Shown here piece after piece: positions 1-64,000 of a DNA stretch of 64,000 bases (position 1 is the first letter of the stretch; each line of letters opens with the position of its first letter). A program made the position numbers and the translations under genes. The stretch is taken from the NCBI GenBank assembly GCA_046153645.1, contig JBJXGI010000053.1:1-64000 (forward strand). The letters are read 5' to 3'. Below the pieces are notes generated by a model, which saw only the letters and a program-made list of their open reading frames with translations, did not search any database and had not been told where the DNA came from. The DNA is from Elusimicrobiota bacterium. Its GTDB lineage: Bacteria; Elusimicrobiota; Elusimicrobia; F11.

Positions 1-956
1 CTCTGAAAAAGAGCGGATTCAGCCGCTTTCATATCGACTTGTGAGAAATTAAGAGGACTTCGATAATGTTGTGAAAGCAAATAATACCTCACCACCATCG
101 GATCAAACTCTCCAAGAATTTCACGAATCGTAAAAAAGTTCTTTAACGATTTGGACATTTTCTCTTGGTTAATTGTGACAAAACCATTGTGAACCCAAAA
201 CCGTGCAAAATTCTTCCGAGACGCTCCCTCCGATTGCGCGATTTCATTTTCATGATGTGGGAATATTAAATCTTGCCCCCCTCCATGAATATCAAATGTT
301 TCACCCAAAGCACCCATCGACATGGCTGAACACTCAATATGCCATCCGGGGCGACCCGCTCCCCAAGGAGAAGGCCAAGAGGGCTCTCCTGATTTAGCCG
401 CTTTCCATAAGGCAAAATCAAGGGGATCTTTTTTTTGTTCATCAATACTCACTCGTGCGCCAGATTCAAGTTCATCTAATTTTCTTTTAGATAATTTCCC
501 ATAAGAAGGGAAACCGCGCACTGAATAATAAACGGTCCCCTTTGACTCATAAGCCAATCCATTTTCAATGAGTCGTTCAACCAAAGTAACAATGGCAGGA
601 ATGGTTTTTGTAACACGAGGGTATTCATCGGCAGGTTTTACATTTAAGAGTTTCATACACTCAAAAAAACTTTGAATAAACCTTTCCGGATAAGAAAGCG
701 GATCTTCTTTTAATTGATTGGCCCGATCAATAATCTTATCGTCTACATCAGTAAAATTTTGGATGTGACGAACCTGATAACCAAACCGTTCTAAGGATCT
801 CTTTAATAAATCGAATACAACGTAACAGCGCGCATGCCCCAAATGTGGTTCGTCATAGGGAGTAATTCCACAAACATAGAGCCCTACTTTTCCCGATTGA
901 ATGGGGCTAAATAATTCCTTTTGTCCCGTGAGTGTATTATGAAGTTTTATTTCCAT
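1..956 (-). CDS. cysS: Cysteine--tRNA ligase (3' end runs off the window)
   Basis: Hand translation from ATG at 956 gives MEIKLHNTLTGQKELF...LYVCGITPYDEPHLGHAR (HIGH-like motif), with EKMSKS near 147-164. Absent from the ORF track because the stop lies outside the window. Confidence 0.96.
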   Translation of the reverse strand, partial: MEIKLHNTLTGQKELFSPIQSGKVGLYVCGITPYDEPHLGHARCYVVFDLLKRSLERFGYQVRHIQNFTDVDDKIIDRANQLKEDPLSYPERFIQSFFECMKLLNVKPADEYPRVTKTIPAIVTLVERLIENGLAYESKGTVYYSVRGFPSYGKLSKRKLDELESGARVSIDEQKKDPLDFALWKAAKSGEPSWPSPWGAGRPGWHIECSAMSMGALGETFDIHGGGQDLIFPHHENEIAQSEGASRKNFARFWVHNGFVTINQEKMSKSLKNFFTIREILGEFDPMVVRYYLLSQHYRSPLNFSQVDMKAAESALFQ

Positions 957-959
957 TTG

Positions 960-1475
960 TTACGCATATTTAACAAGAGTAGCAACAGACCAACAAGCCA
1001 CTCCTGGCTTTGAAAACCATTGCAACCCTTCAGGCGTTTTTCCTTTTATATTTACCTGATTTGAATTTACTTTAAGGAGAGAGGAAATTTTTTTTATTAA
1101 AGCGCTTCTCAATGGACTAAGTCTTGGTTTTTCAGCAACCACCGTCAAATCAACATGCTGAATTTGAAACCCTGTTTGTGATATTTTCTTTAGAACAATC
1201 AACAGCATTTGTTTACTTTCAACACCTTTCCATTGAGGCTCTGAGTCCGGGAAAAAAAGGCCAATGTCACCCAGCCCGGCAGCTCCTAAAAGTGAATCGA
1301 TCAGCGCGTGCAGTAACGCATCACCATCAGAATGACCTTTTAATTTGGGCAAAGATGGAAATTGGATTCCACCAAAAACCAGCTTTCCATTGGTATCGAA
1401 AGAATGACTATCGAATCCAAATCCGACACGAAAATCAGCTAAATTTAATTTTTTATTTTTGCGAAGGCTTGGCAT
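960..1475 (-). CDS. ispF: 2-C-methyl-D-erythritol 2,4-cyclodiphosphate synthase
   Basis: RVGFGFDSH, GHSDGDALLHA and GDIG motifs; adjacent to ispD. Confidence 0.95.
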   Translation of the reverse strand: MPSLRKNKKLNLADFRVGFGFDSHSFDTNGKLVFGGIQFPSLPKLKGHSDGDALLHALIDSLLGAAGLGDIGLFFPDSEPQWKGVESKQMLLIVLKKISQTGFQIQHVDLTVVAEKPRLSPLRSALIKKISSLLKVNSNQVNIKGKTPEGLQWFSKPGVACWSVATLVKYA

Positions 1476-2119
1476 ATAATTAAATCATCCGGACGAGTTA
1501 CTTTAAAATTTCGAGGAGATCCCATAACCAACTTAACTTTGAATCCCTTTCTTTCAGCCAATTCAACATCATCAGTGGCATTCATTGAAGGAATATTTAA
1601 ACATTTTTTTGCAATATCCCAACGAAATCCTTGGGGCGTTTGTGCCGCCCACAATTTCTTTCTAGGAACTGTATGTTGGACGAAACAATTTGAAGAAGCA
1701 TTTTTAAGAGTATCGGATACAGGAATGGCAAGTAAAGCGGCCCCATTTTTTTTTGCTTCATCAGCAACATTTTGAACCATAGACCCCGTAATAAAGGGTC
1801 TTGCAGAATCATGGACCAATACAACATCATACGAATCTTCTAGCGCAGCATATCCATATGAGACAGACTCTCCTCTAAAACTTCCTCCATCAACCAAAAT
1901 AATTTTAGATTTATATTTCTGAGGAATGTATTTTATATATCGTCTTCGATATTGCTTGGACCCCACAAGTACAATTCGATGAACAGTAGGTAACTTGCCA
2001 AAGGTTTCCAATGAATATAAAAAAAGTGGTTTTTTAAAGATAGGTAAAAACTGTTTTGGAGTCTTTTCTCCCATCCGCAAACCTGAGCCAGCGGCTAATA
2101 ATATGACCGCAATTTTCAT
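1445..2119 (-). CDS. ispD: 2-C-methyl-D-erythritol 4-phosphate cytidylyltransferase
   Basis: LAAGSGLRMG..PKQF, VHDSARP, QTPQGF, TDD and NFKVT motifs. Confidence 0.95.
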   Translation of the reverse strand: MKIAVILLAAGSGLRMGEKTPKQFLPIFKKPLFLYSLETFGKLPTVHRIVLVGSKQYRRRYIKYIPQKYKSKIILVDGGSFRGESVSYGYAALEDSYDVVLVHDSARPFITGSMVQNVADEAKKNGAALLAIPVSDTLKNASSNCFVQHTVPRKKLWAAQTPQGFRWDIAKKCLNIPSMNATDDVELAERKGFKVKLVMGSPRNFKVTRPDDLIICQAFAKIKN

Positions 2120-2122
2120 TCC

Positions 2123-3154
2123 TTAAGCAGTTATAGGAGGAGTTGAAATATCGGGTTGTTTGTCTTCATTGTGAGCGGATTCTCTTCCTTCATGAACACG
2201 AGCAAAAATCATCCGACCAGCGGGGGTTTGTAAAATAGAACTAACTGAAGCTTGTACACGCTTAGCAATGTGACGACGGCCTTCGTCAACCACAATCATG
2301 GTTCCATCATCTAAGTAACCAATAGCTTGATTTTTTTCTTTTCCTTCTTTAACAAGAAAAACCATGAGGTCATCGCCAGGAAGAACAACAGACTTCAGCG
2401 CCGCAGCTAAATCATTTACATTTAGTATTTGAATCCCCTGCAAAATAGCGACTTTACTTAAGTTTAAATCAGTCGTCGCGATTTTGGCATCCAACTGTTT
2501 GGCTAATTCCATCAATTTACTATCTACCTCTTTAATATGAGAAAAATCTTTATCGTAAATTTTTATGTTTACTTCGGGATTATCTTGGAGACGTTTTAAT
2601 ATATCCAAACCTCGTCGCCCGCGGGTCCGCTTGGTGGCATCGGCGGAATCAGCAACGGTTTGAAGTTCTTGGAGAATAAAACGAGGAACGATAAGATGGC
2701 CAGAAATAAAACCCGTTTCGACAACATCGACAATTCTTCCATCAATTAAAGAAGAAGTGTCTAACACCTTCGCGTCTTTAGATCGTGGGTTTTTAACGAC
2801 CAAATTTTTCTCAAGCAATTCAACTTCGTCTTTCTTTCGAATGGCAATCATAAATCCTAAAATCGCCAAAAACGGATAAACAAGAAACGAATAGGAACTC
2901 ATAAACCGATAATAATCAGGATTATCAACCTTGAAAACCATCCAATCTAAAACCTTGGCCACAATGAGACCAGCCCCAGCACCAATACCACCAAAAACAA
3001 TGACTTCAAGTGGCACCTTTTCAACCACCATCTCGATGACAATAACAATAGCGGCAATACCCAAACCAACCAAGGCGGCATTAAAAGAATGGCCAATTCC
3101 AAAACCTAAAGCAGGCCCTAATAATAAAACTATTCCTCTTAAAATATAAAACAT
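2123..3154 (-). CDS. Membrane PIN/TRAM domain protein (YacL family)
   Basis: N-terminal TM helices, LDTSSLIDGRI, RGRRGLDIL, GYLDDGTMIVV, QTPAGRMIF; typical position upstream of ispD. Confidence 0.92.
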   Translation of the reverse strand: MFYILRGIVLLLGPALGFGIGHSFNAALVGLGIAAIVIVIEMVVEKVPLEVIVFGGIGAGAGLIVAKVLDWMVFKVDNPDYYRFMSSYSFLVYPFLAILGFMIAIRKKDEVELLEKNLVVKNPRSKDAKVLDTSSLIDGRIVDVVETGFISGHLIVPRFILQELQTVADSADATKRTRGRRGLDILKRLQDNPEVNIKIYDKDFSHIKEVDSKLMELAKQLDAKIATTDLNLSKVAILQGIQILNVNDLAAALKSVVLPGDDLMVFLVKEGKEKNQAIGYLDDGTMIVVDEGRRHIAKRVQASVSSILQTPAGRMIFARVHEGRESAHNEDKQPDISTPPITA

Positions 3155-3167
3155 TTACTTTCTCCCT

Positions 3168-3698
3168 TTATTCTTTACCCTTTTCTTTTTCAGGATTATT
3201 CTTTTTAAGATCTTTGAAAAAATCTTCAGGTGTCATGGTGTCAAGCTTCTTTTTAAAATCTGAAACTTCATCTTCACTTATTGGCTTTAAAAGTTCCGGA
3301 CAAGATTTAAAAACCTGTTCGGCAACCAAAATGGAGCAATTGGCTCTTACCGCAAGCGCAACAGAATCACTCGGTCGAGCATCCAGCAGAATCTCTTTAT
3401 CCGTCCCCGCCAAAATAATTTCAGCGAAAAAAGTGGAATCTTTCAGCTCAGTAATAACAACATGTTTTAATTTATAGCCTAAGTTACCAATGACAGTCAT
3501 AAATAAATCATGTGTCAAAGGTCGAGGAAACTGCTGGCCTGATAGAGCCATTCCAATGGCCCCTCCTTCGTACAAACCAATCCATATAGGAAGGAGTCTG
3601 GGACCATCAACTTCTTCGAGTACCATCACACATTGGCCGCCTACTTGTGAGAGTGAGTAGAGCCTTGTCGGTATTGTTGTTATTTTTGGTTTGGTCAT
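3168..3698 (-). CDS. Bifunctional nuclease family (DUF151) protein
   Basis: LPIWIG, PRPLTHDL and DARPSDSVALA motifs. Confidence 0.9.
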   Translation of the reverse strand: MTKPKITTIPTRLYSLSQVGGQCVMVLEEVDGPRLLPIWIGLYEGGAIGMALSGQQFPRPLTHDLFMTVIGNLGYKLKHVVITELKDSTFFAEIILAGTDKEILLDARPSDSVALAVRANCSILVAEQVFKSCPELLKPISEDEVSDFKKKLDTMTPEDFFKDLKKNNPEKEKGKE

Positions 3699-3702
3699 AA
3701 GA

Positions 3703-5058
3703 TTATCTAGCTACAGTAGCCAGACCCAGTAAATAGGATAAGTCTTTATCTTCAAAACTAATATTGGTATACGCGAAAAACGCCGATCTTTCAAGGATAT
3801 CTTCAACTCTTGCACCTAACCACATCCACCGTGTCACGGCAAAATGTCCACCCGCTGAGAGAAAGGCTCTATTCAAATGCTCTCCTTTAACAATTCGATC
3901 ACGACTAAAGTCAGACGCTTCAACATTAAGTTCTAATTTTTTCTCTAGCTTGGGTAAAAAGAATAGAGGTCTTAAGTTCACACCGAAACCTCCAGCTGAT
4001 CGAATAGCCCCCGCATATCCTGTCAAAGGACCAAAATCCGCTCCTAATACAGCATTAATTCTATTTTTCCTTTCAAATTGAGTGTGCTTTTCATTGGTTT
4101 CTGGTTTTCCAATATTAGACGCGCCAAAAGCGTAAAATTTCCCCTGACGAGGAACAATGGTAATGCCCGCATCAGAGCGACCTTCGCTATCTTTAAAATC
4201 ATATCGATAACGATAATTCCAATAAGTATGAATATCCCGAAATCTCGCAAACACACTCTTAGCTGAGTTTGCGGTATCCTTAATTGAGGCGACTGCTTCT
4301 TTCACTTGTTTGCCCGTTTCATCATCTGACATGAGCGCACCAACGGCCCCTTTACCATCTTTGACTCTTCCTAATATATCGTCAAGTTTTTCACTGACGC
4401 TTCTAATTTTTTCAATGGCAATCTTTACGTCTTCTTTTTTCTCGGTTGTGATTTCTTTTAGGTGCGCAGAAACGACTCTAATATTGGATGTTAAATCTCG
4501 AATGTTCAAAACAATTTCTTCCATTTCTGCCGCGTGCTGGCCCATAGCATAGTTAAGAGATTTAGAAACATTATTCAAATTACTAATCATTTCTTTAAGA
4601 TTGGCAACAGGATCACCATGTTTAGGATCGGCTTCGAAAAATTGCCCGACTTTTGCAATCATTTCATTTAAAGAAACAGCTTCAATCCCCAATATAGTTG
4701 AGCGTTCTGGCAAAACAGGAAGAGATTGAGTGCCTGGGTTAAGATCAATAAATTTAGAACCAATAATTCCCGTTGAACCAATTTGGGCAGTGGCGTTTTC
4801 ATGTAAATTTACTTTTGGATTAATTCCGATGGTCACACGCGCTTGACCGTCTACCAAATCAACGCTGTCAACTTTTCCAATCTCAACCCCCGCAACTTTT
4901 ACCGCCGCTTTTGGAGGGAGCGCTTCTACATTTTTGAAAACAACATAATATTGATGGGATTTTTTAAATAAATGAATTTTTCCAAGGAACAAAGCAGAAG
5001 CAATGATCACGCTCAATGCCGCCAAAATAAATAGTCCAACTTTTGTTTCTGTATTCAC
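3703..5058 (-). CDS. mlaD: MlaD/MCE family protein with long helical region and beta-rich C-terminal domain
   Basis: ETKVGLF anchor, VKVAGVEIGKV and GSKFIDLNPG MCE motifs; operon with mlaE and mlaF. Confidence 0.85.
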   Translation of the reverse strand: MNTETKVGLFILAALSVIIASALFLGKIHLFKKSHQYYVVFKNVEALPPKAAVKVAGVEIGKVDSVDLVDGQARVTIGINPKVNLHENATAQIGSTGIIGSKFIDLNPGTQSLPVLPERSTILGIEAVSLNEMIAKVGQFFEADPKHGDPVANLKEMISNLNNVSKSLNYAMGQHAAEMEEIVLNIRDLTSNIRVVSAHLKEITTEKKEDVKIAIEKIRSVSEKLDDILGRVKDGKGAVGALMSDDETGKQVKEAVASIKDTANSAKSVFARFRDIHTYWNYRYRYDFKDSEGRSDAGITIVPRQGKFYAFGASNIGKPETNEKHTQFERKNRINAVLGADFGPLTGYAGAIRSAGGFGVNLRPLFFLPKLEKKLELNVEASDFSRDRIVKGEHLNRAFLSAGGHFAVTRWMWLGARVEDILERSAFFAYTNISFEDKDLSYLLGLATVAR

Positions 5059-5060
5059 TC

Positions 5061-5825
5061 TTATTCCACCGCTTTTACTTGCATTTGAATAGGCCCCTGA
5101 GAAGATCCGGTAATAAACTGATGAACCAAAGGATTGTTACTACGCTGAATCTCCTCTGGTGTACCGACCGCCACGATTCGGCCCTGATACAACATAGCGA
5201 TCCTATTTGAAATCTTATAAGCCGACTTCATATCATGTGTGACAACAACAGAAGTAACTCCAATTGTCTTTTGTAACCCTAATATTAAATCATTAATAAC
5301 ATCTGACATAATAGGATCTAATCCCGTTGTTGGCTCATCGTACAAAATAAAATCGGCCTCATATGCGATCGCTCTAGCTAAACCAACCCTCTTTTTCATA
5401 CCACCTGATAATTCTGCCGGTTTTAAATGCCCCACTTCTGGACGCAGCCCAACCAAGGCTAGCTTTTCAGCAATGACCTTATCACGATTGGCATACAAAT
5501 CGGGGCGAAGGTTTTTTAAGCCGAAAGCAATATTTTCTGAGACTGTTAATGAATCAAATAAGGCAGCCATTTGAAAAAGATATCCAAATCTTTTTTGAAC
5601 TAAAAAAAGTTTTTCTTCACTCAACGAAGTAATCTCTTGATTATCAACAAAAATTCTTCCTTTATCAGGTTTTAAAAGACCCACCATATGTTTAATCAGT
5701 ACACTCTTTCCAGTACCAGACCCACCAATAATAGTTAACGTTTCGCCTTCTTTAATTTCTAAATCTACCCCTCGAAGGACATGATTTCTACCAAAAGATT
5801 TTTCTACACCTTCAACTCGAATCAT
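5061..5825 (-). CDS. mlaF: MlaF-type ABC transporter ATP-binding protein
   Basis: Walker A GGSGTGKS, signature LSGGMKKR, YDEPTTGLDP, VTHD. Confidence 0.92.
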   Translation of the reverse strand: MIRVEGVEKSFGRNHVLRGVDLEIKEGETLTIIGGSGTGKSVLIKHMVGLLKPDKGRIFVDNQEITSLSEEKLFLVQKRFGYLFQMAALFDSLTVSENIAFGLKNLRPDLYANRDKVIAEKLALVGLRPEVGHLKPAELSGGMKKRVGLARAIAYEADFILYDEPTTGLDPIMSDVINDLILGLQKTIGVTSVVVTHDMKSAYKISNRIAMLYQGRIVAVGTPEEIQRSNNPLVHQFITGSSQGPIQMQVKAVE

Positions 5826-6610
5826 GCACCAATCCCAAGATTAACGAGAATGGCGCTTAAAAAATAGTCTCCAACCAATATAAGAACCATAGAGAAAACA
5901 ACTGATCGGGTTGTTGCTTGTCCTACCCCTTCGGCACCACCAGATGTTTTAAAACCCATGTAACAAGCCGTTGTCACAATGATAAGCCCGAAAAAGAAAG
6001 ATTTAATGATTCCGTGGGAAACATCACTAAAATCAACCAAAGTAGAAACCTCGTCCCAATAAACCCCAGCCGGAATGCGAAGCTGAAAATTAGCCACAAT
6101 AAATCCACCAATAATGCCAATAACATTGGCTAATGCCGCTAATATAGGTGTCATTATTAACATCGCTATAAATCGCGGAACCGCTAAATAGCGAACGGGA
6201 TTGGTTCCCAATGTATATAGAGCGTCCAATTGTTCAGTCACATTCATGGTTCCTAATTCGGCTGTGATCGCCGCACCAACGCGACCTGCAATAACAATCG
6301 AAGTCAGCACGGGCCCTAACTCTTTTACCAATGACAATCCAACAACAGACCCCACATAAATGGGCTCATTAAAAACTTTCATAAAAGAAAATCCACTTTG
6401 AAAGGCCAAAACCATTCCCGTAAAAAGAGAAGTCAATCCCACAACGGGGAAAGAAGCCACTCCAATCTCATACATTTGTTCAATTGTTATGGATGGCACC
6501 CATTTTCCATGCAAAATAGCGCCAAAAGCATTCTTCCACATTTTGGCAACCCCGCCCAAAGCTGTTGCCACACCCATGACATATCGTCCAATCATAGAAA
6601 TTAACATCAC
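5822..6610 (-). CDS. mlaE: MlaE family ABC permease
   Basis: ELGPVLTSIVIAGRVGAAITAELGTM and GGAEGVGQATT motifs. Confidence 0.93.
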   Translation of the reverse strand: MMLISMIGRYVMGVATALGGVAKMWKNAFGAILHGKWVPSITIEQMYEIGVASFPVVGLTSLFTGMVLAFQSGFSFMKVFNEPIYVGSVVGLSLVKELGPVLTSIVIAGRVGAAITAELGTMNVTEQLDALYTLGTNPVRYLAVPRFIAMLIMTPILAALANVIGIIGGFIVANFQLRIPAGVYWDEVSTLVDFSDVSHGIIKSFFFGLIIVTTACYMGFKTSGGAEGVGQATTRSVVFSMVLILVGDYFLSAILVNLGIGA

Positions 6611-7746
6611 GATACTAATACCCGTGGAACCCGTTTAGAAATATTGCAAAAGATTTCATAAGAAATAGTTTCAGCCCAAGAAGAACAATCGCTGGCAGAA
6701 ATCACTTCATCTCCTTGTCGCCCAATAAGAGTAACCACATCCCCAATATCCGTTTTGACTCCGGTCACATCAATCATCATATGATCCATTGTCACTCGAC
6801 CTACAATGGGACATTTTACACCTTGTACCAAAACAAATCCTCGATTAGAAAATTTCCTTGATACTCCATCAGCATAACCAACAGGAATTGTTGCGATATC
6901 CGAATCCTTTTTTGCCGTCCACGTTTGACCATAACTGATAGAAGTTCCTTTGACTATTCTTTTTAGATAAATAATTTTACTAAACCAACTTAAAACAGGT
7001 TTTAGTTGAATGGCTTTCGGAAGCGAAATTAAACTTTCGCCAAACAAAGCAATTCCAGGTCTTACCATATCATCTAATGACTCTGGGATAGAAAAGAGAG
7101 CCGCTGAATTGGCCGAATGAAATAAAACTTTATGGGCAAACAACTCTTTCACTTTTATTTTTATCACATTGAACTTTTTTAATTGTCCAGCTGAGACATC
7201 TCGATCTTCACCAGCAGAAGAAAAATGAGTGTAGACTCCCGCCAGCTGAATAGCTGATTGCGTACGAATCCATTCTAACAGAGGAATCGCCCCCTGAGGA
7301 GACACTCCAATCCTACCCATCCCCGTATCAATTTTCAGATGAAATAAGATGGGTTGTTGAACGGATTTTGCGGCGACGACCAATTGCTGAGCCGCTTCAA
7401 GACTAGCAACGGTAGGGGTTAAACCATGTTCAATAGCCACAGAAAAGTTTTCTAGAGGGAAAACACCGGCCAGAACTAAAATAGGAGCCTTAACTCCAGA
7501 AGAACGGAGTGCAATCCCTTCCTCCAAACTAGAAACTCCAATTATGTCTACCCCGTTTTCAATGGCAATCGGAGCCAGCACATTGGCCCCATGACCATAG
7601 GCATCAGCTTTTAAAACAGCCATCAATTGAACTGAATTTCCTATATATTTTTTAATTTGAAGTAGATTGAAAATGAATGCCTCTTCGGAAATTTCCACCC
7701 AAGTGGGCCGATAGCCAATAGCCGTATCAAACGTTAGCAGGCTCAA
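6607..7746 (-). CDS. alr: Alanine racemase
   Basis: AVLKADAYGHG PLP lysine motif, KIDTGMGRIG, GYADG, GRVTMD, TISYE. Start is uncertain: TTG at 7746 chosen to reduce overlap with dnaB; the ORF extends to 7818. Confidence 0.93.
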   Translation of the reverse strand: MSLLTFDTAIGYRPTWVEISEEAFIFNLLQIKKYIGNSVQLMAVLKADAYGHGANVLAPIAIENGVDIIGVSSLEEGIALRSSGVKAPILVLAGVFPLENFSVAIEHGLTPTVASLEAAQQLVVAAKSVQQPILFHLKIDTGMGRIGVSPQGAIPLLEWIRTQSAIQLAGVYTHFSSAGEDRDVSAGQLKKFNVIKIKVKELFAHKVLFHSANSAALFSIPESLDDMVRPGIALFGESLISLPKAIQLKPVLSWFSKIIYLKRIVKGTSISYGQTWTAKKDSDIATIPVGYADGVSRKFSNRGFVLVQGVKCPIVGRVTMDHMMIDVTGVKTDIGDVVTLIGRQGDEVISASDCSSWAETISYEIFCNISKRVPRVLVS

Positions 7747-9106
7747 GTTCTCGCTCGGGATTAACAAACCGTGTGCACTCATCAAGGAAGGTAAGAGAAA
7801 TATCTCCAATAGGACCATTTCTTTGTTTCAAGACAAATATTTTTGCTTTCCCCTTTAAATCAGGGTCATCTCGTCGATAAACTTCTTCTCGAAAAATAGC
7901 CATAACCAAATCAGCATCTTGCTCAATAGCGCCTGACTCTCTTAAATCTGAAAGTTGTGGGCGACCATCACGAGAACGATCTTCAGGTTTTCGATTCAGC
8001 TGTGAAAGAGCAATAACAGGAACTTCCATTTCCCTAGCTAAACCTTTCAAGTTTCTAGATATTTCAGAAATTTCTTGTTGGCGACTTTCAGTGGAACCAT
8101 CGCCCCGCATGAGCTGTAAGTAATCGATAATGACCAATCCTAATTTCTGCCCCTTCCGACTTAAATCATGCGCATACCGACGCGTTGCTGATCTAATTTC
8201 CATAACAGTTGGCGAAGTAGAAAAATCAAAAAAGAGAGGAGATTCTCCAATTTCAGAAGCCACCGAGGTAATTTTAGGCCAGTTAGACCGTGCCATATAT
8301 CCGCGCCTGATACTACCCATGCTGATAAGCGCTCGAGAACAAAGTAATCTCATCGCTAATTCTTGATGACTCATTTCAAGAGAGAAAAATATGACCGGCG
8401 TTTTTTGATCTACCGCAATATGTTCTGCCATATTCATAACAATGGTCGTTTTACCCATAGAAGGCCGGCCCGCAACAATAATTAAATTACCAGGCTGTAA
8501 TCCTGAGGTCATGGTATCGAGTTCAATATATCCAGTGGGAACACCAGTGACCAACTTCCCGTCATTGGCCATTTTTTCAATTGATTCAATAGCCCCTTGC
8601 ATGAGTTCACCAGCACTATAGAACTCTCGACTCGCCCTTCTTTGCCCAACCGTAAAAAAATGTTCCTGCGCTTTATCAACCAATTCATTGACAGGAGTTT
8701 TGGCTTCATAGGCGTCTCGCATAAGGTTACGTGCGTTTTGAATAAGAGCACGAACCAATGATTTCTCATGAACAATTTTGGCGTAATGTTCAACATGAAG
8801 AGCGGTTGGTACTTTTTCCGTTAATTCTACAAGCACAGCAGAAATAGAACTTTCACCAAACCCCGGACGATTCTTTAAAATTTCTGAAACGGTAATAACA
8901 TCTGCTTCGGTATTTTGGTTAAACAACTGGAGGATAGATGAAAAAATAACTTGGTGAGCTTCTTTATAAAAATCTTCGGTTTTTAAAACATCGGAAGCTT
9001 TGACAATAGCCTCACGCTCGACGAGCATGCTGCCTAAAACAGCCATTTCAGCTTCGATACTATGCGGTAAAATTGATTCGTTCACAGTTGACATAAGGGG
9101 TACCAC
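7727..9106 (-). CDS. dnaB: Replicative DNA helicase
   Basis: AGRPSMGKT, IIDYLQLM, LSQLNR, SDLRESGAIEQDAD, KQRNGP; the true start may be ATG at 9094. Confidence 0.97.
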   Translation of the reverse strand: MVPLMSTVNESILPHSIEAEMAVLGSMLVEREAIVKASDVLKTEDFYKEAHQVIFSSILQLFNQNTEADVITVSEILKNRPGFGESSISAVLVELTEKVPTALHVEHYAKIVHEKSLVRALIQNARNLMRDAYEAKTPVNELVDKAQEHFFTVGQRRASREFYSAGELMQGAIESIEKMANDGKLVTGVPTGYIELDTMTSGLQPGNLIIVAGRPSMGKTTIVMNMAEHIAVDQKTPVIFFSLEMSHQELAMRLLCSRALISMGSIRRGYMARSNWPKITSVASEIGESPLFFDFSTSPTVMEIRSATRRYAHDLSRKGQKLGLVIIDYLQLMRGDGSTESRQQEISEISRNLKGLAREMEVPVIALSQLNRKPEDRSRDGRPQLSDLRESGAIEQDADLVMAIFREEVYRRDDPDLKGKAKIFVLKQRNGPIGDISLTFLDECTRFVNPERELEPANV

Positions 9107-9121
9107 ATTATAACTAAAAAC

Positions 9122-9161
9122 AAAAAAAAAGCTGCCATCCTACTCAGGTGGCAGCTTTTTT
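9122..9161 (-). terminator. Intrinsic (possibly bidirectional) terminator after rplI
   Basis: gctgcca...tggcagc stem flanked by an A9 run and a T6 run. Confidence 0.8.
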
Positions 9162-9174
9162 AATGAAAAAAAAA

Positions 9175-9714
9175 TTACATGTATGTTGGGGGCGCCTTTT
9201 GGAGTGGAGTTTGTTCATCCAATTCCATTTTGGGATCCAACTGATGTTCGCTATCTTTTTTAGCTTCAAGCCCTACAATTTTAACAGGAATATCAAGAAT
9301 CACTTGAGAGTGAACGCGAACACGAATCTGGTGATCGCCCACAACTTTAATAGGACCATTCATCAAAATAGATTTCTTCTCAACTGAGGTTCCGTGTTTA
9401 GCCAGTTCAAGAGCAATATCCAAAGGAGTGACAGATCCAAACAATCTCCCACCTTGACCAACGGGGCGTTCAAAAACCAACCCAACATTAGCAACCTTAC
9501 TAGCAAGTTCTTTTGATTTCTCTAACTGTTTTTGCTTTTCAACTTCTAACTTTTTCTTTTGATTTTCAAACCTCTTAATAATATTGGAAGTGGCTATCAA
9601 TGCCTTTTTCCGAGGAATCAAATAATTGCGCGCATACCCATCTTTCACTTTACAGGTATCACCTAACTGACCAAGACCTGGGACATCGGTTAATAAAACA
9701 ACTGACTGTGACAT
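9175..9714 (-). CDS. rplI: 50S ribosomal protein L9 (C-terminally extended)
   Basis: VKDGYARNYLIP and GRLFGSVT motifs. Confidence 0.96.
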   Translation of the reverse strand: MSQSVVLLTDVPGLGQLGDTCKVKDGYARNYLIPRKKALIATSNIIKRFENQKKKLEVEKQKQLEKSKELASKVANVGLVFERPVGQGGRLFGSVTPLDIALELAKHGTSVEKKSILMNGPIKVVGDHQIRVRVHSQVILDIPVKIVGLEAKKDSEHQLDPKMELDEQTPLQKAPPTYM

Positions 9715-9732
9715 AAATAACTCCTAATTAAT

Positions 9733-10071
9733 TTAAAGAGGTGAGGTTGGAACAAGCGCCATATTACGCGCACGCTTAATGGCTTGGGTTAATTGACGCT
9801 GACAACGAGCGCACGTTCCCGTGGTTCGACCAGAAAGAATTTTTCCTCTTTCTGTAATAAAATTTCGTAGAAAATTAACAGCCTTCCAATCTACTCCGCC
9901 TTGACGGTCCATACAAATTCGACAAACTCTTCTTTTGGGAGGAGGACGGCCACCTTTTGAGTAACCACCACCCGCCTTAGGGTTATAAGGTCCTTTTGAA
10001 TAGGTGCTTTTTGGACGTCCAGCAGAATCTCCGCTGGGCGTATAACTTTTTTCAGTCGTTTCTGTAGACAT
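9733..10071 (-). CDS. rpsR: 30S ribosomal protein S18 (zinc-binding form, N-terminal extension)
   Basis: CRIC...FITERGKIL..R.TGTCARCQRQL..AIKRAR. Confidence 0.95.
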   Translation of the reverse strand: MSTETTEKSYTPSGDSAGRPKSTYSKGPYNPKAGGGYSKGGRPPPKRRVCRICMDRQGGVDWKAVNFLRNFITERGKILSGRTTGTCARCQRQLTQAIKRARNMALVPTSPL

Positions 10072-10535
10072 TAAAATGGTACCTCATCATCATTTTGAAT
10101 TTCTTTAGATTTTCCCATGGCAACAGCTCCAACAACTTCGCCTGATTCTTCCGATGCCTCAGCTTCAGCAGCGGCAGTTTCTCCCATAGATTCTAAAAAT
10201 TGAACTTTTTGGATATCCACTTCAAGGTCACTTCTTTTCTGACCTTCTTTGGTTGTCCATTCTTTGGATTTTAAGCGCCCCTCAATAAAAACAGGGCTTC
10301 CTTTTTTTAAGCGTTGCCCACATCGCTCAGCTGTTTCTCGCCATACACTACAAGGGACAAAAGCGACATCTTCTTTCCATTCATTTGAATTTCGGTCTTT
10401 ATATTTTCGACCCACAGCCACTCTAAAATGGCACACAGGTGTTCCCTGTGGAGTATAACGAAGCTCTGGATCACGAGTAAGGCGTCCAACGATTTTAACG
10501 TCATTTAATGAATGCAATCTAATGTTTGTGGCCAT
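10071..10535 (-). CDS. ssb: Single-stranded DNA-binding protein
   Basis: GRLTRDPELRYT and C-terminal DDEVPF; rpsF-ssb-rpsR synteny. Confidence 0.97.
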   Translation of the reverse strand: MATNIRLHSLNDVKIVGRLTRDPELRYTPQGTPVCHFRVAVGRKYKDRNSNEWKEDVAFVPCSVWRETAERCGQRLKKGSPVFIEGRLKSKEWTTKEGQKRSDLEVDIQKVQFLESMGETAAAEAEASEESGEVVGAVAMGKSKEIQNDDEVPF

Positions 10536-10550
10536 AAGACCCTCCTGAAT

Positions 10551-10961
10551 TTACGCGTTGTTGGGAGAGGTTTTTACTGCTGAATCAGCTGCACTTGGAG
10601 TGGCACCTGCTGCCACAGCATCCCCTTGTGGTTTGCGCACATAAGGTGGCTTTAAATCAACTTTATCTGTGGTTTGAAATCTAATGACAAAATCTGTGAC
10701 CCTAAATAGAGTTTTCAATGCTTCAGGGCCTTTATTATTGGAAGTGTAATCAATAAATATATACAAACCGTCTTTATGATGTTTAACCTGATAGGTTAAT
10801 CTTCGACGACCCCACACTTGAAAACTGCGGAGTACACCTTTATTTTGTTCTAGTGTTGCTTTAATTTTTTCAATAAACCCGTCGATTGTTTTCTGGGGCG
10901 TATCCGAAGGACAAATTAATAGACTTTCGTATGCGCGCTCTTCTGATAGCGTTTTCGCCAT
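10551..10961 (-). CDS. rpsF: 30S ribosomal protein S6
   Basis: RAYE, WGRRRLTY.V and G.Y motifs; operon position. Confidence 0.93.
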   Translation of the reverse strand: MAKTLSEERAYESLLICPSDTPQKTIDGFIEKIKATLEQNKGVLRSFQVWGRRRLTYQVKHHKDGLYIFIDYTSNNKGPEALKTLFRVTDFVIRFQTTDKVDLKPPYVRKPQGDAVAAGATPSAADSAVKTSPNNA

Positions 10962-11066
10962 GATACTGGATACTCCAAATAAATAAATTCACCAAACCAC
11001 TTTCGACAGTGTTGAAGGGATTGTTAAACACTTCAGACCGGGCAGGTGTTCTTGAGACAAGGTGCA

Positions 11067-11095
11067 TTTATACCTTTTTCACCCCTGAGAATCAA
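11067..11095 (-). promoter_or_regulatory. Putative sigma70 promoter of the rpsF operon
   Basis: TTGATT-17 nt-TATAAA on the minus strand. Confidence 0.55.
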
Positions 11096-11129
11096 GGAAA
11101 AAATGATGCTTTATTTAAGAAACTTGGCA

Positions 11130-12560
11130 TCAGGAGTTCATTTTTCGAACAACGCTCAACATCACCTCATGGGTATCAGCCGATTTTATCTCTAAAAAGG
11201 AATTGGTTTGATCCGTGCGCATTCGGGGTAATCTCTCAACAATAAATGAAATATGGGAATACCGGTGAGCAAAATATCCGCACAATGCTTCACCGGCTGC
11301 TTTGGCACATATATACTCAGAGTACCAAGGCGTTGCTTCATTTAAATAGATGGTTGAAGGGTAAAATAACCGAATCATGGGGCCGTCCGCCAAAACTTTA
11401 CATATTGAGTCCAAAGCAAGAACATAAAACGAAAAAAACTCATCAAACAAATTTCGATCAAACTGAGAGCTTCTGTTACTTTGAATAATAGGAGAAGAAA
11501 AATAATAAACATGGGTTGGGGGATACTCATGTTTTATTAAATCTTCTAGGTTTTTCAAGGAATGTTGAATATTAAGCTGAAAAGATCGAGCCACCCCACC
11601 ACTACCGTTAATTTCATCGACTACCTTCTGAGCATCTAGCTCTCCCGTATTATAGGTAATGACAGATTGCCCGCCTCCTGCGGCCACAATTTTTGCAACA
11701 GACTCACCTAATCCACGCGATCCCCCAATAATCAGAGCCTTTTGTTGAGAAAATTCTTTTTTCTTAACAATCAATTGAAGGTCAGTCATTTTTATTTGCT
11801 CTACTGGTGAAGGTCGGTAGAAAGCATTTAAACTTCCTTCAATTCCCGCGCCATTTATTGAAATCTTTATTGGTAAACTTGGCATCGAATGACGAATCGT
11901 TCGAAAGCGAAGATGCGAATTAACCTGCGATACAAAAAAAACCTCAAGCCCAGAAAAAATCGAATTAAGGCCAGGACACCTCATCCCCACTAACCGAGAA
12001 AGCCCCAACAAAGCAGCGACACGAAGATTCCCTATCGCATGAACAAGATGGGGGAATTTTTCTTGAAGTACAAAAGAATCAGCACCTATCTCTTCAACCC
12101 CTTCAAAACTTGATAGATCCGAAAAAGAATGTTGATCAGGAATATGAGAGTTTTTTTTAGACGAAAGAGGACAATCATCAGAAAATATTTCTTCGCTTAA
12201 AGCCAATTCAATTGAAATCAAAACTTTTGACTGATTGTATATTTCCAATAAAAACTCGGAGCCCTTTTCTTTTTGAACAATCGTCACTTCATCAGAGAGA
12301 TGAACAGGATGGATAAACAAGACTTTAAGCTTAGATAAACTTTTGACTTCAACTCTTTCAAAAAAAGAATTTAAAGCCCACATTAACACATGAATCCCGT
12401 GAACAACTTGACCATATTGTGTTCGCCGGGCTTGAATAGGGTCAACATGGATGGGATTCCAGTCTCCAGATAAATGTGCAAACCAAATCTGGTCGGCAGA
12501 AGAGAAAAACCGACTTGGAAAATCTCCTAGATTTTTCATCTCTTCCATTTTTAATCCCAA
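11130..12560 (-). CDS. MaoC-like dehydratase fused to a short-chain dehydrogenase domain
   Basis: FAHLSGDWNPIH...VVHG (MaoC hotdog motif) and ALIIGGSRGLG...Y...K (SDR). Confidence 0.8.
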   Translation of the reverse strand: MGLKMEEMKNLGDFPSRFFSSADQIWFAHLSGDWNPIHVDPIQARRTQYGQVVHGIHVLMWALNSFFERVEVKSLSKLKVLFIHPVHLSDEVTIVQKEKGSEFLLEIYNQSKVLISIELALSEEIFSDDCPLSSKKNSHIPDQHSFSDLSSFEGVEEIGADSFVLQEKFPHLVHAIGNLRVAALLGLSRLVGMRCPGLNSIFSGLEVFFVSQVNSHLRFRTIRHSMPSLPIKISINGAGIEGSLNAFYRPSPVEQIKMTDLQLIVKKKEFSQQKALIIGGSRGLGESVAKIVAAGGGQSVITYNTGELDAQKVVDEINGSGGVARSFQLNIQHSLKNLEDLIKHEYPPTHVYYFSSPIIQSNRSSQFDRNLFDEFFSFYVLALDSICKVLADGPMIRLFYPSTIYLNEATPWYSEYICAKAAGEALCGYFAHRYSHISFIVERLPRMRTDQTNSFLEIKSADTHEVMLSVVRKMNS

Positions 12561-12572
12561 ACCGTTAAAAGA

Positions 12573-12887
12573 TTATTTAGGGTGATAGAACTTCTGAACC
12601 AACGCTTCCACTACTTGAGCCAACTTAAAATCTAATTCTGATACCCCGCGAGCCGTATGAGTCCAATAACGAACTTCAACTCGCTTAAAATTCATAATAA
12701 TATCAGGATGATGGTTATTTTCTTCAGCGGCCAATCCAACTTGATAAACGAAATCTAAAGCATCTTTATAAGAGGGAAAGGTTTGAACTCGAACCAAAGC
12801 ATTCCCAATATGCTTCCATTCACCAAGAAATTTTAAGCGTTGCTCAATTTCATTGAGCGCGAGTGGTGCTTTCAAATGATCAGTCAT
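12573..12887 (-). CDS. Pterin-4-alpha-carbinolamine dehydratase
   Basis: AEENNHHPDI...YWTH...GVSELDFKLA. Confidence 0.9.
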   Translation of the reverse strand: MTDHLKAPLALNEIEQRLKFLGEWKHIGNALVRVQTFPSYKDALDFVYQVGLAAEENNHHPDIIMNFKRVEVRYWTHTARGVSELDFKLAQVVEALVQKFYHPK

Positions 12888-13834
12888 TAAGCGCTGACCT
12901 TTTTATCTAATGCATTAACTAATTCTTGGACCGCCTGGACTGACTTCTTCAGGGCTTGATCTTCTTCAGTATTCAGTTTAATTTGAATAATTTCCTCAAC
13001 ACCTTTTGCGCCTAATTTTACAGGAACGCCCACAAACAATCCTTGAACGCCATATTCCCCTTCCAATAAAACCGTGCAAGGAAGAATTTTCTTTTTATCT
13101 AGGACAATGGCTGAAATCATCTCACAAACAGAAACGGAAGGAGCGTAATAGGCTGAACCCTTTTCTAACAACTTAACAATTTCAGCCCCTCCATCTTTGG
13201 TTCTTTGCATAATGGCAGCAACCTTTTCTTTTGATAAAAGTTCTGTAATAGGAATGCCCGATACAGTGGAAAAGCGCGGAAGAGGCACCATGGTGTCTCC
13301 ATGCCCACCCAAAACAAAAGCGTGAATATTTTCAACTGAAACGTGAAGCTCTTGCGCAATGAAAGTTCTCATTCGAGCTGAATCTAGCACACCCGCCATA
13401 CCAATAATTCTTTCTTTTGGAAGGCCTGTGACTCGATGAACAACAGTACACATGGCATCTAGCGGATTACTAACAACAATAACAATAGCTTGAGGCGATT
13501 TTTGTTTAATTTTTAAAGCGACATCTCCAACAATCTTTGAATTAATTTGAAGCAAATCATCTCTCGACATTCCTGGCTTACGAGGAACACCCGCAGTAAT
13601 GACAACAAAATCTGACCCATCCGCGAGTGCCCAATCTGTTCCTCCTGTTACCAAAGTATCGTAACCATAAACAGGACCGGCTTCCAAAATATCTAACGCT
13701 TTACCAGCAGGCATTCCCCCCATTTCTGGAATATCAATTAAAACCACATCAACTAAATTTTCAATCGCCAATGCCTGAGCCAAAGAAGCACCGACATTTC
13801 CAGCGCCAACAACTGTTACTTTTTTTCTACTCAT
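12887..13834 (-). CDS. mdh: Malate dehydrogenase (LDH-like)
   Basis: [32 protein letters not shown]; start ATG at 13834 has a GGAG RBS. Confidence 0.95.
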
Positions 13835-13850
13835 ACCCAACTCCTTTAAA

Positions 13851-14642
13851 TTATTTATTTTCAAATTGAATATAAACTTTCTTTTCTATTAATTCATCTT
13901 TATTCTTCAATTGAATGGTCCAAAGATAATTAGATTCTTTAATATAAAAAACCTCAATGGCAACTTTATTTGAATGGCCCTTTTTCATCGCTTTAAATAA
14001 AGACTGGTGATCATATTTAAATTTTTTGACAGGAATATCATTAAGAGAAGTTCTTCTCCCTTCTTTCCAAAAACCAAGAGGCGGCTGAGACTCTAATACC
14101 AATCCAAAACCCCATGCCGGGGCTGTGCTATTGCGTACAATTTCAATGTCACATTGTGCCTTTTTAAAGCGAGAATCTATTTTTATAACGTCCTCTCCTA
14201 ACTCTTGACCATTTATTTTGATAAGGAAAATATCGGAGTTTTTTACCAATGACGCGCTCTCTGAAAGAGCTTCTAGAGAAGGTTCAACAACTGACTGTCC
14301 AGGGAGAAAACCCAAAATAGCGGCAGATCTTTCTTTATGTAACTTCTGAAAATCAGGGTTTAAAACAATATCTGTTAACTCAACATAAGCCACATTTAAA
14401 GCGTTATCAAGCCGGATCAAAGAAGTTTTTTTGAGTTCCCCATCAGTCAAACCAGCCAAAAGCGTTTGGGAAAAGTCGAGGGCCAATCTAGCAGGAATTA
14501 ATACACCTTTATCTGCAGAAATAAAAATTTGAGACTTCCCCTCTCTTAAAGCCTGTTCGTTTTCATAAACGATAACAGGTGAAGAAGCAAAAGTTTTAAC
14601 TGAAACAAAACCACACAAAACCAAGAAAATAATTTTTTTCAT
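13851..14642 (-). CDS. Hypothetical exported protein
   Basis: 263-aa ORF with signal-peptide-like N-terminus; no family recognised. Confidence 0.6.
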
Positions 14643-15271
14643 TTTTTATCCTTTTTCTTTTCCAACCACCAAGTTGGCAGTTGAATCTGAGCTTTAAACA
14701 CTACATTCTCAGCTGCCGCAATCAATTTTTTTCTTCTTTCTTTAGGATCTGATATTGAATTTAATAACTCATCTCGCAACAACTTAAGATCTTCTAAAAA
14801 TTCTTCAATAGGTTCTTCGCAAAGAGATAATTCCAACCCCTCTCGAATCTTCTTGGCCACCGTTGGCGCTACACCATTGGTTGCAACCGAGATCGTTAAA
14901 AAACCTTTTTGAAAAATAGACTGATTAACAATATCGCAATATTCCGGTTGATCGATAGCGCAAAGAAGTATATTTTTTTCAGAACATAAACGGACTATTT
15001 TTTCTGTTAATTCAACATGAGATAAACACAAAAAAACCAGAAATTTCCCATCCAAGTCAGAGGGATCAAACGCGCGCAAAAAAAACTGAATTCCTTTTTG
15101 TTTTAGGTGGGATAATTTTTCCTCAGGAATGACCTCAGCGACAATAGTCACCTTCGCGCCAAAAGAAGCCAATCGCTCAGCTTTTTCAAAAGCCTCGAAA
15201 TCATTTCCAATAACCAAACAAAAGCGATTCTTAATATTGAGGCCCATGGGAAAGTATAAAGTTTTATCCAT
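14639..15271 (-). CDS. Precorrin-2 dehydrogenase/sirohydrochlorin ferrochelatase-like (SirC/Met8p, CysG N-terminal-like)
   Basis: YFPMGLNI...CLVIG, D.PEYCD and ISVATNGVAP.VAKKIR motifs. Confidence 0.78.
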   Translation of the reverse strand: MDKTLYFPMGLNIKNRFCLVIGNDFEAFEKAERLASFGAKVTIVAEVIPEEKLSHLKQKGIQFFLRAFDPSDLDGKFLVFLCLSHVELTEKIVRLCSEKNILLCAIDQPEYCDIVNQSIFQKGFLTISVATNGVAPTVAKKIREGLELSLCEEPIEEFLEDLKLLRDELLNSISDPKERRKKLIAAAENVVFKAQIQLPTWWLEKKKDKK

Positions 15272-15311
15272 AAAAATAAAAAGGGCCCAGTTCGATTAAA
15301 ACTGGACCCTT
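15272..15311 (-). terminator. Intrinsic terminator after korB
   Basis: Minus strand aagggtccagtt-loop-aactgggccctt followed by a U-rich run. Confidence 0.75.
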
Positions 15312-15337
15312 CAAGAGCAATATCTCAATAAACCCTA

Positions 15338-16222
15338 TTATCGGAAACTATCGTACAAAGCGTTCCAATCGTCATTTTTAAGACCTAACTTTTGTTTGGC
15401 GGGTGGGCCAAATTGAAAAGCTGGTTCCATTTCTTCATAAACAGGTTTATCTGTTTCATAAAAAATACCCAATGGAATTCGAGTATCCCATTCCATGGAC
15501 TTTTTTATGGCCAATTCAAAATTATTGATATCGTGCCCTTCGCTATCTAGTTTATAAACTCTTTCCCTGAACCAAGAATAGGTGTTTAGTTTATTGTAAG
15601 TCACACAAGGACTCATAACAACAACAAGAGAAAACCCTTTATGGGCAATAGCTTTTTCCATGATAGAAGCAAGTTGCACACCATCACCTGAAAAACCGCG
15701 AGCCACAAATGAAGCACCCGCCATCAAAGCAACGCCTTCAGGATTAAATGGGAATTCAAAGTTTCCATTGGGAGTTGATTTTGTTTTGTGCAATCGATGA
15801 GTTGTCGGAGAAGCTTGACCTGTGGTTAAACCATATATTTGGTTATTCATAACAATATAAGTTAAATTCACATTTCTTCTCATTGCATGAATGAAATGAC
15901 CTACTCCGATACCAAAACCGTCTCCGTCTCCACCAGTCACAACCACATTTAAATCAGGATTGGCAAGTTTCATTCCAGTAGCAACTCCGATAGAACGACC
16001 ATGAAGGCTATGGAAACCATAAGAGCGAATAAACCCTGGAAGGTTTGATGAACATCCGATCCCGGAAACAACCATCAAATCTTTAGGCTGAATACCAAGA
16101 TTTGAAACGGATTTTTGAAGGGCACTTAAAACACCGAAATCGCCGCATCCCGGACACCAATCGGGTGAAACTTTCGATTTAAATTCTGCTAATGGTACCG
16201 GTGTAGCTGTTGCTGTTGACAT
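15338..16222 (-). CDS. korB: 2-oxoacid:ferredoxin oxidoreductase beta subunit
   Basis: WCPGCG, SGIGCS, GGDGD TPP motif, NNQIYGLTTGQ. Confidence 0.93.
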   Translation of the reverse strand: MSTATATPVPLAEFKSKVSPDWCPGCGDFGVLSALQKSVSNLGIQPKDLMVVSGIGCSSNLPGFIRSYGFHSLHGRSIGVATGMKLANPDLNVVVTGGDGDGFGIGVGHFIHAMRRNVNLTYIVMNNQIYGLTTGQASPTTHRLHKTKSTPNGNFEFPFNPEGVALMAGASFVARGFSGDGVQLASIMEKAIAHKGFSLVVVMSPCVTYNKLNTYSWFRERVYKLDSEGHDINNFELAIKKSMEWDTRIPLGIFYETDKPVYEEMEPAFQFGPPAKQKLGLKNDDWNALYDSFR

Positions 16223-16247
16223 TGAAATCTCCTTTTAATCCTAAATT

Positions 16248-18083
16248 TTAACGAGAGCCGGCGAGTTCAGCTACCTTAGAAGTAGCTTTCCCATCTAAAC
16301 AGGCTTCCACTTGTGCAAGTAAACCTTCAAGCGTATAAGGTTCACCGTCATATTTATTAATGAAGTGATTCATATTGTAGCCAGTTTCCATTCGGATCAC
16401 TTTTGCCATTTGGCTAGAAAAATTAACTTCAACATTAATGGTTTTTTTGCAGGCATTCAGCAACTTTGAAGTCTCTTCTGCGTGCAAGGGCCAGACCGTT
16501 CTAAAATGGATATGGTTAACAATTCTGCCTTTTTTCTCTAAAGCAAAACGAACTTCTTCGAGAATTTGATAGGTTGAACCCCATCCGACAAGGGTAGCAT
16601 CCGCATTCTTCGGACCCGTAACAATAGGACCTGCTGTATCTTTTTCAATTCCCACCATTTTGCGCATGCGTTTATTCATCATTTTAACGCGAGTGGCTTC
16701 ATCAGTGAAAACGTCAGAAATAACAATACCTTCTTCATCGTGTTCATCAGAAGCAGCGACAAACAAAGTATTTTCAGTTCCAGGGAAAGCGCGGGGAGAA
16801 ACACCACTGGGCGTATCTTTAAATCTTAAATAATCCCCAGGATTTTTTTCGAGATGACCCTCTTTGACTGTGAGAGCAGGATCAGAAGGTTTCCAAGAAA
16901 TAACAATTTCACCTCTTTCAATTTTGATATTGGGATGAACCAATCCATCATCAATTGTTTCAGCATGCTCAGAAAGATAAAGGTCGGAAGCGATAATAAC
17001 GGGGATTTGATATTTTTCAGCTAAATTCATGGCATCAACACTGGCGTGATAACAATCTTCTACGGTAATAGGTGCAATGATCGCCTTGGGATAATCACCT
17101 TGACTTGCTCCAATATCTTGGAAAAGATCACCTTGCTCTGATTTAGTAGGAAGGCCGGTTGAAGGACCGCCTCTCATAACGTGAATAACAACGCAAGGAG
17201 TTTCAGTCATAGCAGCCAAACCGATCGCTTCGGTCATAAGTGCAAACCCACCACCGGAGGTTCCCGTCATTGATCTTGCACCAACATGTCCAGCGCCAAC
17301 AGTGGAATTCATAGCTGCAATTTCATCTTCCATCTGCTTCATGACCATTCCATATTTTGCCGCACGAGGAGCCAACCAATGCATAACACTAGAAGCAGGG
17401 GTCATGGGATAAGCAGAATAAAACTTACATCCACCAGCAAGCGCTCCAAAAGCAAGCATGGAGTTTCCGGTTGAAATGGCTCGTTTTTTGCCATCCCCTT
17501 TAAATTTAACATCAAGCGCTTTAAATTGAGACTGCGCAAATTCTTTACCCTTTGTGGCAAGTTTCATATTAAGGTCAGCAATTTCAGTTTTTTTGCTTCC
17601 AAAAATGGACCGAAGTGCACTTTCATAAGTTGCCCAATCAAGACCCAAAATCTGGATCAAGGCACCAGAATCAACTGTATTTTGCATGACGGGGTTTCTT
17701 CCAAATTCTTGAGTGAGTTCATCAACGGGGATTCCGATAATCTGGACATTTTTGCGGATTTTGAGGTTTTCTACTTTAATTTTATCTTTGTTGAAAATAA
17801 TAGCGCCGTTTTCAGCTACTTTTTCTGCATGACGGTCAATGGTATCTTGGTTAAGAGCTACGAGCACATCGGGTTGATCACCTTGAGAGAGCACTTTGTC
17901 TCCACCACCAATTTGTACTTGGTAGTACACATGGCCTCCGCGAATAACCGATTGATAACTGTTATAGGCAAAAACCCATAATCCCATTCTGGAAGCTGTT
18001 TTACAGAAAATATCTCCTGTAGAAGCAATTCCTTCTCCAGCAGCTCCTCCAATCCATACTACAGCGCGGCTTTTCGTAGACAT
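16248..18083 (-). CDS. korA: 2-oxoacid:ferredoxin oxidoreductase alpha subunit (gamma-alpha fusion)
   Basis: IRGGH, YPMTPAS, EDEIAA, TSGGGFALM, RGGPSTGLPT. Confidence 0.93.
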   Translation of the reverse strand: MSTKSRAVVWIGGAAGEGIASTGDIFCKTASRMGLWVFAYNSYQSVIRGGHVYYQVQIGGGDKVLSQGDQPDVLVALNQDTIDRHAEKVAENGAIIFNKDKIKVENLKIRKNVQIIGIPVDELTQEFGRNPVMQNTVDSGALIQILGLDWATYESALRSIFGSKKTEIADLNMKLATKGKEFAQSQFKALDVKFKGDGKKRAISTGNSMLAFGALAGGCKFYSAYPMTPASSVMHWLAPRAAKYGMVMKQMEDEIAAMNSTVGAGHVGARSMTGTSGGGFALMTEAIGLAAMTETPCVVIHVMRGGPSTGLPTKSEQGDLFQDIGASQGDYPKAIIAPITVEDCYHASVDAMNLAEKYQIPVIIASDLYLSEHAETIDDGLVHPNIKIERGEIVISWKPSDPALTVKEGHLEKNPGDYLRFKDTPSGVSPRAFPGTENTLFVAASDEHDEEGIVISDVFTDEATRVKMMNKRMRKMVGIEKDTAGPIVTGPKNADATLVGWGSTYQILEEVRFALEKKGRIVNHIHFRTVWPLHAEETSKLLNACKKTINVEVNFSSQMAKVIRMETGYNMNHFINKYDGEPYTLEGLLAQVEACLDGKATSKVAELAGSR

Positions 18084-18191
18084 AAAATCTCCTTCGTATA
18101 TAACCCCTTCGGTGGTTGAGTCTTGTTCCGTTCATCTATTTGTCGATGACATTTGCCTTTAGATGGGCAAGTTGGGGAGGTAATGGCAGGG

Positions 18192-18220
18192 AAAATATCA
18201 AAATGGATTTCAGGTGTCAA
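18192..18220 (-). promoter_or_regulatory. Putative sigma70 promoter of korAB
   Basis: TTGACA-17 nt-TATTTT on the minus strand. Confidence 0.55.
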
Positions 18221-18244
18221 CGAAATAACCACCTCAGCTGCGCC

Positions 18245-18664
18245 TTACCCCTTTACCCCGCAATGTTTTTCAAGCACCGATAAACGGTATTCGTGGATAA
18301 TTGCGTTTCTATCGAGACTAGCAGTGCCAGCGGCAAACGCATCAACTTGATCCAATATTTTTTGGATATCGTTTTTCGTAGCCATCGTTTCACGGATCTC
18401 TTTTACATCTTCCTGAGTTTTGACCAGAGCAAAAGCAATTCTATTGACTTTTTGATCTAACCCCTCAAATTTTTGATCTAGTCCCTCAAAACGCTGATCC
18501 ATCTTATCGAAACGCTGATCCATCCTATCTAAACGTCCATCCATCTGATCAAAGCGCTGGTCAACTTGTTCAAAACGCTGGTCAATTTGTTTAAACTGAT
18601 CTTGTATTTGCTGGTTCTTTTCGAGAAACAACTTTGTAGTTACATATTTTTCATTTTCTTTCAT
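18245..18664 (-). CDS. Small heptad-repeat coiled-coil protein
   Basis: FEQVDQR/FDQMDGR/LDRMDQR/FDKMDQR/FEGLDQK heptads; GGGAG RBS. Confidence 0.75.
   Translation of the reverse strand: MKENEKYVTTKLFLEKNQQIQDQFKQIDQRFEQVDQRFDQMDGRLDRMDQRFDKMDQRFEGLDQKFEGLDQKVNRIAFALVKTQEDVKEIRETMATKNDIQKILDQVDAFAAGTASLDRNAIIHEYRLSVLEKHCGVKG
18450..18596. repeat. Seven degenerate 21-bp tandem repeats encoding the heptads
   Basis: Units such as ttttgatctaacccctcaaat / ttttgatctagtccctcaaaa / cgctgatccatcttatcgaaa / cgctgatccatcctatctaaa. Confidence 0.8.
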
Positions 18665-18790
18665 TTGTGTTCTCCCTTTTTCGGAGGGTTCAATTTTTGA
18701 GGGGGAGCGTATTCTAGCAGGACTAATAAAAAAGTCAAAATATTTCGTTAATAATCTTGCAAGTTTGTATTTTCAGATTAAAATAACAAC

Positions 18791-19372
18791 ATGGATTTAT
18801 TTTTACTCGCATTTTTACCTTTGTTTGTAGCCATCGACCCTTTTGGGATTATCCCTCTTTTTCTGGGGTTCACCGAAGGGTCAACCAGTGCAGAGAAAAA
18901 GAAATTAGCCATCCAAGCCATTACAACGGCTTTTGTGGTGGGTCTTATTTTTTCAATCGCCGGAAAAATGCTTTTTAAAATCCTAGGGGTCTCCCCAGAA
19001 GATTTTCAAATTGGAGGAGGACTGCTTCTCCTTATATATTCCATTCGCGAAATTTTTGGGCCTACACTGAAGATGACAGACAACCTTTCCTCTGATCGTC
19101 TTATTGGCATTGTACCGCTTGGCGTTCCTCTGATTGCGGGACCTGCCATGATGACAACCATCCTCATCCTTCATACCAGCTATGGCTTCTGGATTACAAC
19201 GGCCGCTCTTGTCGCCAACATGGCCATTACCCTTGGGTTTTTATTATTTTCAGAAAAACTCGTTGAATTTATTGGAGAAATGCCCATGAAAGCCCTCGCC
19301 AAAGTGGTGGCCATCTTTTTGGCAGCTATTGGGGTGATGATGATACGGAAAGGGGTGATGGCGTTTTTTTAG
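18791..19372 (+). CDS. MarC family membrane protein
   Basis: LFVAIDPFG..PLF, FQIGGGLLL, IVPLGVPLIAGPA; the only clear plus-strand gene. Confidence 0.92.
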   Translation: MDLFLLAFLPLFVAIDPFGIIPLFLGFTEGSTSAEKKKLAIQAITTAFVVGLIFSIAGKMLFKILGVSPEDFQIGGGLLLLIYSIREIFGPTLKMTDNLSSDRLIGIVPLGVPLIAGPAMMTTILILHTSYGFWITTAALVANMAITLGFLLFSEKLVEFIGEMPMKALAKVVAIFLAAIGVMMIRKGVMAFF

Positions 19373-19391
19373 TTAAATTATGTTATCTAGT

Positions 19392-21323
19392 CTAAACACT
19401 AATAATTGAAACTGGTAAAACCTTAAAAAATTCTTTTCGAGTTGTGATCAGATTAAGATTGGAACCCAAAATCGATTCTAATTCTTTTAAAGAGCCCTTA
19501 AATTCGCCAGCCTCTAATGACAACCCTAAATCAATAGCAGTTTGAATGGCGAACTCTAATATCTGTTTTTCAGCCAAATAAGCCCCAGCTGAATGAAGTG
19601 AACGAATCGCTTGAAGAAAATGCTTTTCACTAAAATGCCCGTTTTTTTTCTGTTCGATAAAAGCACGTATACCTAAGCATTTAGCCCGAATTCCGCGGGC
19701 ATTCATAAGACGAGTTTCTGCCTCTATTTTTGACAATTTTTGCAACACATCTTGCCCCTCTAACGTACATGCCTCTAATTGAATTAAGCCAAGTCGTGCG
19801 TTAATTTCAATAAATTTCTGAGAATATTCAATCCCACACTGCGCTGCTTGTTTCCAGTTTTCAACAGCGGCACTCATATTTTTTTGACAAACCTGCAATT
19901 CCCCTTGAATCAAATTCCATTCGGCCAAAAAACGATCAGCCTTACATTCTTTAATCATCTTACCGACCGATATTAATTTTTCTTTTGCTTCAGAAAATTG
20001 ATCTTTACAAATAAAGTACTTTGCTTCTAAAAGGCCAAACTCTATATCAAACTCCTTCGATTTTATTGTACCTTGAAGATCTTTTATCATCCCCTGTTGA
20101 CGGGCAAACGCCTCTAAATCGCCTTGAGTTAAACTCAAATTTAATTTCCCAAGTTCTGCCTTGGCCAATAACGGTTTGTTGTCTATTTGATTTGCAATTT
20201 CTATGACCTTATTGAAACACTCTCTCGCATGTACTGAATCTGTCAAAAGAGCATAGGCAATACCCAAATCATTTTCAGACCACCCAATTCCAACTCTCCA
20301 ATATAAATCTGAATGTAACCCAATCGCCTGATTAAAAATTTGCCATGCTTTGACAATAAACCCTTGATCACGAAGAATTTGAGCAATCTGAAAAAGAGTC
20401 CACGCCATTCCATTACTTTCTCTTAAGGGCCCAAAAATTTTGAGCGCTTTTCGGTTCAATTGATAAGCCTCCGATACTTTTCCTCGCTGCCGAATAATGG
20501 CTGCCAGATGTAAACAACAATAAGCGACTCGGTCTATAAGATCCATGGATTCATATAGATTTTTTGCTTCCAAAATATATTTTTCAGCTAAATCAAATTG
20601 GCACAAACTGCGGTAAATCGTTCCTAATCCCAAAAGACTCCAAGCAAGTCCATTTTGGCTATGAACCTCTCGCATTTTTGAGATGGCATATTGATAAGAT
20701 TCAATAGATTTTTGATGTTCCCCAGAATCCTGATAGATGGTGGCAAAAGTACATGAGTTCCAGGCAAGCCCTACATCTGAAGAAAATTCCAAAAAAATAG
20801 CTTTGGCTTTTTTCGCATAAATAATGGCCTCTCGACGCTGGCCACGGTTAAAAAACACCATCGCAATATTGTCATAGGCCCAGCCGAGTTCGAAGGTGGC
20901 GCCTAACCCTTGAAAAAGCGTCAGCGCTTTATGAGCATATTCCATAGCCAGCGAATTTCGCACCAATTCTCTATTGGCAAAAGATAGTTCTTGATAAACA
21001 AATGCAAGTCCGTAATCGTGTGAAATTTTAAGAAAAATATCTTTCGCAAGAGTTAGAACTTTCACCATCTCATGATATTGTCGTTGACCCTGATAAACAC
21101 TCGCCATATTTACGAGAGAAAAACCAGCGCGAACATCATCAGATGAAACCCGCGCTTTATTAAATTGGCGATTTAGCTCTTTTAGTTTTGCGTTCGCTAC
21201 TTTTCTTGAAAATGACTCAACAGATTCCAGAAAGGAAAGAGTTTCCCGAATAAAATACTGTGAAACATCATTGGCCTGTTTTAATTGTGAAAAATTATTT
21301 TGTTTCTTCTTAAGTTGATTCAT
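19392..21323 (-). CDS. Tetratricopeptide repeat protein (40-aa MalT/TPR_12-like repeats)
   Basis: Recurring G[LM]AW...L..IY...G...A...Y..A units. Confidence 0.8.
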   Translation of the reverse strand: MNQLKKKQNNFSQLKQANDVSQYFIRETLSFLESVESFSRKVANAKLKELNRQFNKARVSSDDVRAGFSLVNMASVYQGQRQYHEMVKVLTLAKDIFLKISHDYGLAFVYQELSFANRELVRNSLAMEYAHKALTLFQGLGATFELGWAYDNIAMVFFNRGQRREAIIYAKKAKAIFLEFSSDVGLAWNSCTFATIYQDSGEHQKSIESYQYAISKMREVHSQNGLAWSLLGLGTIYRSLCQFDLAEKYILEAKNLYESMDLIDRVAYCCLHLAAIIRQRGKVSEAYQLNRKALKIFGPLRESNGMAWTLFQIAQILRDQGFIVKAWQIFNQAIGLHSDLYWRVGIGWSENDLGIAYALLTDSVHARECFNKVIEIANQIDNKPLLAKAELGKLNLSLTQGDLEAFARQQGMIKDLQGTIKSKEFDIEFGLLEAKYFICKDQFSEAKEKLISVGKMIKECKADRFLAEWNLIQGELQVCQKNMSAAVENWKQAAQCGIEYSQKFIEINARLGLIQLEACTLEGQDVLQKLSKIEAETRLMNARGIRAKCLGIRAFIEQKKNGHFSEKHFLQAIRSLHSAGAYLAEKQILEFAIQTAIDLGLSLEAGEFKGSLKELESILGSNLNLITTRKEFFKVLPVSIISV

Positions 21324-21329
21324 AAATTA

Positions 21330-24300
21330 TTAAGCCATTTTAAGATGCTGTTTAAATCTTCGAGTCCTATTATCTAAATATTTTTCGCCATAAGGGCGAT
21401 TCTTTTTTGACACTGCTTTCACTCCGTATTTATCTTTTAAGAAGTGTGGTTTCATTGCTCTCAAGACCCAGACAATGCAACATAAACTCAAAATTCCAAG
21501 AAGCGCACCTACGGGAAACCCGTCAAAAACCCAAGGCGAAACATAACCATCAACAGAATCTATAGAAAGTGCTAAAAAAGGCAAGAGAAATATCGCATGC
21601 GAAAATAGAAATTGACCTTTTTCGGGTAATGACCCCTGAGAAGGAATTATTTCTCCCAAAGTAACTTTCAAATTTTGATCAATCGTAATTTTCACATTTT
21701 CAAAATGCCATGCTTCTTTCTCAGATTCCAAAAAGGTTCCTCCGTTAAGAATCAAACGTACTCTTTTTCTATATTTGAACAAATCCGGTTGACTTGCGAT
21801 CAACTGAGAGAGATCAATCTCCCGATTAACTGACCTCGCATCAATCTCAACAACTCCTGAAAAACTCATATCAGGGAATTTCACCTTCCCATGAACCGTT
21901 AGTTTTCTAAGTCCTCTGATAAGCAGTTGTTCGCCGAAAGCGGCCCGAGCGGTGGGAATAGGCTTATAATAAGTATTACTTGGATCTGTTGGATTTAAAA
22001 TAAAAGCCGGAATGGGATCATTAGGATACATGTCGTGGAACATATCTTCCGCGGAGTCATAAACGAATCGATCCGTTCCTGTCAATACCGCGTAATCTAC
22101 CGCCAATTTAATCGGGGAGAAATTTTTAAAACGTTGGCTCACATCTTTTTCGTCCAAGTCAACCACTTTGACAAGATAGGAATGCCCGGTCACTGTCAAT
22201 AATATATTTTTAGCGGTTTTATTGGTTTGTATATATCGGTTGAGCCCCAAAACAACGGAGGCCAAACCTCCGTCTAAGTTTGCAAATCCGTCTTTATTAA
22301 AGTCTCGACGAATGAGGACCGGAGTTAAAATTTCAGCCAATCTAATATCACCTAATTCTTTGTCCCCATACCCTAAAGAGAGAGATAAACGATGCAAAAT
22401 TTCACCGATTACATATTCGTTAATATAAAGCATGTTTGTATTAAATTTTTGATTCCGAACCTTACGAGGATCTCCTGGTTGTCCTGCCATTAAAAACTCT
22501 GTTTTTTGGCCCGCATCAACCGCCTGTTGAAACTCCATCAGATCTAATAACCATTGCTTAGAATGTTCATCATAAACAGCGCCAAACTTCCCTCCTTTAA
22601 TATCGGCTTCTTGAGCTGTCACCGCTACCAACGAAAGAGGAATTTTATTTTTGATCATATCCGCCATATTATTTTCATCCATATGGCTGTTGAGGTTATC
22701 TCCATTGGCAATCACCCGAACATGTGGCGTCACACTGCCACCATGAGACATTGTTTCTCGATACATTTTCATGGCATGAAACAAGAAATGAAAAGCAGGA
22801 TGACCATGCCCTCCTGTTTGATGCGTTTTATGATCTACAGGCTGACTTGTACTTAAAGACAGATCATCTCTTACAACCTTGGGTAATTTCTTTTGATAAG
22901 TATAACCATAATCGATCCCATCATTTCTTAAAACTTTTCTATTTGAATCGATTGGTTGTCCATCTTCATTACGGTGTCGTTGGTCTTCGTTGGCGACCTC
23001 AAGAAGTTCATCGGTATAATACGTTTCCGTTTCCTTACTAACATAAGGTTCATACACAACACGTGCTATTTTCCGAACACCTTTTTTGAACTTCTTCATG
23101 AATTGCGATAATCCTCCCATAGCAAGAGTGATCTTTTTCTTTTGTAAGTCTCCGTCTCTATTGACATAACCCTTTTCAAACATCAAATCGACGCCTTTTG
23201 AGCGTAGCACCTCAGCATCTCTTGGCATGCTCTCACCAATTCCGCCCTCTAAACGTGTAAAAGTTGCAGTCGCATTTTGAAGCACATCCAAATCAGGATC
23301 TCTCGAAATATCATCATAGGGAATAAAACCCAAATTCGCTTGCTCTGCATCTGTTAACATGGAATACATGAGAAAATTTCCATTAGGATTGTCTCTATCT
23401 AGAATCATTTTTCTTTTCATCTTATCTGGATTCATATTAACCCGATATCCCATGTTTTTCTGATATTCAAATCGAAAAAAAGAAACTAAATATTGAGATA
23501 CATTTCTTAAATTGTGCAAAGGACCCACAGGCATTTCAACATACTGCCGGTACAAGCCCAATAAATACAGAAAATCGGGAGATCCTTTTTCAATTCCAGC
23601 CGCGGCGGCAGCCTTTTCGATATTTTCTTGAGACACAGGCGGAACCCCCTGAAACATTTGAATCTGTTTTTTTAGATAATTCCAAAAAAATACTTCGTAT
23701 TTTACTCCGTTTTTACTTCCCAAAAATTGCCTTACTAATTTTACGGCAACAAAAAGCGTTGTTATAAAGGACCTCCCTATGGCAACAATTTTTTTAGGGG
23801 ATGGCCGGTAAGAAGAAGATTGCAATTGTTTTAATTTGTGCAAATCAAACGTAGGTACTGGAGAAACGCTTGAAGTTAGCGGCGCGTCTAAAACAACGGG
23901 ATCATGATTATTGGATAACAATGACCAGCTCCACGTCATAGAAAAAGTTCCTAATAAAAAAATTAAAAACAAAATAAAAAGAAGAGCGGGCGACAAATCA
24001 TCCAAATGAGAAACAAAAGCTCTTGAAAACAAAGAGAAACTCAAGACATACCCTACACTCAAAGTGAAAGCATCAAATCGTCCCGAAAATTTCGAATTAC
24101 TATTCAAAATAAATTTCTTTAGCAATAAGGGCAGAAGCAAAACAATACTTAAAAGTGAAAAATAAGAAATTCCAAATGCGACATAGCCTCCCTCAGAGAG
24201 AGAAACAAAAGATCGGAGAGATAGCACCGCAAAACCAACGATAGAAAAAAGAGAAAAAACAATTGCCAATTTCTGAAATGATAAAAATTTATTGTCCTCT

Positions 24301-27300
24301 TTTTCATTAGGAATTTTTTCTCGGTATAAATCATATAGTGTTAACAGCTTTTTCTTAGCCTCTAACAGTTCGTTACCAATAACCTTTTCAGAGGGAAAAG
24401 TAAAAGGACCATCTGGAGAGGCTCTAGAATACGCTTCCATTTTCTCCAACTGTTTCACCATATCATCCACCATTACTAATAAATCTTCATCGGCCAATTC
24501 GTCATCTTTAGACATCTGATCAAGATCTATATCATAAGGTGCCAAACTATAGACTTTTTCATAAGGTAACCAGTATTGTTGTGGGAAGGTATCAGTGGCT
24601 CTTTGTTGAAAAGAAGGAACAGTCAACAACAAGAAGTTTTTTGGAAGAAAGGGCATTAATTCTGATCTTAAACCACCAGGCTCATCAGAACCTAGTCGCT
24701 TCTCTATTTCAAGCATTTCTTTTTTTTCTGTCTCGTTTTTATTTTTATTTTCTTTTAATTCTAACAATCTTACTAAAAGCTCTTTCCAAGCTTTATCTTC
24801 TGGAATTCGATCCAAAGAATCCTTAAGAATAACTTTAGAAGTAAATTCAATATTTTGTCCCGTATTAGTGGATTCTACTTCTAGTTCGATCATTGAACGA
24901 ATGCGTTCTAATTCCTTTTTACTTCCCATTAAATCCCACCAAAACATTTCTATTAGTGTTAAAAATCGGGCTTTCAGCGAATGCATATTCTGATATTTTC
25001 TTTGACATCTTGATTCTTCACGCTGCCTTAGTAACAGGCGACATTGTTTTATAAAAATACTCTTAAAAAAACTGGCTTCTGTCTGCCCCCATTCTTTTGG
25101 GGTTCGATGCCCACCTTTGCCAGTAAAAATAATTCTCTTAATTTGGTTTTGACTTTCAATTTCAAATAATATGCGAGCCGCATATTCAGGAACTCGAAGA
25201 AAATGAGATCCTAAAATAATCATGGTATCGACATCTCTAATATTTTTTTTATCCAAAGGTCTCTGCAAAAGACCCAGCGGAACTGGTAGATCTTCTTGAC
25301 GAAATTTTATTTTTTCTACAGCAGAAGAGTGTATTAAAAGAGATCTGTCACTAAAAAAACTAACAACAGGTTGCAAATTTCTAATGATTGCTGACCGAGC
25401 ATTGGAGGTCAAAAACGAATTTATTTTATTCTCATGTAACTGCAATCGACTTAAAAAAGAATGCGGAAAACCCAGAATGAAAGTAGTTAAGATAAATAAG
25501 CCAACTGCCAACGGGAAGGAAATCACATTTAAAATGAAAAGTTTTATTATCAGAGGAAATAAAGGAATAAAAATAAAACTGACTGAGACCCTCAAAGTAG
25601 CCAAAGCAGAGATCAATATACCCCACATAGGCTGTTTATTAGCTTGCATGACTCCAGTTGCCAAATGGAATAAAAAAACAAAAATAATTGCGATTGTTGC
25701 GACATAAGCGCTTTGAACAAAAATAACTGAAAACCATTCCGCTGAAAAAGAGTTTAAACCTTGGGCAATAAGCTGGTATTTCTCAGCAAGAACAAAAAAC
25801 GGGCCAATCAATAAGGGGATAAGCATTGATTCTATTTGCAAGGTACGATCAAGCTTCATTTTTCGCCCTAATACCCAAATGCCCATTAAACCAGGTGATG
25901 AGGGCTGAACCCGAACGGAAACTCGTTTGCCATCAAGCATCAAAGTTTCTGAAGGCGGAGAATTTAAGGAGGAATCTCCAATTGTCATTTCAAGCTCTGC
26001 TGAACCTATTTTCCCCGCAATTTTTTCTCCAGAGCCAAGACGAGACAAAAGCGAGAGATAAAGGTAATACATCATTGAAGAAAGCATCGCTGGCTTACTA
26101 TTGGCGCCAATGAGAAGTTTTTGTGGGATTAAAGATAGATATTGTGCAGAAATTAATTTTTCAAGCGGCGTTTTCTCTTGATGAAATAAGGAAAAATATT
26201 CGGGCGTAGTACCAACCTCAATTGACCGCACTTTAGGGGTTAAAATAATCGTATGACATCTATCCTGAAGAATCTCTTTCATTTCCGGAACATGAAATCC
26301 TCCCCCGATAAAGACAACAGGTTTTCTTTTTTCATTTCCGTTGCTCAAATTTTCCAGAATATTCTGAGCCATTTTAATACTGCGTAAATCAGCCGTCTCA
26401 TAAAAGAGAGCATGGGGTGAATAAGGAGAACTTTTAGGGATTTTTCCTTTTAATTTCTTCGATTCAAAAGGGGTCATACTGAAAAACAATAACTTTTCAA
26501 GTAAATAAAAATCTTCAGATTGTTCAACTACTTTCTTTTCAATTTCATTTTGAATTAACTGGCGATAAGATAGCTGAATCGCGTTATCAACCTCTTCAAA
26601 CAATTGGCTTCCATCAATTTCTTCAATGATTCCTAAGTATTTTTCATACTCCAAAAGAACAGAATATTGCCTGACATCAATCCTTTTCTGGTGTGCCAGG
26701 TCAAAAAGTTTTTTTAAATAATGCTGGAGAGAGATTTTTTTCTGCTGTAAAAAAAACGAGAAATGCAGTAAGAATTCTTTTTCTTTTTGATTAGAAACAT
26801 TCCCAAGCTCTGTCAAAAATAATACTTTCTCTTTCTCAATCTGTTTGAAATCCAACCCCAATTCAACAAGAGAAGCCTGCTGGAATCGTGCCAAGTTTTT
26901 AAAGTTTGCAATAGAGGAAAAAACAAAACGACTCGACAAAAAATTCAACAAGGTTATTTTATTTTTTCGATACTGATAAACCAATTGGTCAAATGACAAA
27001 AGAGCTGAATTAAACACAATGGTTTTTTCTCTATGAAGAGAATGTACATCATCTAAAAATTCCTGAAGAAGCGCCTCACCAGAAGAGACAGCTGATAAAT
27101 AGTGTTTTAAATTTTCTTGGTATAAATTTTCTTCATCCACACCAAAAACAGAGACAAACGACTCTTCCGTTAACCCAATAAAACTGATTCCAGCTATTTT
27201 CTTTGTTTTCAAAAAAGCTTCAGCAACCTTTCTTCTTAATTCGAGCGAGAATTTCCTAAAAGAACCAAATTGAAAATAACCTTGAGCGCCCTCGACATAA

Positions 27301-27689
27301 ACACCACCAATTTTCTTTTCGTCATTCCATTGTTTGATAAGAGTTACAATTTTTTTTTGGGTTTCAGTATGCAAATGGATATCCTGAATCAAGACAATTG
27401 TATGGGGCTTTTCTTTTAAACTTAAAGCGGGAAAAAATTGCACAGAAAAATCCTCTCGAGGGACTGTTAAATCAGCTGAATGTGACTGAGAAAAAAATGA
27501 TCCAAGCACAACATCACTACCACCTTTTCTCAACCCTAATTTATGATCATTATTCTTAAAAGAATTTAGCGCTGGTTGGCTGGCAAATAGTACCTGAGTA
27601 CAAAAATAAATACTCAATACCGAAAAAATCAATGTTTTTCGATATATTATTGGCTTAAACAAATAAGAAAGAAAGGAAGAAATAAACAC
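21330..27689 (-). CDS. Giant multidomain membrane protein A: conserved N-terminal domain, TM block, YdcF/DUF218, TM block, UDP-glucose pyrophosphorylase-like domain
   Basis: IQDIH..VEG..GVD..LRSIKMA..GGFH..TPK..QEKTPL shared with 46148-52663; IILGS/FTGKGG/ESTNTGQN (DUF218); LEGGIGESM, GGHG, NGDNL, DIKGG, FNTN, FSPIK (UDPGP family). Confidence 0.8.
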   Translation of the reverse strand: MFISSFLSYLFKPIIYRKTLIFSVLSIYFCTQVLFASQPALNSFKNNDHKLGLRKGGSDVVLGSFFSQSHSADLTVPREDFSVQFFPALSLKEKPHTIVLIQDIHLHTETQKKIVTLIKQWNDEKKIGGVYVEGAQGYFQFGSFRKFSLELRRKVAEAFLKTKKIAGISFIGLTEESFVSVFGVDEENLYQENLKHYLSAVSSGEALLQEFLDDVHSLHREKTIVFNSALLSFDQLVYQYRKNKITLLNFLSSRFVFSSIANFKNLARFQQASLVELGLDFKQIEKEKVLFLTELGNVSNQKEKEFLLHFSFFLQQKKISLQHYLKKLFDLAHQKRIDVRQYSVLLEYEKYLGIIEEIDGSQLFEEVDNAIQLSYRQLIQNEIEKKVVEQSEDFYLLEKLLFFSMTPFESKKLKGKIPKSSPYSPHALFYETADLRSIKMAQNILENLSNGNEKRKPVVFIGGGFHVPEMKEILQDRCHTIILTPKVRSIEVGTTPEYFSLFHQEKTPLEKLISAQYLSLIPQKLLIGANSKPAMLSSMMYYLYLSLLSRLGSGEKIAGKIGSAELEMTIGDSSLNSPPSETLMLDGKRVSVRVQPSSPGLMGIWVLGRKMKLDRTLQIESMLIPLLIGPFFVLAEKYQLIAQGLNSFSAEWFSVIFVQSAYVATIAIIFVFLFHLATGVMQANKQPMWGILISALATLRVSVSFIFIPLFPLIIKLFILNVISFPLAVGLFILTTFILGFPHSFLSRLQLHENKINSFLTSNARSAIIRNLQPVVSFFSDRSLLIHSSAVEKIKFRQEDLPVPLGLLQRPLDKKNIRDVDTMIILGSHFLRVPEYAARILFEIESQNQIKRIIFTGKGGHRTPKEWGQTEASFFKSIFIKQCRLLLRQREESRCQRKYQNMHSLKARFLTLIEMFWWDLMGSKKELERIRSMIELEVESTNTGQNIEFTSKVILKDSLDRIPEDKAWKELLVRLLELKENKNKNETEKKEMLEIEKRLGSDEPGGLRSELMPFLPKNFLLLTVPSFQQRATDTFPQQYWLPYEKVYSLAPYDIDLDQMSKDDELADEDLLVMVDDMVKQLEKMEAYSRASPDGPFTFPSEKVIGNELLEAKKKLLTLYDLYREKIPNEKEDNKFLSFQKLAIVFSLFSIVGFAVLSLRSFVSLSEGGYVAFGISYFSLLSIVLLLPLLLKKFILNSNSKFSGRFDAFTLSVGYVLSFSLFSRAFVSHLDDLSPALLFILFLIFLLGTFSMTWSWSLLSNNHDPVVLDAPLTSSVSPVPTFDLHKLKQLQSSSYRPSPKKIVAIGRSFITTLFVAVKLVRQFLGSKNGVKYEVFFWNYLKKQIQMFQGVPPVSQENIEKAAAAAGIEKGSPDFLYLLGLYRQYVEMPVGPLHNLRNVSQYLVSFFRFEYQKNMGYRVNMNPDKMKRKMILDRDNPNGNFLMYSMLTDAEQANLGFIPYDDISRDPDLDVLQNATATFTRLEGGIGESMPRDAEVLRSKGVDLMFEKGYVNRDGDLQKKKITLAMGGLSQFMKKFKKGVRKIARVVYEPYVSKETETYYTDELLEVANEDQRHRNEDGQPIDSNRKVLRNDGIDYGYTYQKKLPKVVRDDLSLSTSQPVDHKTHQTGGHGHPAFHFLFHAMKMYRETMSHGGSVTPHVRVIANGDNLNSHMDENNMADMIKNKIPLSLVAVTAQEADIKGGKFGAVYDEHSKQWLLDLMEFQQAVDAGQKTEFLMAGQPGDPRKVRNQKFNTNMLYINEYVIGEILHRLSLSLGYGDKELGDIRLAEILTPVLIRRDFNKDGFANLDGGLASVVLGLNRYIQTNKTAKNILLTVTGHSYLVKVVDLDEKDVSQRFKNFSPIKLAVDYAVLTGTDRFVYDSAEDMFHDMYPNDPIPAFILNPTDPSNTYYKPIPTARAAFGEQLLIRGLRKLTVHGKVKFPDMSFSGVVEIDARSVNREIDLSQLIASQPDLFKYRKRVRLILNGGTFLESEKEAWHFENVKITIDQNLKVTLGEIIPSQGSLPEKGQFLFSHAIFLLPFLALSIDSVDGYVSPWVFDGFPVGALLGILSLCCIVWVLRAMKPHFLKDKYGVKAVSKKNRPYGEKYLDNRTRRFKQHLKMA

Positions 27690-27987
27690 AACTCAATATA
27701 ACTTTGCCGGATTGAAATACCATTAAGATTTTGTAAATTTTCTGTAACATTTTAAAGAACCAGTCGCTTGTTCTGTACGAAAAAATGAGACAGCTGAAGG
27801 GATAAAGCAGGACATTAACTAAATTCAGAAAGAAATAACCCACCAGAGAAAATGGGTCTATTTTTCAAGGAGAATCCTTAAAAGCAGGGTCTATTCTGAA
27901 CCTAAAAAAAACAGCAAGGTTACCCAATTATTACAACATTCTGATGTTAAACAATTGGATGTATGGGTAAATTATTTATAACAAGTT

Positions 27988-29409
27988 TCACTTTTCTACA
28001 CGAATAATACTACCGAATTGGGGGGTCAATGGGCCTTCTTTGGTTTTCATTTTGATCCAGTAATCACCGGGGGTAACCTTAGCTCCCGCTGAAATGGTGG
28101 TTTTGGCTTGCGTGGGTGAAATATATTCGAATTTGCCAATAATAATCTGAGAATCATCAACCTCACATTGAATAGATTCGATAAACTCTTTTGATAAATC
28201 CTTGCCGTAAAGGGTTAATAGGGCCTGCCCCTCCGGCTTTAAACTGGGAGAAATGTCCAGATTCCGAACCCAATTGGGGTTTACAACAACAAAAGCGTCT
28301 CCTAAGCTACTCAATGTTTCACTCGCTAAAACAACGGACAAAGAATAAGACCGGGCTGGAGCGTCTTTAGGAATAGAAAATTTAAAATCGATTCTGCCAG
28401 GTGATCGATATGTAAAAGACGAAGATTGCATTGTTATTCCATCCATCAGAACTTTCAATTGATTCATTGAATCTGGCTGAAAACCACTTCCCTGGAGCAT
28501 GAAAAGACCATATTCTCCTGGCCGATAAAATCTTTCGAGAGATTGAATTCTTTGAACCAACCCTGATTGCCCCAAGTTGGGCTTGACCACTCGAATAATG
28601 CCAGGGCGATCCCATAAAGTTTTTGCGCCCATTTTAACTTTAATCCCATAATCCCCACCGGGAGCCCCTCCAATATCAATATCCCCATCAACCACAAAAG
28701 GGTAAATCGGGACTAAACTATTAACACGAATGGAAGGAGTGGAAGGTTCAACGGTAAAATCGTTGAACATTTTTTCATCTAGATTGGTAAAAATGCGAAA
28801 GCGCCCAGAACGACCCGCCTCACTCATCTCAGTAAAAATGAGGTTTAAAACTTCTCCAGGTCGAATCACCGCATAAGGATCGGGAGCCTGAAAAACAACT
28901 TTGTCATTAATTAAAACCTGAGGAAAATTGACCGTCGTGGCCGCATGGGGGCTAACATGGAGAACTCCACTAATTTGATTGGGCGTCTTCAAAGCCAAAC
29001 TTTTAACCTGTATCTCATTATTGCCCGACTTTACTTGAATCATCTTTTCAAACTCTTTTGTAAAACCAGAACCGTTGATATCAAATGGAATTTGGCTATC
29101 AGGGCCACTCAATGACTGCGCGTAATAAATTCTGATAATTTCAATATCTTTCGGAATAAGTTCTTTGTGAATTTTTACTGGCGGGGGAGTCTGAACCTGA
29201 GATGAAGCCACCGGGTCTTTTGTTTTTATTTTTTTCACAATTTCTGATGATTTTTGCTGATTAAATTCAGGAAGAGTCTCAACAGGAAGAGGGATTGTTT
29301 TACTGACTTCTTCTTTAAGAATTTCAGGTTTTCCACATGATCGCAATAGTAACCAGATAACAATCCCAACAACAATGACTCCTGCAACAGTGAAAACTTT
29401 TTTATCCAA
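27988..29409 (-). CDS. Membrane-anchored protein with repeated IPT/TIG-like beta domains
   Basis: N-terminal TM helix; repeated FDINGSGF / FMLQGSGF / LTLYGKDL and PGxY motifs. Confidence 0.55.
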   Translation of the reverse strand: MDKKVFTVAGVIVVGIVIWLLLRSCGKPEILKEEVSKTIPLPVETLPEFNQQKSSEIVKKIKTKDPVASSQVQTPPPVKIHKELIPKDIEIIRIYYAQSLSGPDSQIPFDINGSGFTKEFEKMIQVKSGNNEIQVKSLALKTPNQISGVLHVSPHAATTVNFPQVLINDKVVFQAPDPYAVIRPGEVLNLIFTEMSEAGRSGRFRIFTNLDEKMFNDFTVEPSTPSIRVNSLVPIYPFVVDGDIDIGGAPGGDYGIKVKMGAKTLWDRPGIIRVVKPNLGQSGLVQRIQSLERFYRPGEYGLFMLQGSGFQPDSMNQLKVLMDGITMQSSSFTYRSPGRIDFKFSIPKDAPARSYSLSVVLASETLSSLGDAFVVVNPNWVRNLDISPSLKPEGQALLTLYGKDLSKEFIESIQCEVDDSQIIIGKFEYISPTQAKTTISAGAKVTPGDYWIKMKTKEGPLTPQFGSIIRVEK

Positions 29410-29410
29410 A

Positions 29411-29824
29411 CTATTCTCCTATTATTTTAATAATGACTCTTTTTTTTCGCTGCCCATCAAATTCAACATAAAAAACTTGCTCCCAAGGACCCAAGTCTAA
29501 TTCACCTTTTGTAATAGGTATCATCGCTTGATGATGAATAATTGTTCGTTTCAAGTGCGCATCCCCATTATCTTCTCCCGTTTGGTGGTGCCTATAGTCT
29601 AAACCATAAGGAGCCAGCTTCTCAACCCAATCAAACAAATCTTTTTTCAGCCCCTCTTCTTCATCATTCACCCAAATTCCAGCAGTAATATGCATCGCTG
29701 AAACAAGACAAAAACCTTCTTTAACCTTTGATTTAGCAACACAAGTTGAAATGTCCGGAGTCATATTTAAGATTCCATATCTCGCTGGAGTGTTAAACCA
29801 TAAATATTCAGTAAAAGACTTCAT
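29411..29824 (-). CDS. yjbQ: YjbQ/UPF0047 family protein
   Basis: HITAG, EDNGDAHLK and LGPWEQVFYVEFDG motifs. Confidence 0.9.
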   Translation of the reverse strand: MKSFTEYLWFNTPARYGILNMTPDISTCVAKSKVKEGFCLVSAMHITAGIWVNDEEEGLKKDLFDWVEKLAPYGLDYRHHQTGEDNGDAHLKRTIIHHQAMIPITKGELDLGPWEQVFYVEFDGQRKKRVIIKIIGE

Positions 29825-30885
29825 AAAATTTCTTTATTTAACAATTCGATCTTTAGCTGTGCCTCTTGATGAGGAGCTACCACCTCAACTCGAGCTCGAT
29901 AAAATTTCCCTAACACTTCTTGAACTCCATTCAGTTTAACAAAGCTTGATATTTCATTGGTTAACATCATTTTTTCTTTATCAAGTTCATCCAATCGATC
30001 TAGTAATTTGCCTAACCGATCAACAGACTCTTTAATACCCGCATCGCTTACGGCGCCAACTGGCTTTTTCTTACCAGAAAAAGCCGGGCAAATTTGAACA
30101 TAATCACACCACTGACAATGCCCCAAAGAATCAGGTTTCGGATCAAACTTAGCTTCTGTTATTCCCTTGGCAACCTCAACAACCGTTGTTTTAATTTGTG
30201 CCTCTTGCGCCTTAGAATGGGCGGGAACAATCAATGGCGTCAATGAATTAAGATGGTACAACCCCACCGATTCAACCTCGCGCCCTAAAACTTGAGTCAC
30301 CGCCATCTGATATAGCGTTAATTGCGGATCAATTCTAACACGCGACTTATCAAAAGCTTTTCCTGTTTTGTAATCTAAAATAGATAATTTTTTATTGGGC
30401 AATTCATCGATCCGATCAATAAAACCGGTGACAGGGACACCTTCAATATCAACCGTAAAATTAAGTTCCACTTGTAAAACTTTCTTGAGATCATCTTTGT
30501 GTTTGATATAAAAACCACGAAGGATACGTTCTCCCTCCTGGAAAAACCACCGTTCTTGCGAAGCGGTTTCATATCCTTCTCGAATCCAGGTATTTTTATA
30601 ATATTCTAAAACCGCTTCAATGGGAGGAATCAATGCGGACGTCTTTTCAAATAAAAACTCGAGCCCCCCATGAACGCTTTTGCCAAAAGAAAAAAATGAC
30701 TTAGGTTTTTCTGGTGTTTTATCAATATAGCGAAATTTCCATCGCTGAGGACACGTCTTATACATACTCATGGAGGAATGAGACAAAGCGCGCCCTTTAT
30801 ACCAACTTTCTATTTTAGGAGCTACCGGAGCCGGAGATACTTTTTTCTCTTCAGCACCGAACCCGTCAAAACTTAACTGACTCAC
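29821..30885 (-). CDS. PD-(D/E)XK nuclease (RecB/AddB/Cas4-like, four-Cys staple)
   Basis: LSHS..Y..CP, G.SVH..LE, E..F..GFIDRID, ILDYKTGK, QL..Y, CQWCDYVQICP. Confidence 0.88.
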   Translation of the reverse strand: MSQLSFDGFGAEEKKVSPAPVAPKIESWYKGRALSHSSMSMYKTCPQRWKFRYIDKTPEKPKSFFSFGKSVHGGLEFLFEKTSALIPPIEAVLEYYKNTWIREGYETASQERWFFQEGERILRGFYIKHKDDLKKVLQVELNFTVDIEGVPVTGFIDRIDELPNKKLSILDYKTGKAFDKSRVRIDPQLTLYQMAVTQVLGREVESVGLYHLNSLTPLIVPAHSKAQEAQIKTTVVEVAKGITEAKFDPKPDSLGHCQWCDYVQICPAFSGKKKPVGAVSDAGIKESVDRLGKLLDRLDELDKEKMMLTNEISSFVKLNGVQEVLGKFYRARVEVVAPHQEAQLKIELLNKEIL

Positions 30886-31757
30886 TTGGTTTCCTCAAAC
30901 TGAAATGATGGAAGTGGTGCTGGTTGAAACATAATGAGTTCCATGACAGATTTTTCACTCCCACCTGAACTGGCCACAGCTGTTAATACGCGTCCCACGC
31001 CTGGGGCATAAGATTCCAAAGTAAAACCTGATATTCCTTCGATACTAGATTTAACCTGAATACATTTTTCAAAAATTCCCGCCGCCACCGAGACTTTTTG
31101 ATTTGTATTCATTATTTCATAAGAAAATAAACGCTTTCCTTGTTTGGTTTTCCATTTTGTTCCCACCTCAAGCGGCCACATGAGGATTGTTTTTCCCGCA
31201 ACATCCTCATCCGATTGAAATTCCAGCAGTTCTGAATCGGTTTTTTGGTATTTAAACGATAATGTTTTAAATTTAGAAGTTCCCCCATAATAAGTTTTAT
31301 CTATCATGGCCAGAGTGAGAAAAGAATCAGGAGTCGTGGAAATAGGTTTTATCACCAAATCAACCCGGGCATTTTTCCCCGCCGTTTCAGAATCACCCTC
31401 GGACCAGGACGCGCCAGGCACCAATGGAAAGTAATCGGGACAATTATTTCTCTGAAGATGAGCCAAACGAGCCCAAGGAACGGAGTCAGGATATTTTTGT
31501 AAAACCGCCTCATAAAAAGGTTTTGCAACGTCACAATCCACGAGCTCTTTTTGACCAATCCAACCGGCATGAAACAGGGCTTCTGGTGCTTTTTTATGAT
31601 TGGGATATTTTCCTGAAAATTCCTGGTACGCTTGCCAGGCTTTATAATATTTCCCTTTTGTCTCAAGTTTTTGAGCCCGCTTAAAATCATAAGAAGGCCC
31701 ACATCCAAAAGAAAAAACCATCAAGAAAAGAAGTGATTTATTGTTTATTTTTTCCAT
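30882..31757 (-). CDS. Putative lipoprotein with N-terminal TPR and C-terminal beta domain
   Basis: Lipobox-like FSFGC, TPR ending YP...APEAL, V.V.AG.F..C and YAPGVGRV motifs. Confidence 0.65.
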   Translation of the reverse strand: MEKINNKSLLFLMVFSFGCGPSYDFKRAQKLETKGKYYKAWQAYQEFSGKYPNHKKAPEALFHAGWIGQKELVDCDVAKPFYEAVLQKYPDSVPWARLAHLQRNNCPDYFPLVPGASWSEGDSETAGKNARVDLVIKPISTTPDSFLTLAMIDKTYYGGTSKFKTLSFKYQKTDSELLEFQSDEDVAGKTILMWPLEVGTKWKTKQGKRLFSYEIMNTNQKVSVAAGIFEKCIQVKSSIEGISGFTLESYAPGVGRVLTAVASSGGSEKSVMELIMFQPAPLPSFQFEETK

Positions 31758-32125
31758 CGTCTTTGATTATGATAAATCCAAATAAAGATAAGCATAAGAA
31801 TTATTCCCACGGAATCAAAAAGAACATCAGACAATGATGGCCCACGCCCGGGGACAAAAGCTTGATGCCATTCATCAGCAAAAGCATATAACAAAGAGGA
31901 GAGGAAACTATAGAAATAAATCCTTTTAGATTGTATAGGAAACACAGTTATTTTTAAGGCTCGATAAATGAATCCTGTTAAAACAAAAAACTCAAAAACA
32001 TGAGCCCCTTTTCTTAAGTAAAAATCCCAATTTCCTAATCCGCTATTAAGACTCGGGATGCTTGAAAACCAAAAAATAAGACCGGCCCAACAAAAAACGG
32101 GCAACCAAGCTAGAATCAATATCAC
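31745..32125 (-). CDS. VanZ family protein
   Basis: RKGAHVFEF, YAFADEWHQAFVPGR..S..D; GTG at 32125 overlaps the upstream stop. Confidence 0.88.
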   Translation of the reverse strand: MILILAWLPVFCWAGLIFWFSSIPSLNSGLGNWDFYLRKGAHVFEFFVLTGFIYRALKITVFPIQSKRIYFYSFLSSLLYAFADEWHQAFVPGRGPSLSDVLFDSVGIILMLIFIWIYHNQRRWKK

Positions 32126-33756
32126 GATTTTGGAACTCCTACAACTTCGAACAAATGAAATCTTTCCCAAGGACTATTCGAAAACGTAAAAGGAAGCGCG
32201 CCCCACACAGAGGCATAAAATCCAGCCGATCCTTTCATATCCATTACTTTAATTGGAAAACGCGTATCATAACTGAAGACTTTCAATCGTTTAAGCGTTA
32301 ATCCCTTTTTAAAAAAAGAAATGAAAGGCATCGTTATTTCTTTTACCAAAACCTGATCCCCCACTTGAAATGATGTGTTTTCGAAACAAGGAGACCATCC
32401 TTCTTTTTTTAAATAACTAACAGTAAAAGAATCCCCCGTATAAAATGAGCGCGGGCCTGGAACGATCCCCTCAGTTTTTAAATCATGAATCAAACTCCTA
32501 GACGTATTGGCTTGCTTATAATCAGCATAGGCTAAACTGCCAGTCACCACAAAAGATATGATGACCAAAACAAGAAAACATCTTCTACGCGCGTATAAAT
32601 CAAAATTGATTTCAATCATCCGAACCACTAAAAAAACCACTGCCGGAACAACCAACACATAATATCTTCCAGCGACCCATCCCATCACAACAAGCATCAT
32701 AAGAATAAAAAGGACCAACCAAACAATTAAAAATAAATCCTTCGGAAAAATAAAATTCTTTCGTTCCATCCACAACCTTATCGAGAAAAGAAGACTGGAC
32801 ACCGCCCATATTGAAAGCAGAAAAGATTGAACATAATTAAACCCACCCAAAGAGCTAGAGGAAAAAACCGCACACAAAAAAACAATCAAAGACCACATTA
32901 ATATTTTTTTACCAGAGAAAAACCGCCATACGACAAGCGGCACCAAAGTAACACCAGAAAGAAATACAAAAAAAACAAGAATTTTAACCCATCCATAGAC
33001 TTGCACCATTCGTCCAGATGCCGCGAATATATGAGGAGCTCCGTATAATTTATAAGTCCAATAATTGTAAGCCGTTAAAATACCCAGACCCAATATCCAT
33101 GAGACAAAAAGAATCGATGGTCTTCGAATATTTTTATATTTAAATAAAAACCAAACAAAAGTGAGCGGAAAGATAAGAGTCGCCGGATATTTAGAAAGTG
33201 TTGCCAACCCCATAAAAAATCCGCTGACCAAAGAGAGCCACAAAGAATCTTTTTCAATACTGAGGATAAAAAAACTTAATGCTCCTAAAAAAAAGAAGCC
33301 GGCTGTTGAATCAATTAACAAACTATAAGAAGAAAGCCAAAAGGCTGGAGTTAACAAACAAAGAACCGTAGCCCATACTGGAAACGAAGTGAGCCTACGC
33401 GCCAACATGAGAATAAACAACGCGGAAAAACAGTTCAAAAAAACACATCCCAATCGTAAAAACCATTCTTTTTCACCTCCCAATTTGAGCAGAAAAGCAA
33501 GGTAGTAATGATGTGCCAAGGGATTGACCATTCGAACAAAACCATTTTCTTCCCACCCTCTTGTTTGTGGGCCAGCATCATCAGCTGTAAAGTGATAGGG
33601 AAGAGAGGGGTGATCTTTTAACCAGGTAGCAATTTCGACAAAATAACTATCATCGACAAAATATGCTCTATTTAAAAAAGGAGCCGCCAAAAAAAAAGGC
33701 AGTAGAAAAATAAAAAAATATACAAATTGTTTTTTTCTAGGTTCTGAAATGGACAT
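32122..33756 (-). CDS. GT-C fold glycosyltransferase (ArnT/PMT_2, family 39-like)
   Basis: DD after TM1, NP motif, GLATLSKY, multiple TM helices, RY motif. Confidence 0.75.
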   Translation of the reverse strand: MSISEPRKKQFVYFFIFLLPFFLAAPFLNRAYFVDDSYFVEIATWLKDHPSLPYHFTADDAGPQTRGWEENGFVRMVNPLAHHYYLAFLLKLGGEKEWFLRLGCVFLNCFSALFILMLARRLTSFPVWATVLCLLTPAFWLSSYSLLIDSTAGFFFLGALSFFILSIEKDSLWLSLVSGFFMGLATLSKYPATLIFPLTFVWFLFKYKNIRRPSILFVSWILGLGILTAYNYWTYKLYGAPHIFAASGRMVQVYGWVKILVFFVFLSGVTLVPLVVWRFFSGKKILMWSLIVFLCAVFSSSSLGGFNYVQSFLLSIWAVSSLLFSIRLWMERKNFIFPKDLFLIVWLVLFILMMLVVMGWVAGRYYVLVVPAVVFLVVRMIEINFDLYARRRCFLVLVIISFVVTGSLAYADYKQANTSRSLIHDLKTEGIVPGPRSFYTGDSFTVSYLKKEGWSPCFENTSFQVGDQVLVKEITMPFISFFKKGLTLKRLKVFSYDTRFPIKVMDMKGSAGFYASVWGALPFTFSNSPWERFHLFEVVGVPKS

Positions 33757-34540
33757 GAAATTTATGACCCGCTTTTAATTGAAAAAAATTTGCCGCATGC
33801 CCATTCCTCAAGGCGATCTCAAGAAATCCACTTGAACCAACAACGATTAAAGGTTTGCCTTCTTCAACACTGGAATAAGTTTGAGAAACTCCACGAATGG
33901 TATTTTTATCAGCTATTTCAAACCATATTTTTGAGTTCTCAGAAAAATCTTTTAACTCAGAAGCTTTTAAATTTGTAACCAAATTACCGAAATGATCAAC
34001 CAATAAAACTTCTGCAACCCATCGGGACCCTGCTTTTAAAACAGGCGGAAAAGGAATCGTCTCCCATTGTGATATAGAACGTCCCAACGTATTGATAGCC
34101 TCACCTTTTAAGAGTTTTGCCACAAAAGGAGCCATAATATCTCGTCCATGGAAAGTGGCGCTGATCGGATAAGAAGAAATCATATCTGGTATTAATTCCA
34201 TGACAAATGTAGGGCGATCATTTTTAAACACCCAACTTAAAAGACCATTGTCTGGCCCTACAAAAACCCTGTTGGCCGCCTCCGCGCAAATTATTTTTCG
34301 ATTGGATCCAACCCCAGGGTCAACAACGGCTAAGAAAATAGATTTTTCAGGAAAAAAACCATACGTCTCCATTAATTGAAAAGCCCCAAAACGAACGTCC
34401 TGAGGAGGAACATCATGTGAGATATCAACAATCTGGACATCAGGATCAGCGGAGAGAAGAATTCCTTTCATCGTTCCAATAAAATGATCCGCTAATCCAA
34501 AATCACTTAACAAACAAACAATTGGAGTGGAAGACCCCAC
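33737..34540 (-). CDS. SAM hydrolase / SAM-dependent halogenase family (DUF62)
   Basis: LSDFG..D, VVDPGVGS.R, GPDNG, TFHGRDI, DHFGN. Confidence 0.92.
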   Translation of the reverse strand: MGSSTPIVCLLSDFGLADHFIGTMKGILLSADPDVQIVDISHDVPPQDVRFGAFQLMETYGFFPEKSIFLAVVDPGVGSNRKIICAEAANRVFVGPDNGLLSWVFKNDRPTFVMELIPDMISSYPISATFHGRDIMAPFVAKLLKGEAINTLGRSISQWETIPFPPVLKAGSRWVAEVLLVDHFGNLVTNLKASELKDFSENSKIWFEIADKNTIRGVSQTYSSVEEGKPLIVVGSSGFLEIALRNGHAANFFQLKAGHKFHVHFRT

Positions 34541-34541
34541 C

Positions 34542-35237
34542 TTATCTCATCCCCCAAATCTTATGCTGCTGCGTCATGACAAAGACTTTTTCTAAATATT
34601 GTTTTGAAATAGAAAACGCACGCGCAATAAATTCAGCTGTTGCAGGTTCAATATCTGGAAATTGGGCGGTGGCTGGCTGTAAAATAAGAAGTGGAGAAAC
34701 AGGCGTTTTTTTAATGATATTCACGGCCTGTTCTACTTCTTGCAAAAGTGATTTTTTCTCTAAAACCACCTTTACAAAAGCTTTTTCACCGGCCACTTTT
34801 AAAAATTTCTCATGCTGCTCCCAGTGATCCTCATGGGTCGCACTGGGTAATTTCATATCCATAGAAATAACATTCACATAGGAGTAAATAGCTTCAAGCG
34901 CATCGACATGGATTCCCGCCGTTTCTAAATAAATCTTAAATCCCTGCTCTTTCAATAAAGGCAGCAATTCTTTAAGGAAAACAATATGCGTCAACGGCTC
35001 GCCTCCGGTCATGCTCACCGTTTTTATCCCTGTTTTAACGGAGACTCTCTTAATCTCAAGAAAAACTTCTTCAACAGACATTCGCGAATGTCCAGAGACG
35101 GTTAAACTTTCGGGAGTATCACAATAATTGCATCTTAAAGGACAACCAGCCAACCGGGTAAAAATTTGGCGCTCTCCCGTAAATGGACCCTCTCCTTGAA
35201 TCGAAGCATATATTTCACTGACAAAAGTTGTCGTCAT
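34542..35237 (-). CDS. queE: 7-carboxy-7-deazaguanine synthase (radical SAM)
   Basis: SIQGEG, CPLRCNYCDT, TGGEP; adjacent to queC. Confidence 0.92.
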   Translation of the reverse strand: MTTTFVSEIYASIQGEGPFTGERQIFTRLAGCPLRCNYCDTPESLTVSGHSRMSVEEVFLEIKRVSVKTGIKTVSMTGGEPLTHIVFLKELLPLLKEQGFKIYLETAGIHVDALEAIYSYVNVISMDMKLPSATHEDHWEQHEKFLKVAGEKAFVKVVLEKKSLLQEVEQAVNIIKKTPVSPLLILQPATAQFPDIEPATAEFIARAFSISKQYLEKVFVMTQQHKIWGMR

Positions 35238-35905
35238 AAAAGACCCGCTTCCTGCAATCCTTTATTTCTAAACAAACAAGAATCACAAAGACCACAAGGT
35301 TTTTTGTCACCTTTATAACAAGACCAAGTTTTTTCAATTGGCATTTTCAACTTAACACCCAGACGAATAATATCCGCCTTTGATAATTTAAGCAGTGGCG
35401 CTACAATTTTAATTTTGATCTTTTTCTCTGTCCCTAAACGAGAACCCAAATTTGCTACCGATTCAAAAGATTGAATATATTTGGGTCGACAATCAGGGTA
35501 TCCCGAATAATCCACAGCATTAGCACCAATAACGATTTTAGATGCATTGATTTGATCCGCCCAAGAAAGAGCAAAACTCAAAAAAATCGTATTTCTAGCA
35601 GGGACATAAGTCGACGGCAAATGTGTCGTTGTTATTTTTTTAAGCGTCTGATGATGAGGAAGCTTTTCTTGAGCATTTGTCAAAGAAGACCCACTCCAAG
35701 GAAGAGCAAAACGAACAACATGCAACGGAACATTGGTAAGCCGAGCTAATTTTTTGGCACTTTTTAATTCTTTGTTATGTCTTTGACCATAGTCGAAACT
35801 GAGCGCGTGACAATCCCATCCCCGTTTTTTAGCCCACCACAAACAAACAGCACTATCAAGACCACCCGACAACAAAACAACAGCTTTGTTTTTTCTAATA
35901 CTCAT
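35234..35905 (-). CDS. queC: 7-cyano-7-deazaguanine synthase
   Basis: SGGLDS, DYGQRH, TYVPARN, YPDCR, SCY..PCGLCDSC. Confidence 0.96.
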   Translation of the reverse strand: MSIRKNKAVVLLSGGLDSAVCLWWAKKRGWDCHALSFDYGQRHNKELKSAKKLARLTNVPLHVVRFALPWSGSSLTNAQEKLPHHQTLKKITTTHLPSTYVPARNTIFLSFALSWADQINASKIVIGANAVDYSGYPDCRPKYIQSFESVANLGSRLGTEKKIKIKIVAPLLKLSKADIIRLGVKLKMPIEKTWSCYKGDKKPCGLCDSCLFRNKGLQEAGLL

Positions 35906-35909
35906 AAAA

Positions 35910-36716
35910 TTAAAGATTTTCGAGAGAAAACCGGCGTGTGGAAATCGTATCGGTATTTAAAAATTGTTTGGCTAATTTTGAGAACCCCTTTGGATTATCG
36001 CTAACAAAATACTCGATTTTTCCTTTTTTAGAATTGGAATTTAAAATACGCATTTTTTCTAACTTCCGACGAACTTCTTTGGCTGTTTCTTCGGCAGAAT
36101 CAATTAACTTTATGCGGGGGCCTGATATTTTTTGCAACATCGGTTTCAACAATGGATAATGCGTACAGCCTAAAACCAGCGTATCAATTTTATGTTTTAA
36201 TATTTCTTTAAGATAAGTTTTTCCAATATTTTCTGTTATTGAATCGGTGAGCCACCCTTCTTCAACGAGAGGAACAAACAAAGGACAAGCCTGTTCCCAT
36301 ACATGCGCTTTCGGTGAATAGTGTCGAATATTTTTTAGATAGGCATGACTACCAACTGTAGCGGAAGTTCCAATAACACCGATTTTCAAATGTGCGCTTG
36401 CTAAAGCGGCAGCCCGAGCCCCGGGCTCGATAACCCCTAAAACGGGGATGGGAAGGTTTTTTAATGATTTAAGCGCCAAAGAACTCGCCGTATTACACGC
36501 GACAACAATTAACTTAACTCGCTTTTGCATAAGAAAAAACGCAATTTGCAAAGCGTAACGACGAATGGTTTCCGGCGATTTGTTTCCATAAGGCACTCGA
36601 GCCGTATCACCGACATAAATCATATCTTCAGAAGGCAAAAGTTTGGCAATTTCTTTTATTACTGTTAAACCACCCAATCCAGAATCAAATACGCCAATAG
36701 GCAACTGGGAACTCAT
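35910..36716 (-). CDS. murI: Glutamate racemase
   Basis: FDSGLGG, PYG, ACNTA, LGCTHY. Confidence 0.96.
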   Translation of the reverse strand: MSSQLPIGVFDSGLGGLTVIKEIAKLLPSEDMIYVGDTARVPYGNKSPETIRRYALQIAFFLMQKRVKLIVVACNTASSLALKSLKNLPIPVLGVIEPGARAAALASAHLKIGVIGTSATVGSHAYLKNIRHYSPKAHVWEQACPLFVPLVEEGWLTDSITENIGKTYLKEILKHKIDTLVLGCTHYPLLKPMLQKISGPRIKLIDSAEETAKEVRRKLEKMRILNSNSKKGKIEYFVSDNPKGFSKLAKQFLNTDTISTRRFSLENL

Positions 36717-38092
36717 TTTTTCTCCACACGTTTAAGATAGGCCATAATACCAGCCCGAATTCCATTCGCCAACTGATTTCGATAACGAGAAGATCTCAAT
36801 TTAAGCTCAGAAAGAGGGTGCGATAAATATTCTAACTCAATCAGGACGCTTGGCATTTGCGCCCCTCTTAACACAAAAAAATCAGCCTCTTTCACGTCTG
36901 CCATTTCAACTTTAGACACATTCTTAATATTTCTAACGATAATTGACGCTATTTCAGATGATTCGTTTAAAAAGTTATTTATTGCCATGGAAGAAAGTAA
37001 CCAATCCAGTTTATTTGACCCCTTTGCTTGCCCATGTGTTTCTAAATCAACAACAGAATTCTCTAAACGAGCCACAGATTGAGCGGCTTTGTCTGTTGCG
37101 TCTGTGGATAAAAAATAAACTTCAAAACCAGAATTCTTAGGTGACAAAGAAGAATTACAATGAATAGAAATAAACAAGTCCGCATGCGCTTGATTTGCTG
37201 CCCGGGTTCGTTCCCCTAACGGGATAAACTTGTCATTTCTTCGAGTCATCATCACCTTGATGCCATCTTCTTTTTTAAATAGTTTTTCCAATAGTTTCGC
37301 CATTTCCAGATTAATATCTTTTTCTAATGTTCCTCTCGTACCGATGGCGCCAGAGTCTAACCCTCCATGTCCGGCATCAATGACAATAATCCGTTCTCGT
37401 TTCGAAGGCTGATTGCGAATTCGCTCTTGAGCTGACTTTAATGGAACAACCTTGCGCGGCATTTCTTCTTTGGGTTTAGTTTTTACATTTTCTATGGGGG
37501 GCACAGGTTTTGGTGTTATAACCGGAGGCATAACAGGAGAAGTTGGAATTTTATTAATAACCTTCACTTCTTTTTTAACGACCCCTTCTTTTTTTACATA
37601 CTCATTTTTCTTGTTCACAGGAGGCACTTCGCGCTTCATAACAGGAATGGGTTTTGTTTCGACATTCTTCGTGGGAACAATTCTATAGGGGACGTCGATC
37701 ACGAGAACCCTTCGACCATTTTCATAAAACACATCGGTTGAGAGGGCACGTTCCCCAGTATAAATATCCATATCAATGGAATGTTTTTTTTGACGGATAC
37801 GAATTTCTTTAATGACTCGGTCTCCCTCTAAGATTTGAGATCCATTCGAGGTGGTATTTAAAAAACGCAACCACACACGTTTATCACTTTTCTCTAAAAG
37901 GGCATGGTCTAAATTATCAATCAAAGGAACTCTGATTTGGTAACGATCGGGCAATTTTTCAACTTTGGGTGTTTTCAAGAAAAATGGGGATAAAGGAAAA
38001 CGAGTGGCAGGCAATTCAGAAAAAGCCAGTTGAGAGTGAGTAAACATCAACGCAACAATCAAAAACAGACGGGTCAAAAAACGCGAATTCAT
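36713..38092 (-). CDS. N-acetylmuramoyl-L-alanine amidase (Amidase_3)
   Basis: IDAGHGG.D.GA, EK, SIHCN, VL....MPSVLIE; signal peptide from Met at 38092 (ORF extends to 38149). Confidence 0.92.
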   Translation of the reverse strand: MNSRFLTRLFLIVALMFTHSQLAFSELPATRFPLSPFFLKTPKVEKLPDRYQIRVPLIDNLDHALLEKSDKRVWLRFLNTTSNGSQILEGDRVIKEIRIRQKKHSIDMDIYTGERALSTDVFYENGRRVLVIDVPYRIVPTKNVETKPIPVMKREVPPVNKKNEYVKKEGVVKKEVKVINKIPTSPVMPPVITPKPVPPIENVKTKPKEEMPRKVVPLKSAQERIRNQPSKRERIIVIDAGHGGLDSGAIGTRGTLEKDINLEMAKLLEKLFKKEDGIKVMMTRRNDKFIPLGERTRAANQAHADLFISIHCNSSLSPKNSGFEVYFLSTDATDKAAQSVARLENSVVDLETHGQAKGSNKLDWLLSSMAINNFLNESSEIASIIVRNIKNVSKVEMADVKEADFFVLRGAQMPSVLIELEYLSHPLSELKLRSSRYRNQLANGIRAGIMAYLKRVEKK

Positions 38093-38108
38093 GAATGCAG
38101 TTTTAATC

Positions 38109-38708
38109 TTACTGATGCTCGAGTTCAGTATTCCAGTAAACATTATCAATAAATCTTTGCCATGAAGCCTTTACTTTGAGACCGGGTCTAAAACATAAAG
38201 CGGCAGCGCCAGTCCATTCTGGCTTGGTTGCCTGAACCAGTAATTTCATTCCGGCTTCATCTGGCAAACGACTTCCTTTCTTTAAATTACAAGGAATACA
38301 CGTGGTGACAACATTTGACCAATCTGTTTTCCCTCCACGAGAACGAGGAATAACGTGTTCCAAGTTTAAATCAATGGTTGTAAATTTATGGCCACAATAG
38401 GCGCACTTATAATTGTAATGCTCATAAATATTTCGCCTTGTGAATTTCACTTCAGATTTAGGTAACCCATCAAAATGGCGAAGAGTGACAACATCAGGAA
38501 TGGCAATTTTAAATGAAGGGGTTTGGATAAATCCGGTTTTATCATCTGCCATTAAAGAGGAAATTTCACGCCAGTCTTCGAAGGTATAAGTTCGATATTC
38601 CTCATCAACAACTCGCGCATGATCTAAATAAATTAGACTTAACGCGCGACGCCAAGAAATGATTTGAACCGCGAAAAAGCTGCGGTTAAGAACCAACACA
38701 TCACTCAT
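38109..38708 (-). CDS. HNH endonuclease (McrA-like)
   Basis: VLVLN, CAYCG, EHVIPRSRGG..W.NVVT.C..CN..K. Confidence 0.9.
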   Translation of the reverse strand: MSDVLVLNRSFFAVQIISWRRALSLIYLDHARVVDEEYRTYTFEDWREISSLMADDKTGFIQTPSFKIAIPDVVTLRHFDGLPKSEVKFTRRNIYEHYNYKCAYCGHKFTTIDLNLEHVIPRSRGGKTDWSNVVTTCIPCNLKKGSRLPDEAGMKLLVQATKPEWTGAAALCFRPGLKVKASWQRFIDNVYWNTELEHQ

Positions 38709-38732
38709 AATATCCCTTACAAGGGAACGGGG

Positions 38733-38972
38733 TCAGCTCTCGAGGGTGTCTCTTGTTACTGGCTCAACCTTTAACCCTTGGTCTTTTAACCATTGAATGG
38801 CTTGAGAAAGTACTTTTTCTTCTCCCTCAAGTTCCAAAACGATTTCACCGATTTTTTCTGTAATTCGCGCGCGTCTTAAATTAAAAACCACGTCGTATTT
38901 TTCAGTCATTTTATGAATGACCGGTTCTTTAATCAGATTTTGCGGAAATGTGAGTTGAAGTGCTTGTTTCAT
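38733..38972 (-). CDS. Stand-alone NIL domain protein
   Basis: LTFP....EPVI......VVFNL.RA.I....G...LELEG pattern. Confidence 0.85.
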   Translation of the reverse strand: MKQALQLTFPQNLIKEPVIHKMTEKYDVVFNLRRARITEKIGEIVLELEGEEKVLSQAIQWLKDQGLKVEPVTRDTLES

Positions 38973-39015
38973 AGATCAAGTATGCTTCTAAAACGAGCTG
39001 GTTTCAATGCGAGAA

Positions 39016-39294
39016 TTAACAACCGCCGGCAATCGCGGGGATAATGGAAACTTCAGCCCCTTCTTCAACCTTCGTATTGGGTCCATCTTTGAATCGAATA
39101 TCTTCGCCATTAACAAAAATATTCACAAACCGACGAATTTGACCTGACTCATCACAAATTCTTTCTTTGAGCCCCGGATAACTCTTTTCGAGACCGGCCA
39201 ATAATTCTTGGACTGTTTTGCCTTGAATTTCAACAACGGCTTGGTCCTGGGTTAATTTTCTTAAAGGGGCTGGAATTCGTACTTTAGCGGGCAT
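39016..39294 (-). CDS. MoaD/ThiS/CysO-like sulfur carrier protein
   Basis: RRFVNIFVNGEDIR and a C-terminus IIPAIAGGC (GG plus one extra residue). Confidence 0.92.
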   Translation of the reverse strand: MPAKVRIPAPLRKLTQDQAVVEIQGKTVQELLAGLEKSYPGLKERICDESGQIRRFVNIFVNGEDIRFKDGPNTKVEEGAEVSIIPAIAGGC

Positions 39295-39314
39295 GGGATT
39301 CTCCTTGTTTCAAA

Positions 39315-40577
39315 TTAAACAGCGGCAACTGGCGAAACTTTATCTTGCAGCCGATGATACAGTTCTTTAAAGTTTTCTAATCTTGCTGGAATGATATGAG
39401 GCTGACTTACTTTTCCCTGAATGGCATCAAGTGTTTTTAAACCATTACCGGTCACATAAACCACAGTCACATCATCAGATTTGATGCTACCAGTTTGAAC
39501 CAAGTGTTTCAAGGAAGCAACGGTGACTCCCCCTGCGGTTTCCGTGAAAATTCCCTGCGTACTGGCTAAGAGTTTAATACCTTCAACAATTTCATCGTCA
39601 GTAACACTGACTCCTTGCCCACCAGTCTTCATAACCAACTTAGCTGCATAAGGACCATCAGCGGGATTACCAATGGCTAAGGATTTGGCAATGGTATTGG
39701 GGCGAACAGGTTTTATTAAGTCAGTTCGATCTTGAATGGCCGTTGAAATAGGACCACAACCAGACGCCTGTGAACAATGCAATTTCGTTTCATGATGAGG
39801 AATTAACTCTAAATCTTGAAATTCCTGTAACCCTTTATAAATTTTCGTTAAAAGAGAACCTGAAGCGGCGGGAACAACGACATGATCCGGGGCTTTCCAC
39901 CCTAATTGTTCAGCAACTTCAAAACCCAATGTTTTCGATCCTTCTGCGTAATAGGGCCGAATATTAACGTTAACAAAGGCCCACTTGAAGGCATCAGCCA
40001 CTTCCGAACAAAGACGGTTTACCTCGTCATAAGTGCCATCAATTCCAATAATAATAGGATCATAAACTCCCGCACCCAATACTTTGCCTTCTTCCAAATT
40101 AGCAGGAATAAAAACAAATCTTTTTAGATTGGCAACAGCCCCATAAGCAGAAACAGCACCAGCCAAATTACCAGTTGAAGCACAGGCGACTGTTGAAAAA
40201 CCCAATTCCCGGGCGCGAGTGAGCGCCACACTAACCACTCGATCTTTAAATGAAAAAGTGGGGTTTACGGAGTCGTTTTTAATGTAGAGGTTTTTGAGCC
40301 CTAAAAGAGCACCAAGATTTTTGGCATGGAGAAGAGGGGTATAACCTTCTTGCAAAGTAATAACATCTCTTGTCTCAACAGGAAGAAGATCCCAATATCG
40401 CCACAAGGAACGCGGCCCTGCTTCAATTGATTTTCGTGATACATTTTTTTTAATCAGGTCGTAATTATAATCGACCTCTAAAGGACCAAAACATAACTCA
40501 CAAACATGAATTGCTTTAGCGGGATATAATTCACCGCACTCTTTGCATTTAAGACCTTTAATTTTGGAATCTGCCAT
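39315..40577 (-). CDS. thrC: Threonine synthase-like PLP enzyme (possibly O-phosphohomoserine sulfhydrylase)
   Basis: N-terminal CxxC..CxxC, EGYTPL, NPTFSFKDR (PLP Lys), ASTGN, TGNGLK. Confidence 0.8.
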   Translation of the reverse strand: MADSKIKGLKCKECGELYPAKAIHVCELCFGPLEVDYNYDLIKKNVSRKSIEAGPRSLWRYWDLLPVETRDVITLQEGYTPLLHAKNLGALLGLKNLYIKNDSVNPTFSFKDRVVSVALTRARELGFSTVACASTGNLAGAVSAYGAVANLKRFVFIPANLEEGKVLGAGVYDPIIIGIDGTYDEVNRLCSEVADAFKWAFVNVNIRPYYAEGSKTLGFEVAEQLGWKAPDHVVVPAASGSLLTKIYKGLQEFQDLELIPHHETKLHCSQASGCGPISTAIQDRTDLIKPVRPNTIAKSLAIGNPADGPYAAKLVMKTGGQGVSVTDDEIVEGIKLLASTQGIFTETAGGVTVASLKHLVQTGSIKSDDVTVVYVTGNGLKTLDAIQGKVSQPHIIPARLENFKELYHRLQDKVSPVAAV

Positions 40578-40592
40578 AAATCATTCTTCCTG

Positions 40593-40629
40593 AAATAAAA
40601 AACCCTAGAGGACATTTCACCCTAGGGTT
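40593..40629 (-). terminator. Expression-platform terminator of the SAM-I riboswitch
   Basis: Minus strand aaccctaggg-loop-ctctagggtt followed by TTTTATTT. Confidence 0.85.
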
Positions 40630-40637
40630 CAATAAAT

Positions 40638-40747
40638 CCTCTTATCGGTCCCGAAAATTCGGGTACAGGCTTTGGCACGCATTTGAGTTTTTCAAACCGT
40701 TGCCGTGGTTTCATCGGGCCATGCCCCTCCGCCACTCTTGATAAGGG
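40638..40747 (-). ncRNA. SAM-I (S-box) riboswitch
   Basis: Minus strand CUUAUCAAGAGUGGCGGAGGG..UGGCCCGAUGAAACC.CGGCAAC...GUGCCAA...GAUAAG matches the S-box consensus; P1 cuuauc/gauaag. Confidence 0.95.
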
Positions 40748-40799
40748 TGCTACTAAAAGACACCAAATCTTACTAAATTTTCCTAAAAAAATTCAGCGA

Positions 40800-42656
40800 T
40801 TATTCAACTGTAACACTCTTGGCCAAATTACGAGGCTGGTCAACGTCACATCCCAAATAACCAGCAATATAATAGGCAAGAATTTGAAGAGGAACCACAT
40901 TGACCAAGGGGCTTAAATCCTCCGGCACATCAGGAACGTAAATAACATCTGACGCTTTACTATCAATTAACTTATCTCCCTTGGTAACAATAGAAATGAC
41001 TTCTGCTCCACGACTTTTGGCCTCTTCAATATTGGAAACCATTTTGTCATAAACACTAGATTTAGTGGCAATGGCAACCACCGGAAGATTTTCGTCAATC
41101 AAAGCAATGGGGCCATGTTTCATTTCACCCGCAGGATATCCTTCCGCATGAATATAAGAAATCTCTTTTAGTTTAAGCGCCCCTTCAAGAGCAATCGGAT
41201 AGTTCAAATGGCGGCCTAAATACAAAAAATCTTTTCGTCTAAAATATTTTTTGGCGATTTTCGCAACGGCTTCTTCACATTCCAAGGTCTCTGTAATCCA
41301 CTGCGACAAGTGAGTGAGATTTTTTTCTTTTTCTTTGATCTCACTGGCAGGCATCACTTTTTTAAGATTCGCAAAATAAAGTGCCAACAAATGAAGAGCA
41401 ACCAATTGCCCCATAAACGCTTTTGTTGAAGCCACACCAATCTCAGGGCCACAATGTGTCAAAAGAAAACCATGCGCGTCACGGGTTATTGTTGACCCAA
41501 CTACATTAGCAATCCCGACAACATGGGCTCCTTTCTTTTTAGCCAAGCGAACGGCGGCCAAAGTATCGGCTGTTTCACCAGACTGAGAAATAGCCACCAC
41601 GAGCGTATTCGGTTCAATAACAGGATCTCGGTACCTAAACTCAGAAGCAATTTCAACCTGACAAGGCACGCCGGAATATTTTTCGATTAAATAAGAACCA
41701 ATGAGTGCCGAGTGCCATGAGGTACCACAAGCCACAAATCGAACTCGGCTAATCTTATTGGCTGCCTCATCCGTTAAGCCAAGTTCCGTCAAATTGATTT
41801 TCCCGGTTTGAAGGTCCATGTGTCCCATCAAAGTATTTTCAACAATGCGGGGTTGCTCATGGATTTCTTTCATCATGAAATGTTTATAACCGGCTTTTTC
41901 AGCTTGCACCGGGTCCCAAGCAATTTTAACCGCAGACCGTTGGATGGGCTTTCCAGAGGAGTCAAAATATAAAATTCCCTCTTTCGCCATCACAACAACG
42001 TCACCATCTTCAAGAAAAATGACATCGCGGGTGTAAGATAAAATTGCAGGAACATCGGAGGCTAAAAAGTTTTCGCCATTTCCCAAACCAATAATAAGAG
42101 GGCAATCTCTTCTGGCGCCAATAATAACATCCGGGAGGTCAGAACAAACAATACCGAGGGCAAAGGTCCCTTTAATTTCTTTTAAAGAAGTCAAAACAAC
42201 ACTCAAAAAATCTTCTTTACTTATTTTTCCACCTTTATGTTTGGAGAGATGAAACCCAATGAGCTGCGCCACCGCTTCTGTATCTGTTTGAGATTTAAAA
42301 ACGATTCCTTCTTTAGATAATTTCTCTTTGAGCTGAAGATAATTTTCAATGATCCCGTTATGAACAACAATAACTCTCTCCGATTGATCAGCATGAGGAT
42401 GAGCATTCACTTCAGTGGGGGCTCCATGAGTGGCCCAACGAGTGTGTCCAATTCCCAAATGGCCACTTAATGGTTGTTTTTGAAGCAAGGCATCTAACTC
42501 AGATAATTTTCCTACAGAACGCCGTCTTTCAAAAGCGCCATTTGAAAAAACAGCGATTCCAGCAGAATCATAACCTCTGTACTCAAGCTTTCTCAAACCC
42601 TCTAATAAAACAGGCGTAGCCTCTGATTTACCAACATAACCTAAAATTCCACACAT
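40800..42656 (-). CDS. glmS: Glutamine--fructose-6-phosphate aminotransferase
   Basis: MCGI, EYRGYDSAG, GHTRWATHG, SQSGETADT, PRNLAKSVTVE. Confidence 0.98.
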   Translation of the reverse strand: MCGILGYVGKSEATPVLLEGLRKLEYRGYDSAGIAVFSNGAFERRRSVGKLSELDALLQKQPLSGHLGIGHTRWATHGAPTEVNAHPHADQSERVIVVHNGIIENYLQLKEKLSKEGIVFKSQTDTEAVAQLIGFHLSKHKGGKISKEDFLSVVLTSLKEIKGTFALGIVCSDLPDVIIGARRDCPLIIGLGNGENFLASDVPAILSYTRDVIFLEDGDVVVMAKEGILYFDSSGKPIQRSAVKIAWDPVQAEKAGYKHFMMKEIHEQPRIVENTLMGHMDLQTGKINLTELGLTDEAANKISRVRFVACGTSWHSALIGSYLIEKYSGVPCQVEIASEFRYRDPVIEPNTLVVAISQSGETADTLAAVRLAKKKGAHVVGIANVVGSTITRDAHGFLLTHCGPEIGVASTKAFMGQLVALHLLALYFANLKKVMPASEIKEKEKNLTHLSQWITETLECEEAVAKIAKKYFRRKDFLYLGRHLNYPIALEGALKLKEISYIHAEGYPAGEMKHGPIALIDENLPVVAIATKSSVYDKMVSNIEEAKSRGAEVISIVTKGDKLIDSKASDVIYVPDVPEDLSPLVNVVPLQILAYYIAGYLGCDVDQPRNLAKSVTVE

Positions 42657-42657
42657 A

Positions 42658-43377
42658 TTATTTCATCCTCTTTTTCATTTCAAAAACCGCTTGTTGCATT
42701 CCAACCACAACAGATCTAGCTACAATTGAAAAACCAATATTTAACTCATTAAACGAAAAACTTTTTACCAAAGCAGAAACATTATCGTAGTTAATCCCAT
42801 GACCCGCATTCACCAAAAGCCCCAGGCGCTGAGCTAAAAAACCAGTTGTTCTAATACGCGCTAATTCAAAAGCGATATTTTTCTGAGATCCTTTTTCAAA
42901 AACAGCCGCGTATTTTCCCGTATGTATTTCAATGGCATCAGCCATAAGAACTGAAGCCAACTGAATAGATTCTATCTCGGGCTCAACAAACAAAGAAACT
43001 TTAATTTTTTTCTGCTGCAACTTTCGGATAACCAAATTCAATCGAGCCTGATATTTGGAAAGGTTTAACCCCCCTTCTGTTGTTAATTCTTCTCTATGCT
43101 CGGGGACTAAACAAACCCAATCAGGACGCACTTTGAGTGCAAAATCTACAATTGCGGGCGCCAATGACATTTCCAAATTAAACGGGACCTTCAAATGTTT
43201 TGAAAAAAAGATGACATCACAATCTTGAATATGACGGCGATCTTCCCTTAAGTGCGCGGTTATGCCCGTCGCCCCGCCCTTCACTGCTTCTTTTGCTAAA
43301 AAAACGGGATCCGGAAATGATTCGTGACGTGCCTGGCGAAGGGTCGCAATATGGTCAATATTCACACCTAACTTCAT
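42658..43377 (-). CDS. pdxJ: Pyridoxine 5'-phosphate synthase
   Basis: LGVNIDHIATLR, HLREDRRHI, TTEGG, NAGHG. Confidence 0.96.
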   Translation of the reverse strand: MKLGVNIDHIATLRQARHESFPDPVFLAKEAVKGGATGITAHLREDRRHIQDCDVIFFSKHLKVPFNLEMSLAPAIVDFALKVRPDWVCLVPEHREELTTEGGLNLSKYQARLNLVIRKLQQKKIKVSLFVEPEIESIQLASVLMADAIEIHTGKYAAVFEKGSQKNIAFELARIRTTGFLAQRLGLLVNAGHGINYDNVSALVKSFSFNELNIGFSIVARSVVVGMQQAVFEMKKRMK

Positions 43378-44747
43378 GCGTAAACTTTCATAGCCTCTTC
43401 AATTTTTTCCGTTATTTCAGAACCGTAACGATGCAATTGCATCTTATCAGGCCCCTCAATCATGATTCTCAGTAAGGGCTCCGTTCCTGAATAACGCACA
43501 AGAACTCTTCCCTGAGAACCCAGTTCACTCTCAATTTTTTTAATACATGAATGCGCCGCGGGTAGTTCATTAAGAGGAACACGTTTTTTAACCTTTAAAT
43601 TCATTAACACTTGGGGATATTTCTTAATAAGTTCAGAAACATGAGAAAAAGGAAGTTTTGTTTTCTTGAAATATTTTAGTACTTGAAGGGCTGTCAAAAG
43701 CCCATCTCCCGTGGGAAGGTACTGCCCCATAATAATGTGGCCCGATTGTTCTCCCCCTAATATCGCTCCGGATTTTTGCATGGCCATAGAAACAAATCGA
43801 TCACCGACAGAAACTTCTTCGCAAGAAATTTTTTGAGCGGCCAATGCCTTTTTAAGGCCTAAATTAGCCATCACTGTAATTACAACTTTATTCTTAACAA
43901 GAGCTTTTGATTCCTTCAAATGCCCAGCGAGAAAAGCAATAATATGATCGCCATCCAACGAATGCCCTTTTTCATCAACGAAAATAACTCGATCGGCATC
44001 TCCATCAAATGCAATTCCTAAGTGACAATGTTCTTTACGAACCAATATTTCTAAATCAGAGGTATGCTGAGAACCGCATCCAACATTAATATTTCTTCCA
44101 TTGGGCCTAGCATGAATGACATGCAAATCTGCTCCTAAACGTCCCAAGATACGCGGGGCTAACAAAAAACTAGCTCCATTCGAACAATCCAAAGCAATTT
44201 TCAAACCATTCAATTTGATTCCTTCTAAGGTATCAATAAGAAAGGATTCATACACTTCTCTTAATTGTTCCACTTTTATCAACTTATCTTTCGAACTTTT
44301 AAGTGGAGGAGTCGGTTTTTTATGCCATTGAAAAAGAAGAGATTCAACCGTTTCTTCCCAAACATCAGGCCACTTTCGAGCTGACGCATTAAAAAATTTG
44401 ATTCCATTAAATTCAGGCGGGTTATGGGAAGCAGAAATCACAATACCAGAATGGAATTTCTGAGAGCGAACCAAGTGCGCAGCTCCAGGGGTACTTATTA
44501 CACCAACAGAAAAAACATCAATTCCTTTTTGCTGTAACCCTTTTGCGATCATTTTTTCAATCCACTGACCTGACAAACGAGTATCCCGTGCAATAAGAAT
44601 CTTAGGCCGACCTTTCTTGACATGGTCCCTTAACACTTCTCCTGCAGCAAGACCAATATAATAAACGTCTTTTTTACTTAATGGCGATTTACCCGCAATT
44701 CCGCGAATACCATCAGTTCCAAATAATTTTGGGGCTTTATTAGACAA
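43374..44747 (-). CDS. glmM: Phosphoglucosamine mutase
   Basis: FGTDGIRG, ISASHNP, FDGDADR, GGEQSGH, RYSGTEP; TTG at 44747 after AAGGA preferred over the longer ORF start. Confidence 0.95.
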   Translation of the reverse strand: MSNKAPKLFGTDGIRGIAGKSPLSKKDVYYIGLAAGEVLRDHVKKGRPKILIARDTRLSGQWIEKMIAKGLQQKGIDVFSVGVISTPGAAHLVRSQKFHSGIVISASHNPPEFNGIKFFNASARKWPDVWEETVESLLFQWHKKPTPPLKSSKDKLIKVEQLREVYESFLIDTLEGIKLNGLKIALDCSNGASFLLAPRILGRLGADLHVIHARPNGRNINVGCGSQHTSDLEILVRKEHCHLGIAFDGDADRVIFVDEKGHSLDGDHIIAFLAGHLKESKALVKNKVVITVMANLGLKKALAAQKISCEEVSVGDRFVSMAMQKSGAILGGEQSGHIIMGQYLPTGDGLLTALQVLKYFKKTKLPFSHVSELIKKYPQVLMNLKVKKRVPLNELPAAHSCIKKIESELGSQGRVLVRYSGTEPLLRIMIEGPDKMQLHRYGSEITEKIEEAMKVYA

Positions 44748-44799
44748 GAGAATGAAATTCCTTTTGATTGAGTTAACATCAGATATGCATCGATAAGGG

Positions 44800-44808
44800 A
44801 TTATACCA
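44800..44808 (-). promoter_or_regulatory. Extended -10 element upstream of glmM
   Basis: TGGTATAAT on the minus strand. Confidence 0.5.
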
Positions 44809-44869
44809 GAAAAACCAAATTCCTCCGAGGAGAATTGATAAAAAGAGTCTTTAAACACCAGGGCAGACG

Positions 44870-46096
44870 TTAAGGCAAATGAGCCAGCCATCGATCAGCG
44901 GAAACAACCCATTGAATGAAGCCATCTGTCTTAATTTTTTTGCAAACACCCTGTTTATGAAGAAGTTGAATTGATACTGAAACCCCAAGTTTTTTTTGAA
45001 AATAAGAAAGCGATGGGGAGACGTCTTCTTCTGACGTTTTACATTCAATCAAACAAAGTATTTTTTTATCTTTAACCAAACAAAAGTCCACCTCGCGCTT
45101 CTCTTTGTCTCGGAGGTAGTGGAGGGAAATTTTTCCTTCTCCCATTGCTTCCCATGTTTTGACTGCTTTAAGGAGATGAAGAGCCACGACATTTTCAAAG
45201 CGATAGCCCGTCTCAGGAATTTCCACCCAATCGTAAAGATAGACTTTCGTTTCTTTTCTGAGTGAACGTGCCAACGTCCCTGTGTATGGAGTGACGCGGA
45301 AAAGGTAAAAGAAACGATCGAGAAGAAGTAGCCAATCACGAACCGTTTCAAATGCAACACCAATGTCTTCTTTTAAAGCGTTAATAGAAAGAGGGCTTCC
45401 AACACGCTCTGGAACAAGATGCGAGAGCATTTCGAGGAGCGAAAGGTCTTTGATGTGAACCATACTTCGGATGTCCTCTCTCAAAAGAAGACTCTTTCTC
45501 TCTTGAAACCATCGATTGTAAAAACTTGTTGTCCCACGCAAAAACGGCTCAGGGAAACCACTGTACTGAAAAAGATCATCATATTTTGATCGAACAGACC
45601 CCGTTGACTCCGGAACGTCTACCAGCATCTCTTTGAACTCCTTGAGAGTGGTCCGTTTTTCATGTAGCTCTCCTAAACTCAAAGGGAAAAGTGGGATACT
45701 GAAATAACGCCCCAACAGACTGTCTCCGCCTTTTTTAAAAAGTTCAAGGCGACCGCTTCCTGTTACCAAAAAGCGAAACTCAGTCTTAAAATCATCATAT
45801 GCCCCTTTCAAATAATTTTTCCATCGACTGTATTTGTGGATTTCATCAAACACAACCAAAAACGGTCTTTTGGGATCCCGGTTCTCTTTTTGAAAAAAAT
45901 AAGGATCTTTGAGCAGCTTCTTTTGATTGATCACATTATCCCAGTTAAAGTAGATACCTTGACCGAAATGGTTTCGATAATCTTGAGCCAGTGTCGTCTT
46001 CCCCACCTGACGTGGCCCGCTTAGGAATGCCATCTTATTGAAAGCTTCAACTGTCTCTTTTAAAAGAGGGAGAGTGGTTCGTTTAATCATGAGCAT
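44870..46096 (-). CDS. AAA+ ATPase with DUF4143 C-terminal domain (AAA_14 family)
   Basis: GPRQVGKTT, FDEIHK, TGS, SLLGR, GFPE, K.YLYD, FEN.V, EVDF...IECK. Confidence 0.9.
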   Translation of the reverse strand: MLMIKRTTLPLLKETVEAFNKMAFLSGPRQVGKTTLAQDYRNHFGQGIYFNWDNVINQKKLLKDPYFFQKENRDPKRPFLVVFDEIHKYSRWKNYLKGAYDDFKTEFRFLVTGSGRLELFKKGGDSLLGRYFSIPLFPLSLGELHEKRTTLKEFKEMLVDVPESTGSVRSKYDDLFQYSGFPEPFLRGTTSFYNRWFQERKSLLLREDIRSMVHIKDLSLLEMLSHLVPERVGSPLSINALKEDIGVAFETVRDWLLLLDRFFYLFRVTPYTGTLARSLRKETKVYLYDWVEIPETGYRFENVVALHLLKAVKTWEAMGEGKISLHYLRDKEKREVDFCLVKDKKILCLIECKTSEEDVSPSLSYFQKKLGVSVSIQLLHKQGVCKKIKTDGFIQWVVSADRWLAHLP

Positions 46097-46147
46097 ATTT
46101 TAGACCTAAGTCTAATAAAGTCAAGACTTTTTTAGACTTGAGTCGAA
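46097..46147 (-). promoter_or_regulatory. Promoter overlapped by three palindromic boxes upstream of the AAA/DUF4143 gene
   Basis: ttagac-ctaa-gtctaa (46100-46115), aaagtc-aa-gacttt (46117-46130), ttagac-ttga-gtcgaa (46132-46147); TTGACT-16-TAAAAT on the minus strand. Confidence 0.65.
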
Positions 46148-49100
46148 TTAAGCGCCAACAGCCACAACTCGCGCCAACCCAATAACAAACCCGAGATTTC
46201 GAACTGGAAACTCTGACATGGCTGACAGCAATTCTTCTAGAGAAAGGTATTTGATGTGGTACAGAATGGAGGACTGAGTGGGTCCTGATGCCATCAGTTG
46301 CAACAACAGATCTCTTGATATCACAAAATCCGGCAACAGTTGATTGCTTGCTTGTAAGGCGGTCATCGTTTGCTCAAAGACGATTTTGTTTATTTTTCCT
46401 TTTGAGAAAAGGCCCTTTTGTGGCATCAGTTTAATCTGCCACTGAAGGTTTTTTCTCAGGAGTTTCTCAAATTCTTTTTGATCATTTTCATCTATGACGA
46501 ATTCGAAATTCATGGAACGATTTAGATACTGCTTTAACTTTTTACTTCTTAAATCTTTAGCCCGAAGCACCATTTGAACCGCCTTTCCTTTCAAATGTCG
46601 CTTGTTTATGGTGTTTTCGTCTGGTGATCTTGCCACCTTTTCTGCCAACTCCAAGGCCTCTTCTGGTTCCAATTTACGCTCTTTATCTTTTAAGGTGTTT
46701 TCTAATTCCCGCACCAATAATTCCAATTTTTCCGGGTCAGATTGGCTTATCGCTTGGCGCGCCAAAGGATTATCCAAGCCCATTTTGACAACTTGTCCCG
46801 TGAGGCTATTTAAAATGTCGCCGGCCCGCTTAGATTGAATTAAATCCGCTTGCTCTGAAATTCCCCACTTCTTAGCCACATCCGTCAAAACCGCCTCTAC
46901 AACCAGTACGACCACATTGGCAAACAGAAAATAGAAGGAAACAAAGAGAACAACATAATCGACGAGAGAATGAGAAAAGAAAATAAGTGCGGGGATATAA
47001 ACGAGAAGTGAAATAATAACCATGAAAATATTTACGTAGATGCCGTACATGGCAGGCGGCCCGCGTGTTTCCCACGGCATTTTTCCGGTGAACATACCTC
47101 GAATTATTTTCAAGGTACCATAATCGAGTCGTTTTCCTTCAGTCGGCCCACCAATCAAGTGCCCGCCTTCATGAGAGGTGATTCCACCGAAAAAAACTGT
47201 TCGGACAAGCCAATTTAACCACATGAGATTATTTCTTTTCGCCCAGTTGGAATTAAAAATATTGGCGAAGAGGGAAGGGGTTTCTGATGTTAAAGTTGCG
47301 GGTGATAAAAGCGTCTGATTCTGTCTTCGGAATATTTCCAGATAAAGGGAGATTCTTTCAAGAATCAATGCTAAGTCAGAGTTAATTCGATCGTAACCGA
47401 TTCGTTGCGCAATAATTTTGATGAGGTCAAAACTTGTTACCACCTGCCCTCGATGCGCGGAGAGAAACGCCTCGCGTACCAATTCGCGAATGAACAATCG
47501 ACGAAGAAATGGCGGAAGGTTAAAACGATTTTGGAGATAAACTTCCTCTACCACATCAAATGGCACATTAATATTTTTAATATCAAACGCTGTCGATGGG
47601 AACTCCAAACGAAATACTGTTTTCCCATTCTGAGAGAGAAGATCAAAATGGGCACCCAACCATTCCGATATCATTTCGATCTGATTTAGTGCAACGCCAT
47701 TTTCCCCAGAAAGATTAAAATATTTTTTATCTTCACCTCTAATGGTTGTAAACCGCCAAGCAGTCAATATTGAAAAAATGTCAGCTGCAGATAAATCGGT
47801 CTTATGACCTAGTTGAGTAAGAATGCGAATGGATTTCCAAATTTTTGGCTCTTCTCTATTATAGTGAACAACTTCATCCGTATCACCCGTACCTTCTTGC
47901 AGCCGAAGGCGTAACGATCTTATGATGACAGGAATCTGTTTTCGAATTTTTTCAGGATCGATGACACCGGGATTTGAAATTTCTAATGCCAAGGTTCCCA
48001 ATTTATAATTTTTGAAAATTCTAATTTTGATCTCGCTGGTGGACCACTTAGGATTTGATCGCGCCCATGCATCGTGAGCATTTTTTAGAATTTCGCGGAC
48101 GCTATGCATAAGTAAATATATGGCCCAAGGATCGTGAGCCGTCACATGGGCTTTTTGGTTTATGAAATCTCCGAGCTTTTTATCACCATATTCAGCACTT
48201 AAAATATAATCTTTATCTTCAGAAGATCCTTCCCACACCAGAACCATTTCGTCTTTGGAGTCGTTTTGTGAATTGCCAAACGTCAGTGGCCGCTGTCCTA
48301 TTTTCCACGCTCTCTTATTAAAATCACGGTGCGCCCTAACGCCACTCCACCAAGAAATTGCCGCTGCTTTTTTGATCTCTTTCCATCCCACTGTCAGCCA
48401 GTCTCTTTCCTCATCATCTTTGGGGTCGTGTTTTTCGACAAACCCCTCTTTCGCATGTTCCCCCGCTTCCCAAATTGGCGCGAAACGGATGGAAATGAAT
48501 TTTTTTCTTAATGTCCACACAGCCAATGGAATGGTGAAGGCAAATGAATAAAAAACAGAACTATGATAAGTTGCGATAAAAAGAAATGTAGCATTAAAAA
48601 TAAAATGAATTACTCCAAAGAAGATATAACCAGAAGTGTAGGTAGACTGAAGTGTAGCTGGAGATTTTATTATTTCCCCCTGATATTTTCCTTTTAGAGC
48701 GGTTTCATTTTTATCTCCATATTGCTGCTCAATCAATAGTTGATTTAAATTTGGGAATAAATTGCGAACAGCCAACACAACGGGATTCCTGGTCTGTTGA
48801 TATAAAGGTAATGTTACAGGTGTAATTTTCTCCAGTCTTCTCCCTGGAAATAAATTATTTTTATCTATAGGAAGGTGAGAAGCATTAAAATCAAAGAATC
48901 CATGAAGAACATACCCAGTCCAATTAATTTTAAATTGAGAAATTTTATTTGGCTGGCCCTGAGTTAAAGTAATTGAATTGGCTTGGGATGAACAATTACC
49001 AAGACCCTGAAGAACGAATCCGAAAAATTGAGCCGGAGTTAAATGTTCAGCTAAAACAATGCTTTCGGCATCCCAAATAAAAGGAAGTTCTTCACCGTTT

Positions 49101-52100
49101 ATTTTAATGGTCCCATAATTAGCTCTGTAAAGCTGCATATGGACAATTCCGCGTTCGGCAAGGCGTTTATACAACAAACCATTATCGTTATTAATTTTCT
49201 CAAGAACGCGGTGCAACTCAGAAGTTTTTCGAAGATTTTCTCGCTCAGGCGCATTTGCAGCCAGATATTCCTTTGTAAATGGTTGATATTTTGAAAATTG
49301 ATTGTTTATGTTCTCTATTGAACTTGTAATCAAATCTCTAGGCGGCAATCCCAATACAACCATTCCTGCCGATCTATCTTGTGGCGTAGTGTCACCAGGC
49401 AATTCATAAAGGCACAAAGGAGGAGGCGTAAGAAACCCCTTTTTTAAAAGTGCTTGCCCTCCTAAAAATTCCGCAACAGCGTCTTCGAAATTCAACCCAT
49501 ATAAAGGATTAAAGTGATATTCCTCTGTGTAATAAATCCCACTGGGAGTGAAGTTCTCATCTCCAGGCTGAAAATGAGCTGGGACTAGACCCTCTCGTCT
49601 TAACCTTTCGGCAGGATCAAAAATGATAGCTGCGTTTTCTAAAGTACCGCCTTTCACTTTGATCGTCTTGAGAGGGAACCCATTAATCATGACAACGTCT
49701 GGAAGATCAATTTCTAAACTACGTTCAAACTTATTGCTGTCGCCTTTGTGGGAATTGCGCCGGTCATAATCAACTCCAAGTTTTAATTTTGAAAATGGAG
49801 TTTTCACAATTTTTTCTATTTTGTCTTTCAGCCAAGGGTAAATTGCAATCAATTGTGCATAAACATCCGTTGTTTCATGCAAAATAAACTCGCGACTTTT
49901 GTCATTTTGTGGCAATGGTGGCTGTTCCGCGGTGGGAACATTAGTTATATCTACCGACACTAAATCGACTACGCCGTTCAAAACAGCGCTAATTTGTGGA
50001 ATGATGGAAAAGTCAATCGCATTCAGCAATTCCTCTGCTGCTTCGTTTCCTCTCAAAAGTGTGGATTGCATGCGCCTTTTTAATTCATCTCTGGGTTCTT
50101 TATTCCTAATAGCTTCAAGCCATGCCCCTGCAATTTCATTAAGTCGTGGCAAGGAAGACTCACCAACACCCACATGTTTTATGGCCATCATCAACTGATT
50201 CAAAGCATCGAGAGCGTTAGGGTTTATGGAATCGGGTGCCAAGGGTTTATAAGGTTCTTTTTTCTTTCGACTAAACAAATCCCAAATGGCTAAATACGCC
50301 CCCTCTTTCAAGGCCGATTTTGAACCGGATGTGGCTGCACTTAATAAAAACATACCTACGTTGTAAGACATGTGAACCAAAATAGCAGAGACCAAACTGT
50401 TTGATTCGACATAGGTCAGAACAATTAAAGTTGTGCCTCCAGTTTGAAGGCCCAGACGAGCGATGAAGGCAGTAACAAAATTTATATTTTTTTCGACAGC
50501 ATCTTTTTTCGCCAAACTAAAACTTCGCGGAATGTGGAATGCAAAAAACGTAAAACCCATAAGAATGGGACTTAAACCCCATATCCCTATTAAAAGCTCA
50601 CGAAAAATCAACTCTTCCAGAAAAGGTAAAAAAATAAAAATGCTACCCACAGAAAAAATAACCACCCTTCGTTCATAAACAACTTTCACAAATTCACCAG
50701 TCCGATCAAACCAGGCTGACAAAACCCCCCGCGGAAATTTAATGGCCACTTTTCCGGCAAACCCAGAAAATTTTTTAACAAGTTCATAAAGCGCGAAAAT
50801 ACTGGCTTGCGAGGAAGGGATGGGCGCTTCCGCCAAAAACAGTTTTTCTCCTTCAAACAATTGGTCGAGCGGAGTTTTTTCTTGCGCGAACACAGTGAGA
50901 TAGGACGACCCATTTTCTGAATTGACCTTCGTGATTTTAGGAGTAAAAGAAATAACCGTGTAACCTGCTTCGCTTAAACGTTGGTCGATGCCGGCCGAAT
51001 GGAAACCACCCGTAACCAAAACTGCGTTTTGGTAATTTCCAAAACCCAAATCACAATGATCAATTGATTTTTTTAGTTTTGGAGATTTGTTTGTTATTTG
51101 ATATTTGGTATTTGAGTTTTCAATGATCTTTAGAAAATTACTTGCCATTTTTTCATCTCGAATTTCCGCTTGCTTATAAAAATTCTCAAAAGACTCTAAG
51201 GCAAACCCCTCCCCGCCTTCCCTCCCCACCGAAAAACGTGGGGAGGAATTTATATATTCTCCCCATTCTTCTTTTGTTAGTGAAAAGTCCACTAATTTTT
51301 TAGTTAAAGATAATGCGTGTGATTCTTTAATCAATTGTTTTTCAACGTCTGTGTTAGCGAGTGAGGAATAAATTGATTCCTCCATTTTTTCAATACTTTT
51401 GAATAAATCATCTGCGTTAATTTGGTCGCTTAAAAGCACATACTGAAGATACGAATTCATCGCAGGATAGCGGGACAACGCAATTTCTTTTTTATCGCAG
51501 AGATTTTTCAAACGAGCGTAAAAATCGGCATGAGAAATATTTCCCAAACGATAAGCCACACTGGTCGCAATCAGAGATTGAGACTCAAAAGTGCCTAGCT
51601 TAGCCAAGAGCTGTGAGAGAAGTTGACCTCGCTCCCTTTCAACGGCAGCGAAATTAAGGCGGGATTCCAAATGAATCGCTTTCAAGAATATTTGAATCTG
51701 AAAATGCTCATTAAAACCCTTATCCGTGTCGTCGCCCCGGCGGAGGCCGGGGTCCAGGTCGTTAACCGGCTTTTTAGAAAAAAGTTTAAAGCTGGAAAGA
51801 AACTCCACATATTTCCCCAAAGACAAAGTATCGCCACGGTACAATTCGACCTGGCAATCAAAATCGTAAAGAGCTGCATTAAAAATTGTTTTCTTCTTTT
51901 GAGCAAGTTCGGTTCTTAGCTCATTTAACTGCTGCTTATTCTTTTCAATATGAGAGGCCGATTGCCGGTAAGCTTCTACATTTGCCTTATAATGAGCGGA
52001 ATCATCAACCCCGATAAATCGAGGAAGGGTTTGCCCCGAACGCAGTTGAAGAGTGAAACCCGTATAAATCGGCCCAGAGACTTTATTTTCCCGAAGCAAA

Positions 52101-52663
52101 TAGTTGGCCACTTTTCTAGTTGCCTCTGGTGGAAACACCCTGAAAGGGTTTAAATCGATGGGGTTAAACGCGCCTTCCAACGCAATGAGATCAACCTGAT
52201 TACCATCAATAAGTCCTTGAATGGTTTTGCCGATATTTTTTTGGGCTTCGGCGTTTCGATGGACATCTTGGATGTGAATGACGATTCGTCCATTTTTTCC
52301 CTCACCCTGACCCTCTCCCCGACGGGGAGAGGGAAGAGTGATTTCTTGAATTGTTCCGTATTGGGTTGATAAGTTTTGAAACAGAGAAGAGAGTTGGGGT
52401 GCAATATCCTTTGGAACCGATTCTTCAAATTGGCGTGGCAAAGACGCTTGAACATGAGGAAGTTGCTGCAAGATCGAGTGAGAATTTTCCAGAGCAACAT
52501 TTGAAGGCAATTGCGCTAATTGGATTGACTTTTTGTTGTCAACAGAACGTCGACGCTCTGCCCAAACAGACTTCTTTGGGTTATGGGCAAATGCACAATT
52601 TGTGGCGAAATAAATAATGGCCAACGCAGTGGAAATCGATCGAATAAAAACTCGCTTTTTCAT
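46148..52663 (-). CDS. Giant multidomain membrane protein B: conserved N-terminal domain, CPBP protease, kinase-like, HATPase-like and HExxH modules
   Basis: Signal peptide ending AFA; IQDVH..LEG..GVD..IRDEKMA..GGFH..TPK..QEKTPL; EELIFR/FFAFH/HMSYN; HMQLYRAN..WD; EILKNAHDA..ISNPG; HEGGH. Confidence 0.8.
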   Translation of the reverse strand: MKKRVFIRSISTALAIIYFATNCAFAHNPKKSVWAERRRSVDNKKSIQLAQLPSNVALENSHSILQQLPHVQASLPRQFEESVPKDIAPQLSSLFQNLSTQYGTIQEITLPSPRRGEGQGEGKNGRIVIHIQDVHRNAEAQKNIGKTIQGLIDGNQVDLIALEGAFNPIDLNPFRVFPPEATRKVANYLLRENKVSGPIYTGFTLQLRSGQTLPRFIGVDDSAHYKANVEAYRQSASHIEKNKQQLNELRTELAQKKKTIFNAALYDFDCQVELYRGDTLSLGKYVEFLSSFKLFSKKPVNDLDPGLRRGDDTDKGFNEHFQIQIFLKAIHLESRLNFAAVERERGQLLSQLLAKLGTFESQSLIATSVAYRLGNISHADFYARLKNLCDKKEIALSRYPAMNSYLQYVLLSDQINADDLFKSIEKMEESIYSSLANTDVEKQLIKESHALSLTKKLVDFSLTKEEWGEYINSSPRFSVGREGGEGFALESFENFYKQAEIRDEKMASNFLKIIENSNTKYQITNKSPKLKKSIDHCDLGFGNYQNAVLVTGGFHSAGIDQRLSEAGYTVISFTPKITKVNSENGSSYLTVFAQEKTPLDQLFEGEKLFLAEAPIPSSQASIFALYELVKKFSGFAGKVAIKFPRGVLSAWFDRTGEFVKVVYERRVVIFSVGSIFIFLPFLEELIFRELLIGIWGLSPILMGFTFFAFHIPRSFSLAKKDAVEKNINFVTAFIARLGLQTGGTTLIVLTYVESNSLVSAILVHMSYNVGMFLLSAATSGSKSALKEGAYLAIWDLFSRKKKEPYKPLAPDSINPNALDALNQLMMAIKHVGVGESSLPRLNEIAGAWLEAIRNKEPRDELKRRMQSTLLRGNEAAEELLNAIDFSIIPQISAVLNGVVDLVSVDITNVPTAEQPPLPQNDKSREFILHETTDVYAQLIAIYPWLKDKIEKIVKTPFSKLKLGVDYDRRNSHKGDSNKFERSLEIDLPDVVMINGFPLKTIKVKGGTLENAAIIFDPAERLRREGLVPAHFQPGDENFTPSGIYYTEEYHFNPLYGLNFEDAVAEFLGGQALLKKGFLTPPPLCLYELPGDTTPQDRSAGMVVLGLPPRDLITSSIENINNQFSKYQPFTKEYLAANAPERENLRKTSELHRVLEKINNDNGLLYKRLAERGIVHMQLYRANYGTIKINGEELPFIWDAESIVLAEHLTPAQFFGFVLQGLGNCSSQANSITLTQGQPNKISQFKINWTGYVLHGFFDFNASHLPIDKNNLFPGRRLEKITPVTLPLYQQTRNPVVLAVRNLFPNLNQLLIEQQYGDKNETALKGKYQGEIIKSPATLQSTYTSGYIFFGVIHFIFNATFLFIATYHSSVFYSFAFTIPLAVWTLRKKFISIRFAPIWEAGEHAKEGFVEKHDPKDDEERDWLTVGWKEIKKAAAISWWSGVRAHRDFNKRAWKIGQRPLTFGNSQNDSKDEMVLVWEGSSEDKDYILSAEYGDKKLGDFINQKAHVTAHDPWAIYLLMHSVREILKNAHDAWARSNPKWSTSEIKIRIFKNYKLGTLALEISNPGVIDPEKIRKQIPVIIRSLRLRLQEGTGDTDEVVHYNREEPKIWKSIRILTQLGHKTDLSAADIFSILTAWRFTTIRGEDKKYFNLSGENGVALNQIEMISEWLGAHFDLLSQNGKTVFRLEFPSTAFDIKNINVPFDVVEEVYLQNRFNLPPFLRRLFIRELVREAFLSAHRGQVVTSFDLIKIIAQRIGYDRINSDLALILERISLYLEIFRRQNQTLLSPATLTSETPSLFANIFNSNWAKRNNLMWLNWLVRTVFFGGITSHEGGHLIGGPTEGKRLDYGTLKIIRGMFTGKMPWETRGPPAMYGIYVNIFMVIISLLVYIPALIFFSHSLVDYVVLFVSFYFLFANVVVLVVEAVLTDVAKKWGISEQADLIQSKRAGDILNSLTGQVVKMGLDNPLARQAISQSDPEKLELLVRELENTLKDKERKLEPEEALELAEKVARSPDENTINKRHLKGKAVQMVLRAKDLRSKKLKQYLNRSMNFEFVIDENDQKEFEKLLRKNLQWQIKLMPQKGLFSKGKINKIVFEQTMTALQASNQLLPDFVISRDLLLQLMASGPTQSSILYHIKYLSLEELLSAMSEFPVRNLGFVIGLARVVAVGA
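51034..51120. repeat. In-frame heptamer-based imperfect palindrome inside giant gene B
   Basis: Minus strand caaatac-caaatat-caaataa-caaa...gatttgggttttggaaatt; corresponds to a ~23-aa insertion relative to paralog A between KMA and GGFH. Confidence 0.65.
51206..51246. repeat. In-frame REP/boxC-like hairpin element inside giant gene B
   Basis: Pyrimidine tail cccctccccgccttc, then perfect 9-bp stem cctccccac/gtggggagg; encodes SPRFSVGREGGEG. Confidence 0.75.
51728..51757. repeat. In-frame RPE/dRS3-like palindromic element inside giant gene B
   Basis: gtcgtcg-ccccggc-ggag-gccgggg-tccag; encodes LDPGLRRGDD. Confidence 0.75.
52030..52053. repeat. Degenerate CCTGAGCnnnGTCGAAGG-type REP-like element inside giant gene B
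   Basis: tttgccccgaacgcagttgaagag; encodes LQLRSGQT in a loop about 5 aa longer than in paralog A. Confidence 0.45.
52299..52333. repeat. In-frame boxC/REP-like hairpin element inside giant gene B
   Basis: ccctcaccctga, then perfect 10-bp stem ccctctcccc-gac-ggggagaggg; encodes PSPRRGEGQGEG. Confidence 0.8.
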
Positions 52664-52672
52664 ATTAAAGCA

Positions 52673-52705
52673 AGTATAAAAAACTGGCCTTAAGATTATC
52701 TTAAT
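52673..52705 (-). promoter_or_regulatory. Direct-repeat box plus -10 element upstream of giant gene B
   Basis: ATTAAG-N5-CTTAAG, 10 nt, TATACT on the minus strand; the box also contains the palindrome ttaagat-t-atcttaa. Confidence 0.45.
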
Positions 52706-52711
52706 TTCAAA

Positions 52712-53851
52712 TTAATTTTGGTGAGGACGATGTAAATGATTTGTTACATAAGGAATGTTGAGGTAATAACGGGCGTACCGATTTTCGCCTTTTTTTATCA
52801 ATGCATTTTTCATGACCAAGCCAACCAAATCGCGCGTTGTTGTGGCGGCAGATGCTTTGGTGATAGCGATGTATTTTTTAGCGCTCAATCCACCTGCAAA
52901 TCCTTCGGGTCCTTCCCGGAAGAGGCGCATGACCGCTTTTTCCTGCCGTTCATTCAGTTGACCTCTCAAACGATCCAGAAATTTCATTTTTTCAATCATA
53001 AATTCTACGTGGCCTGCAGTACGCTTTTGCGCTTCAAGAGCTGTCGTAGAAAACCAAGAGAGCCAGCGCGTCATTTCATTTTTTTTATTCGCTTCTTCCA
53101 AGACATCGTAGTAAGCATTTCGTTTACTTAATATTGTTGTAGCTAAGACTGTCAATGTTGCCGCCCCAAGACTTTGCGACAATATCTTTTCAGAAATGGC
53201 CCGAGCAAGACGGCCATTACCATCCTCAAAAGGATGAATAGAAACAAAATAAAGATGAGCTATTCCAGATCTTGTCAATGCGGGGAGAGGGTCTCGTCCC
53301 GTAGGCCCTGTGCGGTTAAACCACTCAATGAAACGTTTCATTTCAGCGGGCACATGTGATGAAGGTGGTGCTTCAAAATGGATTTTCGGTGAATGAAGGG
53401 CACCTGAAACAACTTGCATGGGTTCAAGATAAGACCTATAAGAACCAATATTTTTCAGGTCTCTTCGACCTTTCATCAACATTCGATGCCATCGGGAAAG
53501 TGTTTGATGTGTTAATGGAGTTGAAAAACCACGGTAAAGATCGACCATCATTTCGGCAATTCCTTGTTCTGCCGGTTCTATAGGATTTTTATCAGCCGCA
53601 AGACCCAGTTGCCGACAAATGGAAGACTGAACACTTTTTCTGTTAAGAATTTCCCCTTCAATCTCGGAGGTCGTGACGGCTTCTGTACTCATGATTTCGA
53701 CAGTGAATTGCTCTTTGTCACTTAAGGAAAGATATTTGGTTATACCGACAATAGAACCAGCACCCAATAAAAAAAGCTCTTCTGCCTTGGTAAGGAGCTG
53801 TTTTTTCCAGGTAAATTTGGGCCAATCAGATTGTTGCCAGTTCCATTTCAT
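52712..53851 (-). CDS. Fic family protein (DUF4172 N-terminus, C-terminal wHTH-like region)
   Basis: WNWQQSDWPKF N-terminus, TSEIEGE, canonical HPFEDGNGRLAR, S.ATTTRDL..LV. Confidence 0.92.
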   Translation of the reverse strand: MKWNWQQSDWPKFTWKKQLLTKAEELFLLGAGSIVGITKYLSLSDKEQFTVEIMSTEAVTTSEIEGEILNRKSVQSSICRQLGLAADKNPIEPAEQGIAEMMVDLYRGFSTPLTHQTLSRWHRMLMKGRRDLKNIGSYRSYLEPMQVVSGALHSPKIHFEAPPSSHVPAEMKRFIEWFNRTGPTGRDPLPALTRSGIAHLYFVSIHPFEDGNGRLARAISEKILSQSLGAATLTVLATTILSKRNAYYDVLEEANKKNEMTRWLSWFSTTALEAQKRTAGHVEFMIEKMKFLDRLRGQLNERQEKAVMRLFREGPEGFAGGLSAKKYIAITKASAATTTRDLVGLVMKNALIKKGENRYARYYLNIPYVTNHLHRPHQN

Positions 53852-53907
53852 GAGCGATAGACTCCTTTTCTATCACTCATATTACATGATTTTTTGATTG
53901 ATAGACT
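53850..53907. promoter_or_regulatory. Inverted-repeat operator over the fic start and RBS, plus a third half-site
   Basis: atgagcgataga-ctccttt-tctatcactcat (11 of 12 match); tgattgatagact at 53895-53907. Confidence 0.6.
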
Positions 53908-53920
53908 TTTCGAACAGAAA

Positions 53921-54691
53921 TTAAACAGTCTCTTTACTTCGAAGAAGATGAATAAGCTCTTCACGCAATTCATCGGGGTCCATTTGCGTTTTCAGCTTGC
54001 CATCTATAGCTAAAGAGACGGCTCCTGTTTCTTCTGATACACAGATAGACCAGCAATCGCTGACCTCTGAAATTCCGACCGCAGCTCGGTGACGAGTCCC
54101 CAACCACTTCGATAAACTGGCATCTTGAGAAACAGGGAAAATACATCCTGCTGCGACAATTCGATTGGACTGAACAATAACGCCCCCGTCATGAAGAGCG
54201 GCTGGCGGCTGAAAAATAGTTAACAATAATTCCCGGGTAATTTCTGCGTTCAGTAAAGTGCCGGTTTCTAAATAATCACGAAGCCCCGTATTTCTCTCAA
54301 TAGCAATAAGCATGCCCATTTGGCGACGAGAAGCTTCTTTGACGGCCGCCACAATTTCATTCACCACCGTCAATTCCTGCTGCATAGAAAATCGACTTGA
54401 CGTTTTTGTCCCCAACTGAGCCAACGCAGAGCGCAATTCAGGCTGAAAAACCACTGCCAAAATAACAAAGCCTGCAATCCAAAATTTCTCTAACAACCAA
54501 TTTAGCGAAGGCAAACCAACAAACTGAGATAAGGCGGTAAGGCCAGCCAAAACAATCAAACCAACCGCAATTTGAACAGCTCTCGTGCCCTTAATAAGAA
54601 TGAGGAACTTATAAATTAAAAAACCCACAAGGCTGATATCAACCACGTGAATAAGATATTTTTTCCAAATAAAAATAAAAGATTCAATCAT
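53921..54691 (-). CDS. dacA: Diadenylate cyclase CdaA/DacA
   Basis: Three TM helices, VVFQPELRSAL, LHDGG, GTRHRAA, VSEETG. Confidence 0.93.
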   Translation of the reverse strand: MIESFIFIWKKYLIHVVDISLVGFLIYKFLILIKGTRAVQIAVGLIVLAGLTALSQFVGLPSLNWLLEKFWIAGFVILAVVFQPELRSALAQLGTKTSSRFSMQQELTVVNEIVAAVKEASRRQMGMLIAIERNTGLRDYLETGTLLNAEITRELLLTIFQPPAALHDGGVIVQSNRIVAAGCIFPVSQDASLSKWLGTRHRAAVGISEVSDCWSICVSEETGAVSLAIDGKLKTQMDPDELREELIHLLRSKETV

Positions 54692-54730
54692 AAAAAAAGG
54701 CGTTCCTTATCATTATGATAAAGAACGCCT
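54692..54730 (-). terminator. Intrinsic terminator after ftsH
   Basis: Minus strand aggcgttctttatca-taa-tgataaggaacgcct followed by a T run. Confidence 0.75.
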
Positions 54731-54760
54731 GATATAAAATCAACTAATAAAAGAATTTAG

Positions 54761-56581
54761 TTAAATTGCAGCAGGAGCAACGGGCTCAGGAGGAAAACCA
54801 ATAAGTTCATTGATTTCATCCCCATTAAGAACTTCTTTCTCTATCAAAGCTAACGATAATTTTTCTAATTTGTCTCGATTACTTTCGAGTAAATTTTTCA
54901 CTTTTTCATAAGCAGTTGTTAGAATTCTCTTCACTTCCATGTCAATTTGCTGAGAAGTATTTTCAGAGAAACCGCGATCATTTCCAATATCTCTGCCTAA
55001 AAACACCTCCGCTTCAGGTTTTTTATAAGTGATGGGCCCAATCGAATCAGACATTCCAAACTCACAAACCATTTTAGACGCAAGACTGGTGGCTTTTTGC
55101 AAATCGTCTTGAGCCCCGGTTGTGATTTCTGAGAAAGTAATTTGTTCTGCTACTCTTCCCCCCATTAGAACAAGAATTCGATTATACAGCTCTGTTTTTG
55201 AGGTAAGATATTTATCTTGAGTAGGAAGCTGCATTGTATATCCCAACGCCATCCCACGAGAAATAATAGAAACTTTATGAACAGGATCCGTACCAGGGAG
55301 CAACTTAGCAACCAAAGTGTGACCACTTTCATGAAAGGCCACAATTTTTCTTTCGTTTTCTGACAAGAGTCTTGATTTTCTTTCAGGGCCAGCCATAACA
55401 CGGTCAATGGCGGATTCTAAATCTTTCATTTCCACCTGATTGCGATCATAACGAGCGGCCAAAAGAGCGGACTCATTAATCACATTGGCTAAATCAGCAC
55501 CAACAAAACCAGGTGTTCGTCGAGCAATCACACTCCAATCGACAACAGGAGAAATTTTCACATTTCGAGCATGAACTTTTAAGATATCTTCACGCCCTTT
55601 AAGGTCTGGTGGTGGCACCATAACATGACGATCAAATCTCCCAGGGCGAAGTAAAGCAGGATCTAAAACATCAGGACGATTGGTGGCTGCAATTAAAATA
55701 ACCCCTTCACGACTCTCAAACCCATCCATTTCAACCAAAATCTGATTTAGAGTTTGCTCTCTTTCATCATGTCCCCCACCAATACCCGCAAATCGGTGCC
55801 GACCAACAGCATCTAACTCATCAACAAACAATAAGCAGGGAGCATTTTTCTTTCCTTGATCAAATAAATCCCTCACACGAGAAGCGCCCACCCCAACAAA
55901 CATTTCCACAAATTCTGAACCGCTAGCAGAGAAAAAAGGCACATTGGCTTCTCCAGCCACAGCCTTGGCCAACATGGTTTTCCCTGTTCCGGGCGAACCA
56001 TACAAAAGAACCCCTTTTGGCACCTTTCCACCTAATTTTTGATATTTGGCAGGATCTTTCAAGAAATCGATAATTTCTTTTAGTTCTTCTTTGGCTTCAT
56101 CAACGCCCGCCACATCTTTAAATAAAACTTTATTTCGTTTATTGGTTTGGTTTTTCGCTTTGGTCCGACCGAAAGCCATCGCCTGGCGACCTCCGTTTTG
56201 CATTTGTCGAACCACAATAAACCACCACAAAAAGAAGAATACAACGATCCACAATAAATTAGACACAATGGCAGTAACCCAACTCTTATCTTGCATACCC
56301 GAATAACTTTTAACACCATACTCTTCTAGCTGATCAACAAGTTTGTTATCAAGTAATGGCAGTGTTTCGAATTTCTTATCCCCTGAATCAGATTTGAAAG
56401 TTCCTTCAATAACTTTGTCGGTGACTTGGACGTCGAGAATTTTTTTATCTCGTAGAAGCTGCTTGAATTCAGAATAGGGCAGTTTTTCTTTAGGTGTGGT
56501 TTTAGAAGATTGCACGACGAAAAGCACCGCTAAAATAACAATGCCCCAGAGAATAATCGCACGAAAATCAAATTTCTTCAT
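54761..56581 (-). CDS. ftsH: ATP-dependent zinc metalloprotease FtsH
   Basis: Two TM helices, [18 protein letters not shown] region, HESGH. Confidence 0.98.
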
Positions 56582-56586
56582 TTTAT

Positions 56587-57624
56587 TTAGTTCTTATCCT
56601 TTGTTTGTTTAGTTTGTTGACTTCGATGGATTTGACCAATCCAAAATATAGAAGCGGAAGAAAATCCTTGAGATTTTGACAGCCTCTCCACTATCCAACC
56701 TTTTCTCAGTGTCCATCTTCGAGCATTTGAAGGGGGTCGAGCCATCCATTGACGCAGGTTTTCAAGCGCATCAAAAGTCAGAATATTCTCACCAATTAAA
56801 GCTCTTAAGAAGCGCCGTTGCTCAGCGGCAGAATAGCTTAATAGCCCCTTGAAATCAAGCAACCAACCCGATTTAACTTCTTTGAGCAAAATCTTGCTCA
56901 TCTCATACACTTTGTCTGCCCAGTACAACTCTTCATCTCGTAAAAGGTTCGATAAATTATTTATTCGCGAAGAAAAACCGGGATTGCGATTTTCGAATTC
57001 CGGAATAACCGATTGACGGAGCCAATTTCTTAAAAAAGCTTCATTTTTATTGGATTTATCCAATCGAAATGAATAATGGTTCTTTTTAGAAAACTCCAAA
57101 ATCTCTTTTTTTGAAACGTTTAAAAACGGACGAAACAGCAGCTTATCAGTGTGTCCTATCTTTCTTAGGGGTGGAATACCGCTTAAACCGTGTGGACCGC
57201 AGCCTCTAATAAGATTCATAAGAACCGTTTCGGCCTGATCGTTGAGCGTATGCGCGGTCATAATACCCATACAACCAAAACGAGTGGCCATTTTCTCAAG
57301 ACACAGATAGCGTTTAAGCCTGGCTTTTTCTTCGATACCTGTCTTGGTTCCTTTCAGAGGTGCCTGTGCAACAACAACTTTAAAGCCCAACTTTTTTGCC
57401 AACGCACGAACCGATTTTTCATCTAAATCAGAAGCTGAACCTCGCAAATGATGGTTCACATGCCCCAATATAAAGGTATAGGGAAATTTATCGTTTATCT
57501 TTTTTAAAGCAGCCGCCAGGACAACAGAATCAACCCCTCCTGAGCAAGCCAAAAGAATTTTGTCACTGGGCTTAAAAAGAGAGTGGTTGTCTTGAAAAAA
57601 ATCAAGGAGTGTATCAGTAATCAA
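56587..57624 (-). CDS. tilS: tRNA(Ile)-lysidine synthetase
   Basis: [30 protein letters not shown]; tilS-ftsH synteny. Confidence 0.94.
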
Positions 57625-57637
57625 AAAGCGCTCACTT

Positions 57638-58396
57638 TTAAGGTTTTAGAGTGGCTTGGAATTGCCCCATACTTCGCTGAGCAAGATAGGTGAACAAAAC
57701 AAGCGCTCGGGTAGATTCAATATCTTGAAACAAACCCGAACGAGAATTTTTCATTTGAGGTAAAGATGGGTCAGAATCGTCATTTACCGGGGCATCGGGA
57801 AAAAGTAAATAAGGATCACTTGAATTGGCATGCGCTTGACTCACAATGGTTACCGTGCGATCCTCTTTCTCACGGATTAGTTGAGCCACATTTTCTAAGA
57901 TAGGAAGCGACTCATCCCGAAAAGTTTGAAGACCTGGCAAGAATAATTGGTCGTGAAACAAAACCACCTTTAACCCACTTTTATCATCTTGAATTTGGAC
58001 AATATTACTCGTACTGGTGGACCGATTACGCATTCTTTCAACGAGGGATTTACGAGCGGCAATAATATCATTGGCATCGGTTTTAAATTCATCACGATTC
58101 TTTTTTGATTTAAGAAGAGAGTCCCAAGTTGGATCTTTTGGCTTATCTCCTTCACCGCCTTGCATTTCCCACTCCGAAATTCTTTTTTCAGTGCTAACAA
58201 CATATTCCTTGGCCACCGCATTTTCCGGACTGATCCGCTCAACTTGTTTAAAAAGATCAAGTGCCCGAACATATTGTTTATCTCCGTAAAGCCGTAGAGC
58301 TTCTTGAAGCAAAACTTTGACTCGGGGGTCTTCTTGCGTATAAGAAAATGTAACAAATGATAAAACAACTGCTAATAAAAAAATTATTCTCGTCAT
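57638..58396 (-). CDS. Exported protein with a TPR and a degenerate OmpA/MotB-like domain
   Basis: Signal peptide; one TPR; KVVL..DQLF.PG......SLPILENVAQLI pattern. Confidence 0.5.
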   Translation of the reverse strand: MTRIIFLLAVVLSFVTFSYTQEDPRVKVLLQEALRLYGDKQYVRALDLFKQVERISPENAVAKEYVVSTEKRISEWEMQGGEGDKPKDPTWDSLLKSKKNRDEFKTDANDIIAARKSLVERMRNRSTSTSNIVQIQDDKSGLKVVLFHDQLFLPGLQTFRDESLPILENVAQLIREKEDRTVTIVSQAHANSSDPYLLFPDAPVNDDSDPSLPQMKNSRSGLFQDIESTRALVLFTYLAQRSMGQFQATLKP

Positions 58397-59307
58397 TTTG
58401 TAATCTCCAAAACAATCTGAGTCACATCACCTCTATCGGCGGGCATTGAAACACGAACATTAAAGGAATCTTCAGATTTCAAAAGATGGGTTTCTAATAT
58501 TTTTTTCCATAAGCGGGCCCGTCTTTGTGCTAAATCTAATTCTTTATCATAAATAGTAATTGCAAAAGGAGCACCTTCATACTTTCTTAATTCGTTCATA
58601 AGCTGGTCAACCAAAACTTGCAGCGCAGGGTTCATAACGGCCTGCCCTTCATTATAAATCCGCTTATTACTAAACTCAAAAATCACGTTGCTTCCTTTTA
58701 CATATCGAAGAGCCGGCATCCAGATAGGTTCTCCAACCAAAGTGCGAGTTGTATCGGCAGCTTCCTTAATAATAAGCATCGATGAATAAATCTCATCGGT
58801 TCTCAGCATAAATTCACCACGATTCATTCCATCCCATTGAACAGGGTCTGTGGGAATCGTATTGCCTTCAATTTTTTTCAATAAATTATTGTTTTGGTCA
58901 ACAACAATGAAAGCCCATTCTTCGTTTTCTCCACGAGGAGGAGCCGCATTAGGGCTACGGTCAACAATGATCGGCTGAGAAGGGGGCGGATACGCCTGAA
59001 CAAAGAAAGGAGGTTTTGGAAAATCAACCATCGACGCTTGAAAAGTTTTAGGACTACGAACGTCCATCAAAGCCACTTGACTCTCTTCATCTAAATAATT
59101 TATTTCTTCAGATAAAATAAAATCGGTTTGCCCTAAACGAGAAAAAGGAATGACATCTTTTAATAGAACATCCGTAGTGGGGCTCACTCGTTCAATATTC
59201 ACTTTGTCTCTTACTTCCCCTTTTACCGTCATATCTAAAGATTGAGAAAAGGCCCATCCCGACTGAAAAACCATCAAACCTATGCTTAAAATTTTTCTTT
59301 TATTCAT
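58393..59307 (-). CDS. Exported hypothetical protein (FlgD-Ig-like W..IVD...WDG segment, possible OmpA-like C-terminus)
   Basis: Signal peptide; EWAFIVVDQ..LLKKIEG..VQWDG. Confidence 0.45.
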   Translation of the reverse strand: MNKRKILSIGLMVFQSGWAFSQSLDMTVKGEVRDKVNIERVSPTTDVLLKDVIPFSRLGQTDFILSEEINYLDEESQVALMDVRSPKTFQASMVDFPKPPFFVQAYPPPSQPIIVDRSPNAAPPRGENEEWAFIVVDQNNNLLKKIEGNTIPTDPVQWDGMNRGEFMLRTDEIYSSMLIIKEAADTTRTLVGEPIWMPALRYVKGSNVIFEFSNKRIYNEGQAVMNPALQVLVDQLMNELRKYEGAPFAITIYDKELDLAQRRARLWKKILETHLLKSEDSFNVRVSMPADRGDVTQIVLEITK

Positions 59308-59316
59308 ACTGTTCCT

Positions 59317-60609
59317 TTAATGTAACGAAAAATTAAATGTTATTTGCCCAACTTCTTCACGATTTTCAGCATCTTGTAACGCGATAAACTTCCATAACCG
59401 TAATGCTTTCATGGCCTCGTCATCTAATTTCGGATATCCCGAAGTTCGGCGAACCCGCATTATGCTTTTCACAAAACCACTGGCATCAACAGTAAATTCA
59501 ATAACAACAGCAGATTCAATGCCTTGCGCCTGGGCCCACTCTGGATATTCCGGGACCACCTGTTTTTCAATTTTTCGATCTTTTAATGGTCCTGTAATAA
59601 CAAAAGCCGATTGTTGTTTTTTTCGAGGTGAAACTTCTGCGATTTTAGGAGCTACTGCAGAAGCAACAGAACCACCCAATTTAGACCCCGTGCCACCTTG
59701 AACACCACCTATCACTCCGCCTTGAAATTTCCCTGCATCAACCTTGGTCCCAGTTCCGCCGGAAACTCCTCCTGGGACACCCATTCGTGAACCCCCAGTA
59801 TTAATTTGACTCGGCGCTGCATCACGGGCAATAATTTGATCTCTCAAGCCTAATTTTGGTCCCTCTCCCATCGCTGGAGCAGCAACATTCCCAATACGCC
59901 CTTTGTCGGATTTTTGTGTGATAGGAGCGGAAAAATTTTCAACTGAGCCTTTAGACGCTGTTTTAATAGCAATTGTGGGGACATTCCCGGCCCCTATAAG
60001 TCCTGGACCCTCCCCACCAATCGATTTCAAACTATCTTTGGTCGAAACAGCGAAGTTTCCTTTACTTTTTAACACAGAATCTCGATTATCATCCACCCCA
60101 AATTTTTTTGCTGACAACGGCGCAATCCCCACAGGAGCAGAATTGAGCGCGATTTTTTTATCTTCAATCATCTTCGGCGCCGCATCGGTTATAAATCCGG
60201 CTTTTGATTGTATTTTAGGCGCTAAGGTTTCTGCCAAATTTTGCTTTGGTTGCAACTGAATTGCTTTTGGCGCATCAATTAATTCTTTAGGTGGTTCCAC
60301 TGCTTTCGGTGGAGGAGGTGGCGGTGGAGGCTCTTTTTTTACCATCGCTTTAATCCGTTCCATGACAGATTGTTTTTCAACAACTGGTGGCGGAGGTGGG
60401 ACCACTGGCTTAGGCGCTTCAGGATCAATAATGTCAACAGAAACCAAGCGCTCTTTTTTTTCACTTACTTCAGATTTTTTCTGCGTGTTAAACTTCATGA
60501 AAAATAAAGGAAAATGAATCAAAAGTGACATAACAAGACACAAAATATCAAACCGAAATGATGGTTCATGTGAATTCCAACTTGATTGAGCCATCACCAA
60601 AGAAGACAT
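59317..60609 (-). CDS. TonB family energy transducer with long Pro/Gly-rich linker
   Basis: TM with SLLIH motif, poly-Pro runs, C-terminal PEYPEWA..G....V...F.VD..G.V, SG...LD..A..AL..WKF. Confidence 0.88.
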   Translation of the reverse strand: MSSLVMAQSSWNSHEPSFRFDILCLVMSLLIHFPLFFMKFNTQKKSEVSEKKERLVSVDIIDPEAPKPVVPPPPPVVEKQSVMERIKAMVKKEPPPPPPPPKAVEPPKELIDAPKAIQLQPKQNLAETLAPKIQSKAGFITDAAPKMIEDKKIALNSAPVGIAPLSAKKFGVDDNRDSVLKSKGNFAVSTKDSLKSIGGEGPGLIGAGNVPTIAIKTASKGSVENFSAPITQKSDKGRIGNVAAPAMGEGPKLGLRDQIIARDAAPSQINTGGSRMGVPGGVSGGTGTKVDAGKFQGGVIGGVQGGTGSKLGGSVASAVAPKIAEVSPRKKQQSAFVITGPLKDRKIEKQVVPEYPEWAQAQGIESAVVIEFTVDASGFVKSIMRVRRTSGYPKLDDEAMKALRLWKFIALQDAENREEVGQITFNFSLH

Positions 60610-61029
60610 TTAATTCTCCACCTTCTTTTGCTCTGTTCCAATAGAAATACTTTGGGCACCTGCTTTTTTACATAGAGAAATAAGCTCCGTTAAATGAGCG
60701 TAAGCGGCATCTTTATCGACCCTTAAAATAACTAAAATTTCAGGATCTTTTTTCAACTCTTTTTGTAACTGCGGAATAAAATCATCAATTTGATCAATAA
60801 TATTAGAGTTAATCGCAAGCCGGCCATCAGGGGCGTAAGTAACACTGATATTGGCATCTTTACTTTCTATCGTCGAAGCGCGCGGCAACTTTACGGGTAA
60901 ATCAGCCACATCTAACATAGGAGAAGTCACCATTAAAATAATCAAAAGAACCAAACACAAGTCAATCACAGGAACAATATTGACGCCTGAAATAGTTGGT
61001 TCTTCCTGTAAAATATCTTTTAAGTTCAT
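60610..61029 (-). CDS. exbD: ExbD/TolR family protein
   Basis: VNIVPVIDLCLVLLIILMV, VKLP. Confidence 0.9.
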   Translation of the reverse strand: MNLKDILQEEPTISGVNIVPVIDLCLVLLIILMVTSPMLDVADLPVKLPRASTIESKDANISVTYAPDGRLAINSNIIDQIDDFIPQLQKELKKDPEILVILRVDKDAAYAHLTELISLCKKAGAQSISIGTEQKKVEN

Positions 61030-61034
61030 GTTTT

Positions 61035-61469
61035 TTATCCTTCTTTTGATCCTTTCAACAAAGACACTTTTTGAGCGCCACTTTGTTTGGCAAGGTCTAA
61101 TATTCGGACCACATCACCCACCAAAATAGCATCTTCAGCTGAAACAATGACAGGACGCTCTGGTTCATCGGAAAGTTTAATGGCAATTTGTTCAGCAAGG
61201 AGTTGATCACTCTCAATAGAATTACCATTAAGTGTTATTCCGGAAACAGAAATATTAATTAATAACGGATCAGGACTTTTCGCGTTTGATTCAAGTTTAC
61301 TCTTTGAGACCTTTTCCAATTTAGGGGCCTGAACTTTAATCATTGATGACATGACCATCGGAGAAAGTACCATGAGAATAATTAACAACACCAAAGATAA
61401 ATCAGCCAGTGGGACGACATTAATCTTATCTGTTTCTGACTCGTCTTCTTCTGGCATCATCCCAGACAT
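61035..61469 (-). CDS. exbD: ExbD/TolR family protein (second copy)
   Basis: INVVPLADLSLVLLIILMV. Confidence 0.9.
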   Translation of the reverse strand: MSGMMPEEDESETDKINVVPLADLSLVLLIILMVLSPMVMSSMIKVQAPKLEKVSKSKLESNAKSPDPLLINISVSGITLNGNSIESDQLLAEQIAIKLSDEPERPVIVSAEDAILVGDVVRILDLAKQSGAQKVSLLKGSKEG

Positions 61470-61472
61470 TTT

Positions 61473-62096
61473 TTATTTCTCCCGTGATGGTGATGTAATA
61501 AAAATCATTTCCTGACCAAAAATATCAATACTGGAAAGGGCCCCTTTCATCCAGATATTAAACCAGTTGTAAATCACCGCAGCTAAAATGGCCACTGCAA
61601 TTCCCGCTGCGGTGGCCACAAGTGCTTCAGAAATACCAGCGGCCACAATGGTGGGGCCACCAGAACCTGACATAGCTAAATCTTTAAATGATCGAATAAC
61701 TCCCATAACCGTTCCCCACAATCCCACAAGAGGACAAATAAAACTCAGTGTTCCAAAAATCCATAAACGTTTTTGTAAAAGTGCCTGAATTTTTTGATGG
61801 TAAAACAAAACCAAACTTTCTCTTTCATTGCGTGGCATTGAAATGGCTTCAATTTGAGAAACCAACGCTTCAGCAATAATTCCTTTTCCCTTGGAAGCCT
61901 CTTTTTTTGCTTCCGCATAATTCCCTGCTCGAAGAAAAGTGCGAATGCGGTCTACCATCCCGCCGTTGACTCTTCCATTGCCCATGAAAAAAACCCATCT
62001 CTCAATTGTAATAGCACAGCAAATGATGGATAAAACCAACATAATTGGGATGACCAAACTAATCTTAATAAGCTCTATAATAGACATGTCATGCAT
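61473..62096 (-). CDS. exbB: MotA/TolQ/ExbB proton channel protein
   Basis: PLVGLWGTVMGVI.SF, GISEALVATAAG..VAI. Confidence 0.92.
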   Translation of the reverse strand: MHDMSIIELIKISLVIPIMLVLSIICCAITIERWVFFMGNGRVNGGMVDRIRTFLRAGNYAEAKKEASKGKGIIAEALVSQIEAISMPRNERESLVLFYHQKIQALLQKRLWIFGTLSFICPLVGLWGTVMGVIRSFKDLAMSGSGGPTIVAAGISEALVATAAGIAVAILAAVIYNWFNIWMKGALSSIDIFGQEMIFITSPSREK

Positions 62097-62117
62097 GACA
62101 TTTCCCTCCTCGTAAAA

Positions 62118-64000
62118 TTATTGTTGTAACACTCGTTTTAACTCTTCCACACGCGATTTTGCATTTGACAACGCTGTTTCATCACTGGCATTGATAACCA
62201 CATCTCCATATGTATCCAGCGCTTTTTGAGCTTGCCCTAGCCCAATATAAATCTCAGCTAAACGACTTATCCCTGCAATTCGATAAGGATCGTTTTTAGG
62301 GTCAACAGAAAGTAACTTTTCATATGATTTTTGTTCCAAATCAACTTGGCCAGATTTACTGTAAATAGAAGCAACAGAATAAACAGCTTCCGCATATTGG
62401 GGATGATTTACAGGAACTTGTTCATAATATTTTATCGCTTCCGCCGCCAAGCCATTTTTCTCTTTCATTTGCCCAATCTGTAGATTAAGACTCGCTTTTT
62501 TAATCGGATCACTCGTATTCTGTGCTAGTTTTTCAAAAGCTTGCTCAGATTCCTCCATTCTTCCAATCTTAGCGTAGGCCAATGGAATGTTTTCAGCTGC
62601 CGTTGCCGCCTCAGGCGCATCAGGATACTTTTTCACTAAATCTTGAAATGTTAAAGCCGCCTCTTCGAATCGATTCAGGTTGAATAAGCTAACACCCAAT
62701 CGAAACTGGGCTGTCGGCGCTGAATTATCATTGGGAAATTGAATGACGAAATTGCGGTAAGCACCCGTAGCCTCGTCATATTTTTGATCGAGATAAAAGC
62801 ATTCTCCGCGGTAAAAAGCTGATTGTGCCGCCAAACTTGACGCGGGGAAATCAATGAGGATTTTTTCGAAATAAATAAGTGCTGCTTTATAATCCTTATC
62901 ATTATAGGCTTTGGCTCCTTTTTCCCAATACAAATCAGCCAACACCTGAGATTTAGCCTGCCCCATGGTTAGTTTTTCAATCTCTAACTCTGATTTTCCG
63001 GCTTGAACATAAGACATTTGAAGAAAATCTTGAACGCTGATGGCTTCCTCAGCATTCGGGTAAAGCGCTAAAAATTCCTGATACCGTGGAATGGCTGATT
63101 TATAATCGCCCGCATTGTAATAAGAGTGCGCAAGCTGTAAACGCGCTCCTTTAATTTTGTCACTTGCGGGATATTTAACAATATAAGTCTGATAGGCCTT
63201 TACCGCAGCGGTGGTATTTCCTAAATCAAACAATGTTCTTGCCGTTTGAAATTGAGCTTTTTCTGATAATGAATTTTGAGGATAGACATCAACAAGCTTT
63301 TCCCAAACATTCACGGCATCGGTATAATATTCTAAACGAGAAAGCGCCTGACCTTCTTGGTACAACGCTTGAGGAATTTTGGGGTCTTTTGGATAATCTT
63401 TTTGGAAAGATCGGTAATAACCGATGGCTTGCTCATATTTTTTTTGATTGTAATAAACATTGGCGGATTGTAATGTCGCCAAAGACATCCAATCCTCTCT
63501 GTTTTTTTGTTTTGCCAAAGAAGCGAATTGTTGAAGTGTTTGTAACCCCGCATCCATTTTATTGTTTTGAGCCTTGGCGACGGCCAAACCAAGATAAGCA
63601 TAAGGTGTTAACGTATCATTGGGCGCTTTTGACAAAAATTGTTGGTAACGACTTTCTGCCAAATTAAAATTCCCCAATGATAAATGACCTTCTGTGATCC
63701 AAAACTCTACTTCAGGATATTTTTCCCTTAAATCTGATGGCAATTCCGCCCAATAGTGATTGACATGAGTTACTAATTCCTGCCAACGCTGCGCTTTTAC
63801 ATAAGACAATGCCATTAAATGAAGGGCCCGAGCAGCATAAGCTGACTTGGGAAATTGATCGACAACCGTTTGAAATGAAGCCAGCGCCTCAGCAGACTTG
63901 TTTAATTTATCGTAGCAGAAGCCTTGCACCAAAAGAATTTTCGGGGTTAGTTCAACATCTCTAAAATTCCCTAACCCTTCCTCCGCTTGAGCCAAGGCTT
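62118..64000 (-). CDS. Large TPR repeat protein (BamD/CpoB-like repeats), 5' end outside the window
   Basis: Many Y..F...YP....A...L TPR units; the frame is open to the window edge. Confidence 0.85.
   Translation of the reverse strand, partial: ALAQAEEGLGNFRDVELTPKILLVQGFCYDKLNKSAEALASFQTVVDQFPKSAYAARALHLMALSYVKAQRWQELVTHVNHYWAELPSDLREKYPEVEFWITEGHLSLGNFNLAESRYQQFLSKAPNDTLTPYAYLGLAVAKAQNNKMDAGLQTLQQFASLAKQKNREDWMSLATLQSANVYYNQKKYEQAIGYYRSFQKDYPKDPKIPQALYQEGQALSRLEYYTDAVNVWEKLVDVYPQNSLSEKAQFQTARTLFDLGNTTAAVKAYQTYIVKYPASDKIKGARLQLAHSYYNAGDYKSAIPRYQEFLALYPNAEEAISVQDFLQMSYVQAGKSELEIEKLTMGQAKSQVLADLYWEKGAKAYNDKDYKAALIYFEKILIDFPASSLAAQSAFYRGECFYLDQKYDEATGAYRNFVIQFPNDNSAPTAQFRLGVSLFNLNRFEEAALTFQDLVKKYPDAPEAATAAENIPLAYAKIGRMEESEQAFEKLAQNTSDPIKKASLNLQIGQMKEKNGLAAEAIKYYEQVPVNHPQYAEAVYSVASIYSKSGQVDLEQKSYEKLLSVDPKNDPYRIAGISRLAEIYIGLGQAQKALDTYGDVVINASDETALSNAKSRVEELKRVLQQ

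Follow-up and report, generated by a model that had tools for sequence, protein, structure and literature searches.

Elusimicrobiota and Omnitrophota are rich in huge proteins annotated without a function, which have been linked to a predatory or host-dependent life. The closest published class to the proteins described here is that of the Archaeovorin-type, or multi-enzyme, giants of Omnitrophota, for which the available text of two preprints proposes cleavage and reports N-termini that generally lack identifiable domains (bioRxiv 10.1101/2023.11.21.568195; 10.64898/2026.06.07.730766). For the V. archaeovorus giant, the accessible part of the report describes peptides that were 3-fold up in attached cells and proposes a coat role (PMC10066038). 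Polyvalent proteins carry interspersed zincin-like peptidases, and processing of their chains has been proposed (PMC5512222). MARTX toxins are autoprocessed, and one MARTX effector has a TIKI fold. This fold is shared by RRSP, which is a peptidase, and by PMT, which is without the catalytic set, and it also spans esterases, non-enzymes and a heme binder; EreC and RRSP were reported to be metal-independent and Tiki to be metal-dependent.

Here, we analysed 64,000 nucleotides of an Elusimicrobiota genome (assembly GCA_046153645.1, contig JBJXGI010000053.1; the window), in which a first-pass annotation had described two paralogous giant proteins, A and B. They are members of a family of bacterial membrane proteins that is very large and apparently undescribed. 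As read from its sequences, this family keeps a predicted exported, enzyme-like head and an alanine-ended tail and swaps the enzymes between them; possibly, A and B are polyproteins that are processed into functional fragments.

Two giant proteins with a common head

Both giant ORFs are present with the positions and lengths proposed for them, and each has the expected signal-peptide-like leader (Table 1). Over positions 44000-54000, no indel or assembly joint was observed in four DNA runs of one study, whose cover was patchy and which possibly represent the source sample. BLASTP aligned residues 98-520 of A with residues 128-610 of B (26% identity, E 6e-39), so the claimed homology of the N-terminal domains is significant, and the claimed motif series was found in the same order in both. 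The coordinates of this domain (the head) agreed with the earlier ones, but its alignable core, ~420 aa in A and ~480 aa in B, was shorter than the suggested 500-600 aa. All other pairs of A and B segments had E values of at least 0.8. By BLAST the two proteins are therefore unrelated after the head, as had been stated; nevertheless, they share a His-bearing membrane module ~90-150 aa past the head, as well as a tail helix that ends in Ala.

Both proteins gave matches or candidate modules for the cargo named by the first-pass annotation, some of them below cut-off (Table 1). The UDPGP part of A also weakly matched plant and trypanosomatid UGPase structures (best E 0.0098), while its DUF218 region had no match among PDB sequences. 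The kinase-like module of B had no match in Pfam.

Table 1. Features of giant genes A and B and their surroundings in the window
Feature	Coordinates	Strand	Basis and remarks
Giant protein A, 2119 aa	21330..27689	-	GTG start
A leader, signal-peptide-like, residues 1-36	27582..27689	-	Sequence; start codon uncertain; without the W-x-E-R-R segment that most paralogs carry
A head, TIKI/ChaN/Ere-like, residues 98-520	26130..27398	-	Putative catalytic D103, H105, E133, R436, H466
A four-helix membrane module, residues 612-760	25410..25856	-	Sequence reading; Glu/His/His in CPBP-like order, final Asn absent
A DUF218 (YdcF/ElyC-like)	24555..25229	-	Pfam E 6.6e-5 (cut-out region), below cut-off; C-terminal limit approximate
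A second membrane block, residues ~1141-1265	23895..24269	-	Hydropathy
A UDP-glucose pyrophosphorylase-like domain, eukaryote-type	21630..23279	-	Pfam UDPGP above cut-off, E 2.5e-6 (cut-out region)
A last membrane hairpin	21459..21605	-	Hydropathy
A C-terminal helix, Ala-ended	21333..21380	-	No cap domain recognised
TPR protein, 7 bp downstream of A	19392..21323	-	Relative (29% over 334 aa) downstream of one other family gene
Upstream element before A	27733..27748	-	Two short direct repeats 11 bp apart; score 22.1, leave-one-out test
Giant protein B, 2171 aa	46148..52663	-	
B signal peptide (residues 1-26) and W-x-E-R-R segment (34-39)	52547..52663	-	Sequence
B head, TIKI/ChaN/Ere-like, residues 128-610	50834..52282	-	Putative catalytic D133, H135, E163, R502, H555
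B CPBP/Rce1 intramembrane protease core, residues 669-769	50357..50659	-	Three motifs complete; Pfam PF02517 27.9 bits vs cut-off 22.4
B kinase-fold-like module	48704..49873	-	SelO/MchC-like lead; also in one other paralog fragment
B membrane hairpin and Glu/His/His-x3-Asn segment	48269..48619	-	Common to B and one paralog
B GHKL (HATPase_c)-like domain	47594..48112	-	Pfam E 5.6e-4, below cut-off
B HExxH module with membrane hairpin, presumably site-2-protease-like	46787..47248	-	Sequence; also in P0148
B C-terminal cap domain (~210 aa) with Ala-ended helix	46151..46786	-	Also in three ORFs of the genome and four outside proteins
Fic/DUF4172 gene, in the insert of B	52712..53851	-	Synteny
AAA_14/DUF4143 ATPase, in the insert of B	44870..46096	-	Relatives flank four other family genes
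Upstream element before B	52732..52747	-	Within 3' end of Fic gene; score 22.5

Fold and conserved residues of the head

The residue spacing of the shared domain had been likened to the catalytic signature of the TIKI/TraB/ChaN/EreA/RRSP superfamily of metal-dependent hydrolases. Fold comparison and conserved residues bore out this fold and its residue spacing, but not a general metal dependence, which is not uniform in the superfamily, as EreC, RRSP and PMT illustrate. The model of the B head (pLDDT 84, pTM 0.84) has a predicted core of a parallel beta-sheet flanked by helices, as in ChaN, Ere and HopBA1. A search of 48,161 chains returned ChaN (Z 8.4, 187 residues aligned, rmsd 5.7), EreC (Z 8.3, 202 residues, rmsd 9.8), BcR136 (Z 8.0, 177 residues, rmsd 4.8), BcR135 (Z 7.9) and HopBA1 (Z 7.0). 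Superfamily entries occupied five of the top six rows of the wide search (PMT and RRSP followed at ranks 14-15) and the top six rows of a further comparison. These scores are moderate (best Z 8.4-7.9, rmsd 4.8-9.8); an unrelated methyltransferase tied at 7.9 over 98 residues, and a Z under 8 may, as the tool warns, reflect a common arrangement. Foldseek with the head model gave no match at E <= 0.001.

Within the head, D-x-H follows strand 1, E comes 28 residues later after strand 2, and R and then H, after a late strand, complete the set, whose equivalence to that of the superfamily was judged by spacing and secondary structure; the His-to-Glu spacing of 28 is the same in EreC and RRSP. All five residues were invariant in the sequences covering them (D 229/229, H 229/229, E 232/232, R 228/228 and H 227/227), and were kept in 62/62 rows of a head alignment with a mean column identity of 29%. 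The cut-off of Pfam ChaN (PF04187, 27.7 bits) was not reached: 20 of 62 heads matched at E <= 0.05 (best 2e-6), whole proteins scored 21.7-24.5 bits, and full-length A and B had no match. In agreement with the first-pass annotation, no named family was found in Pfam or NCBIfam.

A large family with exchanged cargo

Rather than being two paralogs, A and B are members of a family of ~47 loci: the genome has 48 ORFs with the head, equal to 12% of its DNA, with varying downstream domains. The head also matched 7,106 protein clusters at E <= 1e-30, including one Omnitrophica protein, a fragment (E 4e-100), and the nearest Atlas clusters are mostly from Omnitrophota. By tblastn, it had no match in phage (50,697 records) or plasmid (72,556 records) collections. 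Most head-bearing ORFs encode 1.3-4.4 kaa, the longest 10,189 aa. The proposal of a constant N-terminal domain with variable cargo was supported, as heads at least 80% identical had a median of only 14% of the body in common.

The cargo includes sigma-70-like, helicase, methyltransferase, nucleotidyltransferase and kinase-like domains; it is mostly regulatory or metabolic and non-toxic in type, and most of it is unrecognisable. Some paralogs extend ~2,000 aa past the head without a membrane segment. In G003 and G004, the head is a stand-alone signal-peptide protein beside separate signal-peptide partners, one of which is Ala-ended without a membrane segment and one of which has a weak HATPase-like domain (E 0.001) of an ATP-requiring type.

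The paralogs have a signal peptide in common. An Ala-ended C-terminal amphipathic helix is present in 30 of 32 paralogs versus 101 of 1,453 controls (7%), and in 18 of 20 cases from three other genomes. An upstream DNA element precedes 29 of 45 family genes versus 14 of 1,575 others; its best non-family sites lie before an FG-GAP/fibronectin giant, a PorV-like protein and a 6,600-aa signal-peptide protein. Members of the family keep the chassis but exchange their cargo, and entire genes have moved into new sites by insertion. By synteny, B is located within a 9-kb insert that splits cdaA-glmM, in which no integrase was seen.

Eleven T2SS/pilus ATPases are encoded in the genome. VipB and VirB4 were sought there without a match, so no T6SS or T4SS route was found, and the only SecA_DEAD match, in an 895-aa ORF, belongs to the single SecA.

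Membrane modules

Transmembrane clusters with HExxH or strict CPBP-like residues were much more frequent in the family (38/112) than in other proteins (8/285; mean of shuffles 1.3), whereas a relaxed CPBP-like motif was a weak test (59/112 versus 80/285). The first module of A was scored by neither the strict test nor the module HMM. One paralog has the HExxH module eight times, between cargo blocks. B and one paralog exceed the PF02517 cut-off, one paralog is just under that of M50, and in some paralogs intact CPBP and M50 Pfam matches come right after the head. Many modules keep Glu, His and His-x3-Asn/Asp, and many, including the first of A, are without one catalytic residue. Homology of such degenerate modules to CPBP was unconfirmed by profile or fold comparison: hhalign gave a probability of 0.4-0.6 against an 8-sequence profile, the module HMM retrieved one canonical CPBP at E 0.02 and the CPBP of B at 0.17, and one module was modelled as a four-helix bundle, for which the fold comparison gave nothing above background. 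No conserved cleavage motif was found downstream of the modules.

Lys and Arg number 2.2-2.5 per 15-16 aa on module flanks versus 0.3-0.5 in hairpin loops, the reverse of 8 canonical CPBPs. This bias suggests that both flanks are cytoplasmic. Such a topology agrees with cargo located in the cytoplasm of the producing cell, and an exported head is difficult to reconcile with it. Of the 233 helices past the head, only 30 have the hydrophobicity needed to turn the chain back across the membrane.

Possible functions and alternative explanations

Our preferred reading, to which we give a probability of about 0.4, is that these are co-regulated, self-processing polyproteins of chassis plus cargo for host or prey contact. 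The chassis comprises the leader, the hydrolase-like head, membrane modules that bear His and separate the cargo domains, the Ala-ended tail and the shared upstream element. Family genes would be expressed jointly with those of large surface proteins; the head would be exported by the signal peptide and act as a hydrolase, most likely a peptidase maturing chains of its own family; the modules would anchor the chain and some would cut it, freeing cargo domains; and the tail might be a sorting or turnover tag. The purpose may be contact with a host or prey cell, on or in which the freed cargo could conceivably act. Support comes from the invariant head residues, the spacing of 28 shared with EreC and RRSP, and the peptidase nature of RRSP; from cargo swapping, the HExxH/CPBP-like clusters, the eightfold HExxH paralog and the Ala-ended tail; from the upstream element with its surface-type non-family sites and the separate partners in G003 and G004; and from the T2SS/pilus ATPases and the peptide rise on attachment given in the accessible part of the V. 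archaeovorus report (PMC10066038). On the other hand, this reading is weakened by the moderate fold scores, the sub-cut-off ChaN matches and the occurrence of the fold in esterases and non-enzymes, by degenerate modules unlinked to CPBP, the weak relaxed motif test and the lack of a cleavage motif, and by the Lys/Arg bias, the few flip-capable helices, the missing T6SS/T4SS route and the mostly non-toxic cargo.

The Lys/Arg distribution fits a somewhat unlikely alternative, a platform of the producer's own, anchored in its inner membrane. The head would lie outside and sense or hydrolyse a signal there, and the cargo would lie in the producer's own cytoplasm, into which the membrane proteases would release it by regulated intramembrane proteolysis. 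Hydrophobic segments in Sec export stop in the producer's membrane, as would be expected of the modules; the cargo needs ATP, SAM or DNA; and the tail, then a degron, is comparable to known C-terminal Ala-Ala degrons. What such an arrangement leaves unexplained is 12% of a genome devoted to fast-swapping, mostly unrecognisable cargo, the G003/G004 partners that carry the tail or an ATPase-like domain, and the paralogs without a membrane segment for ~2,000 aa past the head. We regard as improbable an uncut surface or envelope coat, whose head hydrolyses an external host-envelope ester or peptide or only binds a ligand, and whose His modules are metal-binding or structural anchors. The esterases and the heme binder among the fold relatives, the modules without one catalytic residue and the coat role proposed in the accessible text on V. 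archaeovorus (PMC10066038) agree with it; however, cargo of a cytoplasmic type would have no use outside a cell, and the intact CPBP and M50 matches straight after the head do not fit.

The analogy to polymorphic toxins drawn by the first-pass annotation holds for the constant N-terminus, the variable C-terminal part and the many paralogs. As classical toxins of inter-bacterial competition, which pair a C-terminal toxin with its cognate immunity gene, the family is largely refuted and very improbable, because no immunity genes were seen: the downstream neighbours of 43 listed family ORFs (ORFs of at least 80 aa) form no small-gene family, the recurring ones being AAA/DUF4143 ATPases and one TPR pair among otherwise housekeeping genes. 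Head-less Ala-ended ORFs, candidates for orphan cassettes, are contig-cut or frameshift pieces; the extreme C-terminus holds no toxin domain but the cap and conserved Ala-ended helix, and no toxin family occurs among the Pfam matches of the 39 paralogs.

A bolder and unlikely extension of the chassis-plus-cargo polyproteins would be a contact-dependent delivery system, new in kind, that Elusimicrobiota and Omnitrophota have in common. Each genome would encode dozens of such co-regulated chains, addressed by the TIKI-fold head and Ala-ended tail, which would be inserted into or threaded across the membrane of a partner cell. Intramembrane proteases within the chains would then cut them, releasing cytoplasm-acting enzymes and sigma-factor-like domains inside the host or prey, and the record-length proteins of Omnitrophota would be built on this chassis as well. 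If cargo indeed reaches another cell, this would be a new delivery route. The head is a small, well-folding 55-kDa domain with an invariant site, common to thousands of giants, and together with the tail, spacer modules and promoter element it makes questions on the role and cutting of giants directly experimental. The chassis features are also markers to find, join and classify such genes in fragmented genomes.

Comparison with known systems

Compared with the TIKI superfamily (ChaN, PDB 2G5G and Pfam PF04187; EreC, 6XCQ; BcR135/136, 2RAD, 3B55 and 2QGM; HopBA1, 5T09; RRSP, 5W6L; PMT C2, 2EBF), the head has the same parallel beta-sheet core, acid-x-His after strand 1, Glu 28 residues on and late Arg and His. 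It differs in that its first acid is Asp, in a helical insert of ~270 residues, in its position, which is always N-terminal in giant chains or stand-alone beside partners, and in the absence of any member Pfam match above cut-off. Many modules share the Glu/His/His-x3-Asn/Asp residues of CPBP/Rce1 (PF02517) and site-2 proteases (M50, PF02163), but they recur inside giant chains with longer hairpins and an inverted Lys/Arg bias, and most copies are unlinked to either by profile or fold.

Like polyvalent proteins of phages and conjugative elements (PMC5512222), the family places unrelated enzyme domains on a single chain, but it is chromosomal, among housekeeping genes, and has a signal peptide, membrane modules and the TIKI head. 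With MARTX and polymorphic toxins it shares a constant part and exchangeable domains, and by inference the head might have a trafficking role; unlike MARTX, it has a Sec-type leader, integral membrane modules and a TIKI-like domain as the constant part instead of cargo, and its Pfam matches include neither RTX repeats nor a cysteine protease domain.

Archaeovorin-type giants are at least 30,000 aa long with a SecA-DEAD-like domain, whereas family members are mostly 1.3-4.4 kaa (one 10 kaa) and number ~47 per genome. The available text of the Archaeovorin papers does not name a TIKI head, CPBP-like spacers, the tail or a shared upstream element, which sets the family apart by description. As far as that text goes, both have a signal peptide, scattered transmembrane helices, divergent cytoplasm-type enzymes (methyltransferase, HATPase, NUDIX, GNAT) and sequence-unique bodies, and the two are linked by the head of the Omnitrophica protein and by the mostly Omnitrophota origin of the nearest Atlas clusters.

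A large family of giant proteins with a common head

The giant ORFs A and B were present as the first-pass annotation had described them. Their common N-terminal domain, here termed the head, was confirmed by BLASTP, which aligned A 98-520 with B 128-610 (26% identity, E 6e-39) and returned nothing with E below 0.8 outside it. Named homologs were from Elusimicrobia, and an NCBIfam search with A and B gave no family, in line with the first-pass annotation, which had recognised no named family for this architecture. The best DNA matches to the sequence were biofilter metagenomes of one study; no RNA data set was among the matches listed.

In the genome of this organism (2.63 Mb, 105 contigs, 99.7% complete), the head-profile search proposed by the first-pass annotation matched 48 ORFs, which span 320 kb (12% of the genome). 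The head was near-complete in 42 of them and always N-terminal. Of the genome's 93 ORFs with 1,000 aa or more, 41 bear it. Pairwise identity among these heads was 22-61% (median 30%). A tree of 230 head sequences placed 38 heads of this genome in 20 separate clades that contain no others, mostly with weak support; the heads of A and B were not sisters.

Using a 62-row head alignment (A1), we searched 1.84 billion cluster representatives; 10,107 matched at E <= 0.001, of which 7,106 also passed E <= 1e-30. Within the phylum, where a wider search had also been advised, 64 of 201 genomes matched, with an uneven spread (0/58 genomes in one family, 39/63 in another); five fully scored genomes had 21, 20, 14, 12 and 0 matches. 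An Omnitrophica fragment matched the head with E 4e-100. Most members of the three Atlas clusters closest to the head (0.88-0.90), which have no Pfam assignment, were also Omnitrophota. Phage and plasmid collections contained no matching record. The head family is real, very large and apparently undescribed.

Coordinates of the features discussed (window positions; Cnn, other contigs of the genome; Lnnn, numbered locus stretches)
Feature	Location	Description
A	window 21330-27689 (-)	2119 aa
B	window 46148-52663 (-)	2171 aa
Insert between cdaA and glmM	window 44870-53851	9 kb: Fic gene, B, AAA_14/DUF4143 ATPase
Hairpin elements	window 52294-52335, ~51200-51251, 51701-51770	GC-rich, read in frame within B's head region; 52294-52335 has 25 blastn-short matches in the genome, 9 within family ORFs, and is the sole stretch to which contigs of other DNA match
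Membrane-anchored ORF	window 27988-29409	473 aa, directly upstream of A; no NCBIfam or Pfam match
ORF	window 32122-33756	544 aa; no NCBIfam match
HNH nuclease-like ORF	window 38109-38708	199 aa, overlaps amidase gene; IscB/Cas9 HNH models far below cut-off
TolQ/ExbB, two TolR/ExbD, TonB-like and TPR genes	window 59317-63995	in a row
Two family genes in pieces	C23:17491-20204; C80:20555-28463	overlapping ORFs, last piece Ala-ended; frameshifts or assembly errors
Paralog with AAA_5 and vWA	C86:11315-41881 (L071, L072)	10,189 aa; membrane HExxH module repeated eight times at intervals
Signal-peptide ORF	C87:10610-30481 (L116, L117)	6,600+ aa, carries the upstream element in its best copy; neither head nor Pfam match; candidate structural or delivery partner
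FG-GAP/fibronectin protein	C79:12477-38690	8,730 aa, same upstream element; with the next gene flanks a family gene (L119-L121)
PorV-like TPR protein	C79:49671-51659	same upstream element
Stand-alone heads and partners	L134:7143-10690; L135:4656-10394	split form, genomes G003 and G004

Fold and putative active site of the head

An AlphaFold2 model built on A1 (pLDDT 84, pTM 0.84) showed a parallel sheet broken by ~270 helical residues. Against 48,161 solved chains, the best fold-search match was ChaN (Z 8.4, 187 aligned, rmsd 5.7), followed by EreC (Z 8.3, 202 aligned, rmsd 9.8), BcR136 (Z 8.0), BcR135 (Z 7.9) and HopBA1 (Z 7.0); PMT (Z 6.1) and RRSP (Z 5.8) scored lower, and an unrelated methyltransferase reached Z 7.9 on 98 residues. 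The top six rows of a second fold search were Ere-type entries and HopBA1. Foldseek gave no match at E <= 0.001 (EreC rank 7, E 0.9). Pfam ChaN was matched weakly by 20 of the 62 heads (best E 2e-6, under the cut-off), and TraB (PF01963) and Ere (PF05139) were absent among the 25 of 30 Pfam families listed for these heads. A PDB sequence search with the head of A found nothing; weak matches of the head profile to calmodulin/myosin light chain (best E 0.0013) were confined to the helical insert and ascribed to its composition.

The putative catalytic residues are D103, H105, E133, R436 and H466 in A, and D133, H135, E163, R502 and H555 in B. The His-to-Glu spacing of 28 equals that in EreC (H50/E78) and RRSP (H3902/E3930) (PMC7979712, PMC6254334). 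None of the five residues varied among the 227-232 sequences that cover them in the set of closer homologs, nor in any of the 62 rows of A1, including 20 distant heads. Because seven superfamily members cluster towards the top of the fold search, ChaN is weakly matched and the residues fit, we assign the head to the TIKI-like group. The TIKI/ChaN/Ere-like fold suggested earlier is thus upheld by top-ranking matches and residue spacing, with moderate scores and no significant Foldseek match. The description of this superfamily as metal-dependent hydrolases does not hold throughout, since EreC and RRSP are reported to be metal-independent and PMT lacks the catalytic set (PMC7979712, PMC6254334). 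The invariant residues and their matching spacing suggest that the head is likely an active hydrolase, which may be a peptidase or an esterase and may or may not require metal.

Other common parts of the chassis

The chassis has more common parts than the first-pass annotation recognised, namely a leader, a tail, an upstream element and spacers. By eye, the leader resembles a signal peptide and is followed in most paralogs by W-x-E-R-R, which is replaced by acidic residues in genome G043. In complete ORFs that bear the head and have 1,000 aa or more, the chain closes with an amphipathic helix and a final Ala in 30/32 cases, compared with 101/1,453 other ORFs (p 4e-31); one exception, probably a frameshift, overlaps a next ORF that ends in Ala. 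The same tail was found in 121 of 178 outside homologs, many of them truncated at contig ends, and in 18/20 family proteins picked from three further genomes. Many family proteins, A not among them, carry a cap domain of 200-290 aa before the tail; the caps split into several unlinked clusters, and no single profile covering them all was obtained.

The upstream element consists of two direct repeats 11 bp apart, a layout that may resemble OmpR/PhoP-type boxes. In a leave-one-out search it preceded 29/45 family genes versus 14/1,575 others, with the sites of A and B among the four best. Outside the family, the best elements lie ahead of a PorV-like gene and of genes for large surface proteins. 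By eye, it was present before about 4/10 genes of G124 and G170 and 0/10 of G043.

Stretches common to different bodies were mostly membrane modules. HExxH or a strict His...His-x3-Asn/Asp motif was present in 38/112 family TM clusters versus 8/285 in other proteins (shuffle mean 1.3); a relaxed motif discriminated less well (59/112 versus 80/285). Across 244 proteins, 95 contained a total of 135 such modules, 47 of them with an upstream Glu motif (shuffle maximum 36). The first module of B is a Pfam CPBP match above cut-off. Profile comparison of the spacers with canonical CPBPs was not significant, and a fold search with one module listed no CPBP above background (SpdC, which we take to be a CPBP, had Z 4.7 at rank 25), so the degenerate modules are not linked to CPBP by either comparison. 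A Pro-Leu-small cleavage motif C-terminal to the modules was rejected (15/135; shuffle mean 8.7, maximum 17).

Cargo exchange and gene insertion

The variable cargo claimed earlier was borne out: bodies are mostly not common even between closest heads. Among 210 proteins, the median part of the body shared with the closest-head protein was 14% when heads were >= 80% identical (n=9) and 11% for head identities of 65-80% (n=18), falling to 0% under 65%; only 28 shared half the body with any other protein, although the compared libraries were clustered and contain fragments, which biases towards differing bodies. Pfam scanning of 39 other paralogs (six minus their first 500 aa) gave matches beyond the head at E <= 0.001 in 19, including sigma-70 regions, AAA_5/vWA, SNF2 and SF1 helicases, methyltransferases, HATPase, cNMP-binding, metallophosphoesterase, NUDIX, PRTase and propellers. 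The 120 outside homologs listed added glycosyltransferases, hexokinase, PPDK, HEAT, GNAT and more. The cap and post-head linker of B recur in a family protein (P0005) and in one paralog, both with other cargo. With A's UDPGP module as query, no counterpart was found in five related genomes.

B lies in an insert between cdaA and glmM, a gap of ~150-270 bp in 4/5 relatives (those with both genes matched). AAA/DUF4143 genes flank five family genes.

Topology and interpretation

The chassis is conserved, its cargo is exchanged and a family gene has been inserted. Our tentative reading, to which we give a probability of about 40%, is that the family consists of co-regulated, self-processing chassis-plus-cargo polyproteins for host or prey contact. 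The proteins would be exported, the chains would be cleaved by their own processing, and the head would act on a substrate, most likely chains of its own family; the presumed target cell is a host or prey cell. The genome encodes one SecA, one tail-specific protease and eleven T2SS/type IV pilus ATPases, two of whose genes are directly upstream of family genes; T6SS VipB and VirB4 had no match.

Two rivals remain strong. Cargo might be set free in the producer's own cytoplasm, a reading that we consider somewhat less probable than the first. In the modules, Lys/Arg residues are found at the flanks and also follow the first His, whereas eight canonical CPBPs show the opposite arrangement; hydrophobicity was among the grounds on which the modules were chosen, and this depresses the loop counts. 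Under the positive-inside rule, flanking charges would put the cargo on the cytoplasmic side of whichever membrane holds the module. Such a predicted placement suits the cargo chemistry and conflicts with the signal peptide on the head, and only 30/233 post-head helices could return the chain. It also conflicts with G003 and G004, where a stand-alone signal-peptide protein of 559-613 aa constitutes the head and lies beside separate signal-peptide partners (three, from these two genomes only), one Ala-ended without a membrane segment and another with a weak HATPase-like domain; no free partners of this type were recognised in the genome of A and B. Alternatively, the proteins may form an uncut coat whose head acts externally, which seems less probable still. 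The classical polymorphic toxin, the analogy drawn earlier from constant heads with shuffled cargo, is very improbable, as neither immunity genes nor orphan cassettes were seen and the C-terminus is not a toxin; no conserved small companion gene was found beside family genes in this genome among ORFs of at least 80 aa.

Comparison with known systems

Elusimicrobiota are described as rich in uncharacterised huge proteins (PMC11573180), and their large proteins were also remarked on by West-Roberts et al. (10.1101/2023.11.21.568195). According to the main text of that preprint, Omnitrophota giants have TM segments, divergent enzymes and N-termini generally without identifiable domains, with C39/S8 peptidases proposed for their cleavage; it mentions neither Tiki nor TraB. 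Nielsen and Lui catalogued 916 long proteins (10.64898/2026.06.07.730766), in a main text where Tiki, CPBP and PF04187 are absent. The supplements and the Zenodo catalogue of the two preprints could list such matches. A term search of the text of 10.1101/765248 gave no match, and no paper on the head or chassis was found in literature coverage that mostly excludes subscription journals. According to a secondary source, giant-protein peptides are up 3-fold in attached V. archaeovorus (PMC10066038). The family functions like MARTX and polyvalent proteins (the latter analogy from PMC5512222) by analogy at most, and belongs to neither. The head is an apparently new TIKI-like domain, and the proteins that bear it are a variant form of multi-enzyme membrane giants already known.
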